Part shown: piece after piece, positions 1 to 31,092 of the stretch | How positions within the stretch are numbered: position 1 is the stretch's first letter | How the letters are laid out: each line of letters starts with the position of its first letter | UHGV virus genome: UHGV-0151410 | Reading direction: 5' to 3' (one strand) | DNA: 31,092 nucleotides | DNA from: a virus | Translations under genes and position numbers: made by a program | The notes under the pieces: model-generated | Seen by the model: only the letters and a program-made list of their open reading frames with translations | Told to the model about the DNA's origin: nothing | Database searches by the model: none

Positions 1-264
1 ATGGGGCGCTTTTTCTTTCACGTAATGGGGGCGCTGGCAGAAATGGAACGTGAGCTTATCGTTGAACGTACACGCGCTGGACTTGATGCAGCTCGCGCAG
101 AAGGTCGTATAGGTGGGCGTCGGCCTAAATACCAAGAAGAAACATGGCAGCAAATGCGGCGATTGCTGGAGAAGGGCATCCCCCGTAAGCAGGTTGCAAT
201 CATCTATGATGTGGCTGTTTCCACGCTTTATAAGAAGTTTCCGGCGTCATCATTTCAATCCTAA
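1..264 (+). CDS. Serine DNA invertase (Gin/Cin/Hin/Pin family), C-terminal fragment; 5' end is outside the window
   Basis: Translation GRFFFHVMGALAEMERELIVERTRAGLDAARAEGRIGGRRPKYQ...IPRKQVAIIYDVAVSTLYKKFP is the conserved C-terminal catalytic-domain end plus HTH DNA-binding domain of Gin-family invertases. ORF runs to the window edge. Confidence 0.9.
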   Translation: MGRFFFHVMGALAEMERELIVERTRAGLDAARAEGRIGGRRPKYQEETWQQMRRLLEKGIPRKQVAIIYDVAVSTLYKKFPASSFQS

Positions 265-281
265 ACCTTGGTTTAAGAGAA
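256..281. other. Left crossover site (hix/gix/cix-like, 12+2+12 bp)
   Basis: CAATCCTAAACC-TT-GGTTTAAGAGAA; half-sites resemble hix half-sites (TTATCAAAAACC / TTCTTGAAAACC) around a 2-bp core. Invertase stop codon (262..264) lies in the outer half-site. Confidence 0.7.
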
Positions 282-409
282 CTCGGTACCAGCGGTGAAA
301 AGATCCCCCTGTTGAGTACGGCTAACACATGGAGTGCACGCCAGACTTTCAACGGCGGGATCACCGGGGCACTGACAGGGAACGCCGACACCGCGACGAA
401 ATTGAAAAC
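265..409. repeat. Left arm of the ~145-bp inverted repeat bounding the invertible segment
   Basis: Reverse complement matches 7075..7219 with only a few mismatches; encodes the same peptide (LGLRELGTSGEKIPLLSTANTWSARQTFNGGITG...) as the expressed fibre gene. Confidence 0.9.
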
Positions 410-3038
410 TGCACGCACGATTGGCGGTGTGGCATTTGATGGCTCGGCCAATATCAATCTTCCAGGTGTAAATACAACAGGCAACCAGAACACCACCGGG
501 AATGCTGCTACCGCGACAAAACTTGCGACGGCAAGAAACATCAACGGTGTTAAATTTGATGGTTCAGGGGACGTTAATATCAATACGTTGGTATCACGCG
601 GGCGCGTAACGGCGTTAAGTGGCTCTACTCAGGGTACTGCTGGCATTCAAATGTACGAGGCGTACAACAATAGCTACCCGACCACGTATGGCAACGTATT
701 GCACATGAAAGGTGCGAGTGCTGCTGGTGAGGGCGAGTTGCTTATTGGCTGGAGTGGTACGAGCGGTGCACATGCGCCGGTTTTCATTCGCTCCCGAAGA
801 GATAACACTGATGCGGCATGGTCAGCGTGGGCGCAGGTATATACATCAAGGGACTCCATTCCTGGTGTGAATGCCACTGGCAATCAGAATACAACTGGCA
901 ATGCAGCAACCGCTACAAAACTACAGACGGCAAGAACTATCGGCGGAGTTAGCTTTGATGGTACTGCGAATATTAATTTACCTGGTGTTAACGTTGCGGG
1001 TAATCAGAATACATCCGGTAACGCGGCTACAGCGACCAAGTTACAAACCGCTAGAACTATAAATGGGGTGTCGTTTGACGGTTCTAAAAACATTGAGCTA
1101 ACTCCAAGGTCTATAGGCTCGATCAACTCAGCAACAATGTCTTTTAGTGGTGGTGCCGGATGGTTCAAGCTGGCAACTGTAACCATGCCACAGGCCAGTT
1201 CCGTGGTTTACATAAGCCTGATTGGTGGTGCAGGGTATAACGTTGGCTCCCCGCAGCAAGCTGGCATATCTGAGCTGGTTCTGCGTGCAGGAAATGGGAA
1301 TCCAAAAGGTATTACTGGTGCATTATGGCGACGGACCTCGGTTGGATTTACTAATTTTGCATGGGTGAATACATCCGGTGATACCTATGACATTTATGTA
1401 GAAATAGGTAATTACGCCACAGGTGTTAATATCCAGTGGGATTATACAAAGGATGCAACTGTACAAATTCATACATCACCAACTTATACAGCGAATAAAC
1501 CAACTGGTCTTACTGATGGAACGGTATATGTCATTTACAGTTCGCACATTAAACCGACCGCCACGGATGTCGGCGCATTACCAATAACCGGAGGAAATCT
1601 CAACGGCGGTTTAACGGCTACTGGTGAGATCATTTCAAAATCGGCGAATGGTCTGCGCATTGCCTACGGAAACTACGGATTCTTTATCCGAAACGATGGT
1701 TCAAGCACATACTTCATGTTGACCGATTCGGGTAACAGCCTGGGAACCTATAATAGGTTAAGGCCGCTTATCATTAACAATGCCAATGGTGCTGTTACGA
1801 TCGGTAATGGACTCAATGTTACTGGCGGCATCAATGGTAGTTTGAACGGTAATGCTGCAACTGCAACAAAACTGCAAACAGCACGCACAATAGGCGGCGT
1901 GTCATTCGATGGCTCCGCCAATATCAACCTGCCGGGTGTAAACATTGCTGGTAACCAGAACACAACCGGTAATGCAGCGACAGCGACCAAGTTGCAAACT
2001 GCTAGAACTATAAATGGGGTGTCGTTTGATGGTTCTAAAAATATTGAGCTAACGGCGGAAGATTTAAATCTTGAGCAAACTGTAGAATTAGCCGCAGGAG
2101 CATTGCAGAAAAACCAGAACGGCGCAGATATACCGGGAAAAGATACCTTCACAAAAAATATTGGTGCATGTCGCGCTTTTCACAGTGCTATTAGTACAGG
2201 GGCAGGGAACTGGACAACGGCACAATTGATTGAATGGCTGGATTCTCAAGGGGCATTCAATCACCCATACTGGATGTGCAAATGTTCATGGTCATACGGC
2301 AATAATAAAATTATTACCGATACTGGCTGTGGAACTATTCATCTTGCAGGTTGCGTTATTGAGGTTATGGGTAATAAAGGTGCCATGACCATCCGTGTAA
2401 CCACCCCGAGCACTTCCAGCGGTGGCGGAACTACTAATGCACAATTCACTTATATTAATCATGGTGATGCTTATGCTCCTGGCTGGCGACGAGACTACAA
2501 CACGAAAAACCAGCAGCCTGCATTTGCTTTAGGGAAAACAGGAAGCACTGTCGGAAATGATAAAGCTGTTGGCTGGAACTGGAATAGCGGGGTCTATCAA
2601 GCAAATATTGGTGGCGCATCGACATTAATCCTCCATTTCAATATGAGCGAGGGGAGTTGCCCTGCCGTACAGTTCCGTGTGAATTATAAGAACGGCGGTA
2701 TTTATTATCGTTCAGCGCGTGATGGTTATGGATTTGAGGCTGACTGGTCAGAGTTTTACACCACAACCCGCAAACCCTCTGCGGGGGATGTTGGTGCATA
2801 TACCAAAGCGGAAGCGGACTCCCGTTATGTACGTGATATCCGACTTGGTGGCGCATCATCATACAAACCAGCAAATAACGGTACAACATGGACGCATCAG
2901 GCTCCATCTGGTTGCGCATATACCGGGATTATCGTTCAGGATACAGGCTCAAACTCTGCCGATAATATTGGTGGTGTTTATTACAGACCAATTCAAAAAA
3001 ATATTAATGGCACATGGTATAACGTATCGAGTATTTGA
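270..3038 (+). CDS. Silent alternative tail-fibre C-terminal segment (Sv'-like); no start of its own, would be fused to the constant N-terminal part after inversion
   Basis: Frame is open from the crossover core (GLRELGTSGEKIPLLSTANTW...) to the stop at 3038. Contains three copies of the ~55-aa fibre repeat (GNQNTTGNAATATKLQTARTI(N/G)GV(S/K)FDGS). The track ORF 312..3038 starts at an internal Met. Confidence 0.85.
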   Translation, partial: GLRELGTSGEKIPLLSTANTWSARQTFNGGITGALTGNADTATKLKTARTIGGVAFDGSANINLPGVNTTGNQNTTGNAATATKLATARNINGVKFDGSGDVNINTLVSRGRVTALSGSTQGTAGIQMYEAYNNSYPTTYGNVLHMKGASAAGEGELLIGWSGTSGAHAPVFIRSRRDNTDAAWSAWAQVYTSRDSIPGVNATGNQNTTGNAATATKLQTARTIGGVSFDGTANINLPGVNVAGNQNTSGNAATATKLQTARTINGVSFDGSKNIELTPRSIGSINSATMSFSGGAGWFKLATVTMPQASSVVYISLIGGAGYNVGSPQQAGISELVLRAGNGNPKGITGALWRRTSVGFTNFAWVNTSGDTYDIYVEIGNYATGVNIQWDYTKDATVQIHTSPTYTANKPTGLTDGTVYVIYSSHIKPTATDVGALPITGGNLNGGLTATGEIISKSANGLRIAYGNYGFFIRNDGSSTYFMLTDSGNSLGTYNRLRPLIINNANGAVTIGNGLNVTGGINGSLNGNAATATKLQTARTIGGVSFDGSANINLPGVNIAGNQNTTGNAATATKLQTARTINGVSFDGSKNIELTAEDLNLEQTVELAAGALQKNQNGADIPGKDTFTKNIGACRAFHSAISTGAGNWTTAQLIEWLDSQGAFNHPYWMCKCSWSYGNNKIITDTGCGTIHLAGCVIEVMGNKGAMTIRVTTPSTSSGGGTTNAQFTYINHGDAYAPGWRRDYNTKNQQPAFALGKTGSTVGNDKAVGWNWNSGVYQANIGGASTLILHFNMSEGSCPAVQFRVNYKNGGIYYRSARDGYGFEADWSEFYTTTRKPSAGDVGAYTKAEADSRYVRDIRLGGASSYKPANNGTTWTHQAPSGCAYTGIIVQDTGSNSADNIGGVYYRPIQKNINGTWYNVSSI
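1642..2071. repeat. Internal inverted repeat, copy A (perfect 1677..2071)
   Basis: Reverse complement is identical to 5002..5396, then continues to ~5431 with a few synonymous mismatches. Both copies encode IISKSANGLRIAYGNYGFFIRNDG...FDGSKNIELTAEDLNL. Confidence 0.85.
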
Positions 3039-3574
3039 TTATGATGCATTTAAAAAACATAAAGCCAGGCAATCCAAAAACCGAAGAGCAATATCTTTTA
3101 ACTAAAAACTCAGGCGTCGTCTGGTTATGGACCGAAGATGGTAAGAACTGGTACGAGGAACAAAAGAACTTTCAGGACGACACCATAAAGATTGCATATG
3201 ATGAAAATAATGTTATATGCGACGTGCAAAAGGATGTGACTGCAATTTGCCCGGAGGGAAAAAGTGTCGTTGAGGTTCCTGATATTACAGCAAATCGCCG
3301 GGCTGATATTTCGGGTAAATGGATGTTCAAAGATGGCGTAGTGATAAAGCGAACTTATACCGAGGAAGAGCAGAGGCAACAAGCGGAAAATGAAAAGCAA
3401 AGCCTGCTACAGCTCGTCAGGGATAAAACACAGCTATGGGACTTACAGCTACGGCTGGGCATCATTTCCGACGAGAATAAACAAAAATTAACCGAGTGGA
3501 TGCTCTATGCGCAGAAAGTCGAATCTACAGACACCTCCAGCCTGCCAGTAACATTTCCCGAACAACCTGAATGA
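3035..3574 (+). CDS. Tail fibre assembly chaperone (U'-like), cognate of the silent fibre segment
   Basis: 179 aa; start overlaps the fibre-segment stop (ATGA). Paralogous to the minus-strand 3603..4133 product (shared HLKNIKxGNPKT...WLW.EDxKNWYEE...[23 protein letters not shown]). Confidence 0.85.
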   Translation: MIMMHLKNIKPGNPKTEEQYLLTKNSGVVWLWTEDGKNWYEEQKNFQDDTIKIAYDENNVICDVQKDVTAICPEGKSVVEVPDITANRRADISGKWMFKDGVVIKRTYTEEEQRQQAENEKQSLLQLVRDKTQLWDLQLRLGIISDENKQKLTEWMLYAQKVESTDTSSLPVTFPEQPE

Positions 3575-3577
3575 GAC

Positions 3578-3605
3578 AAGGCCCGATAGCGGGCCTTAAT
3601 TTTTA
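3578..3605. terminator. Bidirectional hairpin terminator between convergent chaperone genes
   Basis: AAGGCCCG-ATAG-CGGGCCTT stem-loop with T-run after it on the + strand and A-run before it (T-run on the other strand). Confidence 0.6.
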
Positions 3606-4133
3606 TTCAGGCTTTTGTGGCCATTCAGGATTTGCCGTATCCACACGGCTGACCAGAACACTGTAGCGTTCCCATGCTTCCAGTCGTGTGCGCTCCTCGT
3701 CTGTTGCCATATTCAGCCTGACAGCGCGTTCCAGCGGCTGGATGACTGATTCAGCTTCGGAAAGCAATGCGGCCTTTTGTGATTCGGCCTGTTGTTGCTG
3801 TTCGTCTGCCGTATAAATCCGTTTAACCACAGCTCCATCCTTAAACATCCACTTCCCGGAGTCATCAGCACGTCGGTTGGCTGTAATATCGGGAACCTCA
3901 ACGACGCTAAAACCTTCAGGGTTAAGCGTGGATGCATCTTTGGTGATGGCGACAATAATATTATTTTCATCGTAAACAATCTTTATTGTGTCTGGTTGAA
4001 AGTTTTTCACTTCCTCATACCAGTTTTTATCGTCTTCGGACCATAACCAGATAACATCAAAATTCTTTGTTAGCTGATATTGTTCTTTCGTTTTAGGATT
4101 TCCAGACTTAATATTTTTTAAATGCTGCATCAT
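3603..4133 (-). CDS. Tail fibre assembly chaperone (U-like), cognate of the currently expressed fibre C-terminus
   Basis: 176 aa, directly downstream of the expressed fibre gene on the minus strand; paralogue of 3035..3574. Confidence 0.85.
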
Positions 4134-7100
4134 TTACACCTGTGCGACGTTATACCATGTGCCATTGATGTATTTTTGTATTGGCCTGAAGATGGCTTCA
4201 TCATCGCCATCTACTTCACCAATGATTCTTAATCCGGTAATTGCGTGTCCGGCTTTTTCATAACGACCACCACGCGCCATCAATTGAACAACTCGCGTAC
4301 CCAGGCGAACATCTTTTACATAGCGTGAATCAAAATTCCCCCAGTTGTTGGGCTGTATCTGACCGTTAACAGAAAATATTACCGAGTTATCTGTATTTCG
4401 CTGGCTATAGAAATGCCATCCTGCCTCATCGCCTAACTCTGCAACTACTGGACGGGTTGAAGCACCCCATAAATTAAACGTTGCATTCTTTGTGGAGGTG
4501 TTGGAGCTGGATAGCGAGAACTTTTTACTATCACCAGCCTGAATGTTTTTAAAAGCAATAGCAACTCCATTCTGAAAGCGGAATACTCGCTGACTATTAG
4601 CGTAAACATCCAGAATACCATCACCATTCTGTTTGAATCCGGTGTCATTATCACCAAGAACAATAGAGCTACCACCTAACGCATTCGTCGTACCAACTCC
4701 AAGACTGCCATTAATGACGGCATTTACCAGAATATTTAGTGCATCCCATTTCAGCGTCATCAGGTCTTTTGTTGTGGTGCTCTGGCGGCTTCTCCATTTG
4801 AAATATTCATTGCCGTTGTCGCCTGTTTCAAACCACATGTATGAATCAGTGTCACCATCGGCATCATTTTTAAATCCAATCTTTGCCCAGTCAGTATTTC
4901 GAATCCAGGCAAGGATTGAGTCGTTTTCAAAAGTAAGTCCTCCGGACAAGATATCGCCTGAACGCTGAACGGCATTATTTGCTTTATTAATAAATTCCTG
5001 TAGATTTAAATCTTCCGCCGTTAGCTCAATATTTTTAGAACCATCAAACGACACCCCATTTATAGTTCTAGCAGTTTGCAACTTGGTCGCTGTCGCTGCA
5101 TTACCGGTTGTGTTCTGGTTACCAGCAATGTTTACACCCGGCAGGTTGATATTGGCGGAGCCATCGAATGACACGCCGCCTATTGTGCGTGCTGTTTGCA
5201 GTTTTGTTGCAGTTGCAGCATTACCGTTCAAACTACCATTGATGCCGCCAGTAACATTGAGTCCATTACCGATCGTAACAGCACCATTGGCATTGTTAAT
5301 GATAAGCGGCCTTAACCTATTATAGGTTCCCAGGCTGTTACCCGAATCGGTCAACATGAAGTATGTGCTTGAACCATCGTTTCGGATAAAGAATCCATAG
5401 TTGCCATAGGCAATGCGCAGACCATTCGCCGATTTGGAAATAATCTCGCCAGCGAATTTCGCATAGGAACCAGTCCTCAAGACTAACTCTTCCTGAGCGT
5501 CAGTTGTTCCTGTACATAAGCGATAAACATTATTCTCTATTGTTTCATGCCATATGCTTGCACCTGTGCTGGAGCGGAAACGTCGCAGATACATTTTTGC
5601 ATCGTCAACAACTGACGTGAGCATGTCATGTTTATACTCACTTTGCGGCACGCCATTGCTATTGATTCCTCCCCGAAGAACAGTGCCACCCGGCATGGTA
5701 AAAATGCCATCTTCACCGAATATCCAATCACCTGAATTAGTACCATTGCCGGTTTCTTTATTCGGCGCAGCACAATTTATCCGGATGCCTGGTCGTCTGT
5801 TAGGGTTATCGACACCATCTTTAAATATGTACCCATCAGTTAGTGTTGTGCCGTCATTTTTCGTATATGTAAAGCGGATATGACGGCTTGTATGGCTACT
5901 AAAAATAAGATCGCTTTTAGTGGTAAGTAATGGAGCTGTCAGACCTCCTAATAATGTGCCTCCGGATAGAGACAGCGCGCCAATGTTCTCTGGTGTCAAC
6001 GAAATATCAGTAGTGCCATCGAAGGTTACTCCGTTGATTGTTCTGGCGGTCTGTAATTTAGTTGCTGTTGCAGCATTACCATTGAGGTTTCCAGAGCTAT
6101 AGAAACCACGACCATTGCTAAAATCAATAATTATGTCGGCAGCTATACATTCAGCTTTAGGGTTGGTAGCCCCCCATTTGTATGTGGTTTGTCCAACAAT
6201 ATAATCCGTTGTAGGGACAACAACAGAAAGCCCCTCCTCCACAAGAACGCATACTGGAAATGCTCCGCCTTCAATATAAAAAACTGAGCTAACTTCATCG
6301 TCTTTATTGCTCATCGCAATAGAATGAATCGCCCGTTCTGCATCCTGATATTGCCAGAACATCCCGTATGCGTACCGCCCTCTGTCACTCCAACCAGCAG
6401 GCATCACAAAACCATTGAATTCGCAGTTGTTCATGCGATGTGCAGCTTGGCGCGGCGCAGTGGAAATAATAACCCGAGAAGCAAGTTCACCATTGCTCGT
6501 TGCAGATCTCTTGATGACTACAGGATAGAATTTACCCTCTTCAGCTCCCGAAGGAGCATTGACTCTGGTGAATTTCATCCCTTTTTTAAGGTCTACTTCG
6601 GCTTTGCTGTAAACATCAATATTTTTTCTTGTTAACGCTGCATCAGTTGGTTCTAATGCTCGGCATTTGCTATCTCCGGTAATCAGAAAGTTACCGTCAA
6701 TGTCTAATCCGGCATATTTATTGGTGTTGGTATCAGATTGTAGATGTAACGTCAGCCATGAGCGGTTGCCACTCCTTATCTCTGAATAAATTCTGAAACG
6801 ACTCCTCTGTACCCCAGCTGAATTATTCAGATAACCACTTACAATCCCTGACGCGGCTAAATCAGCGTCTGTTGAGTTAACAAGATTGATACCCTTAAAT
6901 TGGGGGACGTCCGCAACACCTAATCCAAGATTAGTACGCCCTCCAGAGACGCTGGATGCACCTAATCCCCCATGAGTAATTGGTAAAATACCTTTTATGC
7001 CCAGAAGAGCATTTGATGAACCATCAAAGTCGATGGCGTTATCACTTTGGAGGTCAACTTGAAGCGACCTTTTGGTTTTCAATTTCGTCGCGGTGTCGGC

Positions 7101-8435
7101 GTTCCCTGTCAGCTCCCCGGTGATCCCGCCGTTGAAAGTCTGGCGCGCACTCCATGTGTTAGCTGTGCTCAACAGGGGGATCTTTTCACCGCTGGTACCG
7201 AGTTCTCTTAAACCAAGGTATTGGATAACGGCCAGTGTGCTTGTTTTAGCCAGAATATCGCGACCGACTGACGTTAAATCAGTCTGCGCTACCGTATCCT
7301 TACCAGTGAAATAAGGCAGTTTGTTTGCACCAGTCGCAAGGGCAGCGAGCGCGGTTAAAGTTGCATCCAGAGGCTGTTTGCCTGCCAGCGCATTTGTCAT
7401 TGTTGTCGCAAAGTTCGGGTCATTGCCCAGTGCTGCTGCAAGCTCATTCAGGGTATCAAGAGCTTCAGGTGATGAGCCGACCAATGCAGAGATAGCAGCT
7501 CTTACATAAGCGGTCGTAGCAATCTGCGTGTTATTCGTACCCTGTGCAGCGGTAGGCGCAGTAGGTATTCCCGTTAATGCAGGACTTGCTAAAGGCGCTT
7601 TAAGGGCCAGAGCATTGTTGATAGTTGTGCTGAAATTCGGGTCGTTATTGATCGCAGCCGCTATTTCTTTCAGCGTATCCAATGTGCCAGGTGCACCGTT
7701 GATAAGTGCCGTTATAGCTGCCTTAACAAAGGCCGCATTTGCGATCTGTGTGTTGTTTGTACCGGGTTCAGGTGTCGGCGAAGTCGGCGTACCTGACAGA
7801 TGTGGACTATCGAGCGGAGCTTTTGTATCAACCAAATCATGGAGAGTTTTGACAGCCAGAGGTGTAGCCGCTTTTCTTTCTTCTGTACTGCTTATTTCAT
7901 TAGAGAATTCGACACCAACAGCACGGTTAACCCGGTATTTAAGCACAATCATTTCTTTAGTCACAGCCGTTGCGCCGTTAGGCACGATAACTCGACATAA
8001 TTCAATTTGATTCTGCCCAATAGTATTGTCCGTACGCGCGTAAATTCTTGCAGCACTGACAGAAGATGCGCTCTCTACCTGTGTCGTTTTTACACCATGT
8101 TCAAAATTGGCTTCCAGCACAATAATGTTGGTAGCCCCAGCCTTTACCGAGACAGTCACATCTTCTATTTGCTGAACGGATATCTGAACATTATTTACAT
8201 CTACTGAAGCAGCCCCTTTACCTTCTGAGTTTTCAGAAGTTATACGGACGCTCAACCCTGTGCCGGGAACTGGTTCAAATCCACAGTAAAAGCCCGGCAA
8301 AACAATATTTTTAAGTTTTCTGTTAAGAGCCGAACTACTATAGAGTTCGAAATATTGAACATCAGCAAGCAACGGCTGTGAGACACCAGAGGATAGTGTC
8401 ATTATGTTGTTCGTTTTATCAGCACCCATAATCAA
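4134..8435 (-). CDS. Tail fibre protein (P1 S / Mu S-like): constant N-terminal part (about 7216..8435) fused to a variable C-terminal part (4134..7215)
   Basis: 1433 aa; N-terminal tandem ~65-aa repeats (GTNNTQIA...LDTL.E.AAA..NDPNF), multiple fibre repeats (GNAATATKLQTARTI.GV.FDGS); crossover site lies in frame inside the gene. Likely true start is the ATG at 8427..8429 (the track start at 8435 is TTG). Confidence 0.9.
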   Translation of the reverse strand: MIMGADKTNNIMTLSSGVSQPLLADVQYFELYSSSALNRKLKNIVLPGFYCGFEPVPGTGLSVRITSENSEGKGAASVDVNNVQISVQQIEDVTVSVKAGATNIIVLEANFEHGVKTTQVESASSVSAARIYARTDNTIGQNQIELCRVIVPNGATAVTKEMIVLKYRVNRAVGVEFSNEISSTEERKAATPLAVKTLHDLVDTKAPLDSPHLSGTPTSPTPEPGTNNTQIANAAFVKAAITALINGAPGTLDTLKEIAAAINNDPNFSTTINNALALKAPLASPALTGIPTAPTAAQGTNNTQIATTAYVRAAISALVGSSPEALDTLNELAAALGNDPNFATTMTNALAGKQPLDATLTALAALATGANKLPYFTGKDTVAQTDLTSVGRDILAKTSTLAVIQYLGLRELGTSGEKIPLLSTANTWSARQTFNGGITGELTGNADTATKLKTKRSLQVDLQSDNAIDFDGSSNALLGIKGILPITHGGLGASSVSGGRTNLGLGVADVPQFKGINLVNSTDADLAASGIVSGYLNNSAGVQRSRFRIYSEIRSGNRSWLTLHLQSDTNTNKYAGLDIDGNFLITGDSKCRALEPTDAALTRKNIDVYSKAEVDLKKGMKFTRVNAPSGAEEGKFYPVVIKRSATSNGELASRVIISTAPRQAAHRMNNCEFNGFVMPAGWSDRGRYAYGMFWQYQDAERAIHSIAMSNKDDEVSSVFYIEGGAFPVCVLVEEGLSVVVPTTDYIVGQTTYKWGATNPKAECIAADIIIDFSNGRGFYSSGNLNGNAATATKLQTARTINGVTFDGTTDISLTPENIGALSLSGGTLLGGLTAPLLTTKSDLIFSSHTSRHIRFTYTKNDGTTLTDGYIFKDGVDNPNRRPGIRINCAAPNKETGNGTNSGDWIFGEDGIFTMPGGTVLRGGINSNGVPQSEYKHDMLTSVVDDAKMYLRRFRSSTGASIWHETIENNVYRLCTGTTDAQEELVLRTGSYAKFAGEIISKSANGLRIAYGNYGFFIRNDGSSTYFMLTDSGNSLGTYNRLRPLIINNANGAVTIGNGLNVTGGINGSLNGNAATATKLQTARTIGGVSFDGSANINLPGVNIAGNQNTTGNAATATKLQTARTINGVSFDGSKNIELTAEDLNLQEFINKANNAVQRSGDILSGGLTFENDSILAWIRNTDWAKIGFKNDADGDTDSYMWFETGDNGNEYFKWRSRQSTTTKDLMTLKWDALNILVNAVINGSLGVGTTNALGGSSIVLGDNDTGFKQNGDGILDVYANSQRVFRFQNGVAIAFKNIQAGDSKKFSLSSSNTSTKNATFNLWGASTRPVVAELGDEAGWHFYSQRNTDNSVIFSVNGQIQPNNWGNFDSRYVKDVRLGTRVVQLMARGGRYEKAGHAITGLRIIGEVDGDDEAIFRPIQKYINGTWYNVAQV
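5002..5431. repeat. Internal inverted repeat, copy B (perfect 5002..5396)
   Basis: Reverse complement of 1642..2071. Confidence 0.85.
7075..7219. repeat. Right arm of the ~145-bp inverted repeat
   Basis: Reverse complement of 265..409. Confidence 0.9.
7203..7228. other. Right crossover site (hix/gix/cix-like)
   Basis: TTCTCTTAAACC-AA-GGTATTGGATAA; inner half-site identical to the left site, outer half-site TTATCCAATACC is hix-like. Confidence 0.7.
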
Positions 8436-8878
8436 CCCTCAACTTGCTCGATTGTCATGAGAATACTGTAACGTTTACCTTTATAGAGGGTGTCTTGCTG
8501 GGTGCAAAGCACAGCAAAAGCCTGTTCCTCAGCATCAACAAGCACAAGCGTGTTAAAGTCGTAAGGCGTGTTATCCGGCATTCTTTCTTGAGGGAAGGCT
8601 GCATTGATAGTGATAATCCCATCCACACTGGACAATATCAGATCGGACACAGCAAACTGTTGAGCGTTTCTCAATTTAAAATCGAGTGGAATGTCCGCTA
8701 TATTCCAGCCTCCTGCACCATTAGCAGTTACCAGACTAGATTTGCACCAATACGCCTTAGAGATAACAAAACGCGCACCTTTGCCGATCGCCGACTCAGC
8801 GCGGCGTGAATAATAGTAGGAAAGCAATTGCGCCTTATACAGGCGGTTACCATCTCTTGCCTTTAAATTTTCAGCCAT
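8432..8878 (-). CDS. Small tail-fibre/baseplate-associated structural protein (position equivalent to P1 R); function inferred from context
   Basis: 148 aa ORF immediately upstream of and nearly abutting the fibre gene on the same strand. Confidence 0.55.
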   Translation of the reverse strand: MAENLKARDGNRLYKAQLLSYYYSRRAESAIGKGARFVISKAYWCKSSLVTANGAGGWNIADIPLDFKLRNAQQFAVSDLILSSVDGIITINAAFPQERMPDNTPYDFNTLVLVDAEEQAFAVLCTQQDTLYKGKRYSILMTIEQVEG

Positions 8879-8943
8879 ACGAACATAGCCCCTTCATAAG
8901 CAATGAACCAAAGGAGAGTATGCTCAGTTTGTGATTTCCGTTG

Positions 8944-8969
8944 TTCTTCCCCCGCATTTGGGGGAAGAA
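8944..8969. other. GC-rich intergenic stem-loop (10-bp stem TTCTTCCCCC/GGGGGAAGAA)
   Basis: Perfect hairpin between two minus-strand structural genes; possible attenuator or RNA stability element. Confidence 0.4.
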
Positions 8970-8972
8970 TTA

Positions 8973-9818
8973 TTAAACAGGTTGAAGGTGGTAATCCAAA
9001 GGCCACGCATCGAGTGGGGTTACATCAAGATGTAATTGCTTTTCTGCCGTTCTGTTCTGTATGGCGTTAAGAGAAATATTGTTTACCTGGCAGGAGGTAT
9101 CACTACGGGATAGCATATCAGCCATACTCTCAGTAACATAAACACCTTCAATTACCGAAACATCCGTAGACAAGCAATTTAGTATTTCTGCCACTTCAGG
9201 GAATACAGCACTAAGCCGAAACGAGACGCCATCAAAAACAATATGCAATGGCAACAAAGGGGCTATTACTGTTTCGAAGTCAGATAACAATTTCTGCACA
9301 GCGGCTTCTTTATCCTGCTCTCCATATGAGCGATATAGCTTGTTCTGATCAACAACGACCAGCCCCCTTGATGTCAGGAAGAACTCACCGAATTGAGCCT
9401 GTGCCGTAGGTATTTCTATTTCGGTCGCAAAATATGAACCATAGGGGTGTTTTTCTATATTTACAGGTGCATACAGCGGTTCCCAACTAACAGGAATACA
9501 ACCGAATTCACGCCAGAATGTCTGCTCAATAGGCAAGATAGTGCCTTTAAAGTGCACTTCATCTAAACGTTGCGCCAGCAGCATTGGCCTACGGTCCTTA
9601 TCTTTTTCAGTGATAACGAAAAAACGCCCGTATTCAGCAATGCGGGCATCCATATCCTCACTGTCCATAGTGAAGAAGGATTTTCTGTTACTTATTCTTG
9701 TTAATATTGGTTCTACTGCCTCATTCCAGACATCCTGTAAAGCGTCTATAAATGCACTCCAGAGATGTGAATCCTGTTTTACTTTAGTTAATCGTTCCTT
9801 AAGCCAATTATCTTTCAT
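8973..9818 (-). CDS. Putative baseplate protein
   Basis: 281 aa ORF in the baseplate block between the fibre genes and the J-like wedge protein; assignment by context only. Confidence 0.5.
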   Translation of the reverse strand: MKDNWLKERLTKVKQDSHLWSAFIDALQDVWNEAVEPILTRISNRKSFFTMDSEDMDARIAEYGRFFVITEKDKDRRPMLLAQRLDEVHFKGTILPIEQTFWREFGCIPVSWEPLYAPVNIEKHPYGSYFATEIEIPTAQAQFGEFFLTSRGLVVVDQNKLYRSYGEQDKEAAVQKLLSDFETVIAPLLPLHIVFDGVSFRLSAVFPEVAEILNCLSTDVSVIEGVYVTESMADMLSRSDTSCQVNNISLNAIQNRTAEKQLHLDVTPLDAWPLDYHLQPV

Positions 9819-9828
9819 GCTAACCTCA

Positions 9829-11259
9829 TTACGGGTAAGAAATGCTGAACGTTGAAGATTTTACGTTAAGATAAATGAAGTCATTAAAGTAAACAGCATC
9901 TTTCATATTTTGTATTGTTATGTCGTAAGACAGAAACATATCCAGAGACTCTATTACTCGCCAAATATCTTTAACTTTTACCTGTGCATAACATTGTTGG
10001 GAATCATCATCACTCTGTAGTAATAAACTGAATGATGACGAATCACGGCCAAAATTATCTTCCAATGCTGCTTTAATAGCATTTTTAGCATCGTCTATCA
10101 GAACATTTTTACGTGCAATACCTATAAAATTTATAGTAAATGGCTGTTCATTTGTATCTACATACTCGAACCGCTTGTTCAACTCATTTGGAACATTCTC
10201 TAGAGCTTTCAGTATTTCTGATTTTAGCTGAGCCTGGCTTACACCCGGCTTATGTCCGCAAAAGAAAATTTTGTTGATGTTTCGAACGTCAAACCCAGTT
10301 ATTTTCTCTTGTAACGCTTCGCCCCAAACGTTCAACCATGAAGTTCCATGAACAACATTCTGAATGAATTGGCGATAATCACCGCCCCATACCACTTGTT
10401 CATCGTATGCAACATAATACTGAGCACGATTTCGAGTTTCTTCTGTAGTTTCCATACCACTACCACCGGTAATGATCGAATCAGTTTTAAACTCTAGTGA
10501 CTCCACATATTGAGCGATATTTCCAGCCGGTTCTAACTTTTGTCCTTCAGCCAAAGTATAGTCGCCAAGGCTAGCCATAACATCGATTCGAACCTGACAG
10601 CCTGCTGGAGGCATCATACCCATAGAACCATCACCAAACTTGACTCCAAGTTGTTCTGTAGGTTTATATGCCAATGAATAGTGCTTACTCTTGTCTCTGG
10701 ACATTCTAAATAATGGGTTATATGTCCATTTTTCTTCTACTCCATCTGTAATAACATAAACATCCAGGCTAGAGACTTCTTTTGTTAACTCTCTGGAAAG
10801 CAACAATGTCAGAAATAAAGTTTCCTTCTCAATATCAAATGTAATGCTAACAGCTTCATGCTGTTTAGTTTCTACGCCAGAAACAGTTCCTCCAGCAGGA
10901 ATTACAACACTGTTAATAATTGCCAAAGGTGTTTGGTCATTGGCAAGCAATTCAGCCCCGGCTGGTAACGTAATATCCCGATCAGTTTTATTGGTTATAG
11001 ACGTTGTTCCGTATGAAGCACTAACAAATCGCCCTACGTAGCTACGGTCTTCAGCAACCGCTAAAATACTTGAGCGACGCGTTGCCGTTGAAATAAGTCC
11101 CTCAGTGAGGCCGCGGCTTGCAAATGTACGGGCAATATAAATAAGCTGCGATCCGAATATAGCGTGCATCTGCACAAACTGACTATTTACAAATCGTGAC
11201 CACCATGTGTTTTCATTTAACTTGGCGTTAAATTTGTCCAGTAATTCTGTAATCGTCAC
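9829..11259 (-). CDS. Baseplate wedge protein, gpJ/gp6-like (P1 BplA-like)
   Basis: 476 aa; size and position next to a small gp25/W-like gene; stop overlaps the upstream gene by 4 bp (translational coupling). Confidence 0.55.
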   Translation of the reverse strand: MTITELLDKFNAKLNENTWWSRFVNSQFVQMHAIFGSQLIYIARTFASRGLTEGLISTATRRSSILAVAEDRSYVGRFVSASYGTTSITNKTDRDITLPAGAELLANDQTPLAIINSVVIPAGGTVSGVETKQHEAVSITFDIEKETLFLTLLLSRELTKEVSSLDVYVITDGVEEKWTYNPLFRMSRDKSKHYSLAYKPTEQLGVKFGDGSMGMMPPAGCQVRIDVMASLGDYTLAEGQKLEPAGNIAQYVESLEFKTDSIITGGSGMETTEETRNRAQYYVAYDEQVVWGGDYRQFIQNVVHGTSWLNVWGEALQEKITGFDVRNINKIFFCGHKPGVSQAQLKSEILKALENVPNELNKRFEYVDTNEQPFTINFIGIARKNVLIDDAKNAIKAALEDNFGRDSSSFSLLLQSDDDSQQCYAQVKVKDIWRVIESLDMFLSYDITIQNMKDAVYFNDFIYLNVKSSTFSISYP

Positions 11260-11630
11260 GCGCCCACCCCACTTGATTTCTGCATAACAATATCCATGCT
11301 CCCACCTTTCGCATAAAAACTAATTAATAAAGAATCTTCAGAAATTGATGTGCAACGAATCCCCTGCACATCCAAACCTGGCAAGTCTTGTCGTAGTTTT
11401 TTCATCATTCTCCCTTCAATAGCCACTTCAACTATGTGCGAAGTTTCAGAGCCGAATGGTTCATGCTTAAATTCTTCCATTGGACTCCCCCAAGAGGGTA
11501 AACCATAAACACTCCCTTCAGGGGTTCGTAGCCACTCGTCAAGTCGGGCCATCCATGCTGCGGTACTTCCTTCTGCAATAATGACACCGCTCTCATTCGT
11601 TTGAAGTCTTGCGTCTATTTCGTAAAGCAT
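11256..11630 (-). CDS. Baseplate wedge subunit, gpW/gp25-like
   Basis: 124 aa, typical size and position (immediately upstream of the J-like gene, overlapping stop/start). Confidence 0.5.
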   Translation of the reverse strand: MLYEIDARLQTNESGVIIAEGSTAAWMARLDEWLRTPEGSVYGLPSWGSPMEEFKHEPFGSETSHIVEVAIEGRMMKKLRQDLPGLDVQGIRCTSISEDSLLISFYAKGGSMDIVMQKSSGVGA

Positions 11631-11635
11631 CAGTA

Positions 11636-14600
11636 TTAATCCTCAAGCAGAGCATCCAGCGACTGGTCATTAATAGTTGTGCTCGCACGTGGTCGCGGCT
11701 GCGGCTGCGATGTTTTGACAACATTATCCGGATCGCCTTTTGTATTGTTCTTGTTCACATTCAGCAGATCGCTCAGGATAGAGCAGATGTTATCCAGCGC
11801 CTTCAACATAGCAGGATCGTTATTTATAGTGTCAGTAGTTAATGGTTGTCTTATTCCGCTTCGTGCGAGATCGGTTACAGTAGGGAGTTGTGGCGGCATA
11901 GCAAGAAAAGGTTCTTGCACAGCTGAAGCAGAGCCAAATATGGCGTTATTGGCACCAGTTGCTATTCCCCTAATGCTATTAGCGGTTTGTTGAATCCCCC
12001 CATTCAGCCAGTCTCCAACATTTCTTGTTAATGGGCTAATAGCTCGCGCAATCGCACTATTCTGCCCAGTAGACTGCATTACAAGATCGTTCAATATCCC
12101 TGTACTATCAATCCCCCCAACAAGTCGTGAAAGGTTATCGCCAACGGCAGGAATTACTGCGGTTCCTGCCTGTTTAAGCCCTGACACCGTGGAATCAAAT
12201 AGCGAACCAAAGAAGCTCTTATCCTCACCTGTAACCACCTTGTAGCCGTTGTCATAAATCTGCACATCACTTGGTGCCGTGATAGTTCGTTTTCCAGAGG
12301 TAACTACTGGCGCAGCTCCCGACATAGCCTGGTTGATTGCTAGAGCCTGCTCCTGCTGTGGGGTTTTCGGTGCTGGTGCTGCAGACGAAAAGCCCGCCAT
12401 AGCCTGGCTGATTGCTAGAGCCTGCTCCTGCTGTGGAGTTTTCGGAGTAGAAGGGGATACTTGATCTCCCGGAAGTAGATCAATGATTTCTGTATCGTGA
12501 TTAACAGTGCGTTTTTGTTGTATGGCTGTTGCGATATCAGCCACTTGAGAAGCTTTTTTAAATCCAAAAGATTTACCGGTTAAGCCGGATATCTTTTCAG
12601 TAAGAGCCTGATCCATTCCTTTCGCTTTTTCGGAAAGCGAAGATATAGAACCAAACGAAGTAGCCGACGCAAAATCCTTTACCAGGTCCAGACTTGTTCC
12701 AGCAAGGCTGGTAGCCGCGCCGCCAAATAAATTACTTGCACCACTGATTCCGCTTTCATTTATTGCGATTAACCGCTCAAGCAAACTCGATGGAGAGCCG
12801 GTATTAACATCAGCGTTCTCTGGATTAATCGGTTGTGGTTGGTTACCTTTTTTTTGTGGCTTTTTGGCGGCCTGGGCATGTTGTGCAACTTCAATTGGCT
12901 TAGGTGTTGCTGTTGGAACTGCATTCAATACAGGTTGTGCTGGAGATGTACCATCAGCATATTTCACCTTGCGACCAACGCTATATTGCGAATCACGAGC
13001 AATTAGTTGACCGCCATTCTCTTGCTGAATTTTATTAAGCCGCACCAATGTTTCATCGGAGAACCGCCCTTCCCAACGACCAGTATTTGCGTTGAATGCC
13101 CCAAGAGCATTCTTTATGAACTCATTGTTAACCGCCGGGTTTCCACCTTCTTTCGTCGCTATTGCACGAACTAATTGCGTCATAACCTCTGGGTTGCTGA
13201 CGTCTATTTTTTCATTAGGCGAGACGCCAAGATATTTACTGACGTTATCAATATATTGATTGGTATTGTTCTCATTTGGCGGCGCCCATTTGGAAATGAT
13301 GCTTGATACCGTCTGTAACTTCTGATGTCCTGCTGCGGCACTGGTGCCGTTGTAATAGCTTGACACTTGGTTTGCCAACGCCCTGATCCCTTCTTCAGGC
13401 GTGTTGAATCGAGCAAAACGCTGTTCACCTTTTGCATTCGGTGCTTCCAGCGTCGCCCCTTCCTGATTGGCGAAAACAAGGTTCCCGAGATTATTATTCC
13501 GATAATTGCGGTTTTTAGCGTTGCTGCCACCAATATTCAGATCCGCAGCAATGGTGTTACTGGTAGGCGCATTAAATTCAGCCGGGGAAGTATACCCGTG
13601 CTCACCAACACCATCTTCACCATCACGCCCGCCTTGTAGCTGTCGGCCCAGGTTATTAATTGCGGTTGCCGTTTGCTTGGTGCCATCTTCAACGGCTTTC
13701 TTAACCTGCGCAGTGCCTTCGCTGCTTGATGAGAACGATTCTTTTAGGCTGCTGAATACGGTTTTTGTCGTGTCTATAGAACTATTTATGTCACGAGCAA
13801 TATCTCCAGTGTTAAAATTCTGAAGTTTTTCACCTGCCCCTTCAAAGCCTAACGCAGAAATCCCTTTGCCTATTAGGTTGGTTGCACCCGACACTAAGCC
13901 GCCCATATCAAGCACATTAGCTGCTGCATAAGCGGTTTTTTGCTGTGTGGATACAGCATTATCATCACTTAAGCCAAAGGCTGCCTTTTGCGCCTCTGTA
14001 TCTGTGTAACCATCTATGGCGTCATATCCAGCCATTGCCAGCGAACCGATGATAGGGACCGCTCTTGCCGCTGTGGATGCTGCTGATTTAACACCTATTT
14101 TTGCAGCACTTTTGAGGGCTACAGATTCAGTTTTTTTCTTTGCAATGGCTTCGCCGGTTTTAATGGTGGCATCTTCAGCCACAACACCAGCTGACTTCAC
14201 GGCCTTAGCAGTATTTTTTGTTTCCTTTGCAATCCCCTTTGATGTATCGCTGATAGTGCTTACATCTTTGGGTTTGCTGATCTTATTTTTAACTACTTTT
14301 GCTTCTCCGACACCAGTGCCAGCCGCAGCGCTACCGGCAGCAACTTTTTCGCCAGCGGAGAGTGCTTTTTTCCCAAGATTGCGTCCTTTCCTTTTCGATT
14401 TGTTCCGTTTATTTTTTCCCGTCTGATCACCAATATTGATTTTATTTCTTCTGCTTGCTCGATTTTTCCAGAGATCACTTAAGCCGAACTTATTTCCAGA
14501 AGACACTGATTTCCGAAGCTTAACTATCTCGTCAGAAACATTTTCCAGACCATCAATTATTTTGTTGTCATTGGTCTGAAGGATTTTGGTTTGCTCTTCT

Positions 14601-15580
14601 ACTGCTTGTGCGGATTTTGTCTCAACAGCGTTATTGAACGCTTTTGCAGATGTTGCTTTTTGAGAATTCACCGCCGCCGGATAAGTAATTACTGGTGATA
14701 TTGCTTTCGAGGTTGATGTTTCTTTTTTCCCCTTTTCTACCCATTCTTTAAGAGATTCTGCTTTACCTGTGATCTCTTTAGTTATGTCGTACATGCCACG
14801 AGCCGCCATCCAGAACGGCCCACCAGCACCGACACCAGCTGCATTTGTTAAAGACTCTTCACTGGAAGACCGATTGCCATCTACCCCCATAATGGAACCT
14901 AGCTTTCTGAGAAAGCCAGCTTGTAATTTTGCGTCGGCTTTACGTGCGTTCTGCAATTCTTTTTTTCTGGCTACATCCTCATTGCTTTTTTGGGATACAA
15001 AACGTCCATTACTATCCCGCAGCGGGCCTTTTAGACTTTGGGGGGATTGTGGTTCAAGAGGGGCTGAATTAGCAGCTACCGGTATAAAACCGTCCGATTT
15101 TCGGATGGTCTGACGTGATTGCACGGAGCGAACACTTTCTGGTGTGTTCGTTGCAACGATAGAGCGGTCCACGGTTTGGTTTAACGGTGTCCTTTCCTTT
15201 TTAGCAGGGAGACGTTTTTTATATGGGTTAGTTTGGACATCTCTAACGCTATCAGATGTACTTTGCTCGTACTCTTTACGCCTGCGTGATAGTCTGTTGC
15301 TAACTCTGCCTTGCCTTTCGGCCTGTTGAGTTATGGTGCTTGCCCCAGAAAGAATGGCATCTTTGATCTCAGCAAGAGCCTTAAGTTCGTTTGTGCTCGC
15401 CCCCTGAATAGCGTCAATTATTGCGATACGGTCTTTATTCTCTTTCAAAATAACCTCTCTTTTACCAGCGGCGACAACGTTTCCCGGCTTGAGCTTTGTA
15501 TTTTTCTTCCAGGGCTTTTGACATATGGAGTGCTCGCCATTGTGGCAATTGTTCAACGTCACTAACGGGCTGATATCCAT
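11636..15580 (-). CDS. Tail tape-measure / injection protein (P1 Sit-like by size and position)
   Basis: 1314 aa, low-complexity Ala/Gly/Lys-rich segments, internal 25-aa tandem duplication (PKTPQQEQALAI.QAM.G x2). No transglycosylase catalytic motif was recognised by eye. Confidence 0.6.
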   Translation of the reverse strand: MDISPLVTLNNCHNGEHSICQKPWKKNTKLKPGNVVAAGKREVILKENKDRIAIIDAIQGASTNELKALAEIKDAILSGASTITQQAERQGRVSNRLSRRRKEYEQSTSDSVRDVQTNPYKKRLPAKKERTPLNQTVDRSIVATNTPESVRSVQSRQTIRKSDGFIPVAANSAPLEPQSPQSLKGPLRDSNGRFVSQKSNEDVARKKELQNARKADAKLQAGFLRKLGSIMGVDGNRSSSEESLTNAAGVGAGGPFWMAARGMYDITKEITGKAESLKEWVEKGKKETSTSKAISPVITYPAAVNSQKATSAKAFNNAVETKSAQAVEEQTKILQTNDNKIIDGLENVSDEIVKLRKSVSSGNKFGLSDLWKNRASRRNKINIGDQTGKNKRNKSKRKGRNLGKKALSAGEKVAAGSAAAGTGVGEAKVVKNKISKPKDVSTISDTSKGIAKETKNTAKAVKSAGVVAEDATIKTGEAIAKKKTESVALKSAAKIGVKSAASTAARAVPIIGSLAMAGYDAIDGYTDTEAQKAAFGLSDDNAVSTQQKTAYAAANVLDMGGLVSGATNLIGKGISALGFEGAGEKLQNFNTGDIARDINSSIDTTKTVFSSLKESFSSSSEGTAQVKKAVEDGTKQTATAINNLGRQLQGGRDGEDGVGEHGYTSPAEFNAPTSNTIAADLNIGGSNAKNRNYRNNNLGNLVFANQEGATLEAPNAKGEQRFARFNTPEEGIRALANQVSSYYNGTSAAAGHQKLQTVSSIISKWAPPNENNTNQYIDNVSKYLGVSPNEKIDVSNPEVMTQLVRAIATKEGGNPAVNNEFIKNALGAFNANTGRWEGRFSDETLVRLNKIQQENGGQLIARDSQYSVGRKVKYADGTSPAQPVLNAVPTATPKPIEVAQHAQAAKKPQKKGNQPQPINPENADVNTGSPSSLLERLIAINESGISGASNLFGGAATSLAGTSLDLVKDFASATSFGSISSLSEKAKGMDQALTEKISGLTGKSFGFKKASQVADIATAIQQKRTVNHDTEIIDLLPGDQVSPSTPKTPQQEQALAISQAMAGFSSAAPAPKTPQQEQALAINQAMSGAAPVVTSGKRTITAPSDVQIYDNGYKVVTGEDKSFFGSLFDSTVSGLKQAGTAVIPAVGDNLSRLVGGIDSTGILNDLVMQSTGQNSAIARAISPLTRNVGDWLNGGIQQTANSIRGIATGANNAIFGSASAVQEPFLAMPPQLPTVTDLARSGIRQPLTTDTINNDPAMLKALDNICSILSDLLNVNKNNTKGDPDNVVKTSQPQPRPRASTTINDQSLDALLED

Positions 15581-15594
15581 ACAGAGTCAGGTTG

Positions 15595-16416
15595 TTAATA
15601 ATGGTTAGCCATCCATTCAGATCTAATTGATGGGATAAACTCTCTATTGAGAAAGGGGACGTACAGTGTGGTTGTCACATCTGCACCCTCCTTAGCGTTT
15701 TTGCAATGTTGCGGAGGCAGGATCAGTCGGCTTGAGCCTCTCTCAATAGACATTTTCAGGCCGTGGCGTAGGTCTTTTTGCATAAGCTGTATGCGAGCCA
15801 CAAGCGGGGTAAATTCGGTTTCAAGCGCCATGCTTTCAATGATGTCAAAGCGTCGGTTAGCGGCCTGCGTGAAGTCCTCCGGATCGTCTTCAAGCGCCGT
15901 GCATAAAGCGAGTTCAGCAATTCGCATCCGTGCCACGCCAGCACTGTATTCGGGGCTTTTCATATCAGGAAGTGACGCTCGCATTCGTTCAAGGAGTTCC
16001 GCGCCTTTCCCGGTTAATGGTTTAAGTATCCAGTCAGTTGGTACTCCATTTACTGGTACGTTGGTTTTCACGTAAGGAGGTACAGTGAGTATTTCTACTG
16101 TTTGGGCCAGGTCGCTCAGGTTAATATCTGCATGATGCGTATTACCGCAGTGACTGCACTCATAGGAGTAGGTCATTACTGCATCGGGGCGCGAATTAAC
16201 AAATATCCACCAAAGAGCAGTTCTGCGATCCTGAACTGTCCAGTTAGCACTGTCGTTAATTTCACCATCCTGCATAGAGTTAAGGTACTCTGTAGTAGTT
16301 GCCTCATCTTCTGCCGGGTTCAGGTCAGAATATTTCAGCGCATCCTTCACGGTAGGGGCGTGGAACTGAATTTCTGTCTCAGGACGGGAAGGCAATGGGA
16401 ATTTTGGAATGTTCAA
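15595..16416 (-). CDS. Hypothetical tail-module protein
   Basis: 273 aa ORF with GGAGGA Shine-Dalgarno and TTG start; contains a CSHCGNTHH motif; function unknown. Confidence 0.5.
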   Translation of the reverse strand: MNIPKFPLPSRPETEIQFHAPTVKDALKYSDLNPAEDEATTTEYLNSMQDGEINDSANWTVQDRRTALWWIFVNSRPDAVMTYSYECSHCGNTHHADINLSDLAQTVEILTVPPYVKTNVPVNGVPTDWILKPLTGKGAELLERMRASLPDMKSPEYSAGVARMRIAELALCTALEDDPEDFTQAANRRFDIIESMALETEFTPLVARIQLMQKDLRHGLKMSIERGSSRLILPPQHCKNAKEGADVTTTLYVPFLNREFIPSIRSEWMANHY

Positions 16417-16521
16417 TTATTCCTCCGAAAAGCAGGTATCTGTTCATTTTCCAGAGGATAGGGAGTGTGTGATTTGCGATGGGGATTGAATGAAGATCTT
16501 TGCCGGTCGAGAAGCGATTAT

Positions 16522-16800
16522 TGAGGGTGATTTTTACACCTTAAGTGACGCTACTCACATATCCACAGAGTATTTTTATAAACCTTTTTCCATTTTTAAT
16601 CCTTTTTAGATCCTTTTTAGGCGTCGCTGGAGCCAGTAGTGGCGCGGGCTGTAGAGGAGGCTGGTGTAAGATTTGCCCTCAATTAAATACGGTCGGTGTA
16701 AGATTTGCCCTCAGAAGGTGTAAGATTTGCCCTCAAAAGGTGTAGTAATTGCCCTCAAAGTGATGTAAAAATTGCCCTCACCATTTGAAGGATCACACAG
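16522..16800. other. Putative plasmid origin region: one inverted iteron (16522..16540), DnaA box ATATCCACA (16559..16567), phased T-tract AT-rich segment (16581..16620), five direct iterons
   Basis: DnaA-box consensus match, CCTTTTT repeats at ~11-bp phasing, then a direct-repeat array immediately upstream of a Rep_3-type initiator gene. Confidence 0.7.
16663..16780. repeat. Five direct 19-bp iterons (GGTGTAAGATTTGCCCTCA and variants) at ~22-bp spacing
   Basis: Copies start at 16663, 16695, 16717, 16739 and 16762; consensus GGTGTA(A/G)NATTNCCCTCA. Confidence 0.85.
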
Positions 16801-16804
16801 GGTT

Positions 16805-17560
16805 ATGAACAGAGCGGAATTAACAGCAAAAGCCGTCAGCCTGATTGAGTCAGCGACACCTATTAGTCGTAGTTTGGCACAAGCCAATGAGATCACGGAG
16901 GCTGCTTATCACCTGACTCGCGACCAAAAGCGACTGTTGTTTATTGTGGTGGGAAGACTTCGCTATGCTTCTAAGGATGGCGTTCTTGGTTCAGGTGCCT
17001 GTGAGTTGACGGTCAACGAATATGCAGAGATGTATAATTTGCCCTCTGCTGAAGCCAGCAAGGATATTCGTAAGGCCATTTCAGGTCTTAGCGAGAAGAA
17101 AGTTACGATATATAACCCTGATGAATCGACCGAATCAGAAGACAGTTATGAGTCTTATCCCTGGATGATTAAGGATGCCTATTCACCACGTCGCGGGACT
17201 TACATTATTCATCTTAATCCATATCTCATGCCGTTTTTTACTCTGCTTGATAAGAGATTCACAAGGCTGAATTTTACCGAAGTATCTCGCCTTACAAATC
17301 CTTATTCTATGCGGCTTTATGAGTCCTTATGCCAGTACAGGAAGGATGATGGAAGCGGCTTTGCCATACTTGGCGTCGAATGGATGCGGGAGCGTTATGG
17401 GTTACCAAAAAGCTATCAGCGGTATGCCGAATTTAAGAGAAGTTTTTTAACGAAGGCTGTAGCAGAGATTGAAAAAAATACAAAAATGAAAATAGTCTTC
17501 TCAGAGGTGACGGAAGGCGGCAAAGTTACCAGGATAAAATTTACCTATCAGCAGTCTTAA
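16805..17560 (+). CDS. repA: Plasmid replication initiator, Rep_3 (RepA/RepE) family
   Basis: Motifs HLTRDQKRLLFIVV, NEYAEMYNL and NPYSMRLYESL parallel the conserved blocks of pSC101 RepA / F RepE-type initiators; flanked by iterons on both sides. ATG at 16805 preferred over the track's TTG at 16772. Confidence 0.8.
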   Translation: MNRAELTAKAVSLIESATPISRSLAQANEITEAAYHLTRDQKRLLFIVVGRLRYASKDGVLGSGACELTVNEYAEMYNLPSAEASKDIRKAISGLSEKKVTIYNPDESTESEDSYESYPWMIKDAYSPRRGTYIIHLNPYLMPFFTLLDKRFTRLNFTEVSRLTNPYSMRLYESLCQYRKDDGSGFAILGVEWMRERYGLPKSYQRYAEFKRSFLTKAVAEIEKNTKMKIVFSEVTEGGKVTRIKFTYQQS

Positions 17561-17850
17561 GGGCAATTTTTACACCCCTCTCAAGGTGTAGAATTTGCCC
17601 TTAACGATCGGCAATTGAGGGCAATTTTTACATCTTAATTGCATGTATCTTGTTATTAGCAAGTTGTGTTTTTATATAACGTATTGATATGTAAGGACTA
17701 TGTAAAAATCGCCCTCAACCAATATCGTGCGTATCGTGCATTCTTATTGCGCTTTTTTATTATCATTCACTGTGTTAACTGATTGATATTATTGAAATGT
17801 GTAAAGAATGCCTTCATTACAGATGAATTGATGATGTAAAAAATGCCCTC
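17559..17850. repeat. Downstream iteron cluster (incA-like copy-control array), both orientations
   Basis: Iteron-like 18-20-mers at 17559..17576 (inv), 17585..17603, 17616..17634 (inv), 17700..17717, 17832..17850 in an AT-rich region. Confidence 0.7.
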
Positions 17851-17941
17851 AAAATTGCGCTACCTTCCCTACCCGCTATCGTTGAGGGCGTGGGTGCTGA
17901 CGGGAAATGAGCAACCCTCCAGCACACATAATTAAAGCTAT

Positions 17942-18649
17942 TCAGAATTTGATCACTCCACTCACAGCCCCCTTTAACGCACTTGTAGCCATGCCAGCGG
18001 CACCGTTGACCAAAGCAGAAACACCTGAGCCTGCGGATGTGTATTTCTGGAAAGTGATTGGGTATGACAAGAACTCTGACACCTGATCACGTGAGCGTGT
18101 GATTTCCCCAAGTTGCGTAGGAAATACGCGCATTTCTTCTTCCAGTTCTTTTCCGCCGTCCTGAGTCACCCGGTAGACACGGATTTTCATCAGATATTCA
18201 GGAGGAAGGTTTATTGTTCCATCAGGATTTGTTACACGAGAACGACGCTCTTTGAACCAGTCCATGATCTTGCCATCTTCGGTATCCCTCACGGTCATAG
18301 TGACCGGTCCGGCGCTAACATAGGTTGGCTTGCTGAATTCTACGCTGCCGATCACCTTGCTTTCTGTCTCAATGTTTCCACTGCTGTAGGTGATATCCTT
18401 CACGAACATATCGAAGCCGTTCAGGCCATCCACTTCAACGGTCCACTGCCACCCCTGGGCGTAACGGATACGCATAGCGGCAGCAACAATATTTTTCCCG
18501 TAGGCAATATCGCTACTGTAATTCCCGCTTACCCCGCCGCCTGATATGGCTTTATCAAGAATGTCGCTAATGAGGTTGCTGGTGAATGATTTCGTGTTAA
18601 ATGACAATGCGGTGGTCAACGTTCTACCAACGCTGCTGAAAATACTCAC
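17942..18649 (-). CDS. Hypothetical virion structural protein (tail/baseplate block)
   Basis: 235 aa ORF in the minus-strand late cluster; no motif recognised. Confidence 0.5.
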   Translation of the reverse strand: MSIFSSVGRTLTTALSFNTKSFTSNLISDILDKAISGGGVSGNYSSDIAYGKNIVAAAMRIRYAQGWQWTVEVDGLNGFDMFVKDITYSSGNIETESKVIGSVEFSKPTYVSAGPVTMTVRDTEDGKIMDWFKERRSRVTNPDGTINLPPEYLMKIRVYRVTQDGGKELEEEMRVFPTQLGEITRSRDQVSEFLSYPITFQKYTSAGSGVSALVNGAAGMATSALKGAVSGVIKF

Positions 18650-18664
18650 TCTGCGCCTCCAGCG

Positions 18665-19216
18665 TTAAAAAATGGTAGCCCCCGGAATAATGGCCCGGTT
18701 TGAGGACATTTTTTCCTCAATCTCCTGCACGCGGGCATATAGCGTGGCTTCATCGGGCAGATCGGAGTAGTCAAATTTCCCGTCGATGGACGCTCTACGC
18801 TGCCGGGCGACATTTCTTACATTGATAAGCGCCTCCAGATATTCCTCCAGCATTCCAATGATTGCAGGAGGCACTTGCCATTCATCCAGCTCTCTGTCGC
18901 GTAGATTAACCAGATACAGCATTCGAAAAGGCCAGCGTTCTGAACCTGTTAGCTCTAATTCAATAAATCCGGATAATTCATCCGAATAGACCAACAAGCC
19001 GTTGTTGTCGGTAACATGAACCAGAGAGAGATAATCTTCTGGCAACGGGATTGCAGTACCACCAGCTTTTTCAAGTTTTAACGTTTTCACTACCCCTGCC
19101 CTGTCCTGATACGTGGTCAGAGCTTTGATCAGGAATGCTTTCAACGTTTCTTCTTCACGCACAAGCAGCGGATTAAATCGCTCTTTAACGCTTTCTAATA
19201 ATTCAATTGGTGTCAT
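18665..19216 (-). CDS. Hypothetical virion-module protein
   Basis: 183 aa ORF, same strand and tight spacing with neighbours. Confidence 0.5.
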   Translation of the reverse strand: MTPIELLESVKERFNPLLVREEETLKAFLIKALTTYQDRAGVVKTLKLEKAGGTAIPLPEDYLSLVHVTDNNGLLVYSDELSGFIELELTGSERWPFRMLYLVNLRDRELDEWQVPPAIIGMLEEYLEALINVRNVARQRRASIDGKFDYSDLPDEATLYARVQEIEEKMSSNRAIIPGATIF

Positions 19217-19245
19217 TGTTGCCTACAACTCAATAACAAGGATGT

Positions 19246-19264
19246 TCCCGCCACAAGGGCGGGA
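19246..19264 (-). terminator. Intergenic GC hairpin (TCCCGCC-ACAAG-GGCGGGA), possible partial terminator after the tube-like gene
   Basis: Stem-loop immediately after the stop of 19271..19762, followed on the minus strand by a U-rich stretch. Confidence 0.35.
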
Positions 19265-19270
19265 TAGGGA

Positions 19271-19762
19271 TTATTCCGCCCAGTTGTAAACAATGCGCAG
19301 GGAAGGTTTAACGACCGCCGTTACGTCTTCGGATGAGAAGTCCACGGCGTCGGAATACACTTTGCAATGAGAATATGTGCGGATCAGACCTTTATGGTTA
19401 CCGCTATTCGATTCAGCCGCCGCCTGTAAGGTAATTTCCAGATATTCTTTTCCGTATACCATCTGTTTTACAGCGGCGAGAACTGCGCCTTCGATAGTTT
19501 CCGCGCATGTGACCTGAAATTCACCAGAGTTGCGTAATGGTCCGTGCTGGTTGAATTTCATGCCACCAGGGGCGTAATCCTCCACATCTTCACGTGTCAT
19601 TTCTGGTAACTGAGCTGTACGAACTAGTACAGACAGATGTTCGTAACCCTTAATGGTCATCCAATATTCAGAACCAATAAGTTTTTCGCCTGCAGCCAGG
19701 TTTTTATTAAACCGGGATTTTAGAAAGGCCATATCGGCTTTTGTATTTGCAAAACCGGACAT
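19271..19762 (-). CDS. Putative contractile tail tube protein
   Basis: 163 aa (typical tube size), downstream of the sheath gene, followed by a hairpin; C-terminal ...YNWAE resembles the ...YWE end of gp19-type tube proteins. Weak, by-eye similarity. Confidence 0.5.
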   Translation of the reverse strand: MSGFANTKADMAFLKSRFNKNLAAGEKLIGSEYWMTIKGYEHLSVLVRTAQLPEMTREDVEDYAPGGMKFNQHGPLRNSGEFQVTCAETIEGAVLAAVKQMVYGKEYLEITLQAAAESNSGNHKGLIRTYSHCKVYSDAVDFSSEDVTAVVKPSLRIVYNWAE

Positions 19763-19770
19763 AAATACTC

Positions 19771-20361
19771 CTACACAAAAACAGATGAGATATTGCTACG
19801 GTTGATCGATGTGTTACCGCTGCATTGCAGGGTTACCGTGTTATGAGTGAAATAGCCTTCCGGTGTGCGCGGGGCGTCCAGTTGGTAACTCACGCTTTTG
19901 ATAACAACGTCGGTAAGGGCTATGTTCCTACCTATGTTTAACGTTACTGTCTCCGGGCGACGACCGAATGGCGCTACATTGTTCAGTTCCGGCGATTCCA
20001 TCTTCAGCAATGCTGTAATGGCTGCGTTCACTTCAAGTTGCGCGTTCGTTGTCGCCATGAAATCAATTACCAGATTAAATTCAGGCGGTTGCTGACCTTC
20101 CCAAACAAGCATTGAGTTGAAGAGGGTTTTTGTTGTTACGCCGGTTGCGGTCTGAAGCGTATCTGCAAGAGAGCCAGCCGCAGCGCTAATACCGCCAAGC
20201 AAACCTCCTACTGACTGGTTTTCAAATGGTGATTGCCACATTGATGACAGTTCTGCGGTAGATCCTTCACCGATATAACCGACGACCATATCCTCTGAAG
20301 AGAGGATATAAACCTTCATTAACGGACTTATTCCGTCAGGCATTATCGCGCCGCAAATCAA
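19771..20361 (-). CDS. Hypothetical tail-module protein (probable start at internal Met, MKVYILSS...)
   Basis: 196 aa ORF between the sheath and tube-like genes. Confidence 0.5.
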   Translation of the reverse strand: MICGAIMPDGISPLMKVYILSSEDMVVGYIGEGSTAELSSMWQSPFENQSVGGLLGGISAAAGSLADTLQTATGVTTKTLFNSMLVWEGQQPPEFNLVIDFMATTNAQLEVNAAITALLKMESPELNNVAPFGRRPETVTLNIGRNIALTDVVIKSVSYQLDAPRTPEGYFTHNTVTLQCSGNTSINRSNISSVFV

Positions 20362-20410
20362 ACGCTATTTCTCCCAGGTAGAGGCCACCTTTGCAGGCGA
20401 CCTATGTCAC

Positions 20411-21151
20411 TTACAAACCGCGTTTTTTGCGAATGCGCATTGATTTTTTGCGGTTGATATTCGCTACGGATGTATGTGCTTTGCGGCGTGCTTTTTTCAG
20501 CGCCTGTTTTTGCAATGACGTCATGCGGCGAGGACGCGGGCGTTTACGGATGATGGTAACCTTGCCATCACGAACCACTTTTTTACGTACCGCTTCCAGC
20601 ATTGCGCTATCACCACCAGCAACGGTGTAAATGGCAATAGCTGTTTCCATCATGTCGGTGTCGCTTTCGGAAAGAGCGTCATAAACACGTTCGGCAGCTG
20701 AGTCATCTTCATCGTCGATCATTTCGGTTACATCGTCCTGATCAGCGCCAAGCGCAACAGCTGCATCAGCAAGAGCTGCGAGAGCATCGTTATAAGCATC
20801 GATTTGCTCATCGGTGAAATCGGTGTCTTCATCGATATCAGCCAGGCCAGCCATAGTGATTGCTAATGCATCAAATGAGTCAGCCTCCGGATCACCATCT
20901 TCAACCCAACCAGCAAGCATGGAAGCTGCCAGGCTGCGCATATCACCTTGTGCACGGGATTCAACCGCTTCCATCATCGCGGTTTCAATGTCGTCTTTGG
21001 GCTTTGGTTGAGTGTCCTTTCCTTTCTGTCCTGCGCTTTCCAGCATGGCGTTATCATTATTGTCCTGCGTGGATTTATCACCGCTTTCAAAGCAGCCAGA
21101 ACCGAAAATCGCACGCATAAAAGGATCAGCAGTATAATTTTTCATATTCAA
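20411..21151 (-). CDS. Acidic protein with a strongly basic C-terminal tail (candidate scaffold-like or internal virion protein)
   Basis: 246 aa; Asp/Glu-rich body (DEDTDFTDEQIDAY..., MIDDEDDSAAE) and C-terminus RKRPRPRRMTSLQKQALKKARRKAHTSVANINRKKSMRIRKKRGL. Confidence 0.5.
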   Translation of the reverse strand: MNMKNYTADPFMRAIFGSGCFESGDKSTQDNNDNAMLESAGQKGKDTQPKPKDDIETAMMEAVESRAQGDMRSLAASMLAGWVEDGDPEADSFDALAITMAGLADIDEDTDFTDEQIDAYNDALAALADAAVALGADQDDVTEMIDDEDDSAAERVYDALSESDTDMMETAIAIYTVAGGDSAMLEAVRKKVVRDGKVTIIRKRPRPRRMTSLQKQALKKARRKAHTSVANINRKKSMRIRKKRGL

Positions 21152-21159
21152 ACCTCTCT

Positions 21160-21181
21160 CCCCCGCATCATTTAGCGGGGG
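21160..21181. other. GC-rich intergenic stem-loop (CCCCCGC...GCGGGGG) after the sheath gene
   Basis: 7-bp G/C stem between the sheath stop and the next gene's SD/ATG. Confidence 0.35.
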
Positions 21182-21188
21182 TTATAAA

Positions 21189-22847
21189 TCAGCGCATCAG
21201 AATTGGCTTACCGACGATTCGGCGAGCTGTGCCGGTCGGACAAACAGACCAGGACACTTCCCACAGATCGATGTCCTTTTGGACAACCTGAACAACATAT
21301 GGATCTTCACCCTGGGACTTGTCTCGTGGAGTAACCAGCGCACCGGCTGCAACGTAACGGTCAAGCAATTCAGTCATTGCTTTCATTAGCGTTTCTTTGG
21401 TAATGCCATCCGGTTCGTGCTTAATCGCCTGAGCTACTTCATAGAAATCTCTGGCGATGGCGTTCATCAAGGAAGACACATGCTGGAATCGCAGATAGTT
21501 GTTTTTGCTGTAAGTTGTTAAAGAGTCGTCAATGTAAACGGACCCGTCAGCAGCAACTGAAACTGGATTAATGCGCGCAAGAACGAACGCTTCACGATCA
21601 ACTGCACCGATATTTGGAATTCGGGCAATGTTCTGTCGATCAATAATCGCGCGTGATATACCTGCCGGTGCGTAATGCCAACCACCAACATCCGGTACCA
21701 GCGCCACTCCTTTTGCCTTCGCTACGAATGCGTCGCAGCTAATGCCATAGACGACATTCATTCCAGTGAAAGTATCTCGGCAGGAGAGCGGGAAGTAGTA
21801 ACGGCTTGGTTGATGTGAGCCGCCAAAACTATGGCTTTTCGCTTCTGAAATAGCGTTTTCAGGTGTCTGGTTGCCCTTCAGGTCATAGAACATGTCTACG
21901 CGAACATCTTCAGCCAGCTTTTTGATTGCGGCTAAGGCGGATGCGTCATAACAACCCAATGACAGCAATGCGGTGTAATTAACCTCTGAAGCTTCGAGAA
22001 CCTTTAATGCTTCCAGATAGTCTGCAGCGTTAATTTCGGACAGATTTCCATCAGTACCACCTTCAAAAGCTACATCCTCAAAAATGAGTTGAGCAGCGGA
22101 TGCTTCTGCATTATCTGCCAGTACGGCACCAATGCGAGTGGACTGGCTTTCAAGCAGTGTCGGAATCCATGCTGGTTGGCCCATGTCGTTGGTGCCTTCT
22201 GGATTGAAAGACACTTGGTGGCTTTCCAGCACCTCAATGGACCCATCGGTTTGTTTTTCTTTCAGCGTCAGCGTAAAGAGTTCGCTTTCTTCATCATCGC
22301 GAGTTAGTGATAACGTGCGATTTTGAGATGCATCACCATCTTTGATGAAGAATAATGCCTTCTCTTCACCTTTAATCTGGGGCGTCTCTTTGGGTGTGAA
22401 GGTCACTGATTGAGTCGTTGCAGTTGAAGCAACACCAACGCTTAATGTGACACCTGGATTTACTGTGGTTTCAGTTGGTTCAACGGAAAGTTCTTTACTC
22501 GCCTTTGCCGCTTTTGCTCTGCCCACAACGGAAACAGAAATACCCGGCACCTTCATGTCTTTAGCGCAAACTCGAACGACATATCCAGAGCCGCCTTTTA
22601 CTGCACGCTCCACGTGGCGATATGGTTCAAATGCCGCGCCCTGGCGAGGGTGAATCGGTGAACCTAATACGCTTTGATAAGTCGTATCGTCAACTTTCAG
22701 TACCTTACCCGGTGCGCCACGACGCGATATTACAAGCCCAGCAAAGACGGATGCGCCACCGCTGGTATTGGTGAGGGTAGCGTCAGCATTTACTGACATT
22801 ACAGCAACGCCAGCTGCCTGCCCTACCGAAAAACTAATCTTATTCAT
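21189..22847 (-). CDS. Contractile tail sheath protein
   Basis: 552 aa; C-terminal region (W.YAPAGISRAII...INPVSVAADGSVYIDDSLTTYSK.NYLRFQHVSSLMNAIARDF) parallels the conserved C-terminal domain of T4 gp18-type sheaths (WMSPAGYNRGQILNV...INPVTGTGGDGYVLYGDKTA...RINVRRLFNMLK). Confidence 0.8.
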   Translation of the reverse strand: MNKISFSVGQAAGVAVMSVNADATLTNTSGGASVFAGLVISRRGAPGKVLKVDDTTYQSVLGSPIHPRQGAAFEPYRHVERAVKGGSGYVVRVCAKDMKVPGISVSVVGRAKAAKASKELSVEPTETTVNPGVTLSVGVASTATTQSVTFTPKETPQIKGEEKALFFIKDGDASQNRTLSLTRDDEESELFTLTLKEKQTDGSIEVLESHQVSFNPEGTNDMGQPAWIPTLLESQSTRIGAVLADNAEASAAQLIFEDVAFEGGTDGNLSEINAADYLEALKVLEASEVNYTALLSLGCYDASALAAIKKLAEDVRVDMFYDLKGNQTPENAISEAKSHSFGGSHQPSRYYFPLSCRDTFTGMNVVYGISCDAFVAKAKGVALVPDVGGWHYAPAGISRAIIDRQNIARIPNIGAVDREAFVLARINPVSVAADGSVYIDDSLTTYSKNNYLRFQHVSSLMNAIARDFYEVAQAIKHEPDGITKETLMKAMTELLDRYVAAGALVTPRDKSQGEDPYVVQVVQKDIDLWEVSWSVCPTGTARRIVGKPILMR

Positions 22848-22914
22848 GCTGGTTCTTATCCTCTAAAGCGAGAGAACGAGGCAAGGCTACCCACGGTTAA
22901 TGGGCAGCCTCTGA

Positions 22915-23193
22915 TCAGGATTCGCTTACCGTGAAGTTATCGCCTACGGTTACTTCTTTCGTAGTTGGTTCAACACTGACGGTGCTTACGCTTTTATGTG
23001 CCTCCCTAACAGTGACTGTGCACTGTGCGGTTTTATTGCCGTCATTTGTTTTGATTGTCAGCACTGCCTGCCCGGCCTTAAGAGCGGTACATGTAGTGCC
23101 ATCAACCTGGACAATTTCAGGGTGATCTGACTCAACAGTGAAAGATTTGTCTGTTGCGTCAGATGGCGTGATAGTTACTTGAATGTTTGCCAT
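22915..23193 (-). CDS. Bacterial Ig-like (Big_2-type) domain protein, candidate capsid or tail decoration
   Basis: 92 aa with a beta-rich Ig-like pattern (ATDKSFTVESDHPEIVQVDGTTCTALKAGQAVLTIKTNDGNKTAQCTVTV); AGGAG SD upstream; lies in the -1 frame relative to the capsid gene. Confidence 0.65.
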   Translation of the reverse strand: MANIQVTITPSDATDKSFTVESDHPEIVQVDGTTCTALKAGQAVLTIKTNDGNKTAQCTVTVREAHKSVSTVSVEPTTKEVTVGDNFTVSES

Positions 23194-23205
23194 TTTTTCT
23201 CCTGA

Positions 23206-23226
23206 ACGCCCCTTAATCAGGGGCGT
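23206..23226. other. Stem-loop ACGCCCC-TTAATCA-GGGGCGT between the capsid stop and the Ig-like ORF start
   Basis: 7-bp G/C stem; T-runs on both sides on the + strand. Confidence 0.45.
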
Positions 23227-23339
23227 GTTTTTGCCTTACTTCTGCTTTGTTTTTTTCTGTGCCTTTGAAGTGTTCACGGCGATAGTTTCACCTTCATCTA
23301 CGTCAAGTGACGTTGGTGATACCGACACGTTCGCCACCA

Positions 23340-25037
23340 TCACTTTTTTTCGTTAACCTTGCCTGTCAGCATGTCGATAGCACCTTCTTTGGCGCGAGTC
23401 AGACGCAGGCGGGTGAAGTAGTTTTCACCGTTGCGAGGATGTACTTCGTTGATGGCACTGCCCCAGAGAGTGGTACGGTTAACGAGAGACGGATTGGTTT
23501 CGTGCACGTAAGGGATTGCTGGGACTGCATCACCAGCAATCAGACCGGCTTTACCGATGCCTTCGCCACGCCCATAGAAGAAGATGTCATCCAGCCCGAA
23601 GTCATATCCCTGTGCCTGGAATTGCTCACAGACAGGTTGCGGCACTTCGTAAATACGAATCGTGCCAAACAGGGTGCCGATGTACTGTACATACGGCGAC
23701 TGAACGTAACCTGGTGCGATCTGGAAGTGCTGTGGAGGCAGAGAGCGCAGGAAGTTCGCGGCGTCACTACCAGCAAAGCCGCCACGAATACCCGTTGTCA
23801 GGGTACGATTTGCCATTTCTTGAGACAGAGCGTTTACTACGTGACGCAGGAGGCCGACCCAGGACTCATAGTTTTGAGCTTCCGGCAGAGCCACATCAAA
23901 TTCACGACCATAAACGGTATGGAATACCAGGGTGCGCAGACGCATGATGTCGGTTTCATGGGAGATCCAGTTACGCATCGCGGAGAACTGAAGTGCCGCT
24001 AATTCAAGGCCGTGCTCACGGCTTAAATCGGATGCGGACATTACCGTGTGTTCGGAAGCAAGTACGTACTGGGACGGACGAACTTCGTACTTACGCATAG
24101 CCTGGTTGATCACCGGAATCAGGCTTGGATTGCGCTCGATGTTAATTTCGACCTGAACAGCAATTTCAGTACCTTCTGGCGGAGCCTGGGTAAATGTAAT
24201 GTCAATGACACCAGTGTCATAGGCAACTTTGGCAGTCGCTGAGAAAGCATTACCTTTGCTGTCTTTAGCATTGAAATAAAGGTTGCCATCGCCGTCGTCA
24301 ACTTTGGACGGTTTGCGGTTGATCAGCAGTTTGTTATAACCAGCGCGAAGCGGGCAGGATTGTCCCTCAAAATTTTGGATGTTGAACTGGAAGGTTTTGG
24401 TGCTGCCATCCCCTTTAGTGGAAAGGGCATACAGGCGCTTCATTTGAGAATAAACACCAGCTGACTGCATATTCAGTTCGTCACCTTGGTTGAAGGTGCC
24501 GAATTTTGTGCCTGCTACGTTGACCAGTTCATAAATATTTGACTCGTCACGATCACAAGGAACAAAAGTACAGGCATCACTGGTAGCAGCGCCCAGAGAG
24601 GCAGGTAGAATTAGAGCAGCATATTGAGCAACTTTCATTACGCCGTCAGAGCTACGCATTGATTGCGCGACAGACTCAAACATTGCCTTACCCGTGCCTT
24701 CATGGGTATCACTGGCACATTCAGTCATCAGGCGCTCAAGAGCCATGTGTGCGTTCGCCAGGATGTCACTTGCCGGGTAATGACCATGTTGACGTTTATA
24801 CTCATGCAGAGACATAGCCCACCCACCAGTGATCTGACGAGCGACCTCTGGATTTACGCCTTCAAACATAGGCACTTTCTGGATTGCTTTATCCAGGTTT
24901 TCCATCATTACTGCCTGGTCAGCAATCATGTTGCCTGCTGCATCGGTGGTCGGATCGACGGTCATAGCCATGACGCTTGCCGCCCGATTCATAATCTCGC
25001 GCTCGCGATCACGAGCTGGCTGAATGTTTTTATTCAC
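23340..25037 (-). CDS. Probable major capsid protein precursor (HK97-like, with N-terminal delta/scaffold-like region), P1 gp23-like by size
   Basis: 565 aa; helical charged N-terminus (DREREIMNRAASVMAM...); followed by a hairpin and an Ig-like ORF; first gene of the minus-strand capsid-sheath-tube series. Assignment by context and size, not by a diagnostic motif. Confidence 0.55.
   Translation of the reverse strand: MNKNIQPARDREREIMNRAASVMAMTVDPTTDAAGNMIADQAVMMENLDKAIQKVPMFEGVNPEVARQITGGWAMSLHEYKRQHGHYPASDILANAHMALERLMTECASDTHEGTGKAMFESVAQSMRSSDGVMKVAQYAALILPASLGAATSDACTFVPCDRDESNIYELVNVAGTKFGTFNQGDELNMQSAGVYSQMKRLYALSTKGDGSTKTFQFNIQNFEGQSCPLRAGYNKLLINRKPSKVDDGDGNLYFNAKDSKGNAFSATAKVAYDTGVIDITFTQAPPEGTEIAVQVEINIERNPSLIPVINQAMRKYEVRPSQYVLASEHTVMSASDLSREHGLELAALQFSAMRNWISHETDIMRLRTLVFHTVYGREFDVALPEAQNYESWVGLLRHVVNALSQEMANRTLTTGIRGGFAGSDAANFLRSLPPQHFQIAPGYVQSPYVQYIGTLFGTIRIYEVPQPVCEQFQAQGYDFGLDDIFFYGRGEGIGKAGLIAGDAVPAIPYVHETNPSLVNRTTLWGSAINEVHPRNGENYFTRLRLTRAKEGAIDMLTGKVNEKK
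23343..23349 (-). other. Candidate -1 programmed frameshift heptamer A_AAA_AAG overlapping the capsid stop codon
   Basis: Minus-strand ...GAA AAA AAG TGA. The -1 frame is open for 35 codons (VMVANVSVSPTSLDVDEGETIAVNTSKAQKKTKQK), then one TAA, then continues in the same frame into the Ig-like ORF. Confidence 0.4.
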
Positions 25038-25195
25038 GGTTAAGCCCTAAATTCGGGCGCGGCGTGAAGGTTCTTTTGACGGGCTAACAATACCTACTTT
25101 GTGATTTAGTCAATAGGTTTAGTAAAATAAAATCTATTAACACTCATGTTGTTATGTGATTTAATTTTAGTTTTCTAACACAAATCATTAGAGTT

Positions 25196-25588
25196 ATGGC
25201 GTATCGAATCTTTGTTTCGTATAAAAATGGCGCTAAGAGCCACTCTCTGAACACAACAAGTCGCTTTCTTGTTGAGGCGCAGTTGGCATCAATTCTTGCC
25301 GAAAGTGAGATACTCTCGCTCGCTGAACGGATCGTTATCCAGTTTTCTGGTAGAGATATACTCAATGTCCCCGCCCTCACCCCGGCATCCGAAGTTATGG
25401 AATCAATTAAATGGCCTGTATGCGGATGTCCTGCCAGGGTTGAAGAGCCGGTAACTGCAACGCTCTACATGCCGAAAGCTGTAAGAGATTGGCTTGCTAT
25501 GGTTGGCAATGGGAAAGTCAGTGCTGGACTTCGCAAGTTAATTGAAATGGCAGATATTCCTGAGTTAAAAAATGCATGGCGACAATGA
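25196..25588 (+). CDS. Hypothetical protein with C-terminal ribbon-helix-helix-like segment (candidate regulator or antitoxin); first gene of a two-gene cassette
   Basis: 130 aa; C-terminal TATLYMPKAVRDWLAMVGNGKVSAGLRKLIEMA fits a beta-strand/helix/G-x-S turn/helix RHH pattern. Opposite strand to all flanking late genes; AT-rich upstream region. Confidence 0.55.
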   Translation: MAYRIFVSYKNGAKSHSLNTTSRFLVEAQLASILAESEILSLAERIVIQFSGRDILNVPALTPASEVMESIKWPVCGCPARVEEPVTATLYMPKAVRDWLAMVGNGKVSAGLRKLIEMADIPELKNAWRQ

Positions 25589-25604
25589 GTAAACAAGGGA
25601 CAAA

Positions 25605-26063
25605 ATGAGTCACGTTAACCCATCAAAAACACAATATCGCTTAATGCTGGCGATCGCGTCAGCTATACCAACCAGCCTGAATCCCCCGACAGGCTATCCC
25701 GCTGTTGTTGATGATTGTTTTCAGTATTACGGAGAAGACATCCTGAGCCAGTCAAAAGCGCTCAAGCAGTTATGTAAGGCTGGTATTCTTCACTGTATCG
25801 GAGATCCGGACGATTTTGTTGTTATGCTGGCGGATCGTGACTCTTTTCTACTGTCCTGGAAAGCTGGTGCGCGCGAAGCACGTTTGGGGAATGGTATTGG
25901 TTACATAGACTATAGCGATTGTCCGCTGGCATTTGCTGGTGGATATATGCATTGGCATGAGCGAAATAGGGGCCGTCAGCGTCAGTATCGTTTGAGTGAC
26001 TTTAACGTCTGTCACGGTTTCGAAGAAGCTGACAGCCAGGACATCTGGCTTCAGGAGCCTTGA
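25605..26063 (+). CDS. Hypothetical Cys/His-containing protein, second gene of the cassette
   Basis: 152 aa; AAGGGA SD 16 bp after the upstream gene; 3' end overlaps the convergent spanin-like ORF by 13 bp. Confidence 0.55.
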   Translation: MSHVNPSKTQYRLMLAIASAIPTSLNPPTGYPAVVDDCFQYYGEDILSQSKALKQLCKAGILHCIGDPDDFVVMLADRDSFLLSWKAGAREARLGNGIGYIDYSDCPLAFAGGYMHWHERNRGRQRQYRLSDFNVCHGFEEADSQDIWLQEP

Positions 26064-26383
26064 TCCCCCTTCCCTTCCCAAATCTCCCTGTTTCTTTGGT
26101 TATTCAGTGCGTTTCGTTGGTTGCATTCGTCGATCGTGCTGAATAACTGTTCAGCGTATGTCGGATACTTGTTTAACAGCACTGGCGTGTCTTCTGGCAC
26201 TAAACAAGGGGAGTAATCAATCAGATTTGCCTGCGGCCTGCTGGTGGCTTCTACGGTAATTTTCACTGGCACGCTGGTTGATGGCTTTTGCCCGTTCCCG
26301 CTGCATCCTGATAACGTCATCAGGCACACGCACATCGTTAATCCCAGCACGGCGTAACGCATTTTCAAGGCGAGTGATTTCAT
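26051..26383 (-). CDS. Outer-membrane spanin-like lipoprotein (Rz1-like, overlapped architecture)
   Basis: Signal peptide with lipobox LSGC (…MRYAVLGLTMCVCLMTLSGCSGNG…); starts inside the Rz-like gene in another frame and extends past its stop. Probable start is an internal Met (about 26362). Confidence 0.5.
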   Translation of the reverse strand: MKSLALKMRYAVLGLTMCVCLMTLSGCSGNGQKPSTSVPVKITVEATSRPQANLIDYSPCLVPEDTPVLLNKYPTYAEQLFSTIDECNQRNALNNQRNREIWEGKGDQGS

Positions 26384-26702
26384 TCTGGCTTTCCTCCCGT
26401 TGTTTGATTAGGTTGGCATTCAGTTCTGCTGTTTTGCGCTGGTACTCCTTTTCCAGTGCTTTAATTCTTTCGTTTTCGGTCAGCATGGCTGAGCGAGCGT
26501 TCTCACTTAACTGTAATGCGGTAGAAAGTGTGTTGTTCGTGCTTTCCAGTTGTGATTTTGAGTCTTCAAGCGATCGGACATACCTGATGTGTTCGATAAC
26601 TGCCGTCGTTGTTCGGTAAAATCCAGAAATGGCTAAAAGCGCAATTACAATCAAAATTATCTTTTTCAAAACCATCCTCTTCAGGTTCATTTTTGGTGTC
26701 AA
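26217..26702 (-). CDS. Inner-membrane spanin-like protein (Rz-like): N-terminal TMD plus coiled coil
   Basis: 161 aa; N-terminal hydrophobic segment KKIILIVIALLAISGFY followed by a long charged helical region (ENERIKALEKEYQRKTAELNANLIKQREESQNEITRLENALRRA). Confidence 0.55.
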   Translation of the reverse strand: MTPKMNLKRMVLKKIILIVIALLAISGFYRTTTAVIEHIRYVRSLEDSKSQLESTNNTLSTALQLSENARSAMLTENERIKALEKEYQRKTAELNANLIKQREESQNEITRLENALRRAGINDVRVPDDVIRMQRERAKAINQRASENYRRSHQQAAGKSD

Positions 26703-26745
26703 ACATGTACCAATTCACATCCTTTTGTGTTCCTAAGTGGTGTTG

Positions 26746-27549
26746 CTATTGTTCCTTTTTGGTGTTCTTTTGGAGCGCATCGATAACGCCTTGTGGCATG
26801 ATTAAACTGATTGCCGGACTCATTACTGCATCATCCAGTAGAGAACCAGTTAACGTGATGGCGACAGCGTTCTCTAAACCTTTGGTTGCCTGAGTGGTTG
26901 ACGTTTTAATGCGACCTGTAAGGGCTACGACACTCTCACTTGCTGAGTTAATTTCGGAGAGTAAAACTTCGGCGGCTGTCACTGCTTCCCGTAAAGCATC
27001 AATTTCATCCTGAGTAATGACTGGAGCCTGAGCGCCCCCAGCACCACCCTGTCCACCATTGCTATAACCACCAGCACTTCCAGCAGCTTCTATTTTTGCG
27101 TTAATGGCGTTCATGGCGGTTTTCAGAGCATCAAGTTTTAGCGCCGTCAATGCGTCCGTTAGAGATTGCGGAATGGAAACATTCCCCATCCCCTCAACAA
27201 GGGCGAAAGCAGGTATGGGGGTCAGCTCGTTACCTTTTACGTAGCATTCCCAGCCAATCTTCATCTGTAACAGCTCTGATGGCTTGGTGTATGGGGAAAG
27301 AGAATCAGCCAGTAATGAAGACGCTTTGCTGGCCTCATTGAGCTGTTCAGAAAAGCCAAGCAATTGAGTAGTCCAGGCCGAAACAGAATCAGGATAGGTT
27401 TTATCGGCGTGAACTATTCCCTGTATGGCGCTGGCGAGCGATGAGGCTTTTACAGAAGCTGCCCGGCTTATGGTTATAGATTCTGGTGTAGAGATACCGG
27501 CATCTGACAGAATTTTGAAGGCTTTAACTTCACCTATTGAATCAAGCAT
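26746..27549 (-). CDS. Hypothetical baseplate/spike-associated protein (start at Met overlapping the PAAR gene stop)
   Basis: ATG at 27547..27549 overlaps the TAA of the upstream PAAR-like gene by 1 nt; Gly-rich stretch GGYSNGGQGGAGGAQAP. The track's longer ORF (to 27648) runs inside the PAAR gene. Confidence 0.5.
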   Translation of the reverse strand: MLDSIGEVKAFKILSDAGISTPESITISRAASVKASSLASAIQGIVHADKTYPDSVSAWTTQLLGFSEQLNEASKASSLLADSLSPYTKPSELLQMKIGWECYVKGNELTPIPAFALVEGMGNVSIPQSLTDALTALKLDALKTAMNAINAKIEAAGSAGGYSNGGQGGAGGAQAPVITQDEIDALREAVTAAEVLLSEINSASESVVALTGRIKTSTTQATKGLENAVAITLTGSLLDDAVMSPAISLIMPQGVIDALQKNTKKEQ

Positions 27550-27833
27550 TATGCAACCTGAAAAATATCCTCGCCGTTGGCGATAACAGAACCACAAGAA
27601 AGCGGATCGCCCACACAGACAACTCCCTTTCCACCTATCGAAAACCATACTCGCGTCGATACAGCTGCCCCTGGATGTGCACTGTTACCGTCAGTGTGAC
27701 TGGGAAACATGGCACCATCTACAACAATTGGCTTACCGTTAACGGTGAACCAGGGAACAGTTTCAGCTACCAGTCGCGGCGGAAATCCTCCGTGACCAGA
27801 ACAAAGGGTGTCGCTGGTGGCTATTGCGCTCAT
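27549..27833 (-). CDS. PAAR-like repeat protein (baseplate central spike tip)
   Basis: 94 aa with PAAR-type pattern: CSGHGG..., ...NGKPIVVDGAMFPSH..., ...HPGAAVSTRVWF..., ...VGDPLSCGSVIANG.... Confidence 0.7.
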   Translation of the reverse strand: MSAIATSDTLCSGHGGFPPRLVAETVPWFTVNGKPIVVDGAMFPSHTDGNSAHPGAAVSTRVWFSIGGKGVVCVGDPLSCGSVIANGEDIFQVA

Positions 27834-27914
27834 TCTTCACCTCCTGGTTATCCTCCTATTGTCATCACTTTGTTATTTCGTCATTCAAACTGAGAGTTAA
27901 ATTTCGGAATATTT

Positions 27915-28080
27915 TTGTATTCTCAATTCATTCTCAAATAAATCTCACTGTCAGACCATCATTCATTGGGTGATTAAGATATTCTCAAAATGAACTCAAT
28001 AATCACTCTTTTTTTATCTCTTTTGGTGTGGATTTTTAGGTGCTTCTCTATTAAAATTGCATTTTGATTCTCAAATGTGT
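27915..28080. promoter_or_regulatory. parC-like centromere/promoter region with repeated (A/G)TTCTCAA motifs upstream of parM
   Basis: At least four ATTCTCAA copies (27919, 27930, 27981, 28067) plus related TCTCA motifs in an AT-rich region. Confidence 0.55.
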
Positions 28081-28100
28081 CTCAGAAGTGGAGCAAGAAG

Positions 28101-29057
28101 ATGCGCATTTTTATCGATGATGGTTCAACCAATATCAAAATGCTGTGGGAGCACGACGGGGAAACTCGCACTCACATCAGCCCTAACAGCTTTAAGCGCG
28201 GATGGTCAGCAACATTTGGTGCGGGCAAGCCGTTTAACTATGTCATTGACGACGAAAAGTATTCGTATGATTTGATCTCGCCAGATGTTCTGCCGACGAA
28301 TAACGTGGAATGGCAATACAGCCCGCTTAACGTCCTGGCTGTTCACCATGCCCTGCTGACAAGTGGCATTGAGCCGCAGGAAGTAGAAATTGTGGTCACG
28401 CTGCCTCTGGCGGAGTTTTACGACGACGACGCGCAATACAATCTCGATAACATCGAGCGCAAGAAAGCCAGCCTTATGCGCCCCGTCACGCTGAATAAAG
28501 GCAATGTGTTCACGATTAAGAAAGTTACGGTACGCCCGGAGTCTATTCCGGCAGGAATTGGCCTGTGCGACAATCTGAACCCTGCCCATTCTGTTCTTAT
28601 CGTCGATTTGGGTGGAACTACCCTTGATGTTTCAATGGTCGCCGGGCAAATGACGGCAGTTTCCCGTGTTTTTGGCGATTCGAATCTTGGCGTCTCTCTG
28701 GTTACCAGGGAAGTAAGGCAAGCACTTGCCAGAGCCAATACCGAAACGTCAAATTACAATGTCGATCAGCTCATTATTAACCGCCACGATGAAGATTATC
28801 TGAACGACAATATCAATGACCCATCAGCGATTGGTGATGTGAAAAAGGCCATTGCCGCAAGCATTGACCGTCTGCGTACCCGCGTTCTTGATGTGATTGG
28901 CGACTTTAAAGGATATACGCATGTCATGGTGATCGGTGGTGGCGCACCGCTGGTGGCAGATGCAATTCGCGAGCAAGTTAATATTCGTGATGACCGTTTC
29001 TTCGTGGCGGATGACCCGCAACTTGCTCTTGTTCATGGCCTGAAAGCAATCGGTTAA
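28101..29057 (+). CDS. parM: Actin-like plasmid segregation ATPase ParM (StbA)
   Basis: MRIFIDDGSTNIKMLW...ISPNSFKRGW...LAVHHALLTSG...IVDLGGTTLDVS...GYTHVMVIGGGA closely parallels plasmid R1 ParM (MLVFIDDGSTNIKLQW...). ATG at 28101 with SD. Confidence 0.9.
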   Translation: MRIFIDDGSTNIKMLWEHDGETRTHISPNSFKRGWSATFGAGKPFNYVIDDEKYSYDLISPDVLPTNNVEWQYSPLNVLAVHHALLTSGIEPQEVEIVVTLPLAEFYDDDAQYNLDNIERKKASLMRPVTLNKGNVFTIKKVTVRPESIPAGIGLCDNLNPAHSVLIVDLGGTTLDVSMVAGQMTAVSRVFGDSNLGVSLVTREVRQALARANTETSNYNVDQLIINRHDEDYLNDNINDPSAIGDVKKAIAASIDRLRTRVLDVIGDFKGYTHVMVIGGGAPLVADAIREQVNIRDDRFFVADDPQLALVHGLKAIG

Positions 29058-29064
29058 CGAGGTA

Positions 29065-29409
29065 ATGTCCATGTCTCAGGAACGTAAGAAAGTGATGATT
29101 TATCTTCGCCCAGAGGCTTATGCCAATGAAAAGGCGGCGAGCGAGAAGATAAAAAAACATAGCGATATGGCAAGAACCGCATTGTTGGCAGGGCTTGCGC
29201 TGGGAGAAGTCGATAGCAGGCTTCCAGGATTACTGGCTTCCCTGCTGACCGAAGACAATAACCCGGAGCTGATCCGAAAAATGCTGGCATCCTTCCTGGA
29301 ACTACCAGCTGCGGTTGAGGAGCGCCCTGCCTCCATTGAGCCAGTGAAGGAGCAAGTTGTTGCCAAAAGCGCGTCGGCGCGCAATCTGGCTGACTCTCTT
29401 CCTGATTGA
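29065..29409 (+). CDS. parR: ParR-like centromere-binding adaptor (RHH N-terminus)
   Basis: Directly downstream of parM; N-terminal KVMIYLRPEAY...ARTALLAGLALG resembles R1 ParR (…ALTAGLAL…). Start may be the ATG at 29071. Confidence 0.75.
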   Translation: MSMSQERKKVMIYLRPEAYANEKAASEKIKKHSDMARTALLAGLALGEVDSRLPGLLASLLTEDNNPELIRKMLASFLELPAAVEERPASIEPVKEQVVAKSASARNLADSLPD

Positions 29410-29427
29410 CAGAAGATGTGCTGGTTT

Positions 29428-29454
29428 AAGGCTGCAAATTGCAGCCTTTTTTAT
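29428..29454 (+). terminator. Rho-independent terminator after parR
   Basis: AAGGCTGC-AAATT-GCAGCCTT followed by TTTTTTAT. Confidence 0.7.
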
Positions 29455-29461
29455 GCATTAA

Positions 29462-29664
29462 TGGTGTCTAATTGGTGTTAATCTGGAACCAGTTAGGTGC
29501 TGTTATGGTGCAATTTTGTATCTGGTTCCAATTTGGGGCTGATTTCGTGTTAAATAGGATGCAATATAAGGTGTATTTGGTCTGATTGATGTTATACTTT
29601 GCCAAACATTCATGACTCCATTATAGAGCCTGTCCCGCATCAAAAAGGCTCTTATCTGGAACCG
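29462..29664. promoter_or_regulatory. Centromere/operator-like repeat region upstream of parA (TCTGG(A/T)(A/T)CC motifs)
   Basis: TCTGGAACC at 29482 and 29655, TCTGGTTCC at 29521, plus repeated GGTG...TCTGG units. Confidence 0.5.
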
Positions 29665-29696
29665 TTTTGATACCAAAATCACACCGAGGAACGGAT

Positions 29697-30338
29697 ATGA
29701 TTATATTGGTAGCCAGCCAAAAAGGTGGCTGTGGCAAATCAACCACCAGCGTAAATATTTGTGCGGAGCTTGCCCGCGCAAATAAGGACGTAGTTCTACT
29801 TGATGCAGATAAGCAAGGAACATCTGCCCGTTGGGCATCGGACCGTAATGCGGCAGAGGTTTCTCCAGTAATTCATTGCGTCCAGAAGTTTGGGAATATT
29901 CGTGAAACACTTCTTGATCTGGACAAGCGTTATGAATTTGTGGTTGTTGATACCGCTGGTCGTGATAGCAAAGAAATGCGCACCGGTATTACTGCGGCGG
30001 ATGTTTTGCTTGTTCCATTCAGGCCATCTCAGCCAGATTTAGACACTCTGGCGCATTTTGTTGAAGTCTTTGAAGAGGCTTTGGATCTGATGCCTAATCC
30101 TAGCATTAAGGCGTGCGCAGTCTTAACAATGGCCCCATCCAATCCGGTTGTGAATGAAGCCAATGAGGCCAAAGAGTACCTGGCTGAATATCCGCAACTG
30201 AAGTTGCTGAAAACCATCATTCGCGATCGCAAGGTTTACCGCGATTGTATGGCTGAAGGGAAGGGCGTTGTTGAGATGGACAACGGGAAAGCTAAAGGTG
30301 AAATCCAGATGTTGGTTAAGGAGTTATTAAGTGATTAA
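29697..30338 (+). CDS. parA: Small Walker-A partition ATPase (type Ib ParA/ParF-like)
   Basis: MIILVASQKGGCGKSTTSVN... deviant Walker A (KGGxGKS); ~213 aa with no N-terminal HTH; GAGGA SD before the ATG at 29697. Confidence 0.85.
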   Translation: MIILVASQKGGCGKSTTSVNICAELARANKDVVLLDADKQGTSARWASDRNAAEVSPVIHCVQKFGNIRETLLDLDKRYEFVVVDTAGRDSKEMRTGITAADVLLVPFRPSQPDLDTLAHFVEVFEEALDLMPNPSIKACAVLTMAPSNPVVNEANEAKEYLAEYPQLKLLKTIIRDRKVYRDCMAEGKGVVEMDNGKAKGEIQMLVKELLSD

Positions 30339-30618
30339 GCCTCGTAAATCGGTAAAAGCCCCCGAAGTAAAAGACCTCGATCTTGAACGCCGAATTGAGG
30401 CTTTTGCCAGCAAAGCTGATTTGGTGCCGGGTGAGCAACCAGAAGACAACAAAGTGCTCGATAAGGACGCCCCACGTGATTTTAAATCCATTCGTGTTGG
30501 CTTCAATGAATACGAGTACCAGGTACTTGATGCGTTAAGCAAAAAGCATAATCGCAGCAAATTGAATATGATCCGCCATGCTATCCTCATGTTAGCGGAG
30601 TCTGAGGAAGCAAAATAA
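30331..30618 (+). CDS. ParG/ParB-like ribbon-helix-helix centromere-binding protein (partner of the type Ib ParA)
   Basis: 95 aa, GTG start with AAGGAG SD, overlaps the parA stop; C-terminal RHH pattern (IRVGFNEYEYQVLDALSKKHNRSKLNMIRHAILML). Confidence 0.7.
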   Translation: MIKPRKSVKAPEVKDLDLERRIEAFASKADLVPGEQPEDNKVLDKDAPRDFKSIRVGFNEYEYQVLDALSKKHNRSKLNMIRHAILMLAESEEAK

Positions 30619-30659
30619 AGTCTTTCAGGTTGGTTTTAGAACTTAAAAAGTTTTGAACC

Positions 30660-30705
30660 AAAGGTGCACCAATACACCACTAATTTGGTGCACTTTTATA
30701 TCCTT
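30660..30705 (+). terminator. Putative terminator hairpin after the second partition operon
   Basis: AAAGGTGCACCAA ... TTGGTGCACTTT stem-loop followed by TTTTATATCCTTTTT. Confidence 0.5.
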
Positions 30706-30886
30706 TTTGGTACCAATTGTGTACCATTTGTCATTAATTTACTTATGCGCAAAAGTGGGCTTCATGAAAAAGCTCATTATTGAAATAACGATAGAAAGCA
30801 ATTTCTAATCAACTAGTGGTTGTCAGCCTATTCGGCTTATAAGATCATACGCTGTTATACGTTGTTTACGCTTTGAGGAATCCACA

Positions 30887-31092
30887 ATGAGTGAGGCAGA
30901 AGCCCGCCCGACTAACTTTATTCGTCAGATCATCGATGAAGATCTGGCCAGTGGTAAGCACACCACAGTACATACCCGTTTCCCGCCGGAACCAAATGGC
31001 TATCTGCATATTGGTCATGCGAAATCTATCTGCCTGAACTTCGGGATCGCCCAGGACTATAAAGGCCAGTGCAACCTGCGTTTCGACGACAC
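30887..31092 (+). CDS. glnS: Glutaminyl-tRNA synthetase, N-terminal fragment (runs off the window end)
   Basis: [69 protein letters not shown] is the enterobacterial GlnRS N-terminus including the HIGH motif. Confidence 0.95.

Follow-up and report, generated by a model that had tools for sequence, protein, structure and literature searches.

The window, that is, the whole analysed stretch of 31,092 nucleotides of virus genome UHGV-0151410, begins inside the invertase gene cin, the catalytic N-terminus of which lies outside it, and continues into tail-fibre genes in the order cin / Sv' U' U Sv / Sc R, in agreement with the annotation of P1 and D6 (Table 1). Between two inverted 26-bp crossover sites lies an invertible segment of 6,947 bp (269-7215), which confirms the length of about 6.95 kb given in the initial annotation. 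Its description there as an invertible tail-fibre segment next to an invertase also stands: the segment is of the Gin family, and the 3' end of cin abuts the left site.

Table 1. Features of the invertible segment and its surroundings (window coordinates).
Feature	Position	Strand	Evidence or remark
cin 3' end, last 87 codons of a serine DNA invertase	1-264	+	Pfam Resolvase (C-terminal part) and HTH_7
cixL, left 26-bp crossover site	256-281	+	26/26 identical to annotated cixL of P1 (NC_005856)
Outer inverted repeat, left arm	258-409		152 nt, 95% complementary to 7075-7226
Sv', silent alternative fibre C-terminus, 922 aa	270-3038	+	ORF, frame; Pfam Gp34_trimer, gp37_C
Left-arm insert, fibre shaft modules (1.2 kb)	410-1620	+	Only partly present in P1
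Inner inverted repeat, left copy	1621-2071		451 nt, 98.7% to 5002-5452
U', tail-fibre assembly chaperone for Sv'	3035-3574	+	Pfam Caudo_TAP, E 1e-35
GC-rich hairpin with flanking T/A runs	3578-3597		Between convergent chaperone genes; pattern scan
U, tail-fibre assembly chaperone for S (fibre expressed in this orientation)	3603-4133	-	Pfam Caudo_TAP, E 1e-37
S, expressed tail fibre, 1431-1433 aa	4134-8435	-	Sc 7216-8435; Sv 4134-7215
Inner inverted repeat, right copy	5002-5452		Counterpart of 1621-2071
Right-arm insert, 540-aa fibre shaft module	5453-7074	-	No P1 match
Outer inverted repeat, right arm	7075-7226		Complementary to 258-409
cixR, right 26-bp crossover site	7203-7228	-	26/26 identical to annotated cixR of P1
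R, tail-fibre gene upstream of S, same operon, outside the invertible segment	8432-8878	-	

In each crossover site, a 2-bp core is framed by 12-bp half-sites, and the TT/AA core matches in both. The letters of cixL are CAATCCTAAACC TT GGTTTAAGAGAA, and those of cixR, read as the reverse complement, are TTATCCAATACC TT GGTTTAAGAGAA. The 17-mer common to both, ACCTTGGTTTAAGAGAA, has exactly two copies in the 31 kb, in inverted orientation, with none expected (100 shuffles). When the annotated crossover points of P1 are applied, exchange falls at 268/269 in cixL and at 7215/7216 in cixR. Alignment with a Gin-family recombination site, proposed in the initial annotation as a check, is thus perfect (26/26) for P1 cixL and cixR. 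The accompanying claim that the sites are closer to hix than to gix or cix does not hold: in addition to the complete match with cix, Mu gix differs at 5 of the 26 positions (hand count) and hixL at about 5 of 26, and because this last distance is about that of gix, the sites show no particular closeness to hix.

The 87 Cin residues encoded in the window match the C-terminal residues of P1 Cin without a difference (100%). In plasmid NZ_CP047013.1, which is 99.9% identical to the window, the full-length Cin of 186 amino acids is 99% (184/186) identical to that of P1. The TAA stop codon of cin, at 262-264, lies within the outer half-site of cixL, as the initial annotation had observed. The region homologous to the annotated enhancer of P1, which is located outside the window, is identical at 68 of 72 positions both in NZ_CP047013.1 and in contig JAZJGW010000019.1 (locus L014) of the independent Escherichia coli assembly GCA_036613755.1.

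The variable C-terminus of the expressed fibre, Sv, comprises 1026 amino acids (4134 to 7214/7215) and is fused in frame to the constant part, Sc, while Sv' would come into frame with Sc after inversion; both fibre frames stay open through the crossover. The figures of about 920 and about 1030 amino acids first estimated for the two C-termini agree with the measured 922 (Sv') and 1026 (Sv). Over the first ~470 amino acids Sc is ~63% identical to P1 S, and the last ~220, up to and across the crossover, are near-identical to it. The S tip matches the Mu S structure 5yvq (E 2e-97). The last ~370 amino acids of Sv' are 82% identical to P1 Sv', and Sv' matches PDB 8ju3, a Mu S/S' chimera (E 1e-155). 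In JAZJGW010000019.1, Sv' is called as part of a single 1327-aa fusion gene. The two chaperones of the initial annotation are indeed present as U' and U, both intact Caudo_TAP proteins, and in NZ_CP047013.1 the annotation of U' reads tail fiber assembly protein. The hairpin between them, with eight pairs of which six are GC, likely serves as a bidirectional terminator, judging from its sequence. The equivalent of R in JAZJGW010000019.1 matches Pfam Phage_P1_tail_fiber_R, and R of the window has the position of P1 R. The region upstream of R gave no useful alignment to the P1 late promoter LPs, and none was assigned there; over its full length, the window gave no match in scans for tRNA genes and against Rfam.

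In JAZJGW010000019.1, the same 6,947 bp are present with one mismatch and no gaps, inverted precisely between identical sites, while the flanks (cin and Sc) are unflipped and 100% identical to the window. With one mismatch in 6,947 bp, the inversion of the whole segment is very recent relative to sequence divergence. Polymorphisms of the repeat confine the exchange to 52 bp (window 265-316) that include the cix core; this interval fits site-specific exchange, and homologous recombination inside it is formally compatible too. Additionally, three protein records (P0007-P0009) contain the same Sv, 99.5-100% identical, as an ORF of promoterless size (1012 aa), and at the single locus fetched of the three, that of P0007 on JAZJGW010000019.1, this ORF is silent and lies beside cin. 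Other pairs of plasmids of the family with equal segment length also differ in orientation, and in one such pair the plasmids themselves have the same length (NZ_CP077480.1 and NZ_CP066033.1, both of 97,453 bp). The segment is therefore found in both orientations in nature, with breakpoints at the sites, in a comparison between isolates rather than between molecules in one culture. The initial annotation would have counted it as a refutation if only one orientation were ever found; the flipped segment in GCA_036613755.1 shows that this is not the case.

The cix sites are located at the outer ends of the 152-nt outer inverted repeat, which encodes a junction peptide, GLRELGTSGEKIPLLSTANTWSARQTFNGGITG, common to both fibre frames. 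The copies of the inner repeat, perfectly identical over 1677-2071, encode a Gp34_trimer-like domain with two collar repeats and flank a core resembling the Mu G segment. Between the two repeats of each arm lie the inserts, both of which match PHROG tail-fibre families. The left-arm insert has internal GNAATATKLQTAR...FDGS repeats and matches, by tblastn, the fibres of JL22, CMS-2020a, SSU5, Goslar and Mu-like Yersinia phages. The right-arm insert occurs at 99.4% protein identity in two other P1-like phage records (MH445380.1 and MH422554.1) and is 40-66% identical to the fibres of 9g/JenK1-like, P2-like and other coliphages. Searches of the 1.2-kb and 1.6-kb inserts against Pfam, PHROGs and PDB and by tblastn revealed no novel domains, only tail-fibre families and known coliphage fibres.

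In comparison with the P1 C-segment (NC_005856), the 26-bp sites are identical, Cin is 99-100% identical, the stop codon of cin likewise lies inside cixL, the gene order is the same, and the constant fibre part is outside a segment with a Mu G-like core and convergent chaperones. However, the P1 segment measures 4,256 bp, and its variable parts have about 518 and 534 amino acids. In P1, a single continuous 636-nt inverted repeat (98%) starts at cix, whereas the window has two repeats, an outer one of 152 nt and an inner one of 451 nt, split by the arm-specific inserts of 1.2 and 1.6 kb; this arrangement is a mild novelty. In its middle part, the S tip of the window is also more Mu-like than P1-like. 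The excess of 2.7 kb over P1 corresponds to the extra shaft modules of each arm (1.2 kb left, 1.6 kb right), which have the cix-proximal repeat on one side and the Mu G-like core on the other. The size excess consists of ordinary tail-fibre shaft modules in both arms, both known from other phages.

The backbone of the source plasmid is similar to that of D6 (MF356679) and the D6-like plasmid prophages (pYU39_89 family), with a RepB-type replicon, a parM-type partition system and glnS just beyond the end of the window (cf. PMC6799933). In D6, cixL and cixR are annotated by homology, but the segment is about 4.27 kb in length and only 52% of window 1-8500 aligns, at 91% identity. In D6-like prophages, the inversion region is already known in the literature as the most variable part. 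A literature search for prior descriptions of long or nested C-segments gave only general statements of a hypervariable cin-Sv'-U'-U-S region. The Mu G segment (Gin/gix) is 85-88% identical in DNA over window 2100-4960 (tips and chaperones) and has the same switch logic; unlike the segment in the window, it is about 3.06 kb in length, has short repeats without long arms and has its invertase on the other side, in addition to the five differences in gix. The Min system of p15B, a P1-related plasmid, has an invertase of the same family with 3' ends of fibre genes as cargo. Min is a multiple-inversion system in which several cassettes are shuffled among six crossover sites, whereas the window has two strong sites. 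A scan with a half-site consensus of 18 positions over the window and all fetched loci found no strong extra sites of the Min type, cixL and cixR alone scoring 16-17/18. With the next-best sites inside the segment, one inverted pair in the inner repeat, at the chance level of 14/18, multiple inversion of the Min/p15B type (shufflon-like) is rejected.

The initial annotation considered the segment unusually large, and larger than both Mu G and P1 C. The latter is correct (6,947 bp against ~3.06 kb and 4,256 bp), and the former stands against these classical segments but not within the P1/D6-like phage-plasmids. Among 71 sampled P1/D6-like records, the segments form a continuum of 3.4-7.9 kb with a median of 4.4 kb, nine reach at least 6 kb, and no uninterrupted segment exceeds that of the window. 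Fibres of 1,400-1,540 amino acids are also common among the S proteins of these phage-plasmids. The size of the segment is real, yet it is no outlier in kind.

With the observed identity of the sites and the invertase, the reading frames, the cargo and the occurrence of both orientations in nature, the best explanation of the locus, at a probability of roughly 90%, is a Cin/cix C-segment that switches the host range of an E. coli phage-plasmid of the D6/P1 type. As a member of the textbook P1 C-segment system it is large but ordinary, with unusually long tail-fibre cassettes. By analogy with the biochemistry of P1, Mu and Hin, Cin would pair cixL (256-281) with cixR (7203-7228), with the help of an enhancer that binds Fis and is located in the 5' portion of cin, just outside the contig, and strand exchange at the central TT/AA dinucleotide would flip the 6,947 bp between the sites. 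As the constant 5' part of S and the upstream R lie outside the segment, only the joined variable half would be translated, along with its own downstream chaperone. In the present orientation, the product would be a fibre of about 1431 amino acids (Sc, right arm, inner module and Mu S-like tip) together with U; after inversion, it would be a fibre of 1327 amino acids (Sc, left arm, inner module and P1/Mu S'-like tip) together with U'. On the same analogy, the two fibres would differ in receptor specificity.

A frozen relic would retain the anatomy of a switch without inversion, its size reflecting insertions accumulated in an inactive locus. Some P1-like elements do have a truncated cin or damaged C-segments (PMC6906374), and pDEC12A-1 is without the inner half of cixL. 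However, neither cix site is damaged, the two fibre frames and the two chaperone genes remain open, Cin shares 99% of its residues with P1 Cin, and the flipped copy exists with its single mismatch, all of which make a relic highly improbable. More remote still is an assembly artefact, in which repeated fibre modules would have been mis-joined in a metagenome or short-read contig to give the 6.95-kb length. Though the region is rich in internal repeats and the window is an ENA contig, three independent assemblies (the window contig, NZ_CP047013.1 and GCA_036613755.1) concur over the full length, and RefSeq NZ_CP047013.1 carries the region in one piece, at 99.9% over 8.5 kb.

A less distant alternative, though still an unlikely one, adds a second tier to the Cin/cix switch. 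Here, the inner 2.9-kb core (2072-5001), with the S' tip, U', U and the S tip, would also invert alone by way of the 451-bp inner repeat, driven either by RecA-type homologous recombination or by Cin, the latter at a cix-like site in the repeat (1684-1709 / 5364-5389), such that one prophage could show four fibres (two arms by two tips). In plasmid CP042632.1, modules 95-100% identical to those of the window have the same outer arrangement with the core inverted, and the junctions fall inside the inner repeat, with the crossover mapping to 1677-2071. In three further loci (L007, L008 and L012), these arms are connected at the inner module to tips of the other type, and one protein record (P0125) is a 1457-aa fusion of Sc, the right arm and an S'-type tip. 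The spacing of the inner arms (2,916 nt) is also near the 3,006 nt of P1. However, CP042632.1 is the single near-identical isomer found; because its annotation is sparse (57 features over 94.7 kb) and it contains single-base indels and a ~944-bp duplication, it may be a chimeric assembly of mixed isomers. Junction-specific searches of PLSDB found the right arm, inner repeat and S' tip joined only in CP042632.1, and the right arm, inner repeat and S tip joined only in the source plasmid, which adds nothing in favour of the inner inversion. The cix-like site matches cixR at 17 of 24 half-site positions (hand count) and scores 14/18 on the consensus, but this score is near chance, given an unrelated 15/18 match at 19702, and its core dinucleotide is AT, not TT. 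Since the six polymorphisms that distinguish the copies of the inner repeat are all confined to 1625-1676, the crossover interval retains this site and fits homologous and site-specific exchange alike, and shuffling over evolutionary time would account for the other plasmids without a programmed switch. A second tier of switching in this segment is thus possible but unproven. The broader proposition, that long C-segments of D6/P1-like phage-plasmids are two-tier combinatorial switches, in which the core flips independently of the Cin/cix flip of the whole unit, is somewhat less probable again; homologous recombination of the host or of the phage may drive the core, or else Cin through a secondary site.

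As a textbook Cin/cix switch, the locus carries little mechanistic weight. It does indicate that in a Gin-family invertase system a distance of at least 6.9 kb is tolerated with the sites themselves unchanged, and that insertion of shaft modules enlarges the host-range cassettes of P1/D6-like phage-plasmids, which are frequent carriers of resistance genes. The conserved Gp34_trimer-like module serves as the joint for the re-assortment of arms and tips. If the inner inversion were frequent, the fibre repertoire of one prophage would be doubled, from two to four, and this would be of relevance for engineering P1-based delivery vectors.

The locus is a P1-type Cin/cix C-segment of a D6-like phage-plasmid, enlarged by ordinary tail-fibre shaft modules. 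Over 8.5 kb, the window shares 99.9% identity with the 93.4-kb Escherichia coli plasmid ptetA from swine (NZ_CP047013.1), and it shows partial similarity to phages D6, P1 and P7 as well as hundreds of plasmids of the P1-like type. Its backbone resembles that of D6 in the RepB-type initiator, the parM-type partition and the position of glnS directly past the window end (PMC6799933), the last being seen in NZ_CP047013.1. The annotation of this plasmid (L009) was used for 8500-31092, where the window coordinate equals L009 + 8430. Across the window, no tRNA genes or Rfam matches were found.

Both 26-bp crossover sites are identical to the annotated cixL and cixR of P1 (26 of 26 bases each), correcting the initial annotation, in which they were considered closer to hix than to cix; by hand count, they differ from Mu gix at 5 of 26 positions. 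A 17-mer common to the two sites has two exact copies in the 31 kb, inverted relative to each other, and none in 100 shuffles. A 152-nt inverted repeat (95% identity) has the sites at its outer ends, and the TAA stop codon of the invertase gene cin (262-264) falls within cixL. The 87 invertase residues in the window are identical to P1 Cin, while the full cin of NZ_CP047013.1 is 99% identical to P1 Cin and its enhancer region matches that of P1 at 68 of 72 positions. With limits set by P1's annotated crossover points (269-7215), the segment is 6,947 bp long, compared to 4,256 bp in P1.

Features of the window
Feature	Position	Strand	Details
cin 3' end	1-264		Pfam Resolvase end and HTH_7; serine invertase
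cixL	256-281		CAATCCTAAACC-TT-GGTTTAAGAGAA
Promoterless fibre C-terminus	270-3038	+	922 aa
Left-arm insert	410-1620		GNAATATKLQTAR...FDGS collar motif repeats and ~200-aa module
Inner repeat, 451 nt	1621-2071 / 5002-5452		98.7% identity; perfect over 1677-2071
Weak cix-like 26-mer	1684-1709 and 5364-5389		In inner repeat; TTATCCGAAACG-AT-GGTTCAAGCACA; core AT
Chaperone	3035-3574	+	Caudo_TAP
GC-rich hairpin	3578-3597		
Second chaperone	3603-4133	-	
Variable fibre C-terminus	4134-7214	-	1026 aa; in frame with constant part up to 8435
Right-arm insert	5453-7074		540-aa module; not in P1
cixR, inverted	7203-7228	-	TTATCCAATACC-TT-GGTTTAAGAGAA
D6-like tail and baseplate genes	within 8500-31092		NZ_CP047013.1 annotation
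RepB-family initiator	about 17030-17785		NZ_CP047013.1 annotation
PAAR-domain protein	about 27777-28061		NZ_CP047013.1 annotation
ParM-like partition pair	about 28328-29636		NZ_CP047013.1 annotation

The expressed fibre (S), comprising a variable and a constant part, is 1431-1433 aa in length. Both variable parts open with the peptide GLRELGTSGEKIPLLSTANTWSARQTFNGGITG, and therefore either one is in frame with the constant part following inversion. Mapping of the ORFs and sites bore out the initial description of the segment, fibres, chaperones and stop codon within the site, including its numbers. Sigma-70-like promoter matches in 1-9100 are fewer than in shuffled sequence (7 versus 17.1 +/- 4.3), and the P1 late promoter LPs has no alignable counterpart upstream of R, the gene preceding S.

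In P1, one unbroken 636-nt repeat starts at cix and its arms are 3,006 nt apart, whereas in the window only the first 152 nt of this repeat are left as the outer repeat. The inner repeats, which code for a Gp34_trimer-like domain, enclose a 2.9-kb stretch with 85-88% identity to the Mu G segment. The left and right inserts match tail-fibre families only. Two other P1-like phage records contain the right insert at 99.4% identity, and parts of the left insert are 73-94% identical to fibres of JL22, CMS-2020a and Mu-like Yersinia phages. The cargo has no component of unknown kind.

As initially proposed, the segment is invertible, and the comparison between isolates, rather than inside one culture, places it in both orientations, the check by which the initial annotation proposed to judge the idea. 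In a protein search, the variable part of S turned up as a silent ORF of 1012 aa in another three E. coli records (99.5-100% identity), one of which, contig JAZJGW010000019.1 of GCA_036613755.1, was fetched. In this contig, cin and the constant part of S through R keep their relative positions and are 100% identical to the window, while the 6,947-bp segment, enclosed by identical cixL and cixR, is an exact inversion of the window's and aligns to it ungapped with a single mismatch. Between the two sequences, polymorphisms that tell the two copies of the outer repeat apart move with the segment and those of the outer half-sites remain with the flanks, and therefore the exchange is limited to 265-316, including the cix core. 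Inversion gains additional support from pY-Ec2, where the left 5.2 kb of the segment are found at 99.6% identity in the expressed orientation.

Module painting of related loci revealed that the combinations of arm (shaft DNA) and tip (Mu G-like distal end) vary between related plasmids, with the joint always in the inner repeat. The plainest example is CP042632.1 (L004 5776-9603), in which the modules are 95-100% identical and the outer orientation is that of the window, with the 2.9-kb core inverted, joining the R arm to the S' tip; the crossover maps to 1677-2071, an interval that includes the left copy of the weak cix-like 26-mer. In GCA_048638945.1, a protein record (P0125) independently joins the R arm to an S'-type tip in a fusion of 1457 aa. 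A chimeric assembly of mixed isomers may also account for the core inversion in CP042632.1. A programmed two-tier switch, in which an inner core inversion accompanies outer Cin/cix inversion, is possible, though unlikely. The cix-like 26-mer in the inner repeat matches 14 of 18 consensus positions and 17 of 24 half-site positions of cixR, and an unrelated 15 of 18 match at 19702-19727 puts the former score near chance. Given this chance match, as good or better, elsewhere in the window, homologous recombination over ~400 identical bases is the simpler explanation of the core inversion.

Other rearrangements are found among related plasmids. The silent fibre gene of NZ_MK410117.1 (L010 7877-8740) is a chimera joining one half of the S tip to one half of the S' tip, each 100% identical to window modules, which suggests that the two tips recombine too. 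In pDEC12A-1 (NZ_CP077480.1; L005 556-581), the outer half of cixL runs straight into inverted fibre DNA, with the join (CCTT/GATATCGCC) exactly at the crossover point, and the reciprocal junction, TTCTCTTAAACCAA/CATTAATAC, lies ~305 bp off at about 865-890. It looks as though a Cin-type inversion had used cixL together with a secondary site, poor but matching in its AA/TT core, and had destroyed the normal cixL. Plasmids of E. coli and E. fergusonii measuring about 110-127 kb also contain units of inner repeat plus tip (matches H173, H174 and H194-H200), one to a record and at 98-99.8% identity; these plasmids may represent another phage-plasmid family with the same receptor-binding tips.

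Segment sizes were taken from match spans in 71 P1/D6-like records, with an exact check against cix positions in nine loci. Among these records, which are the top of the similarity ranking and biased to the window's relatives, sizes range from 3,366 to 7,891 bp (median 4,361 bp), with at least 6 kb in nine, and the window segment is the third largest. One of the two longer segments contains an IS2 element, and the other, in a poorly annotated record, has a tandem duplication of ~944 bp. This duplication, of the left-arm repeat region in CP042632.1 (L004 9604-11762), yields the 7,891-bp segment; the quality of this sequence is doubtful because it has only 57 annotated features and contains single-base indels. 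S proteins of 1,400-1,540 aa are common in the P1/D6-like phage-plasmid family and, together with the size continuum, place the window segment at the upper end of the range rather than in a separate class. The locus is a large addition to the already known P1-type C-segments, and frequent inner inversion, if true, would add modestly to its significance.

Follow-up and report, generated by a model that had tools for sequence, protein, structure and literature searches.

P1-like virion genes beside non-P1 maintenance genes in a D6-like phage-plasmid

Introduction

D6-like plasmid prophages were reportedly described by Gilcrease and Casjens in 2018 (cited in PMC7969092 and PMC6799933). The group was described by Silva et al. 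(2019; PMC6799933), with glnS reported in all D6-like genomes (PMC6799933), and received the subgroup name P1-g2 from Pfeifer et al. (2021; PMC7969092); in P1-g2, about 14 conserved phage genes separate the replication genes from the partition genes (PMC7969092). In phage P1 itself (NC_005856; Punavirus, P1-g1, IncY), RepA is a very distant member of the Rep_3 family, encoded beside a type Ia ParA (HTH_54), ParB, and parS. Here, we analyzed a stretch of 31,092 nt from UHGV virus genome UHGV-0151410 (hereafter, the window). With a probability of about 96%, it represents approximately one-third of a D6-like phage-plasmid of subgroup P1-g2, essentially the same element as ptetA (NZ_CP047013.1). 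This D6-type phage-plasmid of Escherichia coli/Salmonella is a P1 relative that has already been sequenced and described, and is not new. The combination of P1-like virion genes with non-P1 maintenance genes is real, but ordinary, since D6-like plasmid prophages carrying it are already on record.

Identity of the Element

Escherichia phage D6 (NC_050154) is colinear with the window gene for gene from cin to glnS, with 32 of 32 genes in the D6 order, and DNA identity reaches 96–98% when the invertible fiber segment and one repeat in sit are excluded. By segment, identity is 97.6% over 1–412, 96.0% over 7075–12258, and 97.6% over 12534–31092, and positions 15000–31092 align to D6 in a single piece at 98.5%. 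At the protein level, identity is 100% for RepA, Tub, BplB, and gp21 and 95–99% for most of the others, so that most D6 proteins fall within 95–100%, the exceptions being the fiber variable parts and Sit. The cix sites are identical, and the iterons, the par loci, and a candidate late-promoter motif occupy matching positions. At the right edge, the 5′ end of glnS (plasmid-borne glutaminyl-tRNA synthetase; 30887..31092, + strand) shares its first 68 codons with D6 GlnS at 100% identity. The published D6-like/P1-g2 traits are thus matched in replicon and partition layout, in glnS, in a divergent fiber inversion region, and in a divergent sit (PMC7969092, PMC6799933); between the end of repA (17560) and the start of parM (28101) lie 15 ORFs, from tub to upfC.

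Plasmid ptetA (E. coli 19-5, 93,419 bp, swine, China) is 99.9% identical in DNA across the entire window (99.94% over 1–12445 and 99.87% over 12318–31092), and it too carries the enlarged fiber cassette, oriented as in the window. It differs by 28 substitutions, 3 gaps, and a 25-aa repeat in Sit that is present five times rather than twice (225 nt). In PLSDB, at least 45 plasmids from E. coli and Salmonella share the backbone, counted where at least 80% of window positions 7200–31092 was covered. The genes c1, lpa, pac, cre with its site, phd/doc, higBA, and repL are found in ptetA and D6, outside the 31-kb window. In the prophage state, the element would be expected to replicate as a low-copy circular plasmid.

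The preliminary description of this DNA had proposed a mosaic or little-described lineage, bounded by positions 1 and 30705. Those positions are limits of the window and not natural ends: base 1 falls inside cin, and glnS begins at 30887. The proposed lineage does not hold either, because the window is colinear with D6 at high identity (96–98% DNA), is 99.9% identical to ptetA, and belongs to a published group. That description had itself named what would speak against its reading, a well-characterized phage-plasmid almost fully colinear with this DNA and highly identical to it; D6 is such a phage-plasmid.

Virion and Lysis Genes

The window and P1 have about 20 virion and lysis genes in common, arranged alike in relative order and orientation: cin, the fiber cassette ending in S, then R, 16, bplA, pmgA, sit, pmgB, tub, pmgC, bplB, pmgG, 21, 22, 23, mlp/ppfA, upfB, and upfC. 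At the protein level, however, the P1 homologues are only 27–63% identical, and outside the fiber cassette the figure for virion proteins is 27–55%. Next to the fiber genes are R, a tail-fiber assembly or structural protein (8432..8878, − strand; phrog_2032; 97% identical to D6 R, 46% to P1 R), a homologue of gp16, assigned to baseplate or tail tube (8973..9818, − strand; phrog_2015; 99% D6, 44% P1), the baseplate protein BplA (9829..11259, − strand; phrog_1369; 98.7% D6, 41% P1), and a PmgA homologue (11256..11630, − strand; phrog_1896; 98% D6). Sit, a tape-measure-like injection transglycosylase of 1314 aa (11636..15580, − strand; phrog_7182), is 85.5% identical to D6 Sit, from which it differs in length by 54 aa; identity is 47–75% in the C-terminal third. 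The copy number of its 25-aa repeat (approximately 12296–12445) is variable, with none in D6, two in the window, and five in ptetA. A PmgB homologue follows (15595..16416, − strand; phrog_1854; 99% D6, 40% P1), with a weak T4_baseplate match.

Beyond repA, the series continues with the tail tube protein Tub (17942..18649, − strand; phrog_1842; 100% D6, 49% P1), homologues of PmgC (18665..19216, − strand; phrog_1851), BplB (19271..19762, − strand; phrog_1120), and PmgG (19771..20343, − strand; phrog_1114), and the gp21 homologue, assigned to baseplate or tail (20411..21145, − strand; phrog_1053; 100% D6). The tail sheath gp22 (21189..22847, − strand; phrog_1036; 98.7% D6, 41% P1) and the major capsid protein gp23 (23340..25037, − strand; phrog_1014; 99% D6, 44% P1) flank an Ig-like (Big_2) structural protein of 92 aa (22915..23193, − strand), which has no P1 counterpart at this position. 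With this gene set, the virion would have a P1-type contractile tail comprising the gp22 sheath, the Tub tube, Sit, and baseplate proteins, attached to a gp23 capsid, and the Ig-like protein may act as a decoration protein.

The region from the capsid gene to the PAAR gene had been described as unlike P1, which is only partly correct. Two small ORFs (D6 orf52 and orf53; 25196..26063, + strand; unannotated families phrog_7830 and phrog_8101; 99% D6) indeed stand where P1 has its par-rep-upfA block. The remainder of the region keeps the P1 arrangement, as seen in the spanin overlap, upfB, and upfC. An o-spanin lipoprotein, Mlp-like and with the lipobox LSGC (26051..26383, − strand; P1 Mlp tblastn E = 5e-6), overlaps by 167 nt, exactly as in P1, with an i-spanin in the PpfA position (Rz-like; 26217..26669, − strand; phrog_214 Rz-like spanin, E = 1.5e-15), which has an N-terminal transmembrane segment. 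In the D6 record, the start of the o-spanin is truncated. The UpfB homologue (26746..27549, − strand; phrog_1559) is 27% identical to P1 UpfB, and UpfC, a PAAR-motif protein (27549..27833, − strand; NF033420), is 55% identical to P1 UpfC; its PAAR_motif score is 26.4 bits, under the cutoff of 27. UpfC is likely the tail spike tip.

Candidate late promoters of D6 type, with the motif AAATCACA-N7-CATACT, are present upstream of R/S (8917..8937, − strand), in the position of P1 LPs, upstream of pmgB-sit (16455..16475, − strand), and upstream of gene 23 (25087..25107, − strand), in the position of P1 LP23. The motif is unlike that of P1, and neither the P1 late-promoter box nor the C1 operator was found in the window. 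The late genes are probably driven from these AAATCACA-box promoters, not from a P1 box.

Replicon and Partition Loci

The replicon lies between pmgB and tub, among phage late genes. RepA (251 aa; 16805..17560, + strand) is a Rep_3/RepE-type initiator with Rep3_N (WH1; 103 bits) and Rep3_C (WH2; 58 bits) domains; it is 100% identical to D6 orf42, matches the structure of F-plasmid RepE (1rep) over residues 22–249 with E = 1e-73, and shows no significant similarity to P1 RepA (BLASTP E = 0.057). Upstream, a predicted plasmid origin (16521..16781) combines one inverted iteron (16521–16540), a DnaA-box-like site, ATATCCACA (16559–16567), an AT-rich stretch (16570–16620) with 11-mers at 16589–16620, and five tandem iterons spaced by 22 bp (16660–16779), with six further copies besides. 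Downstream of repA, a second iteron cluster (17557..17850) holds five copies in both orientations. This layout is the same as in mini-F ori2/RepE, with a DnaA box, an AT-rich region, tandem iterons that overlap the rep promoter, rep, and a second iteron cluster; yet RepA falls under the NCBIfam RepE equivalog cutoff (281 vs. 342 bits), the iteron sequence is another, and the replicon is set among phage late genes. By homology with mini-F, RepA would bind the five 22-bp-spaced iterons beside the DnaA box and the AT-rich stretch, and the second cluster likely controls copy number by limiting it.

Two partition loci follow upfC. The first begins with a parC-like region of TTCTCA-type repeat clusters in an 11-bp register (27919..28084), upstream of parM and recognized by sequence as a putative parC. 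It continues with ParM, an actin-like type II segregation ATPase (28101..29057, + strand) with StbA_N and ParM C-terminal domains, which matches the R1 ParM structure with E = 7e-111, and with the ParR/StbB adaptor (29071..29409, + strand; Plasmid_stab_B, PF10784). ParM, ParR, and upstream parC-like repeats, the components of a type II (ParMRC) system, are therefore all present. After parR, an intrinsic terminator (29428..29448, + strand) separates both operons. The second locus encodes a small ParA of 213 aa with the deviant Walker A motif KGGCGKST (29697..30338, + strand; NF041546). Unlike P1 ParA, it has no N-terminal HTH/HTH_54 domain in a domain search, and its nearest solved relative is ParF of TP228 (E = 3e-18, full length); a small Walker-type ParA of about 200 aa without N-terminal HTH is the mark of type Ib. 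Overlapping the end of parA is the start of a 95-aa ORF (D6 orf61; 30331..30618, + strand; unannotated family phrog_9169), whose product is a putative partner of ParA in centromere binding. Searches of Pfam and PDB gave no match for it, and a single-sequence structure model of low confidence (pLDDT 58) places helices at residues 60–72 and 75–94; around this operon, only weak GGTG-type repeats were seen. The functions of RepA, ParMR, and ParA/orf61 are assigned by homology, and segregation would depend on the actin-type ParM/ParR/parC system plus the ParF-like small ParA with its 95-aa partner. In gene layout, pB171 is similar, with a ParM/ParR system beside a small Walker-type ParA and a small partner on one replicon. 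The pB171 par loci are divergent, whereas in the window one operon follows the other on a single strand with a terminator between them.

Relation to P1

The preliminary description was right to recognize P1-type myovirus genes, since the invertase-controlled fiber, tape measure, sheath, and capsid genes are all present in the P1 order, and its view that replicon, partition systems, and gene order depart from P1 is also borne out. The window has the RepE/Rep_3-type repA, ParM/ParR, and the ParF-like ParA described above, and a tblastn search with P1 RepA, ParA, and ParB matched nothing in it. In P1, the parS-parB-parA-incA-repA-oriR-upfA block lies between gene 23 and mlp, where the window has two small ORFs, and the sim/c4/icd/ant/kilA/repL/rlf/pmgF (immI/repL) block that P1 carries between pmgC and bplB is absent. 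Nucleotide matches to P1 and P7 are confined to the fiber cassette (1–7838). Neither feature of Punavirus P1-g1 (IncY or p0111), namely P1-type RepA/ParAB/parS at gene 23-upfA and nucleotide similarity across the virion modules, was found.

A rival account is a recent mosaic, in which the virion module of a genuine P1 (Punavirus, P1-g1) gained its replicon and partition genes from elsewhere through recombination. The fiber cassette is compatible with this, as cin and the C-segment are very near those of P1-type plasmids: IncY plasmid pY-Ec2 is 99.6% identical over window positions 258–5453, where similarity stops, and the visible 87 aa of Cin do not differ from P1 Cin (100% identity; 98.9% to D6 Cin). 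Yet the low P1 identity of the virion proteins outside the cassette (27–55%) contradicts it, as does a megablast of 15000–31092 against phages, which matched D6 only; the same layout recurs in at least 45 plasmids, and neither the replicon nor the par loci are marked by a step in GC content. Identity to D6 is, moreover, equally high in virion and backbone genes, and therefore gives no sign of a recent union of P1 with a foreign backbone. We consider such an origin extremely improbable, and reject it: the contrast with P1 is one between long-separated lineages and not the product of recent mosaicism.

It is also conceivable, but unlikely, that this D6-like plasmid is defective, persisting as a plasmid only and no longer making virions. 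Truncated D6-like variants do exist, such as p75 of Salmonella ST213, without a 15-kb morphogenesis region (PMC6799933), and two-thirds of the element lies outside the window. The region lost in p75 (baseplate, tail tube, and tail fibers) nonetheless falls inside the window, where all D6 genes of this region are intact ORFs of matching length and neither IS elements nor frameshifts were observed; p75 also lacks the lysis and antirestriction modules, which map upstream of the window. The D6-like phage-plasmid shared with ptetA remains our preferred reading.

The Cin Switch and Tail Fibers

The left end of the window shows the hallmarks of a Cin/Gin/Hin-type switch, an invertase beside two inverted sites that bracket alternative fiber ends and chaperones. 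The serine DNA invertase gene cin contributes its 3′ end (last 87 codons, 1..264, + strand; Resolvase and HTH_7 domains), its start being upstream; the N-terminal catalytic part and the enhancer lie outside the window. The crossover sites cixL, TCCTAAACCTTGGTTTAAGA (259..278), and cixR (7206..7225) are the same as those of P1 and D6, and bound an invertible segment of 6.95 kb with a flanking inverted repeat (258–409/7075–7226). The segment contains the alternative fiber C-terminal part Sv′ (S′), currently silent (312..3038, + strand; Gp34_trimer and gp37_C domains), the chaperone U′ in silent orientation (3035..3574, + strand; Caudo_TAP; 84% identical to D6 and P1 U′), and the tail-fiber assembly chaperone U in expressed orientation (3603..4133, − strand; Caudo_TAP; 96% D6 U, 99% P1 U). 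The tail fiber S (1433 aa; 4134..8435, − strand; Phage_fiber_2 and Gp34_trimer domains) combines a constant part, Sc (from 8435 to about 7216), with a variable part, Sv, the two being fused across cixR. Sv′ is expressed only once inversion joins it to Sc, and in silico inversion at the cix sites yields an intact S of 1329 aa. Host range would be switched by Cin-mediated inversion between cixL and cixR, which would join the constant part of S to either of two variable ends, each then with its own chaperone.

Here the window departs from D6, where the invertible segment spans 4.27 kb, S has 939 aa, and S′ has 506 aa against 908 aa in the window. The fiber variable parts are only 58–74% identical: residues 1–466 of S are 95.6% identical to D6 S and the C-terminal part 58%, while S′ shows patchwise 66–74% identity to D6 S′ and 99.9% to ptetA. 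The enlarged segment includes a second, inner inverted repeat of 458 nt (left arm 1621..2078, right arm 4995..5452), with arms 98% complementary and in frame in both fiber genes. A natural isomer flipped at this inner repeat is found in CP042632.1.

Results and Discussion

The window combines P1-like virion genes with a maintenance backbone and a gene order that are not those of P1, and it is by this combination that the D6-like (P1-g2) phage-plasmids are defined, a published group that is common in E. coli and Salmonella. In a megablast search against phages, Escherichia phage D6 (NC_050154) was the sole genome to cover the window, with piecewise DNA identities of 97.6% (1-412), 96.0% (7075-12258), and 97.6% (12534-31092). 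The D6 proteins from Cin through GlnS follow one another in the same order in the window at 95-100% identity, the exceptions being the variable parts of the fibres and Sit (85.5%). The E. coli 19-5 plasmid ptetA (NZ_CP047013.1), located with a query of the fibre cassette only (99.9%), matches the whole window at 99.94% (1-12445) and 99.87% (12318-31092); it did not head the first plasmid rankings because a repeat in sit makes the two aligned pieces overlap, leaving them unjoined. Window positions 7200-31092 are covered to 80% or more by no fewer than 45 PLSDB plasmids of E. coli and Salmonella. P1-like phage-plasmids have been divided into P1-g1 and the D6-related P1-g2 (Pfeifer et al. 2021, PMC7969092), and D6-like plasmid prophages have been described in Salmonella, with a repB flanked by iterons, parM/stbB/parA, and glnS as a cargo gene in all D6-like genomes; their most divergent part is the fibre inversion region, with sit divergent too (Silva et al. 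2019, PMC6799933). The original D6 genome paper is cited in both studies as Gilcrease & Casjens 2018 (Pfeifer et al. 2021, PMC7969092; Silva et al. 2019, PMC6799933).

The preliminary description had noted P1-like virion genes beside a non-P1 backbone and order, and as a description this holds against PHROGs, Pfam, and PDB matches, the P1 record (NC_005856), and P1 protein queries. Its reading of the element as a mosaic or little-described phage-plasmid stands in one respect only: the element does differ from P1, yet the D6 match, the PLSDB plasmids, and the publications make it neither new nor poorly described. D6, a characterised phage-plasmid, is colinear with the window at high identity; what had been noticed was described correctly, and it belongs to a known lineage. 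A recent mosaic is contradicted by the uniform identity to D6 across virion and backbone genes and by the absence of a GC step. The practical value lies in correct labelling, as D6-like and not as P1-like or novel. The value as a discovery is small, although a possible four-state fibre switch, a candidate lineage-specific late-promoter box, the variable copy number of the Sit repeat, and the corrected o-spanin start could be of use to those working on P1-type phage-plasmids.

Gene content and comparison with P1

From the ORF listing and homology searches, 32 genes were assigned to the window. Pfam gave nearly no matches for virion proteins, so PHROGs were needed to support those assignments; the maintenance genes were assigned by Pfam, NCBIfam, and PDB sequence searches. 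No tRNA genes or Rfam families were found in the window. At the left end lie the last 87 codons of cin, the serine invertase gene (1-264), and an invertible fibre cassette whose S'/U' pair is read from the plus strand and whose U/S pair from the minus strand, followed in sequence by R, gp16, BplA, PmgA, Sit (1314 aa), and PmgB. Then comes repA, on the plus strand with iterons on both sides, and to its right Tub, PmgC, BplB, PmgG, gp21, the gp22 sheath, a 92-aa Ig-like protein, a 34-codon ORF, and the gp23 capsid. Right of gp23 are two small plus-strand ORFs, an overlapping spanin pair, UpfB, and the PAAR protein UpfC; parM-parR and then a small parA with a 95-aa ORF follow, and the window closes with 68 codons from the start of glnS, which encodes a plasmid-borne glutaminyl-tRNA synthetase (30887-31092; 100% to D6 GlnS over 68 aa).

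The P1 record runs cin, C-segment, R, 16, bplA, pmgA, sit, pmgB, tub, pmgC; then a block of simCBA, c4, icd, ant, kilA, repL, rlfAB, and pmgF; then bplB, pmgG, 21, 22, 23; a second block of parS, parB, parA, incA, repA, oriR, and upfA; and finally mlp/ppfA, upfB, upfC, uhr, hrdC, dmt. Both blocks are missing from the window, whereas the remaining P1 genes as far as upfC keep the same order and orientation. Unlike in P1, repA sits between pmgB and tub, an Ig-like gene stands between 22 and 23, two ORFs without assigned function follow 23, and upfC is succeeded by two par loci and glnS. Identity to P1 proteins is 27-63% (capsid 44%, sheath 41%), and higher values are limited to cin, U, and some stretches of the fibre genes.

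Replication and partition

RepA carries Rep3_N and Rep3_C domains and matched F-plasmid RepE structures at E = 1e-73. Its origin comprises one inverted iteron, a DnaA-box-like ATATCCACA, AT-rich 11-mers, and five tandem iterons at 22-bp spacing that reach the repA start, the same layout as in mini-F ori2; five more iterons lie downstream of repA. By homology with RepE, RepA would bind the origin iterons and, together with DnaA, open the adjoining AT-rich DNA; RepA would also act as a repressor at its own promoter, with which the last iteron overlaps, while the downstream iterons would limit copy number through pairing. ParM matched R1 ParM at E = 7e-111, ParR belongs to PF10784, and repeats in an 11-bp register lie upstream of parM-parR. 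As in R1, ParR bound to parC would be expected to cap ParM filaments, which would push sister plasmids apart. In the second ATPase (213 aa) the Walker A motif is deviant and an HTH domain is lacking; its closest relative of known structure is ParF of TP228. P1 ParA, in contrast, has an HTH_54 domain and a large ParB as partner. Queries with P1 RepA, ParA, and ParB gave no match in the window. The 95-aa ORF after the small parA (orf61; 30331-30618, plus strand) matched no family and no PDB entry, and its single-sequence AlphaFold model has a pLDDT of 58; on the TP228 precedent, the ParF-like ATPase and this putative adaptor would position plasmids on the nucleoid. The two par loci are separate operons, as a good terminator follows parR (29428-29448). 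Short repeats of the GGTG(T/C) and TGGAACC types flank the parA-orf61 operon (29460-29670, 30660-30730); these are possible centromere or operator sites, too weak to call.

Candidate late promoters

Neither the P1 late-promoter pattern CAARTKACT-N4-TANNAT (at most one mismatch) nor the C1 operator (at most three mismatches) has a match in the window. Instead, the three intergenic regions preceding R, pmgB, and gene 23 have in common the motif AAATCACA-N7-YATNNT, at 8917-8937, 16455-16475, and 25087-25107, all on the minus strand; the motif was derived from these three sites, whose count is thus no independent test of it. Two of the three coincide in position with P1 LPs and LP23, and the third lies where the replicon insertion cuts pmgB-sit off from the genes upstream. 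Elsewhere in the D6 genome the motif recurs exactly, on the correct strand, in front of mat and of the portal and lysozyme genes; of two one-mismatch sites one is upstream of ddrB and the other has no obvious gene. D6 sites map to 3341-3361 and 5847-5867 of D6 L001, 19215-19235 of L007, and 12101-12121 of L008. D6 also encodes an Lpa-like activator. Judged from sequence, the motif is a candidate D6-specific late promoter.

The fibre cassette

The Cin crossover sites cixL (259-278) and cixR (7206-7225) are identical to those annotated in P1 and D6, and they bound an invertible segment (269-7215) of 6.95 kb; in both D6 and P1 this segment measures 4.27 kb. In the present orientation the constant part of the S fibre, Sc, is fused to a long variable arm, Sv, giving a 1433-aa S followed by the chaperone U; inversion in silico at the cix sites yields a 1329-aa S ending in the S' tip, followed by U'. 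Window positions 258-5453 match pY-Ec2 (NZ_MK455768.1), an IncY plasmid of P1 type whose other virion genes are of the P1 lineage, at 99.6% identity, and the similarity stops exactly where an inner inverted repeat ends. The fibre cassette therefore moves between two subgroups whose other virion genes differ at about half of their residues, and the match indicates that they exchanged the cin and C-segment module recently.

The inner inverted repeat spans 458 nt (1621-2078 and 4995-5452, 98%), falls in the same frame in each of the fibre genes, and encloses 2.9 kb holding both fibre tips and their chaperones. In pNCYU-25-82-5 (CP042632.1, 4442-14386), a near-identical plasmid with a D6-type replicon, mapping places this inner part in inverted orientation relative to the window and the outer parts in the same orientation; a synthetic inner-inversion junction matched that plasmid over 100% of its length at 99.5%. 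Marker positions confine the inner crossover to a 395-nt stretch in which the arms are identical. The enlarged segment could be a two-level switch producing four fibres (1433, 1466, 1329, and 1296 aa) and not two: whichever way the outer and inner parts are oriented (four combinations), the S ORF stays intact in silico, and the 395-nt stretch contains a quasi-cix sequence, TTATCCGAAACG-AT-GGTTCAAGCACA, with five mismatches to the 20-nt cixL core. The inverted form was found once, with no further inner-flipped isomers among 5,426 RefSeq E. coli genomes; the arrangement seen in the window is present in seven genomes. We consider a two-level switch unlikely; the inner flip may go back to one historical recombination event and not reflect a working switch.

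Spanins and other virion genes

The ORF at 26217-26669 (minus strand) encodes an Rz-like i-spanin, and that at 26051-26383 (minus strand) has the lipobox LSGC, as in P1 Mlp; the overlap of this o-spanin/i-spanin pair exactly matches the 167 nt of P1 mlp/ppfA. The RefSeq o-spanin of D6 (orf54, 73 aa) starts 37 codons too late, losing the signal peptide and the lipobox, and the gene is missing from the PLSDB gene table for ptetA; the corrected start may be of use for P1-type phage-plasmids. Within Sit, a 25-aa tandem repeat, PKTPQQEQALAISQAMAGFSSAAPA (about 12296-12445, minus strand), is present in no copies in D6, two in the window, and five in ptetA, which could reflect either genuine length variation of a putative tail ruler or repeat collapse in assembly. 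The Big_2 Ig-like gene between the sheath and capsid genes (22915-23193, minus strand; 92 aa), without a counterpart there in P1, may encode a capsid or tail decoration protein. PHROGs and RefSeq both give PmgB (15595-16416, minus strand) the label "head morphogenesis"; the protein has a weak, below-cutoff match to Pfam T4_baseplate (E = 4e-5) and tail genes as neighbours, and may be a baseplate component.

Follow-up and report, generated by a model that had tools for sequence, protein, structure and literature searches.

A split inverted repeat within the Cin-invertible C segment of a P1-like phage-plasmid as a probable substrate for a second level of tail fibre shuffling

Phage-plasmids of the P1 type are common in E. 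coli; they carry resistance genes and serve as delivery vectors, and the fibre locus sets their host range. In the P1-like phage-plasmid studied here, a long inverted repeat lies inside the fibre segment that is already invertible by Cin, which raises the question of what the second repeat does there. The original prediction gave two answers, namely a nested inversion of a core of about 2.9 kb that would yield four fibre combinations, and a record of recent gene conversion. Our analysis of the window (the whole stretch of 31,092 nucleotides) and of its relatives agrees with both.

The C segment of the window is 6.96 kb long and is bounded by two 26-bp Cin crossover sites. The site cixL (CAATCCTAAACC TT GGTTTAAGAGAA; 256-281) scored 27.8-29.9 bits with our position weight matrices (PWMs) and has the sequence annotated as cixL in P1; cixR (7203-7228) scored 31.8-32.3 bits and is the same as P1 cixR. 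The window opens within the cin-type serine invertase gene, whose 3′ end (1-264, plus strand; Pfam Resolvase and HTH_7) aligns collinearly with P1 cin (98.8% DNA identity), and its stop codon abuts cixL. The full-length gene is found in ptetA, a plasmid 99.9% identical to the window. In P1, a Fis-dependent recombinational enhancer is annotated within the 5′ part of cin, a part that lies outside the window. The whole 264-7220 segment has the features of the Din family (Cin, Gin, Hin, Pin and Min): an adjacent serine invertase of the resolvase/invertase family, a pair of inverted 26-bp crossover sites at its bounds, and mirror-image alternative fibre C-termini that are in frame and accompanied by their own assembly chaperones.

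The part of tail fibre gene S that encodes the constant N-terminus (Sc; 7227-8435, minus strand) lies outside the invertible segment, and the currently expressed fibre ORF runs from 8435 to 4134 on the minus strand. The silent alternative occupies 312-3038 on the plus strand. Each arm has its own shaft module with no counterpart in the other arm, UA in the silent fibre (410-1620, plus; mapped as UA1/UA2 in relatives) and UB in the expressed one (5453-7074, minus). The tips are homologous to the Mu G and P1 C core: TipA (2079-3038, plus), the receptor-binding tip of the silent fibre, is Mu S′-like and contains a gp37_C domain, and TipB (4134-4994, minus) is Mu S-like. Their tail fibre assembly chaperones are chapA (3035-3574, plus; U′-type; Pfam Caudo_TAP, 1.4e-35) and chapB (3603-4133, minus; U-type; Caudo_TAP, 1.1e-37), respectively.

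Ungapped comparison of 1677-2071 with the reverse complement of 5002-5396 gave 395 nt without a mismatch, as had been stated, and a perfect repeat of this length cannot be a product of chance. A repeat search extended it to 458 nt at 98% identity, from 1621 to 2078 on the plus strand (arm A) and from 4995 to 5452 on the minus strand (arm B). On the inner side near-identity goes on for 7 nt. On the outer side it continues for 56 nt (1621-1676), interrupted by mismatches at six positions (1625, 1631, 1637, 1667, 1670 and 1676); the extension of about 35 bp proposed before reaches as far as the mismatch at 1637. Past 1620 and 2078 the arms are unrelated. All six mismatches are synonymous third-position changes, and both arms encode the same 150 aa, comprising the C-terminal part of a Gp34_trimer-like domain and two fibre repeats. 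Each arm is in frame within its alternative fibre ORF and lies between the cix sites, so the nesting within both fibre genes described before is correct. From the cix sites inward to the start of the nested repeat the distance is 1.35 kb in arm A and 1.77 kb in arm B. The only repeat that abuts cix in the window is a separate 152-bp outer pair, whose arms at 258-409 (plus) and 7075-7226 (minus) are 95% complementary; UA and UB lie between this pair and the nested repeat.

Evidence for rearrangement came from the relatives. The plasmid CP042632.1 matches the window at 99.1-99.8%, with 1621-5452 inverted between collinear flanks: positions 1-2053 and 5002-9900 align collinearly, at 99.1% and 99.8% respectively, and 1621-5452 aligns in the inverted orientation at 99.4%. 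Its fibres are both of the new combinations predicted for a nested inversion, UB-repeat-TipA and UA-repeat-TipB. Between the window and CP042632.1 the outer SNP haplotypes travel with the shafts and the inner edges with the tips, which places the crossover within the perfect block, somewhere in 1677-2071. The same kind of core swap separates L006 and L009 from L005, L011 and L013 in a sister lineage. The recombinant fibre ORFs are intact in silico, so that all four combinations are open, and they are also annotated as CDSs in relatives. These comparisons favour the nested inversion of the original prediction.

The relatives also carry traces of gene conversion. Within the 395-nt block no difference was found between the two arms in each of four plasmids, whereas two fixed differences separate the plasmids from one another. 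A conversion tract extending from the repeat into the tip sets apart two plasmids (L012 and L015) that are 99.9% identical elsewhere. Recombinant outer haplotypes (CTACAC, CTCCAC and CTCTAC) occur among the relatives, and L009 has a patch of 10 SNPs at 1994-2021 in one arm. The exchange endpoints accordingly fall at 1631/1637, 1637/1667 and 1667/1670, at the 1994-2021 patch and about 450 nt into the tip. The suggestion of recent gene conversion is supported by these data, and so is that of homologous exchange over a sharp site, as the outer-edge haplotypes are recombinant at different points in different plasmids. The gradually decaying boundary on which the latter had been based needs to be restated: it is made up of six synonymous SNPs, and these mark the endpoints of conversion. 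The locus therefore shows long, near-perfect inverted homology on one replicon (395 nt perfect; 458 nt at 98%), reciprocal isomers with the crossover inside the homology (the window against CP042632.1, and L006 against L011), and concerted evolution of the arms with variable tract endpoints, all as expected of homologous recombination.

Judging from these sequence comparisons, the nested repeat is most likely a genuine block of homology that is active in recombination and makes four fibre combinations possible, and the exchange is most likely RecA-type and not driven by Cin. It would form a common stem module, made of the end of the Gp34-like trimerisation domain and two fibre repeats, which joins the arm-specific shafts to the Mu-like tips with their cognate chaperones. 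In this lineage, different shaft modules would have come between the nested repeat and the cix-proximal part of the classical P1 repeat, thereby splitting it into the outer 152-bp pair and the inner 458-bp pair. Gene conversion between the arms would keep the inner pair identical at synonymous sites, and this pair would be a substrate for general, Cin-independent homologous recombination. A reciprocal crossover within it would invert the 2.9-kb core with its tips and chaperones and leave the shafts unmoved. Together with the fast Cin flip of 6.96 kb, such inversion would give four in-frame fibres: Sc-UB-TipB, which is expressed now, Sc-UA-TipA, Sc-UB-TipA and Sc-UA-TipB. Most likely this amounts to a slow second layer of fibre shuffling by homologous recombination, added to the enzyme-driven switch. 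The pathway would be RecA or a phage recombination function and the events would be intramolecular; we infer that they are infrequent, that this plasmid is also capable of them and that they may benefit host range. For the overall explanation, a shared stem repeat undergoing gene conversion and RecA-type core inversion on top of the Cin flip, we estimate a probability of roughly 0.78.

The alternative that stands up best, though we consider it unlikely, is that the repeat is a static shared domain, left by past conversion or by recent acquisition of a module, with no inversion taking place here; the isomers in the databases would then reflect assembly ambiguity or exchange of modules between elements. 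SSU5-like phage-plasmids of about 110 kb are in line with this, as they bear the block in a single, non-invertible fibre gene, as UA2-repeat-TipA (99.7%) or repeat-TipB (97.9%), which indicates that the block moves between elements. UB adjoins the full nested repeat only in ptetA, CP042632.1 and plasmids of the pDEC12A-1 type, and each UB state is known from a single PLSDB record, UB-repeat-TipB from ptetA and UB-repeat-TipA from CP042632.1; the latter was seen only in PLSDB and in none of the complete E. coli RefSeq genomes. The CP042632.1 record has small indels and an odd tandem duplication of about 950 bp, and both suggest a noisy long-read assembly. In principle, an assembler working with short reads alone could choose arbitrarily across the 458-bp repeat, and the phasing of SNPs between arms, as in L012 and L015, could be affected in the same way. 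Long reads, as the indels suggest for CP042632.1, would however easily span the repeat. Moreover, CP042632.1 has both reciprocal products on one molecule, and none of its modules falls below 99% identity to the window; one crossover within a molecule suffices for this, while exchange between two co-resident elements would require a coordinated pair of events. The reciprocal pattern appears again in a second background (L006 against L011). The minimal length for RecA-dependent exchange in E. coli is far below 395 bp, and the perfect homology present here greatly exceeds it.

Somewhat less probable still is an evolved two-tier host-range switch, in which Cin would pick a shaft and tip pair and a promoted inversion at the nested repeat would re-pair them at a useful frequency, so that one phage-plasmid had four receptor specificities. 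Possible promoters of the second inversion would include Cin acting at a cryptic site at 1684-1709, the Ref/RecA pathway of P1 in the lytic phase, and some other function of the phage.

Whether recombinase sites other than cix occur in the segment was analysed with two PWM scans, built on 7 and then 15 half-sites (from the window, Mu, hixL and PMC4134206). No crossover site above chance was found in the segment beyond the two cix sites, which scored 28-32 bits against 2.5-3.7 bits for the next best, and this systematic scan bears out an earlier reading by eye that there is no convincing extra hix-like site. By the same scan, every P1-like relative whose switch is intact has two strong sites and no more. 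Matches to the consensus pattern AAACCNNGGTTT were not in excess in the search (15 against 16 expected). A look-alike, ACCTTTTGGTTTTCAA, at 7067-7086 and 1291-1310 was rejected because its spacing does not fit 12+2+12 and it is missing from the top PWM lists. A relic gix at the inner edge of the nested repeat was likewise rejected as an active site, being a remnant of one half-site on the TipB side only.

The best non-cix 26-mer of the segment, and its third best overall, is TTATCCGAAACG AT GGTTCAAGCACA at 1684-1709, with a twin at 5364-5389. A programmed multiple inversion of the p15B Min type would place here, in each arm, a cryptic site for Cin or for an invertase supplied in trans. The candidate lies within the perfect block of both arms, matches known halves at 18 of 24 half-site positions, and falls in the crossover interval of CP042632.1. 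At least one published predicted crossover site (EC958 Phi2_3prime; PMC4134206, Table 3) falls below the candidate's score once it is itself excluded from the matrix, so a low score need not mean that a site is false, and in pDEC12A-1 a poor quasi-site inside this fibre gene has been used by Cin-type enzymes. We nevertheless regard this programmed site as the least probable explanation, and a doubtful one, because 68% of shuffles of the segment have a higher maximum and the candidate's score is equalled or exceeded at five unrelated positions elsewhere in the window, because endpoints scattered among the relatives are the signature of homologous exchange and not of a fixed 2-bp crossover, and because 26 bp would suffice for such a site, leaving the 395-nt identity at synonymous positions unexplained.

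If reversible re-assortment of shafts and tips does operate on top of the Cin switch, it would double the fibre repertoire of each element and would account for part of the extreme mosaicism of 'variable region 3' in P1-like plasmids. The orientation of the 2.9-kb core is not inferable from short reads, and annotation and typing of P1-like plasmids should allow four arrangements instead of two.

Among known systems, the C segment of P1, P7 and D6 is the closest. It is a Cin-cix switch with inverted repeats of about 0.6 kb around a Mu-G-like core of 3 kb, and the window shares with it cin, identical cixL and cixR, the gene order Sc, Sv-U / U′-Sv′, the inner repeat boundary with its junction sequences, and the Mu-G-homologous core (about 87-92%). 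In P1 the repeat is a single contiguous block of 636 bp that runs from cix to the Mu-G-like core. Positions 258-412 of the window correspond to its first 155 bp (98.8% identity to P1 1758-1912 over the outer arm) and 1968-2084 to its last 117 bp, and in an alignment with Mu gix the inner junction sequences are common to P1 and the window on both arms. The nested repeat thus ends, like the classical P1 repeat, at the junction with the unique Mu-G-like core, but unlike it does not start at the cix crossover site. The view that it is a mere remainder of the 636-bp repeat is only partly true: the last stretch of about 117 bp matches at 86-92%, while the match of 1622-1820 (76%) is to a paralogous, Gp34_trimer-like stretch that lies deeper within P1 Sv. 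Unlike P1, the window repeats only the first 152 bp and the 458-bp inner block, split by UA (1.2 kb) and UB (1.6 kb). Since the P1 repeat is contiguous from cix, recombination inside it yields the same product as Cin; with the shafts lying between the two parts, the segment of the window measures 6.96 kb against 4.26 kb in P1, and recombination at the inner block yields a new product. No account of a P1-like C segment whose repeat is nested or split was found in the literature searched.

The core between the arms is homologous to Sv-U-U′-S′v of the Mu G segment (Gin-gix), and the inner edge of the repeat aligns with the gix crossover position, where the TipB side retains a partial gix outer half-site (TCTACAGGAA). 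In contrast to Mu, neither the window nor P1 has a functional gix-like site there, and their crossover sites are much further out. The p15B Min multiple-inversion system and the shufflons use several short recombinase crossover sites. Like them (both are mentioned in passing in PMC6906374 and PMC9881135), the window would offer more than two fibre C-termini to one constant N-terminus through nested inversions in one segment. Unlike them, it has no additional above-chance site, its repeats are long protein-coding homology blocks, and crossovers among its relatives are not confined to a fixed short core.

Mosaic tail fibre evolution through homologous exchange at conserved motifs was described by Sandmeier (1994), as cited in PMC4134206, and recombination among phage-plasmids has been reported (PMC10879196). 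In the same manner the nested repeat holds conserved fibre-repeat motifs and is the point where shafts and tips enter new combinations, among P1-like phage-plasmids and between these and SSU5-like ones. Here, however, both partners are inverted on one molecule inside a programmed switch, so that the exchange is an inversion that can be reversed and loses neither allele, and not a replacement. The nested repeat is thus no new duplication but belongs to the classical repeat architecture of P1-type C segments, of which it forms the inner portion; as a variant of that architecture it overturns nothing and extends the principles of the P1 C-segment repeat and of modular fibre evolution.

The window belongs to a P1-like phage-plasmid, with 99.9% identity across 8.9 kb to the ptetA plasmid of E. 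coli 19-5 and piecewise matches to P1, P7 and D6. A cin-type serine invertase gene, with Resolvase and HTH_7 domains, reaches into the window by its 3′ end (positions 1–264). Two Cin crossover sites, identical in sequence to P1 cixL (256–281) and cixR (7203–7228), bound an invertible segment of 6.96 kb, compared with 4.26 kb in P1. The expressed fibre gene S (8435–4134, 1433 aa) consists of a constant part, Sc (8435–7227), an outer repeat (7226–7075), the arm-specific shaft UB (7074–5453), one arm of the nested inverted repeat (nIR; 5452–4995) and the tip, TipB (4994–4134), and is followed by the chaperone gene chapB (4133–3603), all on the minus strand. The silent copy runs on the plus strand from an outer repeat (258–409) through the shaft UA (410–1620), the nIR (1621–2078) and TipA (2079–3038) to the chaperone gene chapA (3035–3574). 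The N-terminal halves of the chaperone genes (3038–3397 and 3774–4133) form a 360-nt inverted repeat in the middle of the segment, 71% complementary; this is ordinary U/U′ paralogy, too divergent for efficient recombination.

Ungapped comparison showed that 1677–2071 is the perfect reverse complement of 5002–5396, in agreement with the original prediction of a 395-nt exact inverted repeat. The predicted near-identity beyond this block was also found: the outer 56 nt differ at only six positions (1625, 1631, 1637, 1667, 1670 and 1676), every one synonymous and at a third codon position. The full nIR given by the repeat finder is 458 nt (1621–2078/4995–5452, 98%), with three mismatches in its inner 7 nt, and ungapped comparison found no similarity between the window's two arms outside these limits. 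The repeat had been placed within both alternative fibre genes, and its arms are indeed in frame in both, giving an identical 150-residue product. The nIR opens within a Gp34_trimer-like domain (PF21446) and then spans two conserved fibre-repeat copies (TKLQTARTIxGVSFDGSxNI). Several diverged direct copies (64–81%) of this repeat unit (NAATATKLQTARTIxGVxFDGSxNI, ~120–206 nt) occur in both fibre genes, at 378–583, 897–1102 and 1848–2053 and at 5029–5108, 5149–5228 and 6004–6083. They supply additional, though weaker, homology through which in-frame deletions or duplications could arise, such as the UA deletion with frameshift in the related locus L005 and the duplication in CP042632.1.

When the window modules were mapped onto 13 related loci, CP042632.1 (pNCYU-25-82-5; swine, Taiwan) had the order Sc-UB-nIR-TipA-chapA / chapB-TipB-nIR-UA-cin. 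Window 1–2053 (99.1%) and 5002–9900 (99.8%) are collinear with this plasmid and 1621–5452 is inverted in it (99.4%), so the inversion of the core that had been proposed as possible has a counterpart between collinear flanks. The outer SNP haplotypes of CP042632.1 follow the shafts (TCACAC with UA, CTCTCT with UB) and its inner nIR edges follow the tips; therefore, its crossover lies within 1677–2071. In PLSDB, UB-nIR-TipB was found in ptetA only and UB-nIR-TipA in CP042632.1 only. The nIR might instead be a static shared domain and the apparent isomers a database artefact, since the CP042632.1 record looks like a noisy long-read assembly: it contains small indels, CDSs in it are fragmented and ~950 bp is tandemly duplicated. 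We consider this unlikely, because one molecule holds both reciprocal products and the reciprocal pattern is repeated in a second background. The duplication, in the cin-proximal arm (9728–11300; window equivalent 1001–2053), reads UA2-nIR(1–433)-UA2-nIR, UA2 being a UA sub-module; unequal crossing-over of the direct repeats 897–1102 and 1848–2053 (81% similar) could have made it, or else it is an assembly artefact.

Loci L005, L011 and L013 of a sister lineage, in which Sc is the same, carry UA-nIR-TipA and Y-nIR-TipB′; Y denotes the second arm-specific shaft of that lineage and TipB′ its allele of TipB (94–95% to window TipB over the first ~250 nt, more divergent further on). L006, in this lineage too, has the reciprocal pair, UA-nIR-TipB′ and Y-nIR-TipA. 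An ordinary Cin flip separates L011 from L005; a Cin flip plus a nested inversion separates it from L006. The L006-type arrangement is also present in L009 (UA-nIR-TipB; other arm nIR-TipA), with a more divergent background (Sc 91%) and a TipB closer to the window allele (0.98). Each of the four shaft-tip combinations has an intact reading frame, whether joined in silico from the window (recombinants of 1466 aa and 875 aa) or annotated as a CDS in a relative.

Gene conversion had been offered as an alternative to inversion, and its traces were found. The 395-nt block has zero arm-to-arm differences in the window, L005, L006 and L011, yet at 1705 and 1994 the window differs in both arms from the other three. 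Two Greek IncY P1-like plasmids, NZ_MK410117.1 (8001–9328) and NZ_MK455768.1 (8001–9319), are 99.9% identical elsewhere and differ by patchy between-arm exchange, with block haplotypes at 1705/1994/2000 swapped. In the former, a conversion tract has copied the first 452 nt of TipA over the TipB start in the other arm; its silent fibre is a TipA/TipB chimera and its inverted repeat is lengthened to about 910 bp. Homologous exchange rather than a sharp site is further borne out by outer-edge haplotypes recombinant at different points (CTACAC in these two plasmids, CTCCAC in L009, CTCTAC in L016), and one arm of L009 has a 10-SNP patch at 1994–2021.

No second recombinase-site pair above chance was found in the segment by consensus count or half-site weight matrix, which upholds an absence first judged by eye. 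The crossover core consensus was not enriched (15 matches versus 16 expected). The two cix sites score 28–32 bits. The best other 26-mer in the segment, TTATCCGAAACG AT GGTTCAAGCACA, lies inside the perfect block (1684–1709, twin 5364–5389) and scores 2.5–3.7 bits, which the top score of 68% of segment shuffles exceeds. Five unrelated positions elsewhere in the window score at least as high as this 26-mer. A published predicted crossover site scores below this 26-mer once left out of the matrix (PMC4134206), so the matrix could miss a degenerate site. A cryptic Cin site within the perfect block driving core inversion would be compatible with the crossover interval of CP042632.1, but is very improbable, as the candidate 26-mer scores at chance level and endpoints vary among relatives. 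Exactly two strong cix sites are present in each of 13 related P1-type loci. NZ_CP077480.1 (pDEC12A-1, 1756–2090), without intact cixL, is alone among the P1-like loci in having just one strong cix site. On the inner side of its cixL, the initial ~304 bp have been flipped in situ (window equivalent 268–576), with one breakpoint exactly at the cixL central dinucleotide and junctions CAATCCTAAACC TT/GATATCGCC... and TTCTCTTAAACC AA/CATTAATAC... The arrangement resembles the product of Cin acting on cixL and a poor quasi-site whose core dinucleotide matches, an inversion that would have left the switch locked.

The nIR arms most likely exchange sequence by general homologous recombination, because identity extends to synonymous positions, the arms are homogenised within plasmids, exchange endpoints are scattered and the reciprocal isomer has both cix sites intact. 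Gene conversion would keep the copies identical, and a rare reciprocal crossover would invert the tips and chaperones, which together with the Cin flip could give four possible fibres. Each tip moves with its own chaperone, and the products should therefore be assembly-competent. Perfect homology of 395 bp is ample for RecA-dependent recombination. The pathway is probably RecA, possibly helped by phage functions, and nested inversion should be far rarer than Cin inversion; the exchange may have adaptive value.

NZ_CP045278.1 (pLAU-OXA1, 7477–9264) and other ~110-kb plasmids are SSU5-like phage-plasmids of siphovirus type with a cor gene. They carry UA2-nIR-TipA (99.7%) or nIR-TipB (97.9%) within one side tail fibre gene, which is not invertible. 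Two phage-plasmid families that are unrelated to each other therefore have the same shaft-stem-tip modules, and in both the nIR marks the junction of tip exchange.

The P1 C segment with its 0.6-kb repeats, Din-family crossover sites, multiple-inversion systems and mosaic tail-fibre evolution are well known. The region has been recorded as hypervariable in P1-like plasmids (PMC9603915, PMC6906374), and the literature searched held no description of a repeat split and nested in this way, nor of isomers arising from one. The two-tier arrangement is testable and matters in practice for assembly and for predicting host range; it would be no surprise to specialists.

P1 has one unbroken 636-bp inverted repeat (98.3%), which extends inwards from each cix site as far as a ~3-kb Mu-G-homologous core. 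The window's outer repeat matches the first 155 bp of this repeat (98.8%), and window 1968–2084 matches its last 117 bp (92% and 86%). P1 and the window share the inner-edge junctions of the nIR (...GAAGATTTAAATCT followed by TGAGC in one arm and ACAGGAA in the other), which line up with the Mu gix crossover position. A partial gix outer half-site is retained on the TipB side only: just inside the nIR, TCTACAGGAA(A) at 4983–4994 (minus strand) matches the Mu half-site GGTTTACAGGAA. P1 has a remnant at the equivalent place (~5390–5400), and none is present on the TipA side. This suggests that the inner boundary derives from an ancestral gix-type crossover site. Positions 1622–1820 have no counterpart in the P1 repeat and resemble, at 76%, a paralogous domain that lies further inside P1 Sv. 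A novel duplication was rejected on the common junctions and last 117 bp. From these P1-matching pieces and junctions, the nIR is the inner portion of the classical P1 repeat architecture, parted in the window from the cix-proximal repeat by unrelated shaft sequence of 1.2 kb (UA) or 1.6 kb (UB).

Follow-up and report, generated by a model that had tools for sequence, protein, structure and literature searches.

Genes and repeats at the locus

We analyzed 31,092 nt of viral DNA from UHGV virus genome UHGV-0151410 ("the window" is this whole stretch), in which a plasmid-type initiator gene with its repeats lies on the plus strand between two sets of minus-strand late genes, so that its transcription opposes theirs. 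PHROG matches on the pmgB side were to PmgB, a sit transglycosylase/tape-measure-like protein, and a baseplate protein, and those on the tub side were to the tail tube, PmgC, and the sheath; the capsid gene was identified from the annotation of Escherichia phage D6, not from PHROGs. The gene pmgB is the first of the late block pmgB-sit-pmgA-bplA-16, and tub appears to end the block capsid gene (23)-sheath (22)-21-pmgG-bplB-pmgC-tub. The preliminary description had put a complete iteron-type origin, initiator, and control module at this place, facing the late genes from between the sit/baseplate and tube/sheath/capsid blocks. Iterons, a Rep_3 open reading frame, a DnaA box, and an AT-rich stretch were all found there, PHROGs and the D6 annotation agree on the placement and opposed transcription, and the start and end it gave coincide with the first and last iteron. 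The features of the locus are as follows:

15595-16416, minus strand: pmgB (PHROG 1854, PmgB-like, E 5e-135; D6 orf41)
16455-16475, minus strand: candidate D6-type late promoter, AAATCACA-N7-TATCCT, upstream of pmgB
16472/16473: left cassette junction
16522-16538, minus strand: leftmost iteron, inverted, TGTAAAAATCACCCTCA
16559-16567, plus strand: DnaA-box-like ATATCCACA, one mismatch to TTATCCACA
16568-16622, plus strand: AT-rich region, TATTTTTATAA...TTTTTAGATCCTTTTTAG, aligning with the AT-rich core of F ori2
16665-16780, plus strand: five direct origin iterons of the TGTAAGATTTGCCCTCA type, spaced 32/22/22/23 nt
16805-17560, plus strand: rep, a 251-aa Rep_3 initiator with WH1 and WH2 domains (D6 orf42)
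17031-17047, strand not given: conserved iteron-like sequence inside rep (pattern match)
17558-17851, both strands: six downstream control iterons in mixed orientation (pattern matches), at 17558(-), 17587(+), 17616(-), 17701(+), 17800(+), and 17835(+)
17889-17929, both strands: relic of an IncY (P1-type) incA array, marking the right cassette junction at 17914/17915
17915-17929, minus strand: exact P1 iteron core ATGTGTGCTGGAGGG, with a degenerate plus-strand partner, GTGGGTGCTGACGGGAAA
17942-18649, minus strand: tub, tail tube gene (PHROG 1842, E 1.3e-98; D6 orf43)

Iterons were located by searching the whole window and 100 shuffles of it with the pattern TGTAnnnATTGCCCTCA, allowing up to three mismatches. 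The window gave 17 matches against 3.2 expected, a number that none of the 100 shuffles reached, and 13 of the 17 fall within 16522-17851. The inverted iteron at the left edge was found in all D6-type relatives examined. The tandem origin iterons repeat mostly at 22-23 nt, or about two helical turns, and the last of them is 24 nt from the rep ATG; with so short a gap, the origin iterons must overlap the rep promoter. Downstream, a head-to-head iteron pair (17557-17604) overlaps the stop codon of rep, and the cluster as a whole resembles incC of F or incA of P1. A single GATC, at 16609, was present in the AT-rich region, which is probably the unwinding site.

The product of rep matched both Pfam domains of its family (Rep3_N/WH1, PF01051, E 2.9e-29; Rep3_C/WH2, PF21205, E 9e-16) and the sequences of the RepE crystal structures in PDB (1rep/7uxy, E about 1e-74), and 114 of 228 residues (50%) were identical to F RepE by blastp. 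Between 16540 and 16810 no pair of sigma-70 hexamers with at least 8 of 12 matches was detected for rep, an F-like inverted-repeat operator was not found between the last iteron and the rep ATG, and an Rfam scan of the window returned zero matches.

To compare constraint, variable alignment columns were counted per element among six slots that are 84-99% identical. Iterons varied at 17 of 204 columns (8%), the DnaA box at 0 of 9, the AT-rich core at 5 of 55 (9%), and the rep coding sequence at 16%; in the spacers the figure was 52%, which is 5-6 times more than in the iterons, DnaA box, and AT-rich core. In relatives at 84-91% identity, the 13 iterons are unchanged in number, order, and orientation. 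Relative to the spacers, purifying selection is strong on the iterons, the DnaA box, and the AT-rich core.

Candidate late promoters and an apparent operon boundary

The motif AAATCACA-N7-YAnnnT is a candidate D6 late promoter. The D6 genome has seven copies, where 0.135 would be expected, and all seven precede late-type genes (lysozyme-like orf16, prt, ddrB, R, pmgB, 23, and mat). The minus strand of the window holds three copies, one each ahead of the capsid gene, R, and pmgB; the candidate start regions are 8917-8937, 16455-16475, and 25087-25107. The upstream edge of the pmgB copy is the left cassette junction, and the replicon itself has no late-promoter motif. We also searched the window with a P1-type late promoter pattern (AAGTkACTT-N4-TAnnAT, derived from four annotated P1 late promoters), which gave no match at one mismatch and nothing convincing at two. 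In the P1 annotation, pmgC-tub-pmgB-sit is downstream of one late promoter, LPsit. In the window, the replicon appears to sit at an operon boundary, between the end of the capsid-to-tub block and a separate pmgB-sit promoter, and appears to split no operon; such a position would account for the tolerance of a cassette in the opposite orientation.

No convincing terminator was found between tub and the replicon. A hairpin after tub, formed by two IncY-type iterons, is as stable as shuffled sequence (z = -0.7), and other terminator-like matches near the replicon are weak stems of 5-6 bp. Thus, late transcripts may read from tub into the cassette during lytic growth, antisense to rep.

The replicon in the D6 family

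The window follows D6 31881-60130 collinearly along its whole length at 96-98% identity, except at an invertible tail-fiber segment and an indel in sit, and we therefore assign it to a D6-like (P1-g2) phage-plasmid. The 1551 nt from 16400 to 17950 are 99.3% identical to D6 (NC_050154 45436-46986), in which orf42 is annotated as "putative plasmid replication initiation" and is flanked by pmgB and tub homologs. The D6 replicon has the same neighbors, orientation, and 13 iterons as that of the window and differs from it at a few points, such as the iteron at 17701, which reads ...ATCGCCCTCA in the window and ...ATCACCCTCA in D6.

In PLSDB, 111 plasmids of E. coli, Salmonella, and Shigella matched the replicon stretch, 80 of them at 99% identity or more. 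These are mostly ~90 kb (about 92 kb) and non-mobilizable, and the neighboring genes are conserved in those inspected. About 100 circular plasmids of ~92 kb carry the replicon, and rep_cluster_1704 is the sole MOB-suite replicon type in the records inspected. The 5000 plasmid records with the best scores are divided by a sharp gap, in which a single one, at 60-80% identity, stands between a group at 95% or more and records below 60%.

A repB gene with iterons has been described on the D6-like pYU39_89 (PMC6799933), and the replication and partition systems of P1-g2 elements have been reported to be 14 persistent genes apart (PMC7969092). For the replicon described here, the partition genes are ~10.5 kb away, past the capsid gene. 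The D6 repB gene is reported to be missing from common plasmid-typing databases and serves as a screening marker (bioRxiv 10.1101/2025.09.12.675607). The location between pmgB and tub is the standard and already annotated one in the D6 family, so the observation is real but already known. The preliminary description had implied that this location was unusual, a view that does not hold for a position that D6 and related plasmids share and that has been annotated and published. The synteny comparison it had named in advance as able to overturn that view was run, and it is this comparison that identifies the location as standard for the D6 family.

Relation to the F, P1, and p0111 replicons

In mechanism, the module resembles mini-F (ori2/repE/incB-incC, IncFIA). 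The two initiators, 50% identical, each have two winged-helix domains; in both systems a DnaA box and AT-rich core are upstream of the direct repeats and a second iteron cluster is downstream of rep, and the window's DnaA box and AT-rich core align with F ori2 (TATTTTTATAA ... TTTTTAGATC). The iterons, TGTGACAAATTGCCCTCA in mini-F and TGTAAGATTTGCCCTCA in the window, have the half TTGCCCTCA in common and differ in the other, which is TGTAAGAT in the window and TGTGACAA in F. In the RepE-iteron complex, each winged-helix domain reads one half-site, so one changed iteron half would alter specificity, and with TGTAAGAT in place of TGTGACAA an incompatibility specificity unlike that of F is expected. 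The canonical F origin has four iterons. The window has five origin iterons plus an inverted one, whereas the IncFIA copy of pSFO157 has only two at the threshold used. Recognizable DnaA boxes number one in the window and two in F. Unlike F, the window has downstream iterons of mixed orientation, no inverted-repeat operator of the F kind between the iterons and the ATG, and no adjoining sopABC partition genes. Membership in IncFIA (F ori2) was rejected on the 50% Rep identity and the replaced iteron half.

The P1 replicon (oriR/repA/incC/incA) performs the same task in a related myovirus phage-plasmid and has the same logic, with a DnaA box, an AT-rich region, five origin iterons, an initiator, and a control array of mixed orientation. 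Its components are different: P1 RepA has no significant similarity to the window's Rep (best blastp E 0.11), its iterons differ, and P1 oriR has five annotated Dam (GATC) sites against the one GATC in the AT-rich core of the window. Calling the window's gene repA in the P1 sense, as had been done in the preliminary description, is therefore misleading, and the gene is better described as a RepE homolog. That description was right that the P1 replicon is not among these tail genes: the P1 tub-pmgB gap is 14 nt, and P1 repA is beside parAB next to the capsid gene. IncY membership was rejected, there being no similarity to P1 RepA and only one exact ATGTGTGCTGGAGGG iteron with a degenerate partner, both unconserved. 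A match of a GC-rich spacer to P1 oriR (18/21) was set aside as chance (E = 7, wrong orientation).

The p0111-type replicon is another alternative within the P1/D6 group, and a close relative of it fills the pmgB-tub slot in CP042620.1. The p0111-like Rep is of the P1 RepA/RepFIB family (41% identical to P1 RepA) and is accompanied by TTGACTATAyGCGA iterons, for which related loci were scanned. Between it and the window's Rep no similarity was detected, and the latter was accordingly rejected as p0111. The D6-type replicon belongs to the Rep_3/RepE initiator family and is not IncFIA, IncY, or p0111.

We are confident that 16473-17914 is the plasmid replicon that maintains a D6-like (P1-g2) phage-plasmid at low copy number in the prophage state, a theta replicon of the mini-F type. 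By analogy, a mini-F mechanism is the most likely for it. As homology with F RepE and ori2 would predict, Rep monomers would occupy the five origin iterons at 22-bp spacing, with repeats of the TGTAnnnnTTGCCCTCA form as the proposed binding sites. Together with host DnaA at the adjoining box, Rep would then melt the AT-rich stretch and allow DnaB to be loaded. By binding iterons that overlap the rep promoter, Rep would repress its own gene; we infer this autoregulation by homology, because neither a clear sigma-70 promoter nor an F-like operator was found. The six downstream iterons would titrate Rep and pair with the origin (handcuffing), which would hold the copy number near one or two. Lytic replication proceeds through a separate repL homolog, D6 orf20, elsewhere in the D6 genome.

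Exchange of replicons between pmgB and tub

We surveyed the slot in loci encoding Tub homologs, 26 of which have a Tub at least 80% identical to that of the window. In every element of this group a replicon is downstream of tub, and it is between tub and pmgB in all except L037, where it is ~2.4 kb further out and no pmgB is within the locus. In relatives whose Tub is 53-65% identical, pmgB follows tub after 100-400 nt with no replicon between the two, as in P1.

Three types of tenant were detected. The RepE-like cassette of the window fills the slot in 20 of the 26 loci and in about 99-108 PLSDB records. An IncY-type cassette, with a RepA 84% identical to P1 RepA, 12 P1-type iterons, and GATC repeats, is in L026, L027, and L029 and in five PLSDB records, including NZ_AP018804.1 and NZ_CP066033.1. 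The p0111-like cassette is in CP042620.1, L034, and L036; its Rep shares 85% identity with the one that CP043240.1 has at the P1 position, and from position and abundance we take the latter to be the PlasmidFinder p0111 type. The left junction at 16472/16473 is common to the three tenants, and homology of the window to the IncY-type and p0111-like variants breaks at 16472-16475.

At the right junction, the relic iteron at 17915-17929 is the counterpart of the outermost incA-like iteron in the IncY cassette, and ATGTGTGCTGGAGGG is a single copy in the D6 genome. A 60-nt relic in an E. fergusonii relative aligns at 51 of 60 positions with the central convergent iteron pair of the IncY array. The relic varies at 41 of 42 columns (98%) among relatives and is missing in two of them. 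We considered the orphan iteron as a conserved anti-P1 incompatibility determinant and rejected this as the main reading on account of that variation and those two absences. Because it is unconserved, we read it as a fossil and not as a functional incompatibility determinant. In principle, the initiator of a competitor could still bind foreign iterons that survive, though their lack of conservation argues against any effect.

The RepE-like cassette took the place of an IncY one, as indicated by the decaying IncY iteron at 17915-17929. In p0111-like elements, three or four D6-type iterons remain on the tub side, while the slot survey found IncY-type elements to be without D6-type iterons. The order of tenants can be read because at each replacement iterons of the displaced cassette stayed behind on the tub side, and the simplest order suggested by these remnants is IncY, then RepE-like, then p0111-like. 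This stratigraphy of slot tenants is well supported. Escape from incompatibility with co-circulating P1/D6 elements is the likely driver of the exchange. We propose tentatively, at somewhat less than even confidence, that the pmgB-tub gap as a dedicated slot for the exchange of at least three iteron replicons, together with the late-promoter motif, is both real and undescribed. The polymorphic slot, the iteron stratigraphy, and the motif were not found in the literature searched, and the D6 genome paper (Gilcrease & Casjens 2018) may cover them.

Alternative explanations

These exchanges raise the question of whether the module came in recently, as a foreign insertion or replicon swap confined to the window's element, instead of being a feature of its family. 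The slot is clearly exchangeable, given D6 backbones with an IncY-type or p0111-like replicon between pmgB and tub; the relic at 17915-17929 records the displacement of an IncY cassette, and neither P1 nor the distant relatives have a replicon between tub and pmgB. A recent swap is nonetheless unlikely, as the RepE-like cassette is the majority tenant and is found in D6 itself and in relatives down to 84% nucleotide identity with its junctions unchanged. So wide a distribution with the same junctions makes the swap old and clade-wide, not specific to the window. The preliminary description had offered either a different phage-plasmid lineage or a replicon swap: the lineage (D6-like, P1-g2) stands, and the swap stands only on an evolutionary scale.

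We regard it as very improbable that the module is a decaying, non-functional relic in an element maintained by another replicon. No clear promoter was detected for rep, and the literature searched, which did not include the D6 genome paper (Gilcrease & Casjens 2018), yielded no functional test of a D6-type replicon. Against decay, the rep reading frame is intact, and its iterons, DnaA box, and AT-rich core are constrained relative to the spacers while the true relic alongside, the IncY iterons, is almost wholly variable. Moreover, the D6 annotation holds no other plasmid-type initiator, and MOB-suite types no second replicon in the circular plasmids inspected. An origin for the lytic phase in place of a prophage maintenance replicon might be suspected from the position among late genes, whose transcription may enter the module, yet this is scarcely credible where D6 has the separate repL homolog for lytic replication and where the module opposes the late genes and lacks a late-promoter motif. 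Its combination of origin iterons, control array, and RepE-type initiator is the layout of copy-number-limited plasmids, in keeping with the preferred reading of a prophage-state plasmid replicon.

Implications for D6-like phage-plasmids

Re-identification of the annotated D6 replicon in its usual place carries little weight as a finding. Recognizing the D6-type rep as a relative of F RepE with an iteron specificity of its own helps the typing and surveillance of D6-like phage-plasmids. With its iteron relics, the polymorphic slot provides a concrete, datable case of replicon displacement in phage-plasmids, and the slot tenants predict which P1/D6 elements should be mutually compatible.

Other replicons in the pmgB-tub slot

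The gap between the late genes pmgB and tub, which holds a RepE-like replicon in the window and in D6, is not reserved for this replicon type. We found the same slot filled by an IncY-type (P1-type RepA) or p0111-like replicon in several D6 backbones, namely CP042620.1 (loci L007 and L013) and the loci L026, L027, L029, L034, L036 and L037; in L037, about 2.4 kb of additional DNA separates tub from the IncY-type replicon. Backbones with the p0111-like replicon have retained three to four D6-type iterons. Directly past the tub stop codon of the window (17889-17929) lies an exact P1/IncY iteron core, ATGTGTGCTGGAGGG, together with a degenerate convergent partner, and this pair shows no conservation among relatives. 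The pair is a leftover of an IncY array like incA, the downstream control iterons of P1. The slot was also present on CALWLV010000256.1, a contig of 11 kb assigned to the bin 'uncultured Roseburia sp.', where Tub, Rep and PmgB are 100% identical to the window proteins; this is almost certainly an enterobacterial phage-plasmid contig that was mis-binned.

Some 10.5 kb separate the replicon from the partition genes, which are located past the capsid gene:

28077-30338, ParM/StbA-like protein, small partner protein and ParA-like ATPase (D6 annotation)

Iterons within and downstream of rep

The rep coding sequence itself contains an iteron-like sequence, TGTATAATTTGCCCTCT, at 17031-17047, which is kept in all relatives, a conservation that may reflect coding as well as binding-site constraint. 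Its counterpart in an E. fergusonii plasmid is a perfect consensus match, and the p0111-like rep, like that of the window, also carries an iteron within the gene. Across the rep stop codon, at 17557-17604, we detected a head-to-head iteron pair whose 20-nt arms are 90% complementary and stand 8 nt apart, a geometry resembling that of a dimer operator but placed at the 3' end of rep. In NZ_CP095127.1 (L008, 3936-5690), an IS200/IS605-family element lies in or adjoining the last downstream iteron, the equivalent of window 17835-17851. Because insertions of this family at that iteron occur in three plasmids of 92-94 kb that are otherwise intact, it seems to be dispensable.

A candidate late promoter motif

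The consensus of the P1 Lpa-dependent late promoter was not found in the window. Across the whole D6 genome (L009, L001 and L010), the motif AAATCACA-N7-YAnnnT has seven copies where 0.135 would be expected, and all seven precede late-type genes; motif matches in the window were as follows:

8917-8937, minus strand, upstream of R
16455-16475, minus strand, upstream of pmgB
25087-25107, minus strand, upstream of the capsid gene

This motif probably plays the part in the D6 lineage that the Lpa-dependent promoter plays in P1.

Differences from D6 elsewhere

The gene sit, for a tape-measure-like transglycosylase, is length-polymorphic at 12258-12534 (about 276 nt vs about 122 nt in D6), and its product measures 1314 aa in the window, compared with 1260 aa for D6 and 1478 aa for CP032875.1. 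The Cin-invertible tail-fibre segment (412-7075) is rearranged and 70-85% identical to D6, and the S-like ORF at 4134-8435 encodes 1433 aa, compared with 939 aa in D6. The divergence of this segment and the longer S-like ORF suggest that the window carries a different host-range cassette.

Follow-up and report, generated by a model that had tools for sequence, protein, structure and literature searches.

Addition of C-terminal Ig-like sequences to phage coat proteins by -1 frameshifting is established for the phages T3 and A2 (PMC5009743). Gene 10 of T3 (10A/10B) and of T7 yields a minor capsid species with an extended C-terminus through -1 slippage near its 3' end, the extension being Ig-like in T3 (PMC5009743), and the same kind of event is predicted for the locus described here. 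The T7 gene carries G_GUU_UUC-type sites whereas the present site is A_AAA_AAG, and T3 adds an entire Ig-like domain, in contrast to the approximately 24 residues of such a domain plus a basic tail encoded here, with the remainder on a separate protein. Frameshifted C-terminal extensions of the head protein are also made by Lactobacillus phage A2 (gp5A/5B) and the Listeria phages A118, A500 and PSA, in which both forms are present in the capsid (PMC5009743). These phages differ from the present case in their hosts and shift sites (+1 in PSA), in the greater length of their extensions and in the lack of a complementary truncated Ig gene behind the capsid gene. According to Fraser et al., as summarised in PMC5009743, phage structural proteins gain Ig-like domains either in frame or by frameshift. 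Within that summary, the mixture of both states in one family resembles the situation here, where Ig sequence is joined in frame in Serratia-type and L031-type phages and by frameshift in D6-type phages; the additions summarised there are domains, whereas here a fragment of a domain is conserved.

The window analyzed here is the whole 31,092-nucleotide sequence of UHGV-0151410, an E. coli plasmid prophage of the D6-like type that is related to P1. Among 5,426 complete E. coli genomes, 83 contain a phage-plasmid of this family, which occurs also in Salmonella, Shigella and Enterobacter. The genes at the capsid locus lie on the minus strand. The major capsid protein gene (23340..25037, minus strand) encodes a 565-aa homologue of P1 gp23. 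Its product is 98.9% identical to the major capsid protein of phage D6 and 44% identical to P1 gp23, and it matches the solved P1 Gp23 structure 9ukm with E=4e-164. The gene ends with ...GGC AAG GTT AAC GAA AAA AAG TGA, the stop codon occupying 23342..23340. A slippery heptamer A_AAA_AAG in X_XXY_YYZ phase (23343..23349, minus strand; codons GA[A AAA AAG]) is formed by the two terminal sense codons plus the third base of the GAA in front of them. An initial annotation had described this heptamer as overlapping the capsid stop; the in-phase heptamer is indeed present at 23349..23343, but it abuts the stop codon and does not overlap it. The -1 frame continues for 35 codons, VMVANVSVSPTSLDVDEGETIAVNTSKAQKKTKQK, followed by TAA (23236..23343, minus strand; codons 23343..23239, TAA 23238..23236), so that the predicted transframe junction reads ...GKVNEKK followed by VMVANVSVSPTSLD. 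In the annotation of phage D6 the -1 open reading frame appears as a separate 34-aa gene, 'orf50', with no frameshift marked; RefSeq plasmids annotate neither the reading frame nor a frameshift.

From the comparison of related loci set out below, we consider it likely, and with considerable confidence, that -1 frameshifting at the end of the capsid gene yields a 600-aa capsid variant with a partial Ig tail. Most ribosomes would terminate at the TGA and release the 565-aa capsid protein. A fraction would slip back by one nucleotide on A_AAA_AAG through tandem re-pairing of two tRNA-Lys, read 35 additional codons and stop at the conserved TAA. The tail of this variant would consist of the two or three most N-terminal beta-strands of a Big_2 domain, followed by a lysine-rich stretch, and the 92-aa Ig-like protein encoded downstream would be produced separately from its own Shine-Dalgarno sequence and ATG.

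That the recoding proceeds by ribosomal slippage is inferred from what is established for A_AAA_AAG in E. coli. This heptamer belongs to the most shift-prone ones in this organism, giving 0.29% frameshifting alone, 4.3% together with the stimulators of IS911 and 39% together with the pseudoknot of IS3, and E. coli genes strongly avoid it in the slippery phase (z=-10; PMC4066793 supplement). The E. coli dnaX and IS911/IS3-family sites share with the present locus the identical heptamer, the single shifty E. coli tRNA-Lys and, in the form of a candidate, a stem-loop at canonical spacing. They differ in that the locus described here has no conserved upstream Shine-Dalgarno-like element, that its structure is a candidate only and that the 0-frame stop of the D6-like phages adjoins the heptamer.

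The window contains 13 copies of AAAAAAG, where 10.8 are expected, and the capsid copy alone lies in the slippery phase of a long open reading frame. In a scan of 76 loci, in which some entries represent one contig present in two collections and counted twice, the in-phase heptamer was invariant in 67/67 D6-like and 4/4 L030-like loci, where it remains unchanged beside three types of stop codon (TGA, TAA and TAG) and altered neighbouring codons. It occurs also in the five further lineages L238, L240, L242, L244 and L245, within unrelated flanks and preceded by GAA, GGA or GCA. In these five lineages, the heptamer either adjoins the stop or lies two codons 5' of it (...KKSE*, ...KKSK*). Capsid identity ranges from 62 to 90% among at least seven heptamer-keeping lineages and from 62 to 82% for the five further lineages. 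The heptamer is missing from relatives in which the fragment is fused in frame or absent.

The same 600-aa protein would result if RNA polymerase slipped on the A-run and added one A to a fraction of the capsid mRNAs. Such slippage is known to be caused by A-runs (PMC5009743; PMC4066793 for AAAAAAA), and the site in the window is a run of seven A. Against it stands the run length in the relatives, which is only six A in L238, L242 and L244, seven elsewhere and never more than seven, with a phase that is strictly conserved even though polymerase slippage would not need it. Transcriptional slippage typically takes place on longer homopolymer runs, of at least 8-9 nucleotides. A run that never exceeds seven argues against selection for polymerase slippage, which should have lengthened it, and the element that is conserved, exactly A6G in phase, fits a ribosomal heptamer. 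We therefore regard polymerase slippage as unlikely.

The peptide encoded in the -1 frame had initially been described as 35 aa starting like the first strand of an Ig domain, a description borne out by a splice test against Pfam. The extension alone gives no Pfam match; of the 79 positions in the Big_2 profile, it corresponds only to about 2-24. When it was spliced onto the 92-aa open reading frame, the Big_2 match grew from positions 22-79 (34.5 bits) to 2-79 (43.5 bits). The extension also aligns to the N-terminus of the complete Big_2 domain which Serratia-type phages carry as an in-frame fusion to their capsid proteins. On the basis of these matches, the -1 peptide is a genuine Big_2 N-terminus. 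The fragment VANVSVSPTSLDVDEGETIAVNTS (23266..23337, minus strand), delimited by the Pfam coverage of the chimera and the alignment to the Serratia-type domain, represents strands A, A' and the start of B, and it is followed by the lysine-rich tail KAQKKTKQK (23239..23265, minus strand).

A homologous Big_2 A-B fragment sits in the -1 frame in seven lineages, and the motif V-x-V-T-G-[VIL]-S-V..G-[DE]-x-[FI] is found in this frame in each of L238, L240, L242, L244 and L245. The length of the extension varies between 24 and 45 aa, its stop always lying 5' of the hairpin that follows the capsid gene. Basic tails of differing sequence are present in L238, L242, L245 and L031 and missing in L030, L244 and L240. 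The evolution of the peptide is fast: sublineages differ from each other by 8-12 nonsynonymous codon changes, compared to 4-7 synonymous ones.

As in the D6 annotation, the 35-codon reading frame could be taken for an independent small gene that is translated by termination-reinitiation at TGATG, separately from the capsid protein. An ATG does overlap the capsid stop in the TGA and TAA lineages of the D6-like group, this window (TGATG) included. However, this ATG is missing in the TAG-type D6-like lineages, and in L030, L092, L244 and L245 neither the -1 reading frame nor the short open part upstream of it contains any ATG, GTG or TTG. No Shine-Dalgarno site is found 5' of the reading frame, L031, L032, L239, L246 and the Serratia-type phages carry the homologous peptide covalently joined to their capsid protein, and the free product would be half a beta-hairpin of 24-35 aa without obvious fold. 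An independent gene is thus quite unlikely.

The relatives with an in-frame fragment also bear on the age of the frameshift. L031, L032, L239 and L246, in which the homologous fragment is joined in frame to the capsid protein, form a clade nested within the frameshifting lineages on a neighbour-joining tree of capsid proteins calculated without bootstrap. In Serratia-type relatives, the complete Big_2 domain is fused in frame at the same capsid junction. Judged from this distribution, frameshifting appears to be ancestral in the clade and to have been maintained for long, rather than being a sporadic accident. A scan of metagenomes yielded no new intermediate lineages, and a contig scan with a single protein returned one near-identical locus only. 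Viral-contig matches of the Ig reading frame in L117 and L118 turned out to be unrelated tandem Big_2 proteins and were discarded.

It is very unlikely that the locus is a non-functional relic, namely a broken ancestral capsid-Ig fusion with a decaying -1 reading frame, an incidental heptamer and frameshifting as mere noise. The short and fast-evolving extension, its variable length of 24-45 aa covering only part of a domain, and the existence of relatives with a complete in-frame Big_2 would agree with such a decay. A relic would nevertheless not keep an in-phase heptamer that is otherwise avoided, together with an open -1 frame encoding the same motif, down to 62% capsid identity, nor would it be retained in frame in a nested clade. 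The initial proposal that the frameshift is active as a short extension is in this way strongly supported by comparative genomics, through the kept heptamer, the -1 motif, the reading frames devoid of start codons and the in-frame clade.

Frameshifting on A_AAA_AAG may be assisted by a candidate stem-loop that begins 5 nt 3' of the heptamer (23276..23337, minus strand) and consists of an outer stem (23337..23331 with 23282..23276) and an inner stem (23323..23315 with 23292..23284). The minimum free energy fold of this region has a z-score of -2.3 in the window and -3.5 in L003; L002 adopts a different fold with z=+0.5. The stem-loop is the RNAalifold consensus of nine D6-like variants, with 94% of cells paired compared to 25-58% in slid controls. 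A shuffle control was not exceeded, since 284 of 500 shuffles reached the observed values, and a search for compensatory changes among the D6-like variants found none, the pairs being invariant or altered on one side only. Because the arms lie in conserved codons, constraint on the protein could account for their invariance. The evidence for this candidate stimulator is suggestive only. In other lineages, non-homologous hairpins begin about 7-24 nt 3' of the heptamer.

An AAGG upstream of the heptamer had also been pointed out. This element is present in the window, where it ends 7 nt 5' of the heptamer, but its role as a Shine-Dalgarno-like stimulator of the dnaX/IS911 type was rejected since it is not conserved in relatives: it is replaced by GGGCAG or GGGCAA in the TAG-type lineages and missing in L030-type phages. 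Without a stimulator, the heptamer is expected to give only about 0.3% frameshifting (PMC4066793 supplement).

Between the stop codon of the extension and the Ig-like reading frame lies a GC-rich hairpin, ACGCCCC-TGATTAA-GGGGCGT (23206..23226, minus strand), with a folding energy of -16 kcal/mol and z=-3.2. A hairpin follows the capsid gene at this position in all P1/D6-like lineages, and in L003 one of its base pairs is changed from CG to AT. Its interpretation as an intrinsic terminator on the sense strand is not supported, as the T-run is on the opposite strand and is deleted in some lineages. A strong Shine-Dalgarno sequence AGGAG (23199..23203, minus strand), of which GGAG is kept in relatives, is located 5 nt 5' of the ATG of the 92-aa Ig-like (Big_2) reading frame (22915..23193, minus strand). 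Downstream follow a second hairpin (22883..22911, minus strand; -27.7 kcal/mol, z=-3.25) and, as genomic context, the tail sheath gene, a homologue of P1 gene 22 according to the D6 annotation (21189..22847, minus strand).

The 92-aa protein matches Big_2 with 32.9 bits (cut-off 22.8) over profile positions 22-79 only. Its residues 1-68 correspond to strands B-G and residues 69-92 (VSTVSVEPTTKEVTVGDNFTVSES) to a second A-B fragment, which is as conserved as the core; full coverage of the profile is reached only in artificial splices of the 92-aa reading frame with either A-B fragment. All lineages possess an orthologue of similar length (about 92 aa) in which the two parts are arranged alike. 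An AF2 model of the protein has a pLDDT of 89 (62.6 with a shallow alignment), and the best structural match is PDB 7QUZ, a Big_2-CBM56 oligomer.

In the window, the frame of the extension runs on beyond the TAA, free of further stops, through the hairpin and into the 92-aa reading frame, as initially described. This frame relation is real but not conserved, the spacer measuring 37, 38, 39, 42 or 43 nt in relatives. Because of this variation, the shared frame of the extension and the Ig reading frame represents an A-run length polymorphism. Capsid gene, extension and 92-aa reading frame might still be seen as one fusion gene that was recently split by the TAA and is perhaps expressed by a combination of frameshifting and readthrough, as the shared frame and the single stop in the window suggest. 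Yet the spacer varies even in close relatives, the TAA is kept throughout the D6-like lineages, to nucleotide identities as low as about 75%, the hairpin and the Shine-Dalgarno sequence lie in between, and the Ig reading frame does not resume where the extension ends, repeating strand B instead. A recent split is therefore extremely unlikely. The initial reading of the locus as a capsid-Ig fusion divided by one stop codon is not supported on the same grounds, together with the separate ATG of the Ig reading frame. An alignment had been suggested to see whether the TAA at 23236..23238 is a sense codon in related loci; it is a stop in all D6-like lineages and ancestral.

In favour of a possible docking of the 92-aa protein to the predicted capsid tail, the A-B tail and the truncated Ig reading frame co-occur strictly across lineages, and the Big_2 coverage of the two pieces is complementary. 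Against it, the capsid A-B fragment and the C-terminal A-B fragment of the Ig protein gave no significant signal of concerted evolution (permutation p=0.12, 0.19). As in T4 (Hoc), T5 (pb10) and N4 (gp17), a gene for a small Ig-fold protein with a presumed role in head display is located beside the capsid gene (PMC10385173, PMC5292684, PMC11768535). Hoc, pb10 and gp17 use a dedicated capsid-binding domain, whereas the 92-aa protein has none and consists of a Big_2 core without A/A' and a C-terminal A-B fragment. Phage P1 has no decoration protein (PMC9024508).

It is tentatively conceivable that the 92-aa protein docks onto the tail, which would then have to be exposed at the surface of the capsid, because this protein lacks exactly the strands of the tail and carries a copy of them at its own C-terminus. 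With such docking, the frameshift rate would determine how many of the approximately 775 capsid subunits can bear decoration.

The subunits of chaperone-usher and type V pili are Ig-like and incompletely folded, and an extension that matches the missing strands completes them; a similar arrangement could link subunits head to tail here. In a more speculative and at present doubtful version of docking, tail and 92-aa protein would be the parts of a split Ig domain, put together by donation of beta-strands: the capsid tail (A/A'/B) would complete the truncated core of one Ig subunit, whose C-terminal A-B fragment would complete the next, so that non-covalent Ig chains would grow on the head. The number of anchor points would then be set by the frameshift rate, and the 68-aa core-only protein without donor fragment found in L240-type phages would cap the chain. 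The resemblance to donor-strand complementation in pili concerns a possible way of working only, and the systems are not homologous; in the present case, N-terminal strands are missing whereas the putative donor lies at the C-terminus, and strand B is part of both donor and acceptor. Strand B is present in both the capsid tail and the Ig protein, so that a simple one-strand complementation does not fit neatly.

Taken from the sequence comparisons, the end of the D6-type capsid gene very probably harbours a conserved recoding event that is unannotated in D6 and RefSeq and that joins the known class of frameshift-made Ig extensions of capsid proteins with a new architecture. Current annotations show a spurious 34-aa gene or nothing at this position. 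The clade offers a natural experiment, as members of one capsid family carry the Ig fragment by frameshift, carry it in frame, carry the whole domain in frame or have no Ig sequence, and it could help to address why phages keep a frameshift rather than a fusion. To our knowledge, the conserved division of a Big_2 domain between a capsid tail and a separate protein of 92 aa has not been described before. If the pieces assemble, they would represent a new way of attaching Ig-like decorations, relevant to the adherence of phages to mucus or surfaces, and a compact display scaffold for P1-type vectors. If strand donation holds true, a pilus-like principle of donor-strand assembly would serve the decoration of a phage capsid.

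The locus belongs to the P1-related plasmid prophages: Escherichia phage D6 is 99.3% identical over the 2.3 kb around the site, and plasmid ptetA of E. coli strain 19-5 matches the 351 nt across it (23150..23500) with 100% identity. On the minus strand, the capsid gene, a homologue of P1 gene 23 (25037..23340), is followed by a 35-codon ORF in the -1 frame (23343..23236), an Ig-like ORF of 92 aa (23193..22915) and the tail sheath gene (22847..21189). In the D6 record, the 35-codon ORF appears as orf50, a hypothetical gene of its own (34 aa), the RefSeq plasmids leave it without annotation, and ribosomal slippage is not marked at the site in any of these records. The sheath protein of the window (21189-22847) comprises 552 aa compared to ~529 aa for P1 gene 22, and one of its stretches (KELSVEPTETTVNPGVTLSVGV...) shows an Ig-strand-like pattern with no match in Pfam.

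The capsid gene ends in GGC AAG GTT AAC GAA AAA AAG TGA, with the heptamer A_AAA_AAG (23349..23343) in X_XXY_YYZ phase and directly abutting the stop codon. A -1 slip would lead into the codons for VMVANVSVSPTSLDVDEGETIAVNTSKAQKKTKQK and then to TAA at 23238..23236; in the window, the 92-aa ORF shares the frame of this extension. The initial annotation had described the heptamer, the -1 ORF, the hairpin and the same-frame Ig ORF accurately. The AAGG that it placed upstream of the heptamer is present in the window but not conserved in relatives. The 13 copies of the motif AAAAAAG in the window show no enrichment (10.8 expected), and of these only the capsid copy occupies the slippery phase within a long ORF. 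The Pfam Big_2 match of the 92-aa ORF is limited to profile positions 22-79; in a chimera with residues 1-20 of the -1 peptide placed in front it extends to positions 2-79 and rises from 34.5 to 43.5 bits, which bears out the earlier description of the -1 peptide as Ig-like.

Relatives were drawn from plasmids, phages, viral contigs, metagenomes and a protein-profile search, several lineages being represented by single metagenomic contigs. AAC GAA AAA AAG followed by TGA, TAA or TAG was found in 67 of the 67 D6-like loci scanned, some of which are the same contig from two collections, and the codons further 5' have diverged. One D6-like contig (L011, CALWLV010000256.1), 97% identical to the capsid region of the window, is filed under an 'uncultured Roseburia sp.' MAG, probably by a binning error. 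Salmonella plasmid pSa1423-160k (L005, NZ_MK356558.1), in which the capsid gene is unannotated, carries many small indels across the capsid-Ig-sheath region, mostly in homopolymers, that look like uncorrected long-read errors.

The in-phase heptamer also occurs in six more loci, representing five lineages, with unrelated capsid C-terminal tails: ...DEEEKKSE* in L030/L092, ...DDGKKSE* in L244, ...DTGKKSE* in L238, ...GEAKKSE* in L242, ...ETEKKSK* in L245 and ...GDEKK* in L240. Here it is preceded by GAA, GGA or GCA and adjoins the stop or sits two codons 5' of it, and the -1 frame of every lineage encodes the same Big_2 fragment, V-x-V-T-G-[VIL]-S-V...G-[DE]-x-[FI]..., over 24-45 residues. Capsid identity between heptamer-bearing lineages is 62-90%, so that synonymous sites have turned over many times. 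ATG, GTG and TTG are all absent from the -1 ORF and the few open codons upstream of it in L030/L092, L244 and L245, and the D6-like lineages whose capsid gene ends in TAG have lost the ATG of the window. Four further loci (L031, L032, L239 and L246) lack an in-phase heptamer, and there the capsid reads into the homologous fragment without a change of frame (...GQVNGTSGTVVEGVTLSPASITVSAGDEITAGNTKKDS*). In a simple neighbour-joining capsid tree computed without support values, these in-frame loci form a clade that branches within the frameshifting lineages, with L240 and L242 basal, so that frameshifting is likely to be ancestral here. In Serratia-type relatives, this junction joins the capsid in frame to a complete Big_2 domain, and a separate Ig gene is absent; the P1, JK004, Pantoea and Leclercia types lack both. 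The C-termini of two more distant capsids (L061 and L062, 55% identity) are low-complexity tails rich in Lys and Asp that have A-runs (GACAAAAAAAAC, GAAAAAAAACGAAACAAAAAAACC), with no Ig gene downstream.

It is very hard to account for these patterns without translation of the -1 ORF as a C-terminal capsid extension. Recoding of some kind at the capsid end is highly probable, and ribosomal -1 frameshifting, as proposed in the initial annotation, is very probably its form. Polymerase slippage does not require a codon phase and is favoured by longer runs. It fits poorly with the conserved phase and the short A-run, since the conserved element is exactly six A followed by G, in phase, and the run, six long in three lineages, never exceeds seven in any. 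Such an element fits tandem slippage, in which two lysyl-tRNAs would shift together on A_AAA_AAG. In E. coli reporters this heptamer yields 0.29% frameshifting alone, 4.3% with the IS911 stimulators and 39% with the IS3 pseudoknot, and its in-phase form is strongly under-represented in E. coli genes (z=-10) (PMC4066793 supplement).

A candidate two-helix stem-loop starts 5 nt 3' of the heptamer on the minus strand, with an outer stem (23337..23331 with 23282..23276) and an inner stem (23323..23315 with 23292..23284). It is the minimum free energy fold in the window (z=-2.3) and in the relative L003 (z=-3.5) and the RNAalifold consensus of nine D6-like variants; 94% of its cells are paired compared to 25-58% with the partner slid, and substitutions cluster in its spacer and apical loop. 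Its role as a frameshift stimulator is suggestive only, because compensatory double changes amount to zero, the shuffle control was not exceeded and the arms fall in conserved codons. Other lineages have different hairpins that start ~7-24 nt 3' of the heptamer. The P1 head has T=13 symmetry and 775 capsid subunits (PMC12810830); for a D6 head of P1-like size, plausible efficiencies would give ~2 to ~300 extended subunits per particle.

The initial annotation had also considered a capsid-Ig fusion recently split by one stop codon. This alternative is wrong: the TAA at 23236..23238 is kept in every D6-like lineage, contig L019 being the one exception, the distance from the extension stop to the Ig ATG is 37, 38, 39, 42 or 43 nt in relatives, and a hairpin and a Shine-Dalgarno site (AGGAG) precede the ATG. 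Because this spacer varies in length, the shared frame in the window is an accident of an A-run polymorphism (GAAAAAATG versus GAAAAGAATG). In L019 (around 4187-4300), a 1-nt A-run deletion in the lysine-rich tail alters the end of the -1 ORF (...KAQKKQSRSKAKTRP*), which may reflect natural variation or an artefact of assembly. The hairpin (23226..23206; -16 kcal/mol, z=-3.2) has GC-rich counterparts (GCCCC...GGGGC) 3' of the capsid gene in all P1/D6-like lineages, P1 included, at the equivalent position in L006-L010, L030, L031 and L238-L246. Its terminator-type T-run sits on the plus strand in the window, antisense to the capsid gene, and is deleted in TAG-type D6-like lineages; the hairpin may act in RNA stability, attenuation or antisense termination. 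A second strong hairpin (22883-22911; -27.7 kcal/mol, z=-3.25) separates the Ig ORF from the sheath gene, so that the Ig gene has a hairpin on either side, in the manner of an inserted cassette.

Alignment to the complete Serratia Big_2 domain and Pfam splices define the layout of the split domain. Strands A and A' and the start of B are found in the capsid tail; the 92-aa protein opens at strand B (MANIQVTITPSDATDK...), runs through G and ends in a second A-A'-B fragment (VSTVSVEPTTKEVTVGDNFTVSES). This two-part layout was found in 13 of the 13 orthologue lineages examined (37-97% identity), and conservation of the C-terminal fragment equals that of the core (column identity 0.55-0.67 versus 0.67). 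Across lineages, the A-B tail of the capsid strictly co-occurs with the truncated Ig gene. L240 (2238-2444) and L241 (758-964) have an extra core-only Ig ORF of 68 aa (MSDVKVSVSPKDATNQ...VTVKAKAEE*), located between the capsid -1 extension and the 91-aa Ig ORF, and without the C-terminal A-B fragment of all other Ig ORFs of the clade. The facts are compatible with strand donation, in which the capsid tail would complement an Ig protein and one Ig protein the next. We regard this as a rather unlikely scheme because a co-evolution test between the two A-B fragments was negative and strand B is present in both donor and acceptor, a duplication for which simple complementation does not account.

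Major capsid proteins with a C-terminal extension produced by frameshifting are well established in gene 10 of T7 and T3, in Lactobacillus phage A2 and in Listeria phages; the extensions of T3 and A2 are Ig-like, and related phages bear such domains in frame or out of frame (PMC5009743). P1 has no decoration protein (PMC9024508). The D6-type site, whose heptamer is identical to that of dnaX and many IS3-family elements, is an unannotated addition to this known class. It differs from the known members in three respects: only a fragment of an Ig domain is added; the complementary remainder is made from a conserved gene of its own, and that protein terminates in a further fragment of this kind; and the frameshift has apparently persisted while an entire clade diversified, reverting once to the in-frame state.

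Follow-up and report, generated by a model that had tools for sequence, protein, structure and literature searches.

Tandem ParM/ParR and ParA/ribbon-helix-helix cassettes form a probable double par locus in a D6-like phage-plasmid sequence

Background

The centromere of plasmid R1, parC, is made up of ten 11-bp iterons, and the parH site of TP228 is built of tetramer boxes. P1-type Ia systems pair a ParA of approximately 400 aa, which has an N-terminal HTH, with a ParB of approximately 320 aa and lie beside the replicon. Plasmid pB171 carries a double par locus in which a type II system (par1, parMRC) and a type Ib system (par2, parABC) occupy adjacent DNA, which is the pairing considered here. 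The two pB171 operons are divergent and have a common central regulatory/centromere region (PMC6519299), while the type Ib operon bears arrays on both sides, designated parC1 and parC2 (PMC4270457).

The same locus as the one analysed here occurs in phage D6 (orf58-orf61; GenBank MF356679; Gilcrease & Casjens 2018) and in D6-like prophages such as pYU39_89. In GenBank the 2017 record of D6 already carries the labels StbA, StbB and 'possible ParA', and a 2019 paper gives parA, stbB and parM as the genes for partition in a D6-like plasmid (PMC6799933). Both kinds of cassette are already known, most of the genes are annotated in phage D6 and the combination of type II with type Ib is not new to the databases (D6 record, PMC6799933). 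The D6-like records carry no annotation of a centromere, a terminator or a ribbon-helix-helix (RHH) protein, and no description of the D6-like cassettes as two complete systems was found in the D6 record or in PMC6799933. Phage-plasmids of the D6 type occur commonly in E. coli, Salmonella and Shigella and can bear resistance genes, so that their stable inheritance is of practical relevance.

Layout of the locus

The window analysed is the whole 31,092-nucleotide stretch of UHGV virus genome UHGV-0151410 which, judged by its sequence, is part of a D6-like, P1-related phage-plasmid. The DNA was 96.3% identical to D6 over 27800-31092, and identities of the encoded proteins to those of D6 were 99.7% (ParM), 99.1% (ParR), 95.8% (ParA) and 97.9% (the ParA partner). 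More than 100 plasmids nearly identical to the window exist. Synteny was as in D6, running from the capsid genes through to upfB, upfC, parM, parR, parA, orf61, glnS and dmt.

Two complete, independent segregation cassettes were confirmed in tandem (Table 1), the first comprising ParM and ParR and the second a small Walker-ATPase ParA with a partner predicted to be an RHH protein. The initial annotation had described the region as a type II ParMR system ahead of a type Ib pair, ParA and its RHH partner. Gene positions and family and fold matches agreed with this order, and the RHH call was borne out by prediction (AF2, Foldseek, Pfam and PHROG). We read the region as the segregation and maintenance block of a D6-like phage-plasmid with two autonomous tandem cassettes, one type II and one type Ib, and assign this reading a probability of about 0.8. 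As a double par locus it is ordinary and well supported, and both cassettes would be expected to have a stabilising function. A PADLOC scan gave zero matches to defence systems and Rfam gave zero matches.

Table 1 Features of the double par locus with their coordinates in the window
Feature	Coordinates	Strand	Description or basis
Region overall	27916-30731	+	Two operons, four co-directional genes
parC-like candidate centromere/operator, type II locus	27916-28085	+	11-bp units, (A/T)TCTCA(A/C) core
Type II array cluster 1	27916-27948	+	3 units
Type II array cluster 2	27978-27999	+	2 good units, plus 2 degenerate to 28021
Type II array cluster 3	28064-28085	+	2 units, directly before parM RBS
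parM (stbA), actin-like segregation ATPase, 318 aa	28101-29057	+	Pfam, R1 ParM alignment, D6 annotation
parR (stbB), centromere-binding adaptor by homology, 112 aa	29071-29409	+	Pfam, structure, PHROG
parMR intrinsic terminator	29428-29456	+	9-bp stem 29428-29448, 5 GC pairs, U-run
parC1-like candidate upstream centromere/operator, type Ib	29459-29584	+	About 11 degenerate 11-bp units, consensus roughly ATTTGGTGYTA
Candidate parA promoter	29586-29598	+	Extended -10 TGtTATACT in invariant block TTGATGTTATACT
parA, type Ib deviant-Walker-A ATPase, 213 aa, without N-terminal DNA-binding domain	29697-30338	+	Motif, NCBIfam, structures
parB-like partner gene (D6 orf61, 'hypothetical protein' in all records), 95 aa	30331-30618	+	Predicted RHH, gene context
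parC2-like candidate downstream array	30652-30731	+	TTGGTRC units in both orientations, lag-11 z 4.0
Plausible hairpin terminator of second operon	30660-30697	+	13-bp stem, then UUUUAU

The type II cassette

The parM start was placed at an ATG with a GGAG 8 nt upstream, which fits both the D6 annotation and residue 1 of R1 ParM; the program-made open reading frame begins earlier, at GTG 28077. ParM exceeded the cutoffs of the Pfam models StbA_N (1.8e-69, 233 bits) and ParM_N (3.5e-55, 187 bits), matched a PHROG annotated 'partition protein' (3e-76) and aligned over its full length with the R1 ParM structures (E 1e-111), with an identity estimated by eye from the alignment at 57%. The catalytic Asp was intact, with R1 D170 corresponding to D169 in an IVDLGGTT motif.

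The parR gene begins 14 nt past the parM stop, where ribosome binding site spacing and the D6 annotation favoured the ATG at 29071 over that at 29065. ParR matched Pfam Plasmid_stab_B (3.5e-11, 43.2 bits against a cutoff of 25 bits), the pB171 ParR structure 2jd3 over residues 4-76 (E 1e-6) and a partition protein PHROG (9e-60). An SLPD C-terminal tail was common to this protein and to the ParR proteins of Providencia and Enterobacter.

The type Ib cassette

The deviant Walker A motif of ParA (KGGCGKST, residues 9-16) was intact. ParA matched NCBIfam ParA_partition (NF041546) across all profile positions (1-203/203; 2.5e-46) at 157.8 bits, which is under the equivalog cutoff of 180 bits, and it belongs to a related clade rather than to the NF041546 equivalog itself. 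The ParF and ParA structures 4dzz and 5u1g were matched over the full length (3e-18). SopA and RepA-type NCBIfam models gave only weak matches, at the P-loop. ParA was 45.5% identical to an IncK ParA, and its closest homologues were plasmid-borne and accompanied by a small partner gene.

The partner gene overlaps the parA stop by 8 nt and is translationally coupled to parA via this GTGATTAA overlap. Its product comprises a basic N-terminal tail (R5), a helix conserved as ERRIExFAxxAD, a linker and, over approximately residues 50-92, a C-terminal region for which a ribbon-helix-helix fold is predicted at high confidence. The AF2 model, built from 92 sequences, had a pLDDT of 84.7, rising above 94 across residues 50-90. 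When this model was compared with the PDB by Foldseek the top matches were all RHH proteins, the best being CopA_SO (probability 0.99, rmsd 1.8 Å over 43 residues); ParG ranked fourth (80 columns), followed by Arc, CopG, TacA and NikA. Among the 92 family members, 34 matched the NikA-like and 24 the RHH_1 Pfam models, and the protein itself matched an Arc-like repressor PHROG (2.4e-4).

Repeat arrays, promoters and terminators

Three 11-bp-phased arrays sit exactly where type II and pB171-par2-type centromeres sit. The parM-proximal array contained four exact copies of ATTCTCAA within 156 bp (27919-28074), whereas three were found in the remaining 31 kb on both strands, and its lag-11 autocorrelation had a z of 4.1. 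In the variant locus L009 the TCTCA cores were kept while the spacers had diverged, and exactly one additional 11-bp unit was present. Upstream of related parMR loci on Enterobacter and Providencia plasmids, CTCA units likewise recurred with 11-bp phasing (z 3.7 and 5.5).

The parC1-like array upstream of parA was degenerate with few exact repeats, had autocorrelation z values of 3.9, 2.7 and 3.2 at lags 11, 22 and 33, and featured a core, TTGGTRC, that was family-wide. Across 20 parA-partner cassettes drawn from diverse bacteria, the flanking DNA showed a 4.7-fold enrichment of the same core, GGTRC/GYACC. The initial annotation had given this operon TCTGG(A/T)(A/T)CC repeats. Three exact copies of TCTGGWWCC were indeed present in the whole window, all within 29482-29663, but they are a subset of the larger 11-bp-phased array and just its most conspicuous part; two lie within the array and the third (29655-29663) in the 5' leader. 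Downstream of the partner gene, the parC2-like array held four of the 18 exact TTGGTRC copies of the window within 51 bp, and downstream arrays were also found in L009 and in most distant parA-partner cassettes. This third array was absent from the initial annotation.

The claim that each operon has its own upstream array and terminator held for both, as seen in the autocorrelations above and in the folds of the two hairpins. The parMR terminator, a strong one (-16.4 kcal/mol, z -3.1), was kept in four of four aligned variants and was identical in D6, L006 and L009 despite diverging flanks. The hairpin of the second operon (-17.6 kcal/mol, z -4.0) is formed by the central inverted TTGGTRC pair of the parC2-like array; it is plausible as a terminator, although less classical than the parMR one. 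The parM promoter is probably located between or over clusters 2 and 3 of the type II array. Bar the terminator and the ribosome binding site, TTGATGTTATACT was the sole invariant block of the 287-bp intergenic region across four diverged variants, and we infer that it is the parA promoter. A consensus scan scored the promoters as weak.

Conservation and spread

All four genes were under purifying selection, with dN/dS values between 0.01 and 0.1 (approximately 0.01 for parM, approximately 0.1 for parR and 0.03-0.05 for parA). The exact block was carried by about 76 of 5,426 complete E. coli genomes. Of 22 unrelated genomes, 20 had the partner gene directly after that of a ParA homologue, and the ParA/RHH cassette, with the same motif in its flanks, stood alone in diverse Gammaproteobacteria, which makes it an autonomous module.

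Proposed function and alternative readings

By homology to R1, the 11-bp TTCTCA iterons of the first cassette, upstream of parM, would become coated with ParR dimers, repressing the parMR operon and building a segrosome that caps ATP-ParM filaments, and these filaments as they grow would drive sister prophage plasmids into opposite halves of the cell. In the second cassette, dimers of the 95-aa RHH protein may bind the TTGGTRC arrays flanking the operon, as suggested by homology to TP228 ParFGH and pB171 par2, and since the upstream array overlaps the candidate promoter such binding would be expected to autoregulate the operon. Through its flexible basic N-terminus the partner could stimulate ATP hydrolysis by ParA dimers bound to the nucleoid, and plasmids would be spaced over the nucleoid by a ParA gradient or ratchet. 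A conserved basic N-terminal tail and helix of the partner is the observation that bears on ATPase stimulation. One of the two systems could be redundant.

A stronger form of redundancy would be that a single cassette works and the other is a passenger or a decaying remnant gained by recombination. In the Enterobacter hormaechei relative p60214CZ_1 the syntenic site holds parM and parR, and parA, the partner gene and glnS are missing entirely, so cassette 2 is dispensable at this locus; that relative is however not a single-system element, as P1-type Ia parAB genes lie next to its RepB. Among D6-like variants parAB was far more diverged than parMR (dS 0.4 to >1 against 0.03-0.11), which is consistent with cassette exchange, and redundancy has been seen experimentally in Shigella pINV, where loss of either of two systems by deletion had little effect (PMC6519299). 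Both cassettes are nevertheless intact, under strong purifying selection and co-retained in approximately 110 D6-like plasmids, which are low-copy replicons of roughly 90 kb, and pseudogenisation was seen in none of the variants examined. We consider a passenger or remnant quite unlikely. It is very unlikely that the ParA/RHH pair has a role other than plasmid partition, such as regulation of cargo (for example glnS), a lysogeny or exclusion function, or the positioning of other cargo. ATPases of the ParA/MinD family do position many cargos, this ParA scored below the NCBIfam equivalog cutoff, and its partner is labelled hypothetical everywhere and has a generic RHH similarity only (Arc, CopG, antitoxins). 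Against this, a cassette of parA and the partner gene with arrays on both flanks recurred at 20 of the 22 unrelated loci (a 13-kb Marinobacter plasmid among them), the cassette was found with or without glnS, the nearest solved relatives are plasmid ParF and ParA, the pair has neither a toxin partner nor a PADLOC match, and about 11 phased sites far exceed the needs of an operator.

Directly after the cassette lies glnS, which was captured from a chromosome and shows 94-97% identity to the E. coli gene from approximately 30799 onward, and the ParA/RHH pair might have arrived with it as a captured chromosomal MinD/Soj-type gene. This candidate was refuted by the homology boundaries: chromosomal homology begins past the downstream array, MinD and Soj match ParA at the P-loop region only (approximately residues 1-50) while the full-length relatives are plasmid ParAs, and L009 carries the ParA/RHH cassette with no glnS. 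Such a capture is scarcely conceivable. The initial annotation had itself raised a chromosomal MinD/Soj-type origin; the best structural relatives were instead plasmid ParF and ParA and the closest homologues were plasmid-borne.

A broader and rather unlikely proposal is that in this clade of P1-related phage-plasmids ParMR never acts by itself but is always paired with a Walker-type system, and that this second system has been swapped, being type Ia at the replicon in the Enterobacter relative and type Ib in tandem with parMR in the D6 lineage. If this were true, the two mechanisms would be non-redundant for the phage-plasmid; pushing by filaments and positioning by a nucleoid gradient could, for example, each suit a different copy-number or growth state, or the lysogenic as against the induced state. 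Fast-diverging parAB alleles could in that case set incompatibility among co-infecting D6-like elements, and the 95-aa protein would represent a hitherto unnamed RHH centromere-binding family (approximately 100 clusters when grouped at 50% identity) whose centromere code, TTGGTRC, is conserved.

With the region read as two autonomous tandem cassettes, a loosely annotated partition system becomes a testable map of two separate cassettes, three candidate centromere arrays whose units are defined, two terminators and a candidate promoter. New relative to the existing records are the predicted RHH identity of a partner labelled hypothetical and the candidate centromere arrays. No new mechanism is added, double type I and type II loci being documented in pB171 and pINV.

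Comparison with known partition systems

The first cassette resembled R1 parMRC in the end-to-end match of ParM, in the position of parR after parM and in the presence of 11-bp iterons upstream around the promoter. The units were fewer and more degenerate than those of R1 parC, with approximately seven good ones in three clusters. Among solved structures ParR came closest to pB171 StbB, and its C-terminal tail was unlike that of R1 ParR.

ParF of TP228 (206 aa) was the closest solved ParA, at low identity in a distant full-length alignment (69 bits). ParG, an RHH protein with a flexible N-terminal tail, was among the top four fold matches to the partner, which had no sequence match to it. A repeat array upstream of the operon is a further likeness to TP228, although the 11-bp-phased TTGGTRC units are unlike the tetramer boxes of parH.

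P1 belongs to the same phage family and shares the plasmid lifestyle. The window and D6 are without type Ia genes, and the D6 annotation includes no other partition genes, with none beside its rep gene (orf42). The distinction drawn initially from the type Ia parAB of P1 is upheld by this and by the small size of both ParA and its partner.

The pB171 locus was compared through its pMAR7 copy. Identities were 42.5% for ParM and 42.6% for ParA, with 32% for ParR over the N-terminal domain. For the partner, no relation to ParB was detected either by BLASTP against pMAR7 ParB (E 2.3 over 7 residues) or by hhalign with the 92-sequence profile (probability 0.6% for pMAR7 ParB and 0.4% for IncK ParB). 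The repeat motifs also differ from those of pB171. Arrays on both flanks of the type Ib operon are a feature common to the window and par2, and the analogy to pB171 stands as regards the adjacent pairing of type II and type Ib. It is looser than the initial annotation implied, as it does not extend to the arrangement of the operons: parR and parM of the pMAR7 copy occupy the minus strand and parA and parB the plus strand with a 227-bp central region between them, whereas the window carries all four genes in tandem on the plus strand, insulated by a terminator and with separate arrays between the operons.

Two partition operons beside the virion module

The four genes of the par block were assigned to two partition systems, a type II parM/parR operon and a type Ib parA gene followed by a 95-aa partner (Table), as the initial annotation had proposed from the sequence, and the assignment was borne out by Pfam, NCBIfam and structure matches. 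We put the probability that the two cassettes are both true partition systems at about 0.8. The local order is capsid (P1 gene 23), upfB, upfC (PAAR-like), the four par genes, glnS, dmt methylases, hrdC/rdgC and baseplate genes, so the placement of the par genes next to a virion module also held, with capsid and upf genes on one side and baseplate genes beyond glnS and dmt on the other. The upfC homologue, which lies just upstream of the par block, matched the PAAR motif below threshold (Pfam PAAR 8e-6 at 26.4 bits, the cutoff being 27; NCBIfam T6SS_PAAR_dom 2.9e-8, also below cutoff), which suggests a tail-spike tip protein. A scan of the whole window against Rfam returned no matches and PADLOC no meaningful ones.

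Features of the par block and its immediate neighbours
Feature	Coordinates	Strand	Remarks
upfC homologue (P1)	27549-27833	-	
parM	28101-29057	+	Pfam StbA_N 1.8e-69, ParM_N 3.5e-55
parR	29071-29409	+	Pfam Plasmid_stab_B/StbB 3.5e-11
parMR terminator	29428-29448 and U-run	+	-16.4 kcal/mol, z -3.1; textbook form
parA upstream array	29459-29584	+	about 11 degenerate units, roughly ATTTGGTGYTA, reaching up to the TTGATGTTATACT block
TTGATGTTATACT block	29586-29598	+	includes extended -10
leader region with stem	29615-29670		7-bp stem AGAGCCU...AGGCUCU, -15.2 kcal/mol, z -2.8
parA	29697-30338	+	213 aa, deviant Walker A KGGCGKST
95-aa ORF	30331-30618	+	overlaps parA stop codon at GTGATTAA
downstream array	30652-30731	+	4 of the window's 18 exact TTGGTRC copies inside 51 bp
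second-operon terminator	30660-30697	+	13-bp hairpin and UUUUAU, -17.6 kcal/mol, z -4.0
glnS region	30799-31092		CDS from 30887, runs off window end

Over the 3.3 kb surrounding the par block, the DNA matched Escherichia phage D6 (MF356679) at 96.3% identity; D6 is a tailed phage related to P1, and its prophage exists as a circular plasmid. The best matches listed (98.5-99.8% identity) were ~90-kb non-mobilizable plasmids from E. coli, Salmonella and Shigella hosts. At least 80% of the region was present in 76 E. coli genomes and 101 PLSDB plasmids, while 113 PLSDB plasmids carried at least 80% of parC-parMR and 108 at least 80% of the parA cassette. D6 alone among 50,697 phage records encoded both a ParM homologue and a ParA of the type in the window.

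The type II cassette

Crystal structures of R1 ParM aligned end to end with the window ParM (E 1e-111) and the catalytic aspartate was kept, D169 standing opposite R1 D170. The sole solved relative of ParR was that of pB171 (2jd3, 1e-6). Upstream of parM, ATTCTCAA occurred in 4 exact copies within 27919-28074 versus 3 in the remaining window on both strands, and the non-coding region had a lag-11 autocorrelation z of 4.1. The units share the core (A/T)TCTCA(A/C) and fall into three clusters, with 3, 2 to 4 and 2 units in that order. In an alignment with L009, a diverged D6-like variant, spacers drifted and cores were kept, and L009 (3504-3780, against window 28064-28085) carries a single further exact 11-bp unit, TCTCAAATGTG, within the cluster adjoining the parM RBS, a copy-number polymorphism of the putative parC. 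Judged from these alignments, conserved cores, drifting spacers and an added unit are the behaviour of a probable iteron array. CTCA units phased at 11 bp were also located upstream of parMR homologues in an Enterobacter phage-plasmid (z 3.7) and a Providencia plasmid (z 5.5).

The nearest non-phage DNA relatives of parMR were found on Providencia and Proteus resistance plasmids at 66-68% identity, for example at 641-1979 of Providencia rettgeri pYZLc5-3_NDM-1_129k (L035). There the genes adjoin a plasmid replication gene without a type Ib cassette, and the ParR proteins share the C-terminal ...GSLPD tail with that of the window.

The type Ib cassette and its flanking arrays

The NCBIfam model ParA_partition was covered over its whole profile by ParA (2.5e-46), at 157.8 bits and under the 180-bit cutoff, and the best solved relatives were type Ib ParF/ParA proteins (3e-18, full length). 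Exactly three copies of TCTGGWWCC were present in the window, all within 29482-29663. The repeats named in the initial annotation upstream of each operon were thus recovered, with 4 and 3 exact copies, as was a terminator hairpin for each operon. The arrays are present as claimed; their extent was understated, as they are larger, more regular and 11-bp periodic, and a third lies downstream of the second operon. The two parA flanks had lag-11 autocorrelation z-scores of 3.9 (upstream) and 4.0 (downstream) with harmonics at lags 22 and 33. The units are so degenerate that TRF recovered the arrays only in pieces.

Besides the terminator and RBS, the TTGATGTTATACT block was the only intergenic stretch invariant in all four variants. 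A sigma-70 consensus scan found 6 candidates, about the number expected from shuffles (5.4), and we therefore infer the promoter positions. The parA leader, ~95 nt from the candidate promoter to the start codon, contains a stem just ahead of the third TCTGGAACC copy. The leaders of L009 and L006, a further D6-like variant, are of wholly different sequence, with more GGTRC units in place of the stem.

The partner protein

Direct sequence searches of Pfam, NCBIfam and PDB with the 95-aa protein, the homologue of D6 orf61, gave no match, and a word-indexed protein search returned nothing below 75% identity. An exhaustive HMMER search recovered 100 clusters of proteins of 55-130 aa. When single members of a 92-sequence alignment were compared with Pfam ribbon-helix-helix (RHH) families, 34/92 matched NikA-like and 24/92 RHH_1, with further matches to DUF6290, RHH_7 and TraY; the partner profile aligned weakly with CopG (positions 48-88) and PHROGs gave an Arc-like repressor (2.4e-4, residues 53-94). 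AF2 with the 92-sequence alignment reached pLDDT 84.7, and more than 94 over residues 50-90; with 11 close sequences alone the model was poor (pLDDT 63). All top Foldseek matches in PDB were RHH proteins, led by CopA_SO (probability 0.99, rmsd 1.8 Å over 43 residues), with ParG at rank 4 over 80 columns and then Arc, TacA1, CopG and NikA. The structure model, Pfam members and PHROGs thus support the RHH partner that had been predicted. In the modelled plan a basic N-terminal tail precedes a conserved helix (ERRIExFAxxAD), and a linker joins this helix to a predicted C-terminal RHH, which is the layout of ParG and pB171 ParB. No sequence relationship was detected to the pB171-type ParB (BLASTP and profile comparison) or the IncK-type ParB (profile comparison).

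An autonomous module

When a single genome from each species was scanned with a 13-sequence subset of the partner alignment, the search identified 22 loci encoding partner relatives, from Sodalis, Rahnella, Serratia, Chimaeribacter, Kangiella, Hahella, Kushneria, Nitrotoga, Methylococcales and a 13-kb Marinobacter plasmid. A ParA with 57-70% identity to that of the window was encoded directly upstream in 20 of the 22, and ParM/ParR was found within 4 kb in none. The cassette flanks, often on both sides, carried arrays of GGTACCAA or GCACCAA-type units, commonly at 10-12 bp spacing with -10-like elements interleaved, and the density of the GGTRC/GYACC core was 4.7-fold higher there than in the rest of these loci. 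By gene content and repeats, the second cassette is an autonomous module, a parA-partner pair bracketed by its own repeats having the look of type Ib par loci. Arrays on both sides are also a feature of pB171 par2, in the form of parC1 and parC2 (PMC4270457).

Selection, exchange and relatives

Comparison of the window with D6, L006 and L009 gave dN/dS of 0.00-0.10 for parM and parR and of 0.03-0.09 for parA and partner in comparisons with unsaturated dS, low values in all four genes that indicate maintenance of both systems by selection. Synonymous divergence differed: parMR was nearly invariant (dS 0.03-0.12), whereas parA and partner fell into discrete allele classes (0.15 to >1). PLSDB records of the parA cassette were banded by identity, with 18 at 99% or above, 66 at 90-95%, 17 at 80-90% and 16 at 60-80%. 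These classes and bands indicate probable exchange at the level of the cassette, possibly linked to incompatibility or to co-evolution of ParA with its partner. Levels among the PLSDB matches listed were about 99-100%, 94%, 88-91% and 77-85%. Against L006 and L009, nucleotide identity was 76-86% over parA and partner (29697-30618) and 96-99% over the adjacent parMR; between variants the N-terminal half of the partner was the most changed part and the RHH was almost invariant.

Three states of the locus were identified. L009 has parMR and the parA cassette with its own terminator, then dmt, without glnS; D6 and the window have glnS added after the cassette; and in Enterobacter hormaechei p60214CZ_1 parM and parR are followed directly by dam and rdgC. 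Elsewhere p60214CZ_1 encodes a P1-type RepB, a 401-aa ParA and a 324-aa ParB. D6 has no type Ia par genes, its rep gene being on its own, so that both sub-lineages examined are dual-system with a different second, Walker-type system at a different site, a system apparently exchanged and relocated between lineages. In p60214CZ_1 (L037, NZ_CP085744, 5147-8677) RepB and then the P1-type Ia ParA/ParB are located besides the syntenic parMR, and the rep gene of D6, and apparently of the window (262-aa ORF, 16772-17560), is isolated, with tail genes on either side.

The match to the E. coli chromosome starts at ~30799, past the downstream array, and includes ~88 bp of the native upstream region of glnS. 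This boundary, together with the NCBIfam and PDB matches, ruled out a chromosomal Soj/MinD origin of the second pair. The phage-plasmid glnS (glutaminyl-tRNA synthetase) is 94-97% identical to that of the E. coli chromosome; present in D6 and L006 and absent from L009 and the Enterobacter relative, it has the appearance of cargo that was captured and placed between the par block and dmt.

Proposed mechanism and comparison with known systems

The first cassette would operate like R1 parMRC, ParR on the iterons repressing the operon and capping ParM filaments so that sister plasmids would be pushed apart. In the second, RHH dimers would coat the TTGGTRC arrays as in ParFGH or pB171 par2 and autoregulate a promoter lying within the upstream array, while the N-terminal tail of the partner would trigger ATP hydrolysis by nucleoid-bound ParA, leading to equipositioning.

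The finding is solid but ordinary, an uncharacterised representative of known partition types, and the observation was confirmed and its interpretation supported with corrections. The D6 GenBank record labels StbA, StbB and a possible ParA, and parA, stbB and parM have been given as partition functions of a D6-like Salmonella plasmid (PMC6799933). The present analysis adds an RHH identity and a protein family for orf61, three arrays and the units that compose them, the terminators, the modular nature of the type Ib cassette and the alternation of types Ia and Ib between relatives. Dual type I and type II systems, both shown to be functional, are described for Shigella pINV (PMC6519299). The likeness to pB171 drawn in the initial annotation, compared here on pMAR7 (NC_010862) with the same type of double par locus, stands for the pairing of type II with type Ib but not for the arrangement; the operons of pB171 and pMAR7 are divergent around a shared central region (PMC6519299), whereas those of the window are in tandem, insulated by a terminator and served by separate arrays.

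Follow-up and report, generated by a model that had tools for sequence, protein, structure and literature searches.

The glnS gene is a described cargo gene ('moron') of D6-like genomes, which also carry tRNA genes and toxin–antitoxin systems (PMC6799933; Silva et al. 2019, PLoS One). In phage D6 (MF356679 / NC_050154), a 1,662-nt gene labelled 'glutaminyl-tRNA synthetase, similar to E. coli GlnS' (orf62) lies directly 3′ of orf60/orf61, and next come a convergent dmt-like methylase gene, rdgC and baseplate genes; the E. coli plasmid ptetA (NZ_CP047013, 93 kb) has the same layout. The presence of glnS in D6-like phage-plasmids is thus already published (D6 GenBank record; PMC6799933), and the same cassette is found in pYU39_89 and the D6-like plasmid prophages of Salmonella Typhimurium ST213, where the host is Salmonella (PMC6799933). 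Among 50,697 phage records, homologues of glutaminyl-tRNA synthetase (GlnRS) occur only in D6 and in a few huge or metagenomic phages. The D6 paper that Silva et al. cite for glnS as cargo is that of Gilcrease and Casjens 2018. Two uncultured huge phages (LR745206 and LR756502, 630–735 kb) both encode a GlnRS homologue, 50–54% identical, within very large lytic-type genomes that have large sets of translation genes; D6-like elements, in contrast, are 90-kb temperate phage-plasmids and their glnS is a recent copy from the host genus. A further relevant system is cysS on plasmid pBT1 of Salmonella Typhimurium D23580 (PMC6333337, PMC6785131): as in D6-like elements, a complete plasmid-borne aminoacyl-tRNA synthetase gene coexists with a chromosomal copy, but the enzyme and the plasmid type are different, pBT1 is not a phage-plasmid, and functional replacement was shown there by experiment: D23580 requires the pBT1 cysS alone and can do without the chromosomal gene, whose expression is weak (PMC6785131). 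To these descriptions we add the exact boundaries of the glnS cassette, related plasmids in which its site is empty, a glnS lineage specific to plasmids and bearing tracts of conversion by the host gene, and a likely reason why short-read contigs break inside glnS.

The window analysed here is the whole 31,092-nt stretch of virus genome UHGV-0151410. It is collinear over its full length with the circular plasmid ptetA at 99.9% identity (99.7% over the last 5 kb), and it matches phage D6 at 96–97% identity; positions 1–25000 align to D6 over 82% of their length (96.0% identity) and positions 26000–31092 in full (97.1%). The window therefore represents a slightly different sublineage from D6, nearest to ptetA, with a tail-fibre region unlike that of D6. 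The window has tail, sheath and capsid genes of the P1 type as well as a tail-fibre segment that is invertible, and the D6 GenBank record likewise lists P1-like sheath, capsid, baseplate and tail-fibre genes. The RepB-family initiator gene of ptetA maps to ∼16805–17560 at 99.9% identity, and two partition gene pairs, a ParM/StbB pair and a ParA-like pair, occupy 28077–30618. Relatives that are 99.7–99.9% identical to the window are closed circular records of 87–94 kb, and the PLSDB replicon type of the relatives is rep_cluster_1704. Collinearity with ptetA and D6, the P1-type genes, the RepB replicon and the partition pairs together identify the element as a D6-like, P1-related phage-plasmid, to all appearance extrachromosomal, with a circular form known from its relatives. 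The left end of the window, tested as a possible chromosomal repeat, matches only 11 chromosomal places.

The genes upstream of glnS form the second partition operon of the element, a candidate for type Ib. Its first gene, orf60 (29697–30338, plus strand), encodes a small ParA-like Walker ATPase of 213 aa that scores above the cut-offs of Pfam AAA_31, MipZ and CbiA and matches PHROG 164 'ParA-like partition protein' (9e-56); against NCBIfam ParA_partition it reaches 158 bits, under the 180-bit cut-off, and the D6 record labels orf60 as a possible ParA. The second gene, orf61 (30331–30618, plus strand; 95 aa), overlaps orf60 by 8 nt and ends with TAA at 30616–30618. From its position after orf60, its product is a putative ribbon-helix-helix centromere-binding partner; sequence searches gave no Pfam, NCBIfam or PDB match, and residues 53–94 weakly match an Arc-like repressor in PHROG (2.4e-4).

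Downstream of orf61, 268 non-coding nucleotides (30619–30886) precede the glnS start codon at 30887, in agreement with the ∼270 bp that the original prediction placed between the partition operon and the start of glnS. The gene itself was also recognized correctly: positions 30887–31092 (plus strand) hold codons 1–68 plus 2 nt of glnS, cut by the window end, and their translation, which includes the LHIGH (HIGH) motif, is identical to residues 1–68 of K-12 GlnRS. At the nucleotide level, 5 of the 206 positions differ from K-12, all synonymously, one differs from D6 and none from the ptetA allele. The original prediction also noted that nagE precedes glnS in E. coli K-12, which we confirm, and proposed an alignment to the nagE–glnS region as a means of locating the breakpoint. 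BLAST and MAFFT alignments with K-12 and E. ruysiae place the start of homology to the K-12 nagE–glnS spacer at 30799, 88 nt before the ATG, with the homology becoming unambiguous from ∼30811–30820; against other enterobacteria it begins at ∼30811. These 88 nt (30799–30886, plus strand), derived from the Escherichia nagE–glnS spacer, carry the native glnS promoter, the 5′ UTR and the Shine–Dalgarno sequence. The promoter, identified by a promoter scan, consists of a −35 hexamer (TTGTCA, 30820–30825), a 17-nt spacer and a −10 hexamer (GATCAT, 30843–30848), and the Shine–Dalgarno sequence GAGGA lies at 30875–30879. A Dam site (GATC, 30843–30846) sits inside the −10 hexamer. The chromosomal glnS promoter is repressed by Dam methylation (PMC11741368, citing Plumbridge & Soll 1987), and RNA-seq of a dam deletion strain gave a glnS log2 fold change of +1.08 (PMC11741368). 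Compared with E. coli chromosomal glnS (b0680), the plasmid copy has the same −35 hexamer, GATC-containing −10 hexamer and Shine–Dalgarno sequence, but it lacks nagE upstream and the chromosomal sequence downstream, and it has a new hairpin terminator.

The remaining 180 nt (30619–30798, plus strand) form a cassette-specific spacer that has no chromosomal counterpart: neither K-12 nor any of 80 glnS loci from enterobacteria matches it, and within PLSDB it occurs in 98 plasmids, all of them D6-like and glnS-bearing, and nowhere else. Its predicted RNA fold reaches −33 kcal/mol (z = −3.7), as no shuffled sequence did, and contains two strong hairpins at 30631–30660 and 30661–30696, the second with a T-run on its 3′ side; the spacer also includes the inverted repeat AAAGGTGCACCAA/TTGGTGCACTTTT. 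The hairpins at 30631–30696 may thus terminate the partition operon ahead of glnS, and the spacer as a whole is its probable terminator. We also considered 30619–30740 as a downstream centromere. Motifs of the TGGTG type recur at 29450–29600, upstream of the operon, and related motifs occur at 30650–30730 and in the spacers of relatives that lack glnS; no clean array could be defined from them. The window has more TGGTNCMA motifs than expected (22 as against 9.2), but they are scattered, and the spacer goes with the glnS cassette rather than with the hypervariable par genes, so that we prefer a terminator to a centromere here. Tandem Repeats Finder reported no array in 11500–15700.

The complete cassette can be followed in related elements. 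In relatives 99.7–99.9% identical to the window, the phage genes begin 48 nt after glnS. On this right side (ptetA, D6, pTB423 and pZ1323), the likeness to the chromosome fades ∼20 nt past the glnS stop codon and gives way to a different GC-rich hairpin with T-runs, followed by the dmt stop. The chromosome-derived part therefore amounts to ∼1.77 kb, from 88 nt before the ATG to ∼20 nt past the stop, and the plasmid cassette is 97.1% identical to K-12 over 1,746 nt, from 30799 to near the stop. In PLSDB, 14 D6-like plasmids lack glnS (e.g. pPSS-08-1_2, p1_000837, pEC361_3 and several Shigella dysenteriae plasmids); here orf61 is separated from the methylase gene by a ∼137-nt spacer that has short repeats and a hairpin terminator of its own. 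Compared with pPSS-08-1_2, ptetA has 1,972 nt in place of 137 nt, exactly between the orf61 and dmt stops. Positions 30619–31092 are thus very probably the left end of a ∼1.97-kb glnS cassette lying between the ParA-like operon and the convergent dmt gene, and gene, position, spacer and junctions are all the same in the window as in D6 orf62. Cassette carriers make up 98 of the 112 D6-like plasmids (∼88%). The statement that 'all D6-like genomes' have glnS (PMC6799933) is therefore slightly too strong, given the 14 relatives without it, and since ∼12% of D6-like plasmids lack the gene, it is dispensable for propagation of the phage or plasmid.

The junction between the partition genes and glnS is a recurrent trait of this family. 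Among complete E. coli genomes, 75 of 5,426 have it (all 30 of the records listed are plasmid-sized), and it also occurs in 98–100 PLSDB plasmids (of 98, 80 from Escherichia, 16 from Salmonella and two from Shigella) and in 11 IMG/VR contigs, seven of which hold an intact 553-aa gene together with both flanks. The original prediction had offered three accounts of this junction: chromosomal integration of the element, a plasmid that had captured a host fragment, or a chimeric assembly. Integration beside the host glnS would make ∼30799 a prophage–chromosome boundary, and it draws on the 95–97% identity of the sequence from 30799 onwards to the E. coli chromosomal glnS region and on the fact that the window stops before the far side of the gene. 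It is nevertheless extremely unlikely. In relatives 99.7–99.9% identical to the window, glnS is followed by dmt, rdgC and baseplate genes on closed circles of 87–94 kb; chromosomal homology ends within ∼20 nt of the glnS stop; nagE is absent upstream; the window contains a RepB replicon; and the window glnS carries SNPs of the plasmid lineage and equals the ptetA allele. As originally noted, moreover, the junction shows no integrase or att-like repeat, nor did we find an IS element there; no tRNA gene is present anywhere in the window, and direct repeats around the junction are at chance level only (7–11 nt). The junction being a recurrent and published family trait, we therefore consider both integration and chimeric assembly (discussed below) ruled out for practical purposes. 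A gene order with glnS beside partition genes is the normal D6-like layout, and genome scans should not read it as a sign of integration or mis-assembly.

Of the three accounts, the one that holds is that a plasmid captured a host fragment, given the recurrent family junction and the ∼1.77 kb of chromosomal DNA between phage-plasmid flanks in relatives. All complete plasmid alleles examined (ptetA, D6, pTB423, pZ1323, pYU39_89 and those of seven IMG/VR contigs) specify a 553-aa protein with one and the same altered C-terminus, …WAKLG* as against the chromosomal …WAKVGE* (V552L, with the last residue missing). One left junction and one altered C-terminus in all alleles point to a single capture, and the lack of att sites, IS elements, tRNA genes or direct repeats at the junction points to illegitimate recombination as its means. 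These observations support an old event that probably happened once and became fixed in most of the D6 family.

The description of the window gene as 'chromosomal-type' stands in so far as ∼1.77 kb of the cassette derives from the chromosome, but the allele itself belongs to a plasmid-specific lineage. A search of E. coli genomes with the pTB423 allele gave 76 records of 95% identity or more (those listed all plasmid-sized), and all 5,424 others fall at 90–95%. The plasmid lineage is about equally far from K-12 (5.9%) and from E. ruysiae (5.4%) and ∼13–16% from Citrobacter and Salmonella, the chromosomal Escherichia alleles compared being those of E. coli and of E. ruysiae, the one Escherichia species among the 80 enterobacterial loci. 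The comparisons show the plasmid alleles as what appears to be a lineage of their own, more than 5% outside E. coli chromosomal diversity in the pTB423 type. They are monophyletic over nt 1–900 of the gene. Over nt 900–1500, the ptetA, D6 and pYU39 alleles differ from K-12 by only 0.0–1.0%, in contrast to 4.7–5.5% for pTB423 and pZ1323. This pattern is the signature expected of gene conversion by the host chromosomal glnS, and it would include the window's allele type. The allele of the Salmonella plasmid pYU39_89 differs by 0.1% from D6 and by ∼15% from Salmonella chromosomal glnS, which shows that glnS in all likelihood moves into Salmonella along with the plasmid.

The plasmid gene appears to be complete and maintained. 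The ptetA allele scores 1070.8 bits against TIGR00440 glnS (cut-off 425.8), its Pfam domains are full length, and its product matches E. coli GlnRS structures in the PDB from end to end, with the VMSKR motif present. The window holds only 68 codons, and its copy is probably intact judging from relatives that are 99.7–100% identical. A frameshifted glnS in pSa1423-160k was not counted as a pseudogene, the record being nearly unannotated and seemingly error-rich. Compared with the E. coli chromosomal gene (b0680), plasmid alleles are 2.4–5.9% diverged in DNA, and the protein differs at 4–8 residues; codon differences from K-12 comprise 35–85 synonymous and 4–8 non-synonymous changes. The amino acid substitutions are conservative (V97I, I112V and V552L, with or without Q106K and L276Q), and I97, V112 and Q276 also occur in chromosomal GlnRS of other enterobacteria used as outgroups. 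All pairwise dN/dS values lie between 0.013 and 0.040, with dS up to 0.28 and dN at most 0.006. Such values show strong purifying selection on the plasmid glnS, and a dN/dS of 0.013–0.04 argues for kept aminoacylation activity.

These data bear directly on whether the gene could be a non-functional passenger, host DNA that a P1-like generalized transducer acquired and has kept through linkage and not through selection. P1-type phages routinely handle host DNA and some relatives lack the gene, as such a passenger would allow; but the 553-aa reading frame is intact in every complete copy examined (five alleles from plasmids or phages, seven from IMG/VR contigs), synonymous sites have diverged (dS up to 0.28) while the protein has hardly changed (dN ≤0.006), the promoter, Shine–Dalgarno sequence and catalytic motifs are kept, and an Escherichia-type glnS persists in Salmonella hosts. 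We regard a passenger role as very improbable indeed.

Strong purifying selection raises the question of why a temperate phage-plasmid keeps a selected aminoacyl-tRNA synthetase. A possible answer is that the native promoter drives the plasmid glnS and so gives the cell a second, active glutaminyl-tRNA synthetase. It would then provide extra Gln-tRNA charging capacity in carrier cells, especially in those replicating the element. Such an auxiliary function in translation would accord with the tRNA genes on these phages. As a whole, a captured glnS cassette of D6-like phage-plasmids that may supply auxiliary GlnRS is the explanation in which we have high confidence. In one study, no phenotypic difference was seen between Salmonella ST213 with and without the D6-like plasmid (PMC11721120).

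Alternatively, the cell could come to depend on the plasmid for GlnRS, its chromosomal glnS having been silenced or lost, and loss of the plasmid would then be costly. Such addiction through an essential gene was proposed for D6-like glnS in PMC6799933, has a precedent in pBT1 cysS of Salmonella D23580 (PMC6785131) and fits the strong purifying selection on the plasmid gene. Our results make it unlikely. In a set of 5,425 E. coli genomes, 5,424 records hold a chromosomal-type glnS, and the chromosomal gene has therefore not been lost in carriers; this shows that E. coli hosts, as far as genome records can tell, retain their own glnS. The conversion tracts point to an intact chromosomal copy alongside the plasmid copy. 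Also, 14 related plasmids lack glnS, and D6-like plasmids already have toxin–antitoxin systems.

Another rival role is that of a counter-measure, in which an extra, slightly variant GlnRS would protect the cell or the phage from a toxin or defence system aimed at GlnRS or tRNA-Gln. Phages often carry tRNA genes against tRNA-targeting defences. The location of glnS in a methylation and anti-restriction neighbourhood offers circumstantial support, as does L276Q, which lies near the MSK loop in some alleles. Against this, the substitutions are few and conservative and recur in the chromosomal GlnRS of other enterobacteria, we identified no defence or anti-defence gene associated with glnS, and no toxin is known to target GlnRS. 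We consider a counter-measure very unlikely. A role in tRNA-dependent DNA modification was also considered and rejected: Mom DNA modification uses Gly-tRNA (PMC13219725), and nothing ties Mom-type modification to GlnRS.

A further reading is that the plasmid glnS is a selected module with a specific role rather than a redundant spare. Its Dam-sensitive promoter, beside a phage Dam-family methylase gene, would allow a replication-coupled burst of GlnRS during lytic replication or on entry into a new cell. We put this forward as a speculation that is doubtful on present evidence. If it were true, the GlnRS burst would aid translation or make the host depend on the element. Separately, recombination between the plasmid and chromosomal copies could make the phage-plasmid a vehicle for essential-gene alleles between Escherichia lineages and between genera.

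The position of the window end bears on the remaining account of the junction, a chimeric assembly in which a plasmid contig was falsely joined to a chromosomal glnS contig. Two near-identical glnS copies per cell form a repeat that could confuse an assembler, and the window does end inside the gene. However, the same junction and 180-nt spacer are shared with D6, 98 PLSDB plasmids, 75 E. coli genomes and 11 IMG/VR contigs, and the glnS part of the window (206 nt) has the SNPs of the plasmid lineage (no difference from ptetA, five from K-12), so that a chimera is as improbable as the integration considered above. The window last departs from K-12 glnS at base 31015, exactly 77 nt before its end at 31092; the next difference of ptetA from K-12 would fall at window position 31120. 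A contig end 77 nt past the last plasmid-specific SNP fits an assembly break and not a false join. We infer that the window probably ends where a de Bruijn assembler with k = 77 broke the contig, at the point where plasmid and chromosomal copies become identical. A break of this kind at a shared glnS stretch suggests, in turn, that the host of the window element has its own glnS. An independent IMG/VR contig, 99.3% identical to the window, stops at the same base, and 4 of the 11 IMG/VR contigs stop in the 5′ part of glnS.

Carriage of glnS varies among the D6-like plasmids. It has been reported that the gene is present in all D6-like genomes (PMC6799933); by contrast, we find that it is absent from 14 D6-like plasmids in PLSDB, some of them from Shigella dysenteriae. 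In the glnS-less plasmids, a spacer of 137 nt takes its place and carries a terminator of its own (e.g. 6018–6154, 6007–6141 and 5942–6079 in the loci L004, L005 and L006, respectively).

Where glnS is present, the encoded GlnRS differs from the Escherichia coli K-12 enzyme at residues 97 and 112, which lie past the window end (gene at 6588–8249 in L001, the locus of plasmid ptetA). Every plasmid allele encodes I97 and V112, as do Citrobacter and Enterobacter; the E. coli K-12 and E. ruysiae enzymes carry V97 and I112 instead. These residues hint at an old capture or at a donor from a different Escherichia lineage. Adjoining glnS in ptetA, to which the window is most closely related, is a Dam-family methylase gene (L001 8298–9137) annotated as a pseudogene with its N-terminus missing, while the copy in phage D6 is intact.

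The last SNP between the window and chromosomal glnS is at 31015, and the window ends at 31092, exactly 77 nt further on. The independent IMG/VR contig L098 terminates at exactly this base. Of the 11 IMG/VR contigs with the par–glnS junction, 4 break off within the 5′ part of glnS. The pattern resembles an assembly break at k = 77, brought about by the presence of glnS on both plasmid and chromosome.

Immediately upstream of the ParA-like operon is a second partition pair, of type II, comprising ParM/StbA and StbB (28077–29409); the element thus carries two directly adjoining partition systems. Among D6-like plasmids, the ParA-like/orf61 cassette is hypervariable, as is the repeat region upstream of it (together 29410–30618; L001 5100–6320), with 45–60% identity upstream of the cassette and 65–91% within both genes, between flanks that are 96–100% identical. 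This suggests that partition (incompatibility) specificity has diversified through cassette exchange.

The part of the window most different from D6 is 1–7226, where the 3′ end of a cin-like recombinase gene (1–264) adjoins an invertible tail-fibre segment whose inverted repeats are nested (258–409/7075–7226, 95%; 1621–2078/4995–5452, 98%). No tandem array was found in the window's own large tail transglycosylase gene (11636–15580, minus strand); the ptetA gene has 225 nt extra, as three 75-nt units, at window position 12318–12445.
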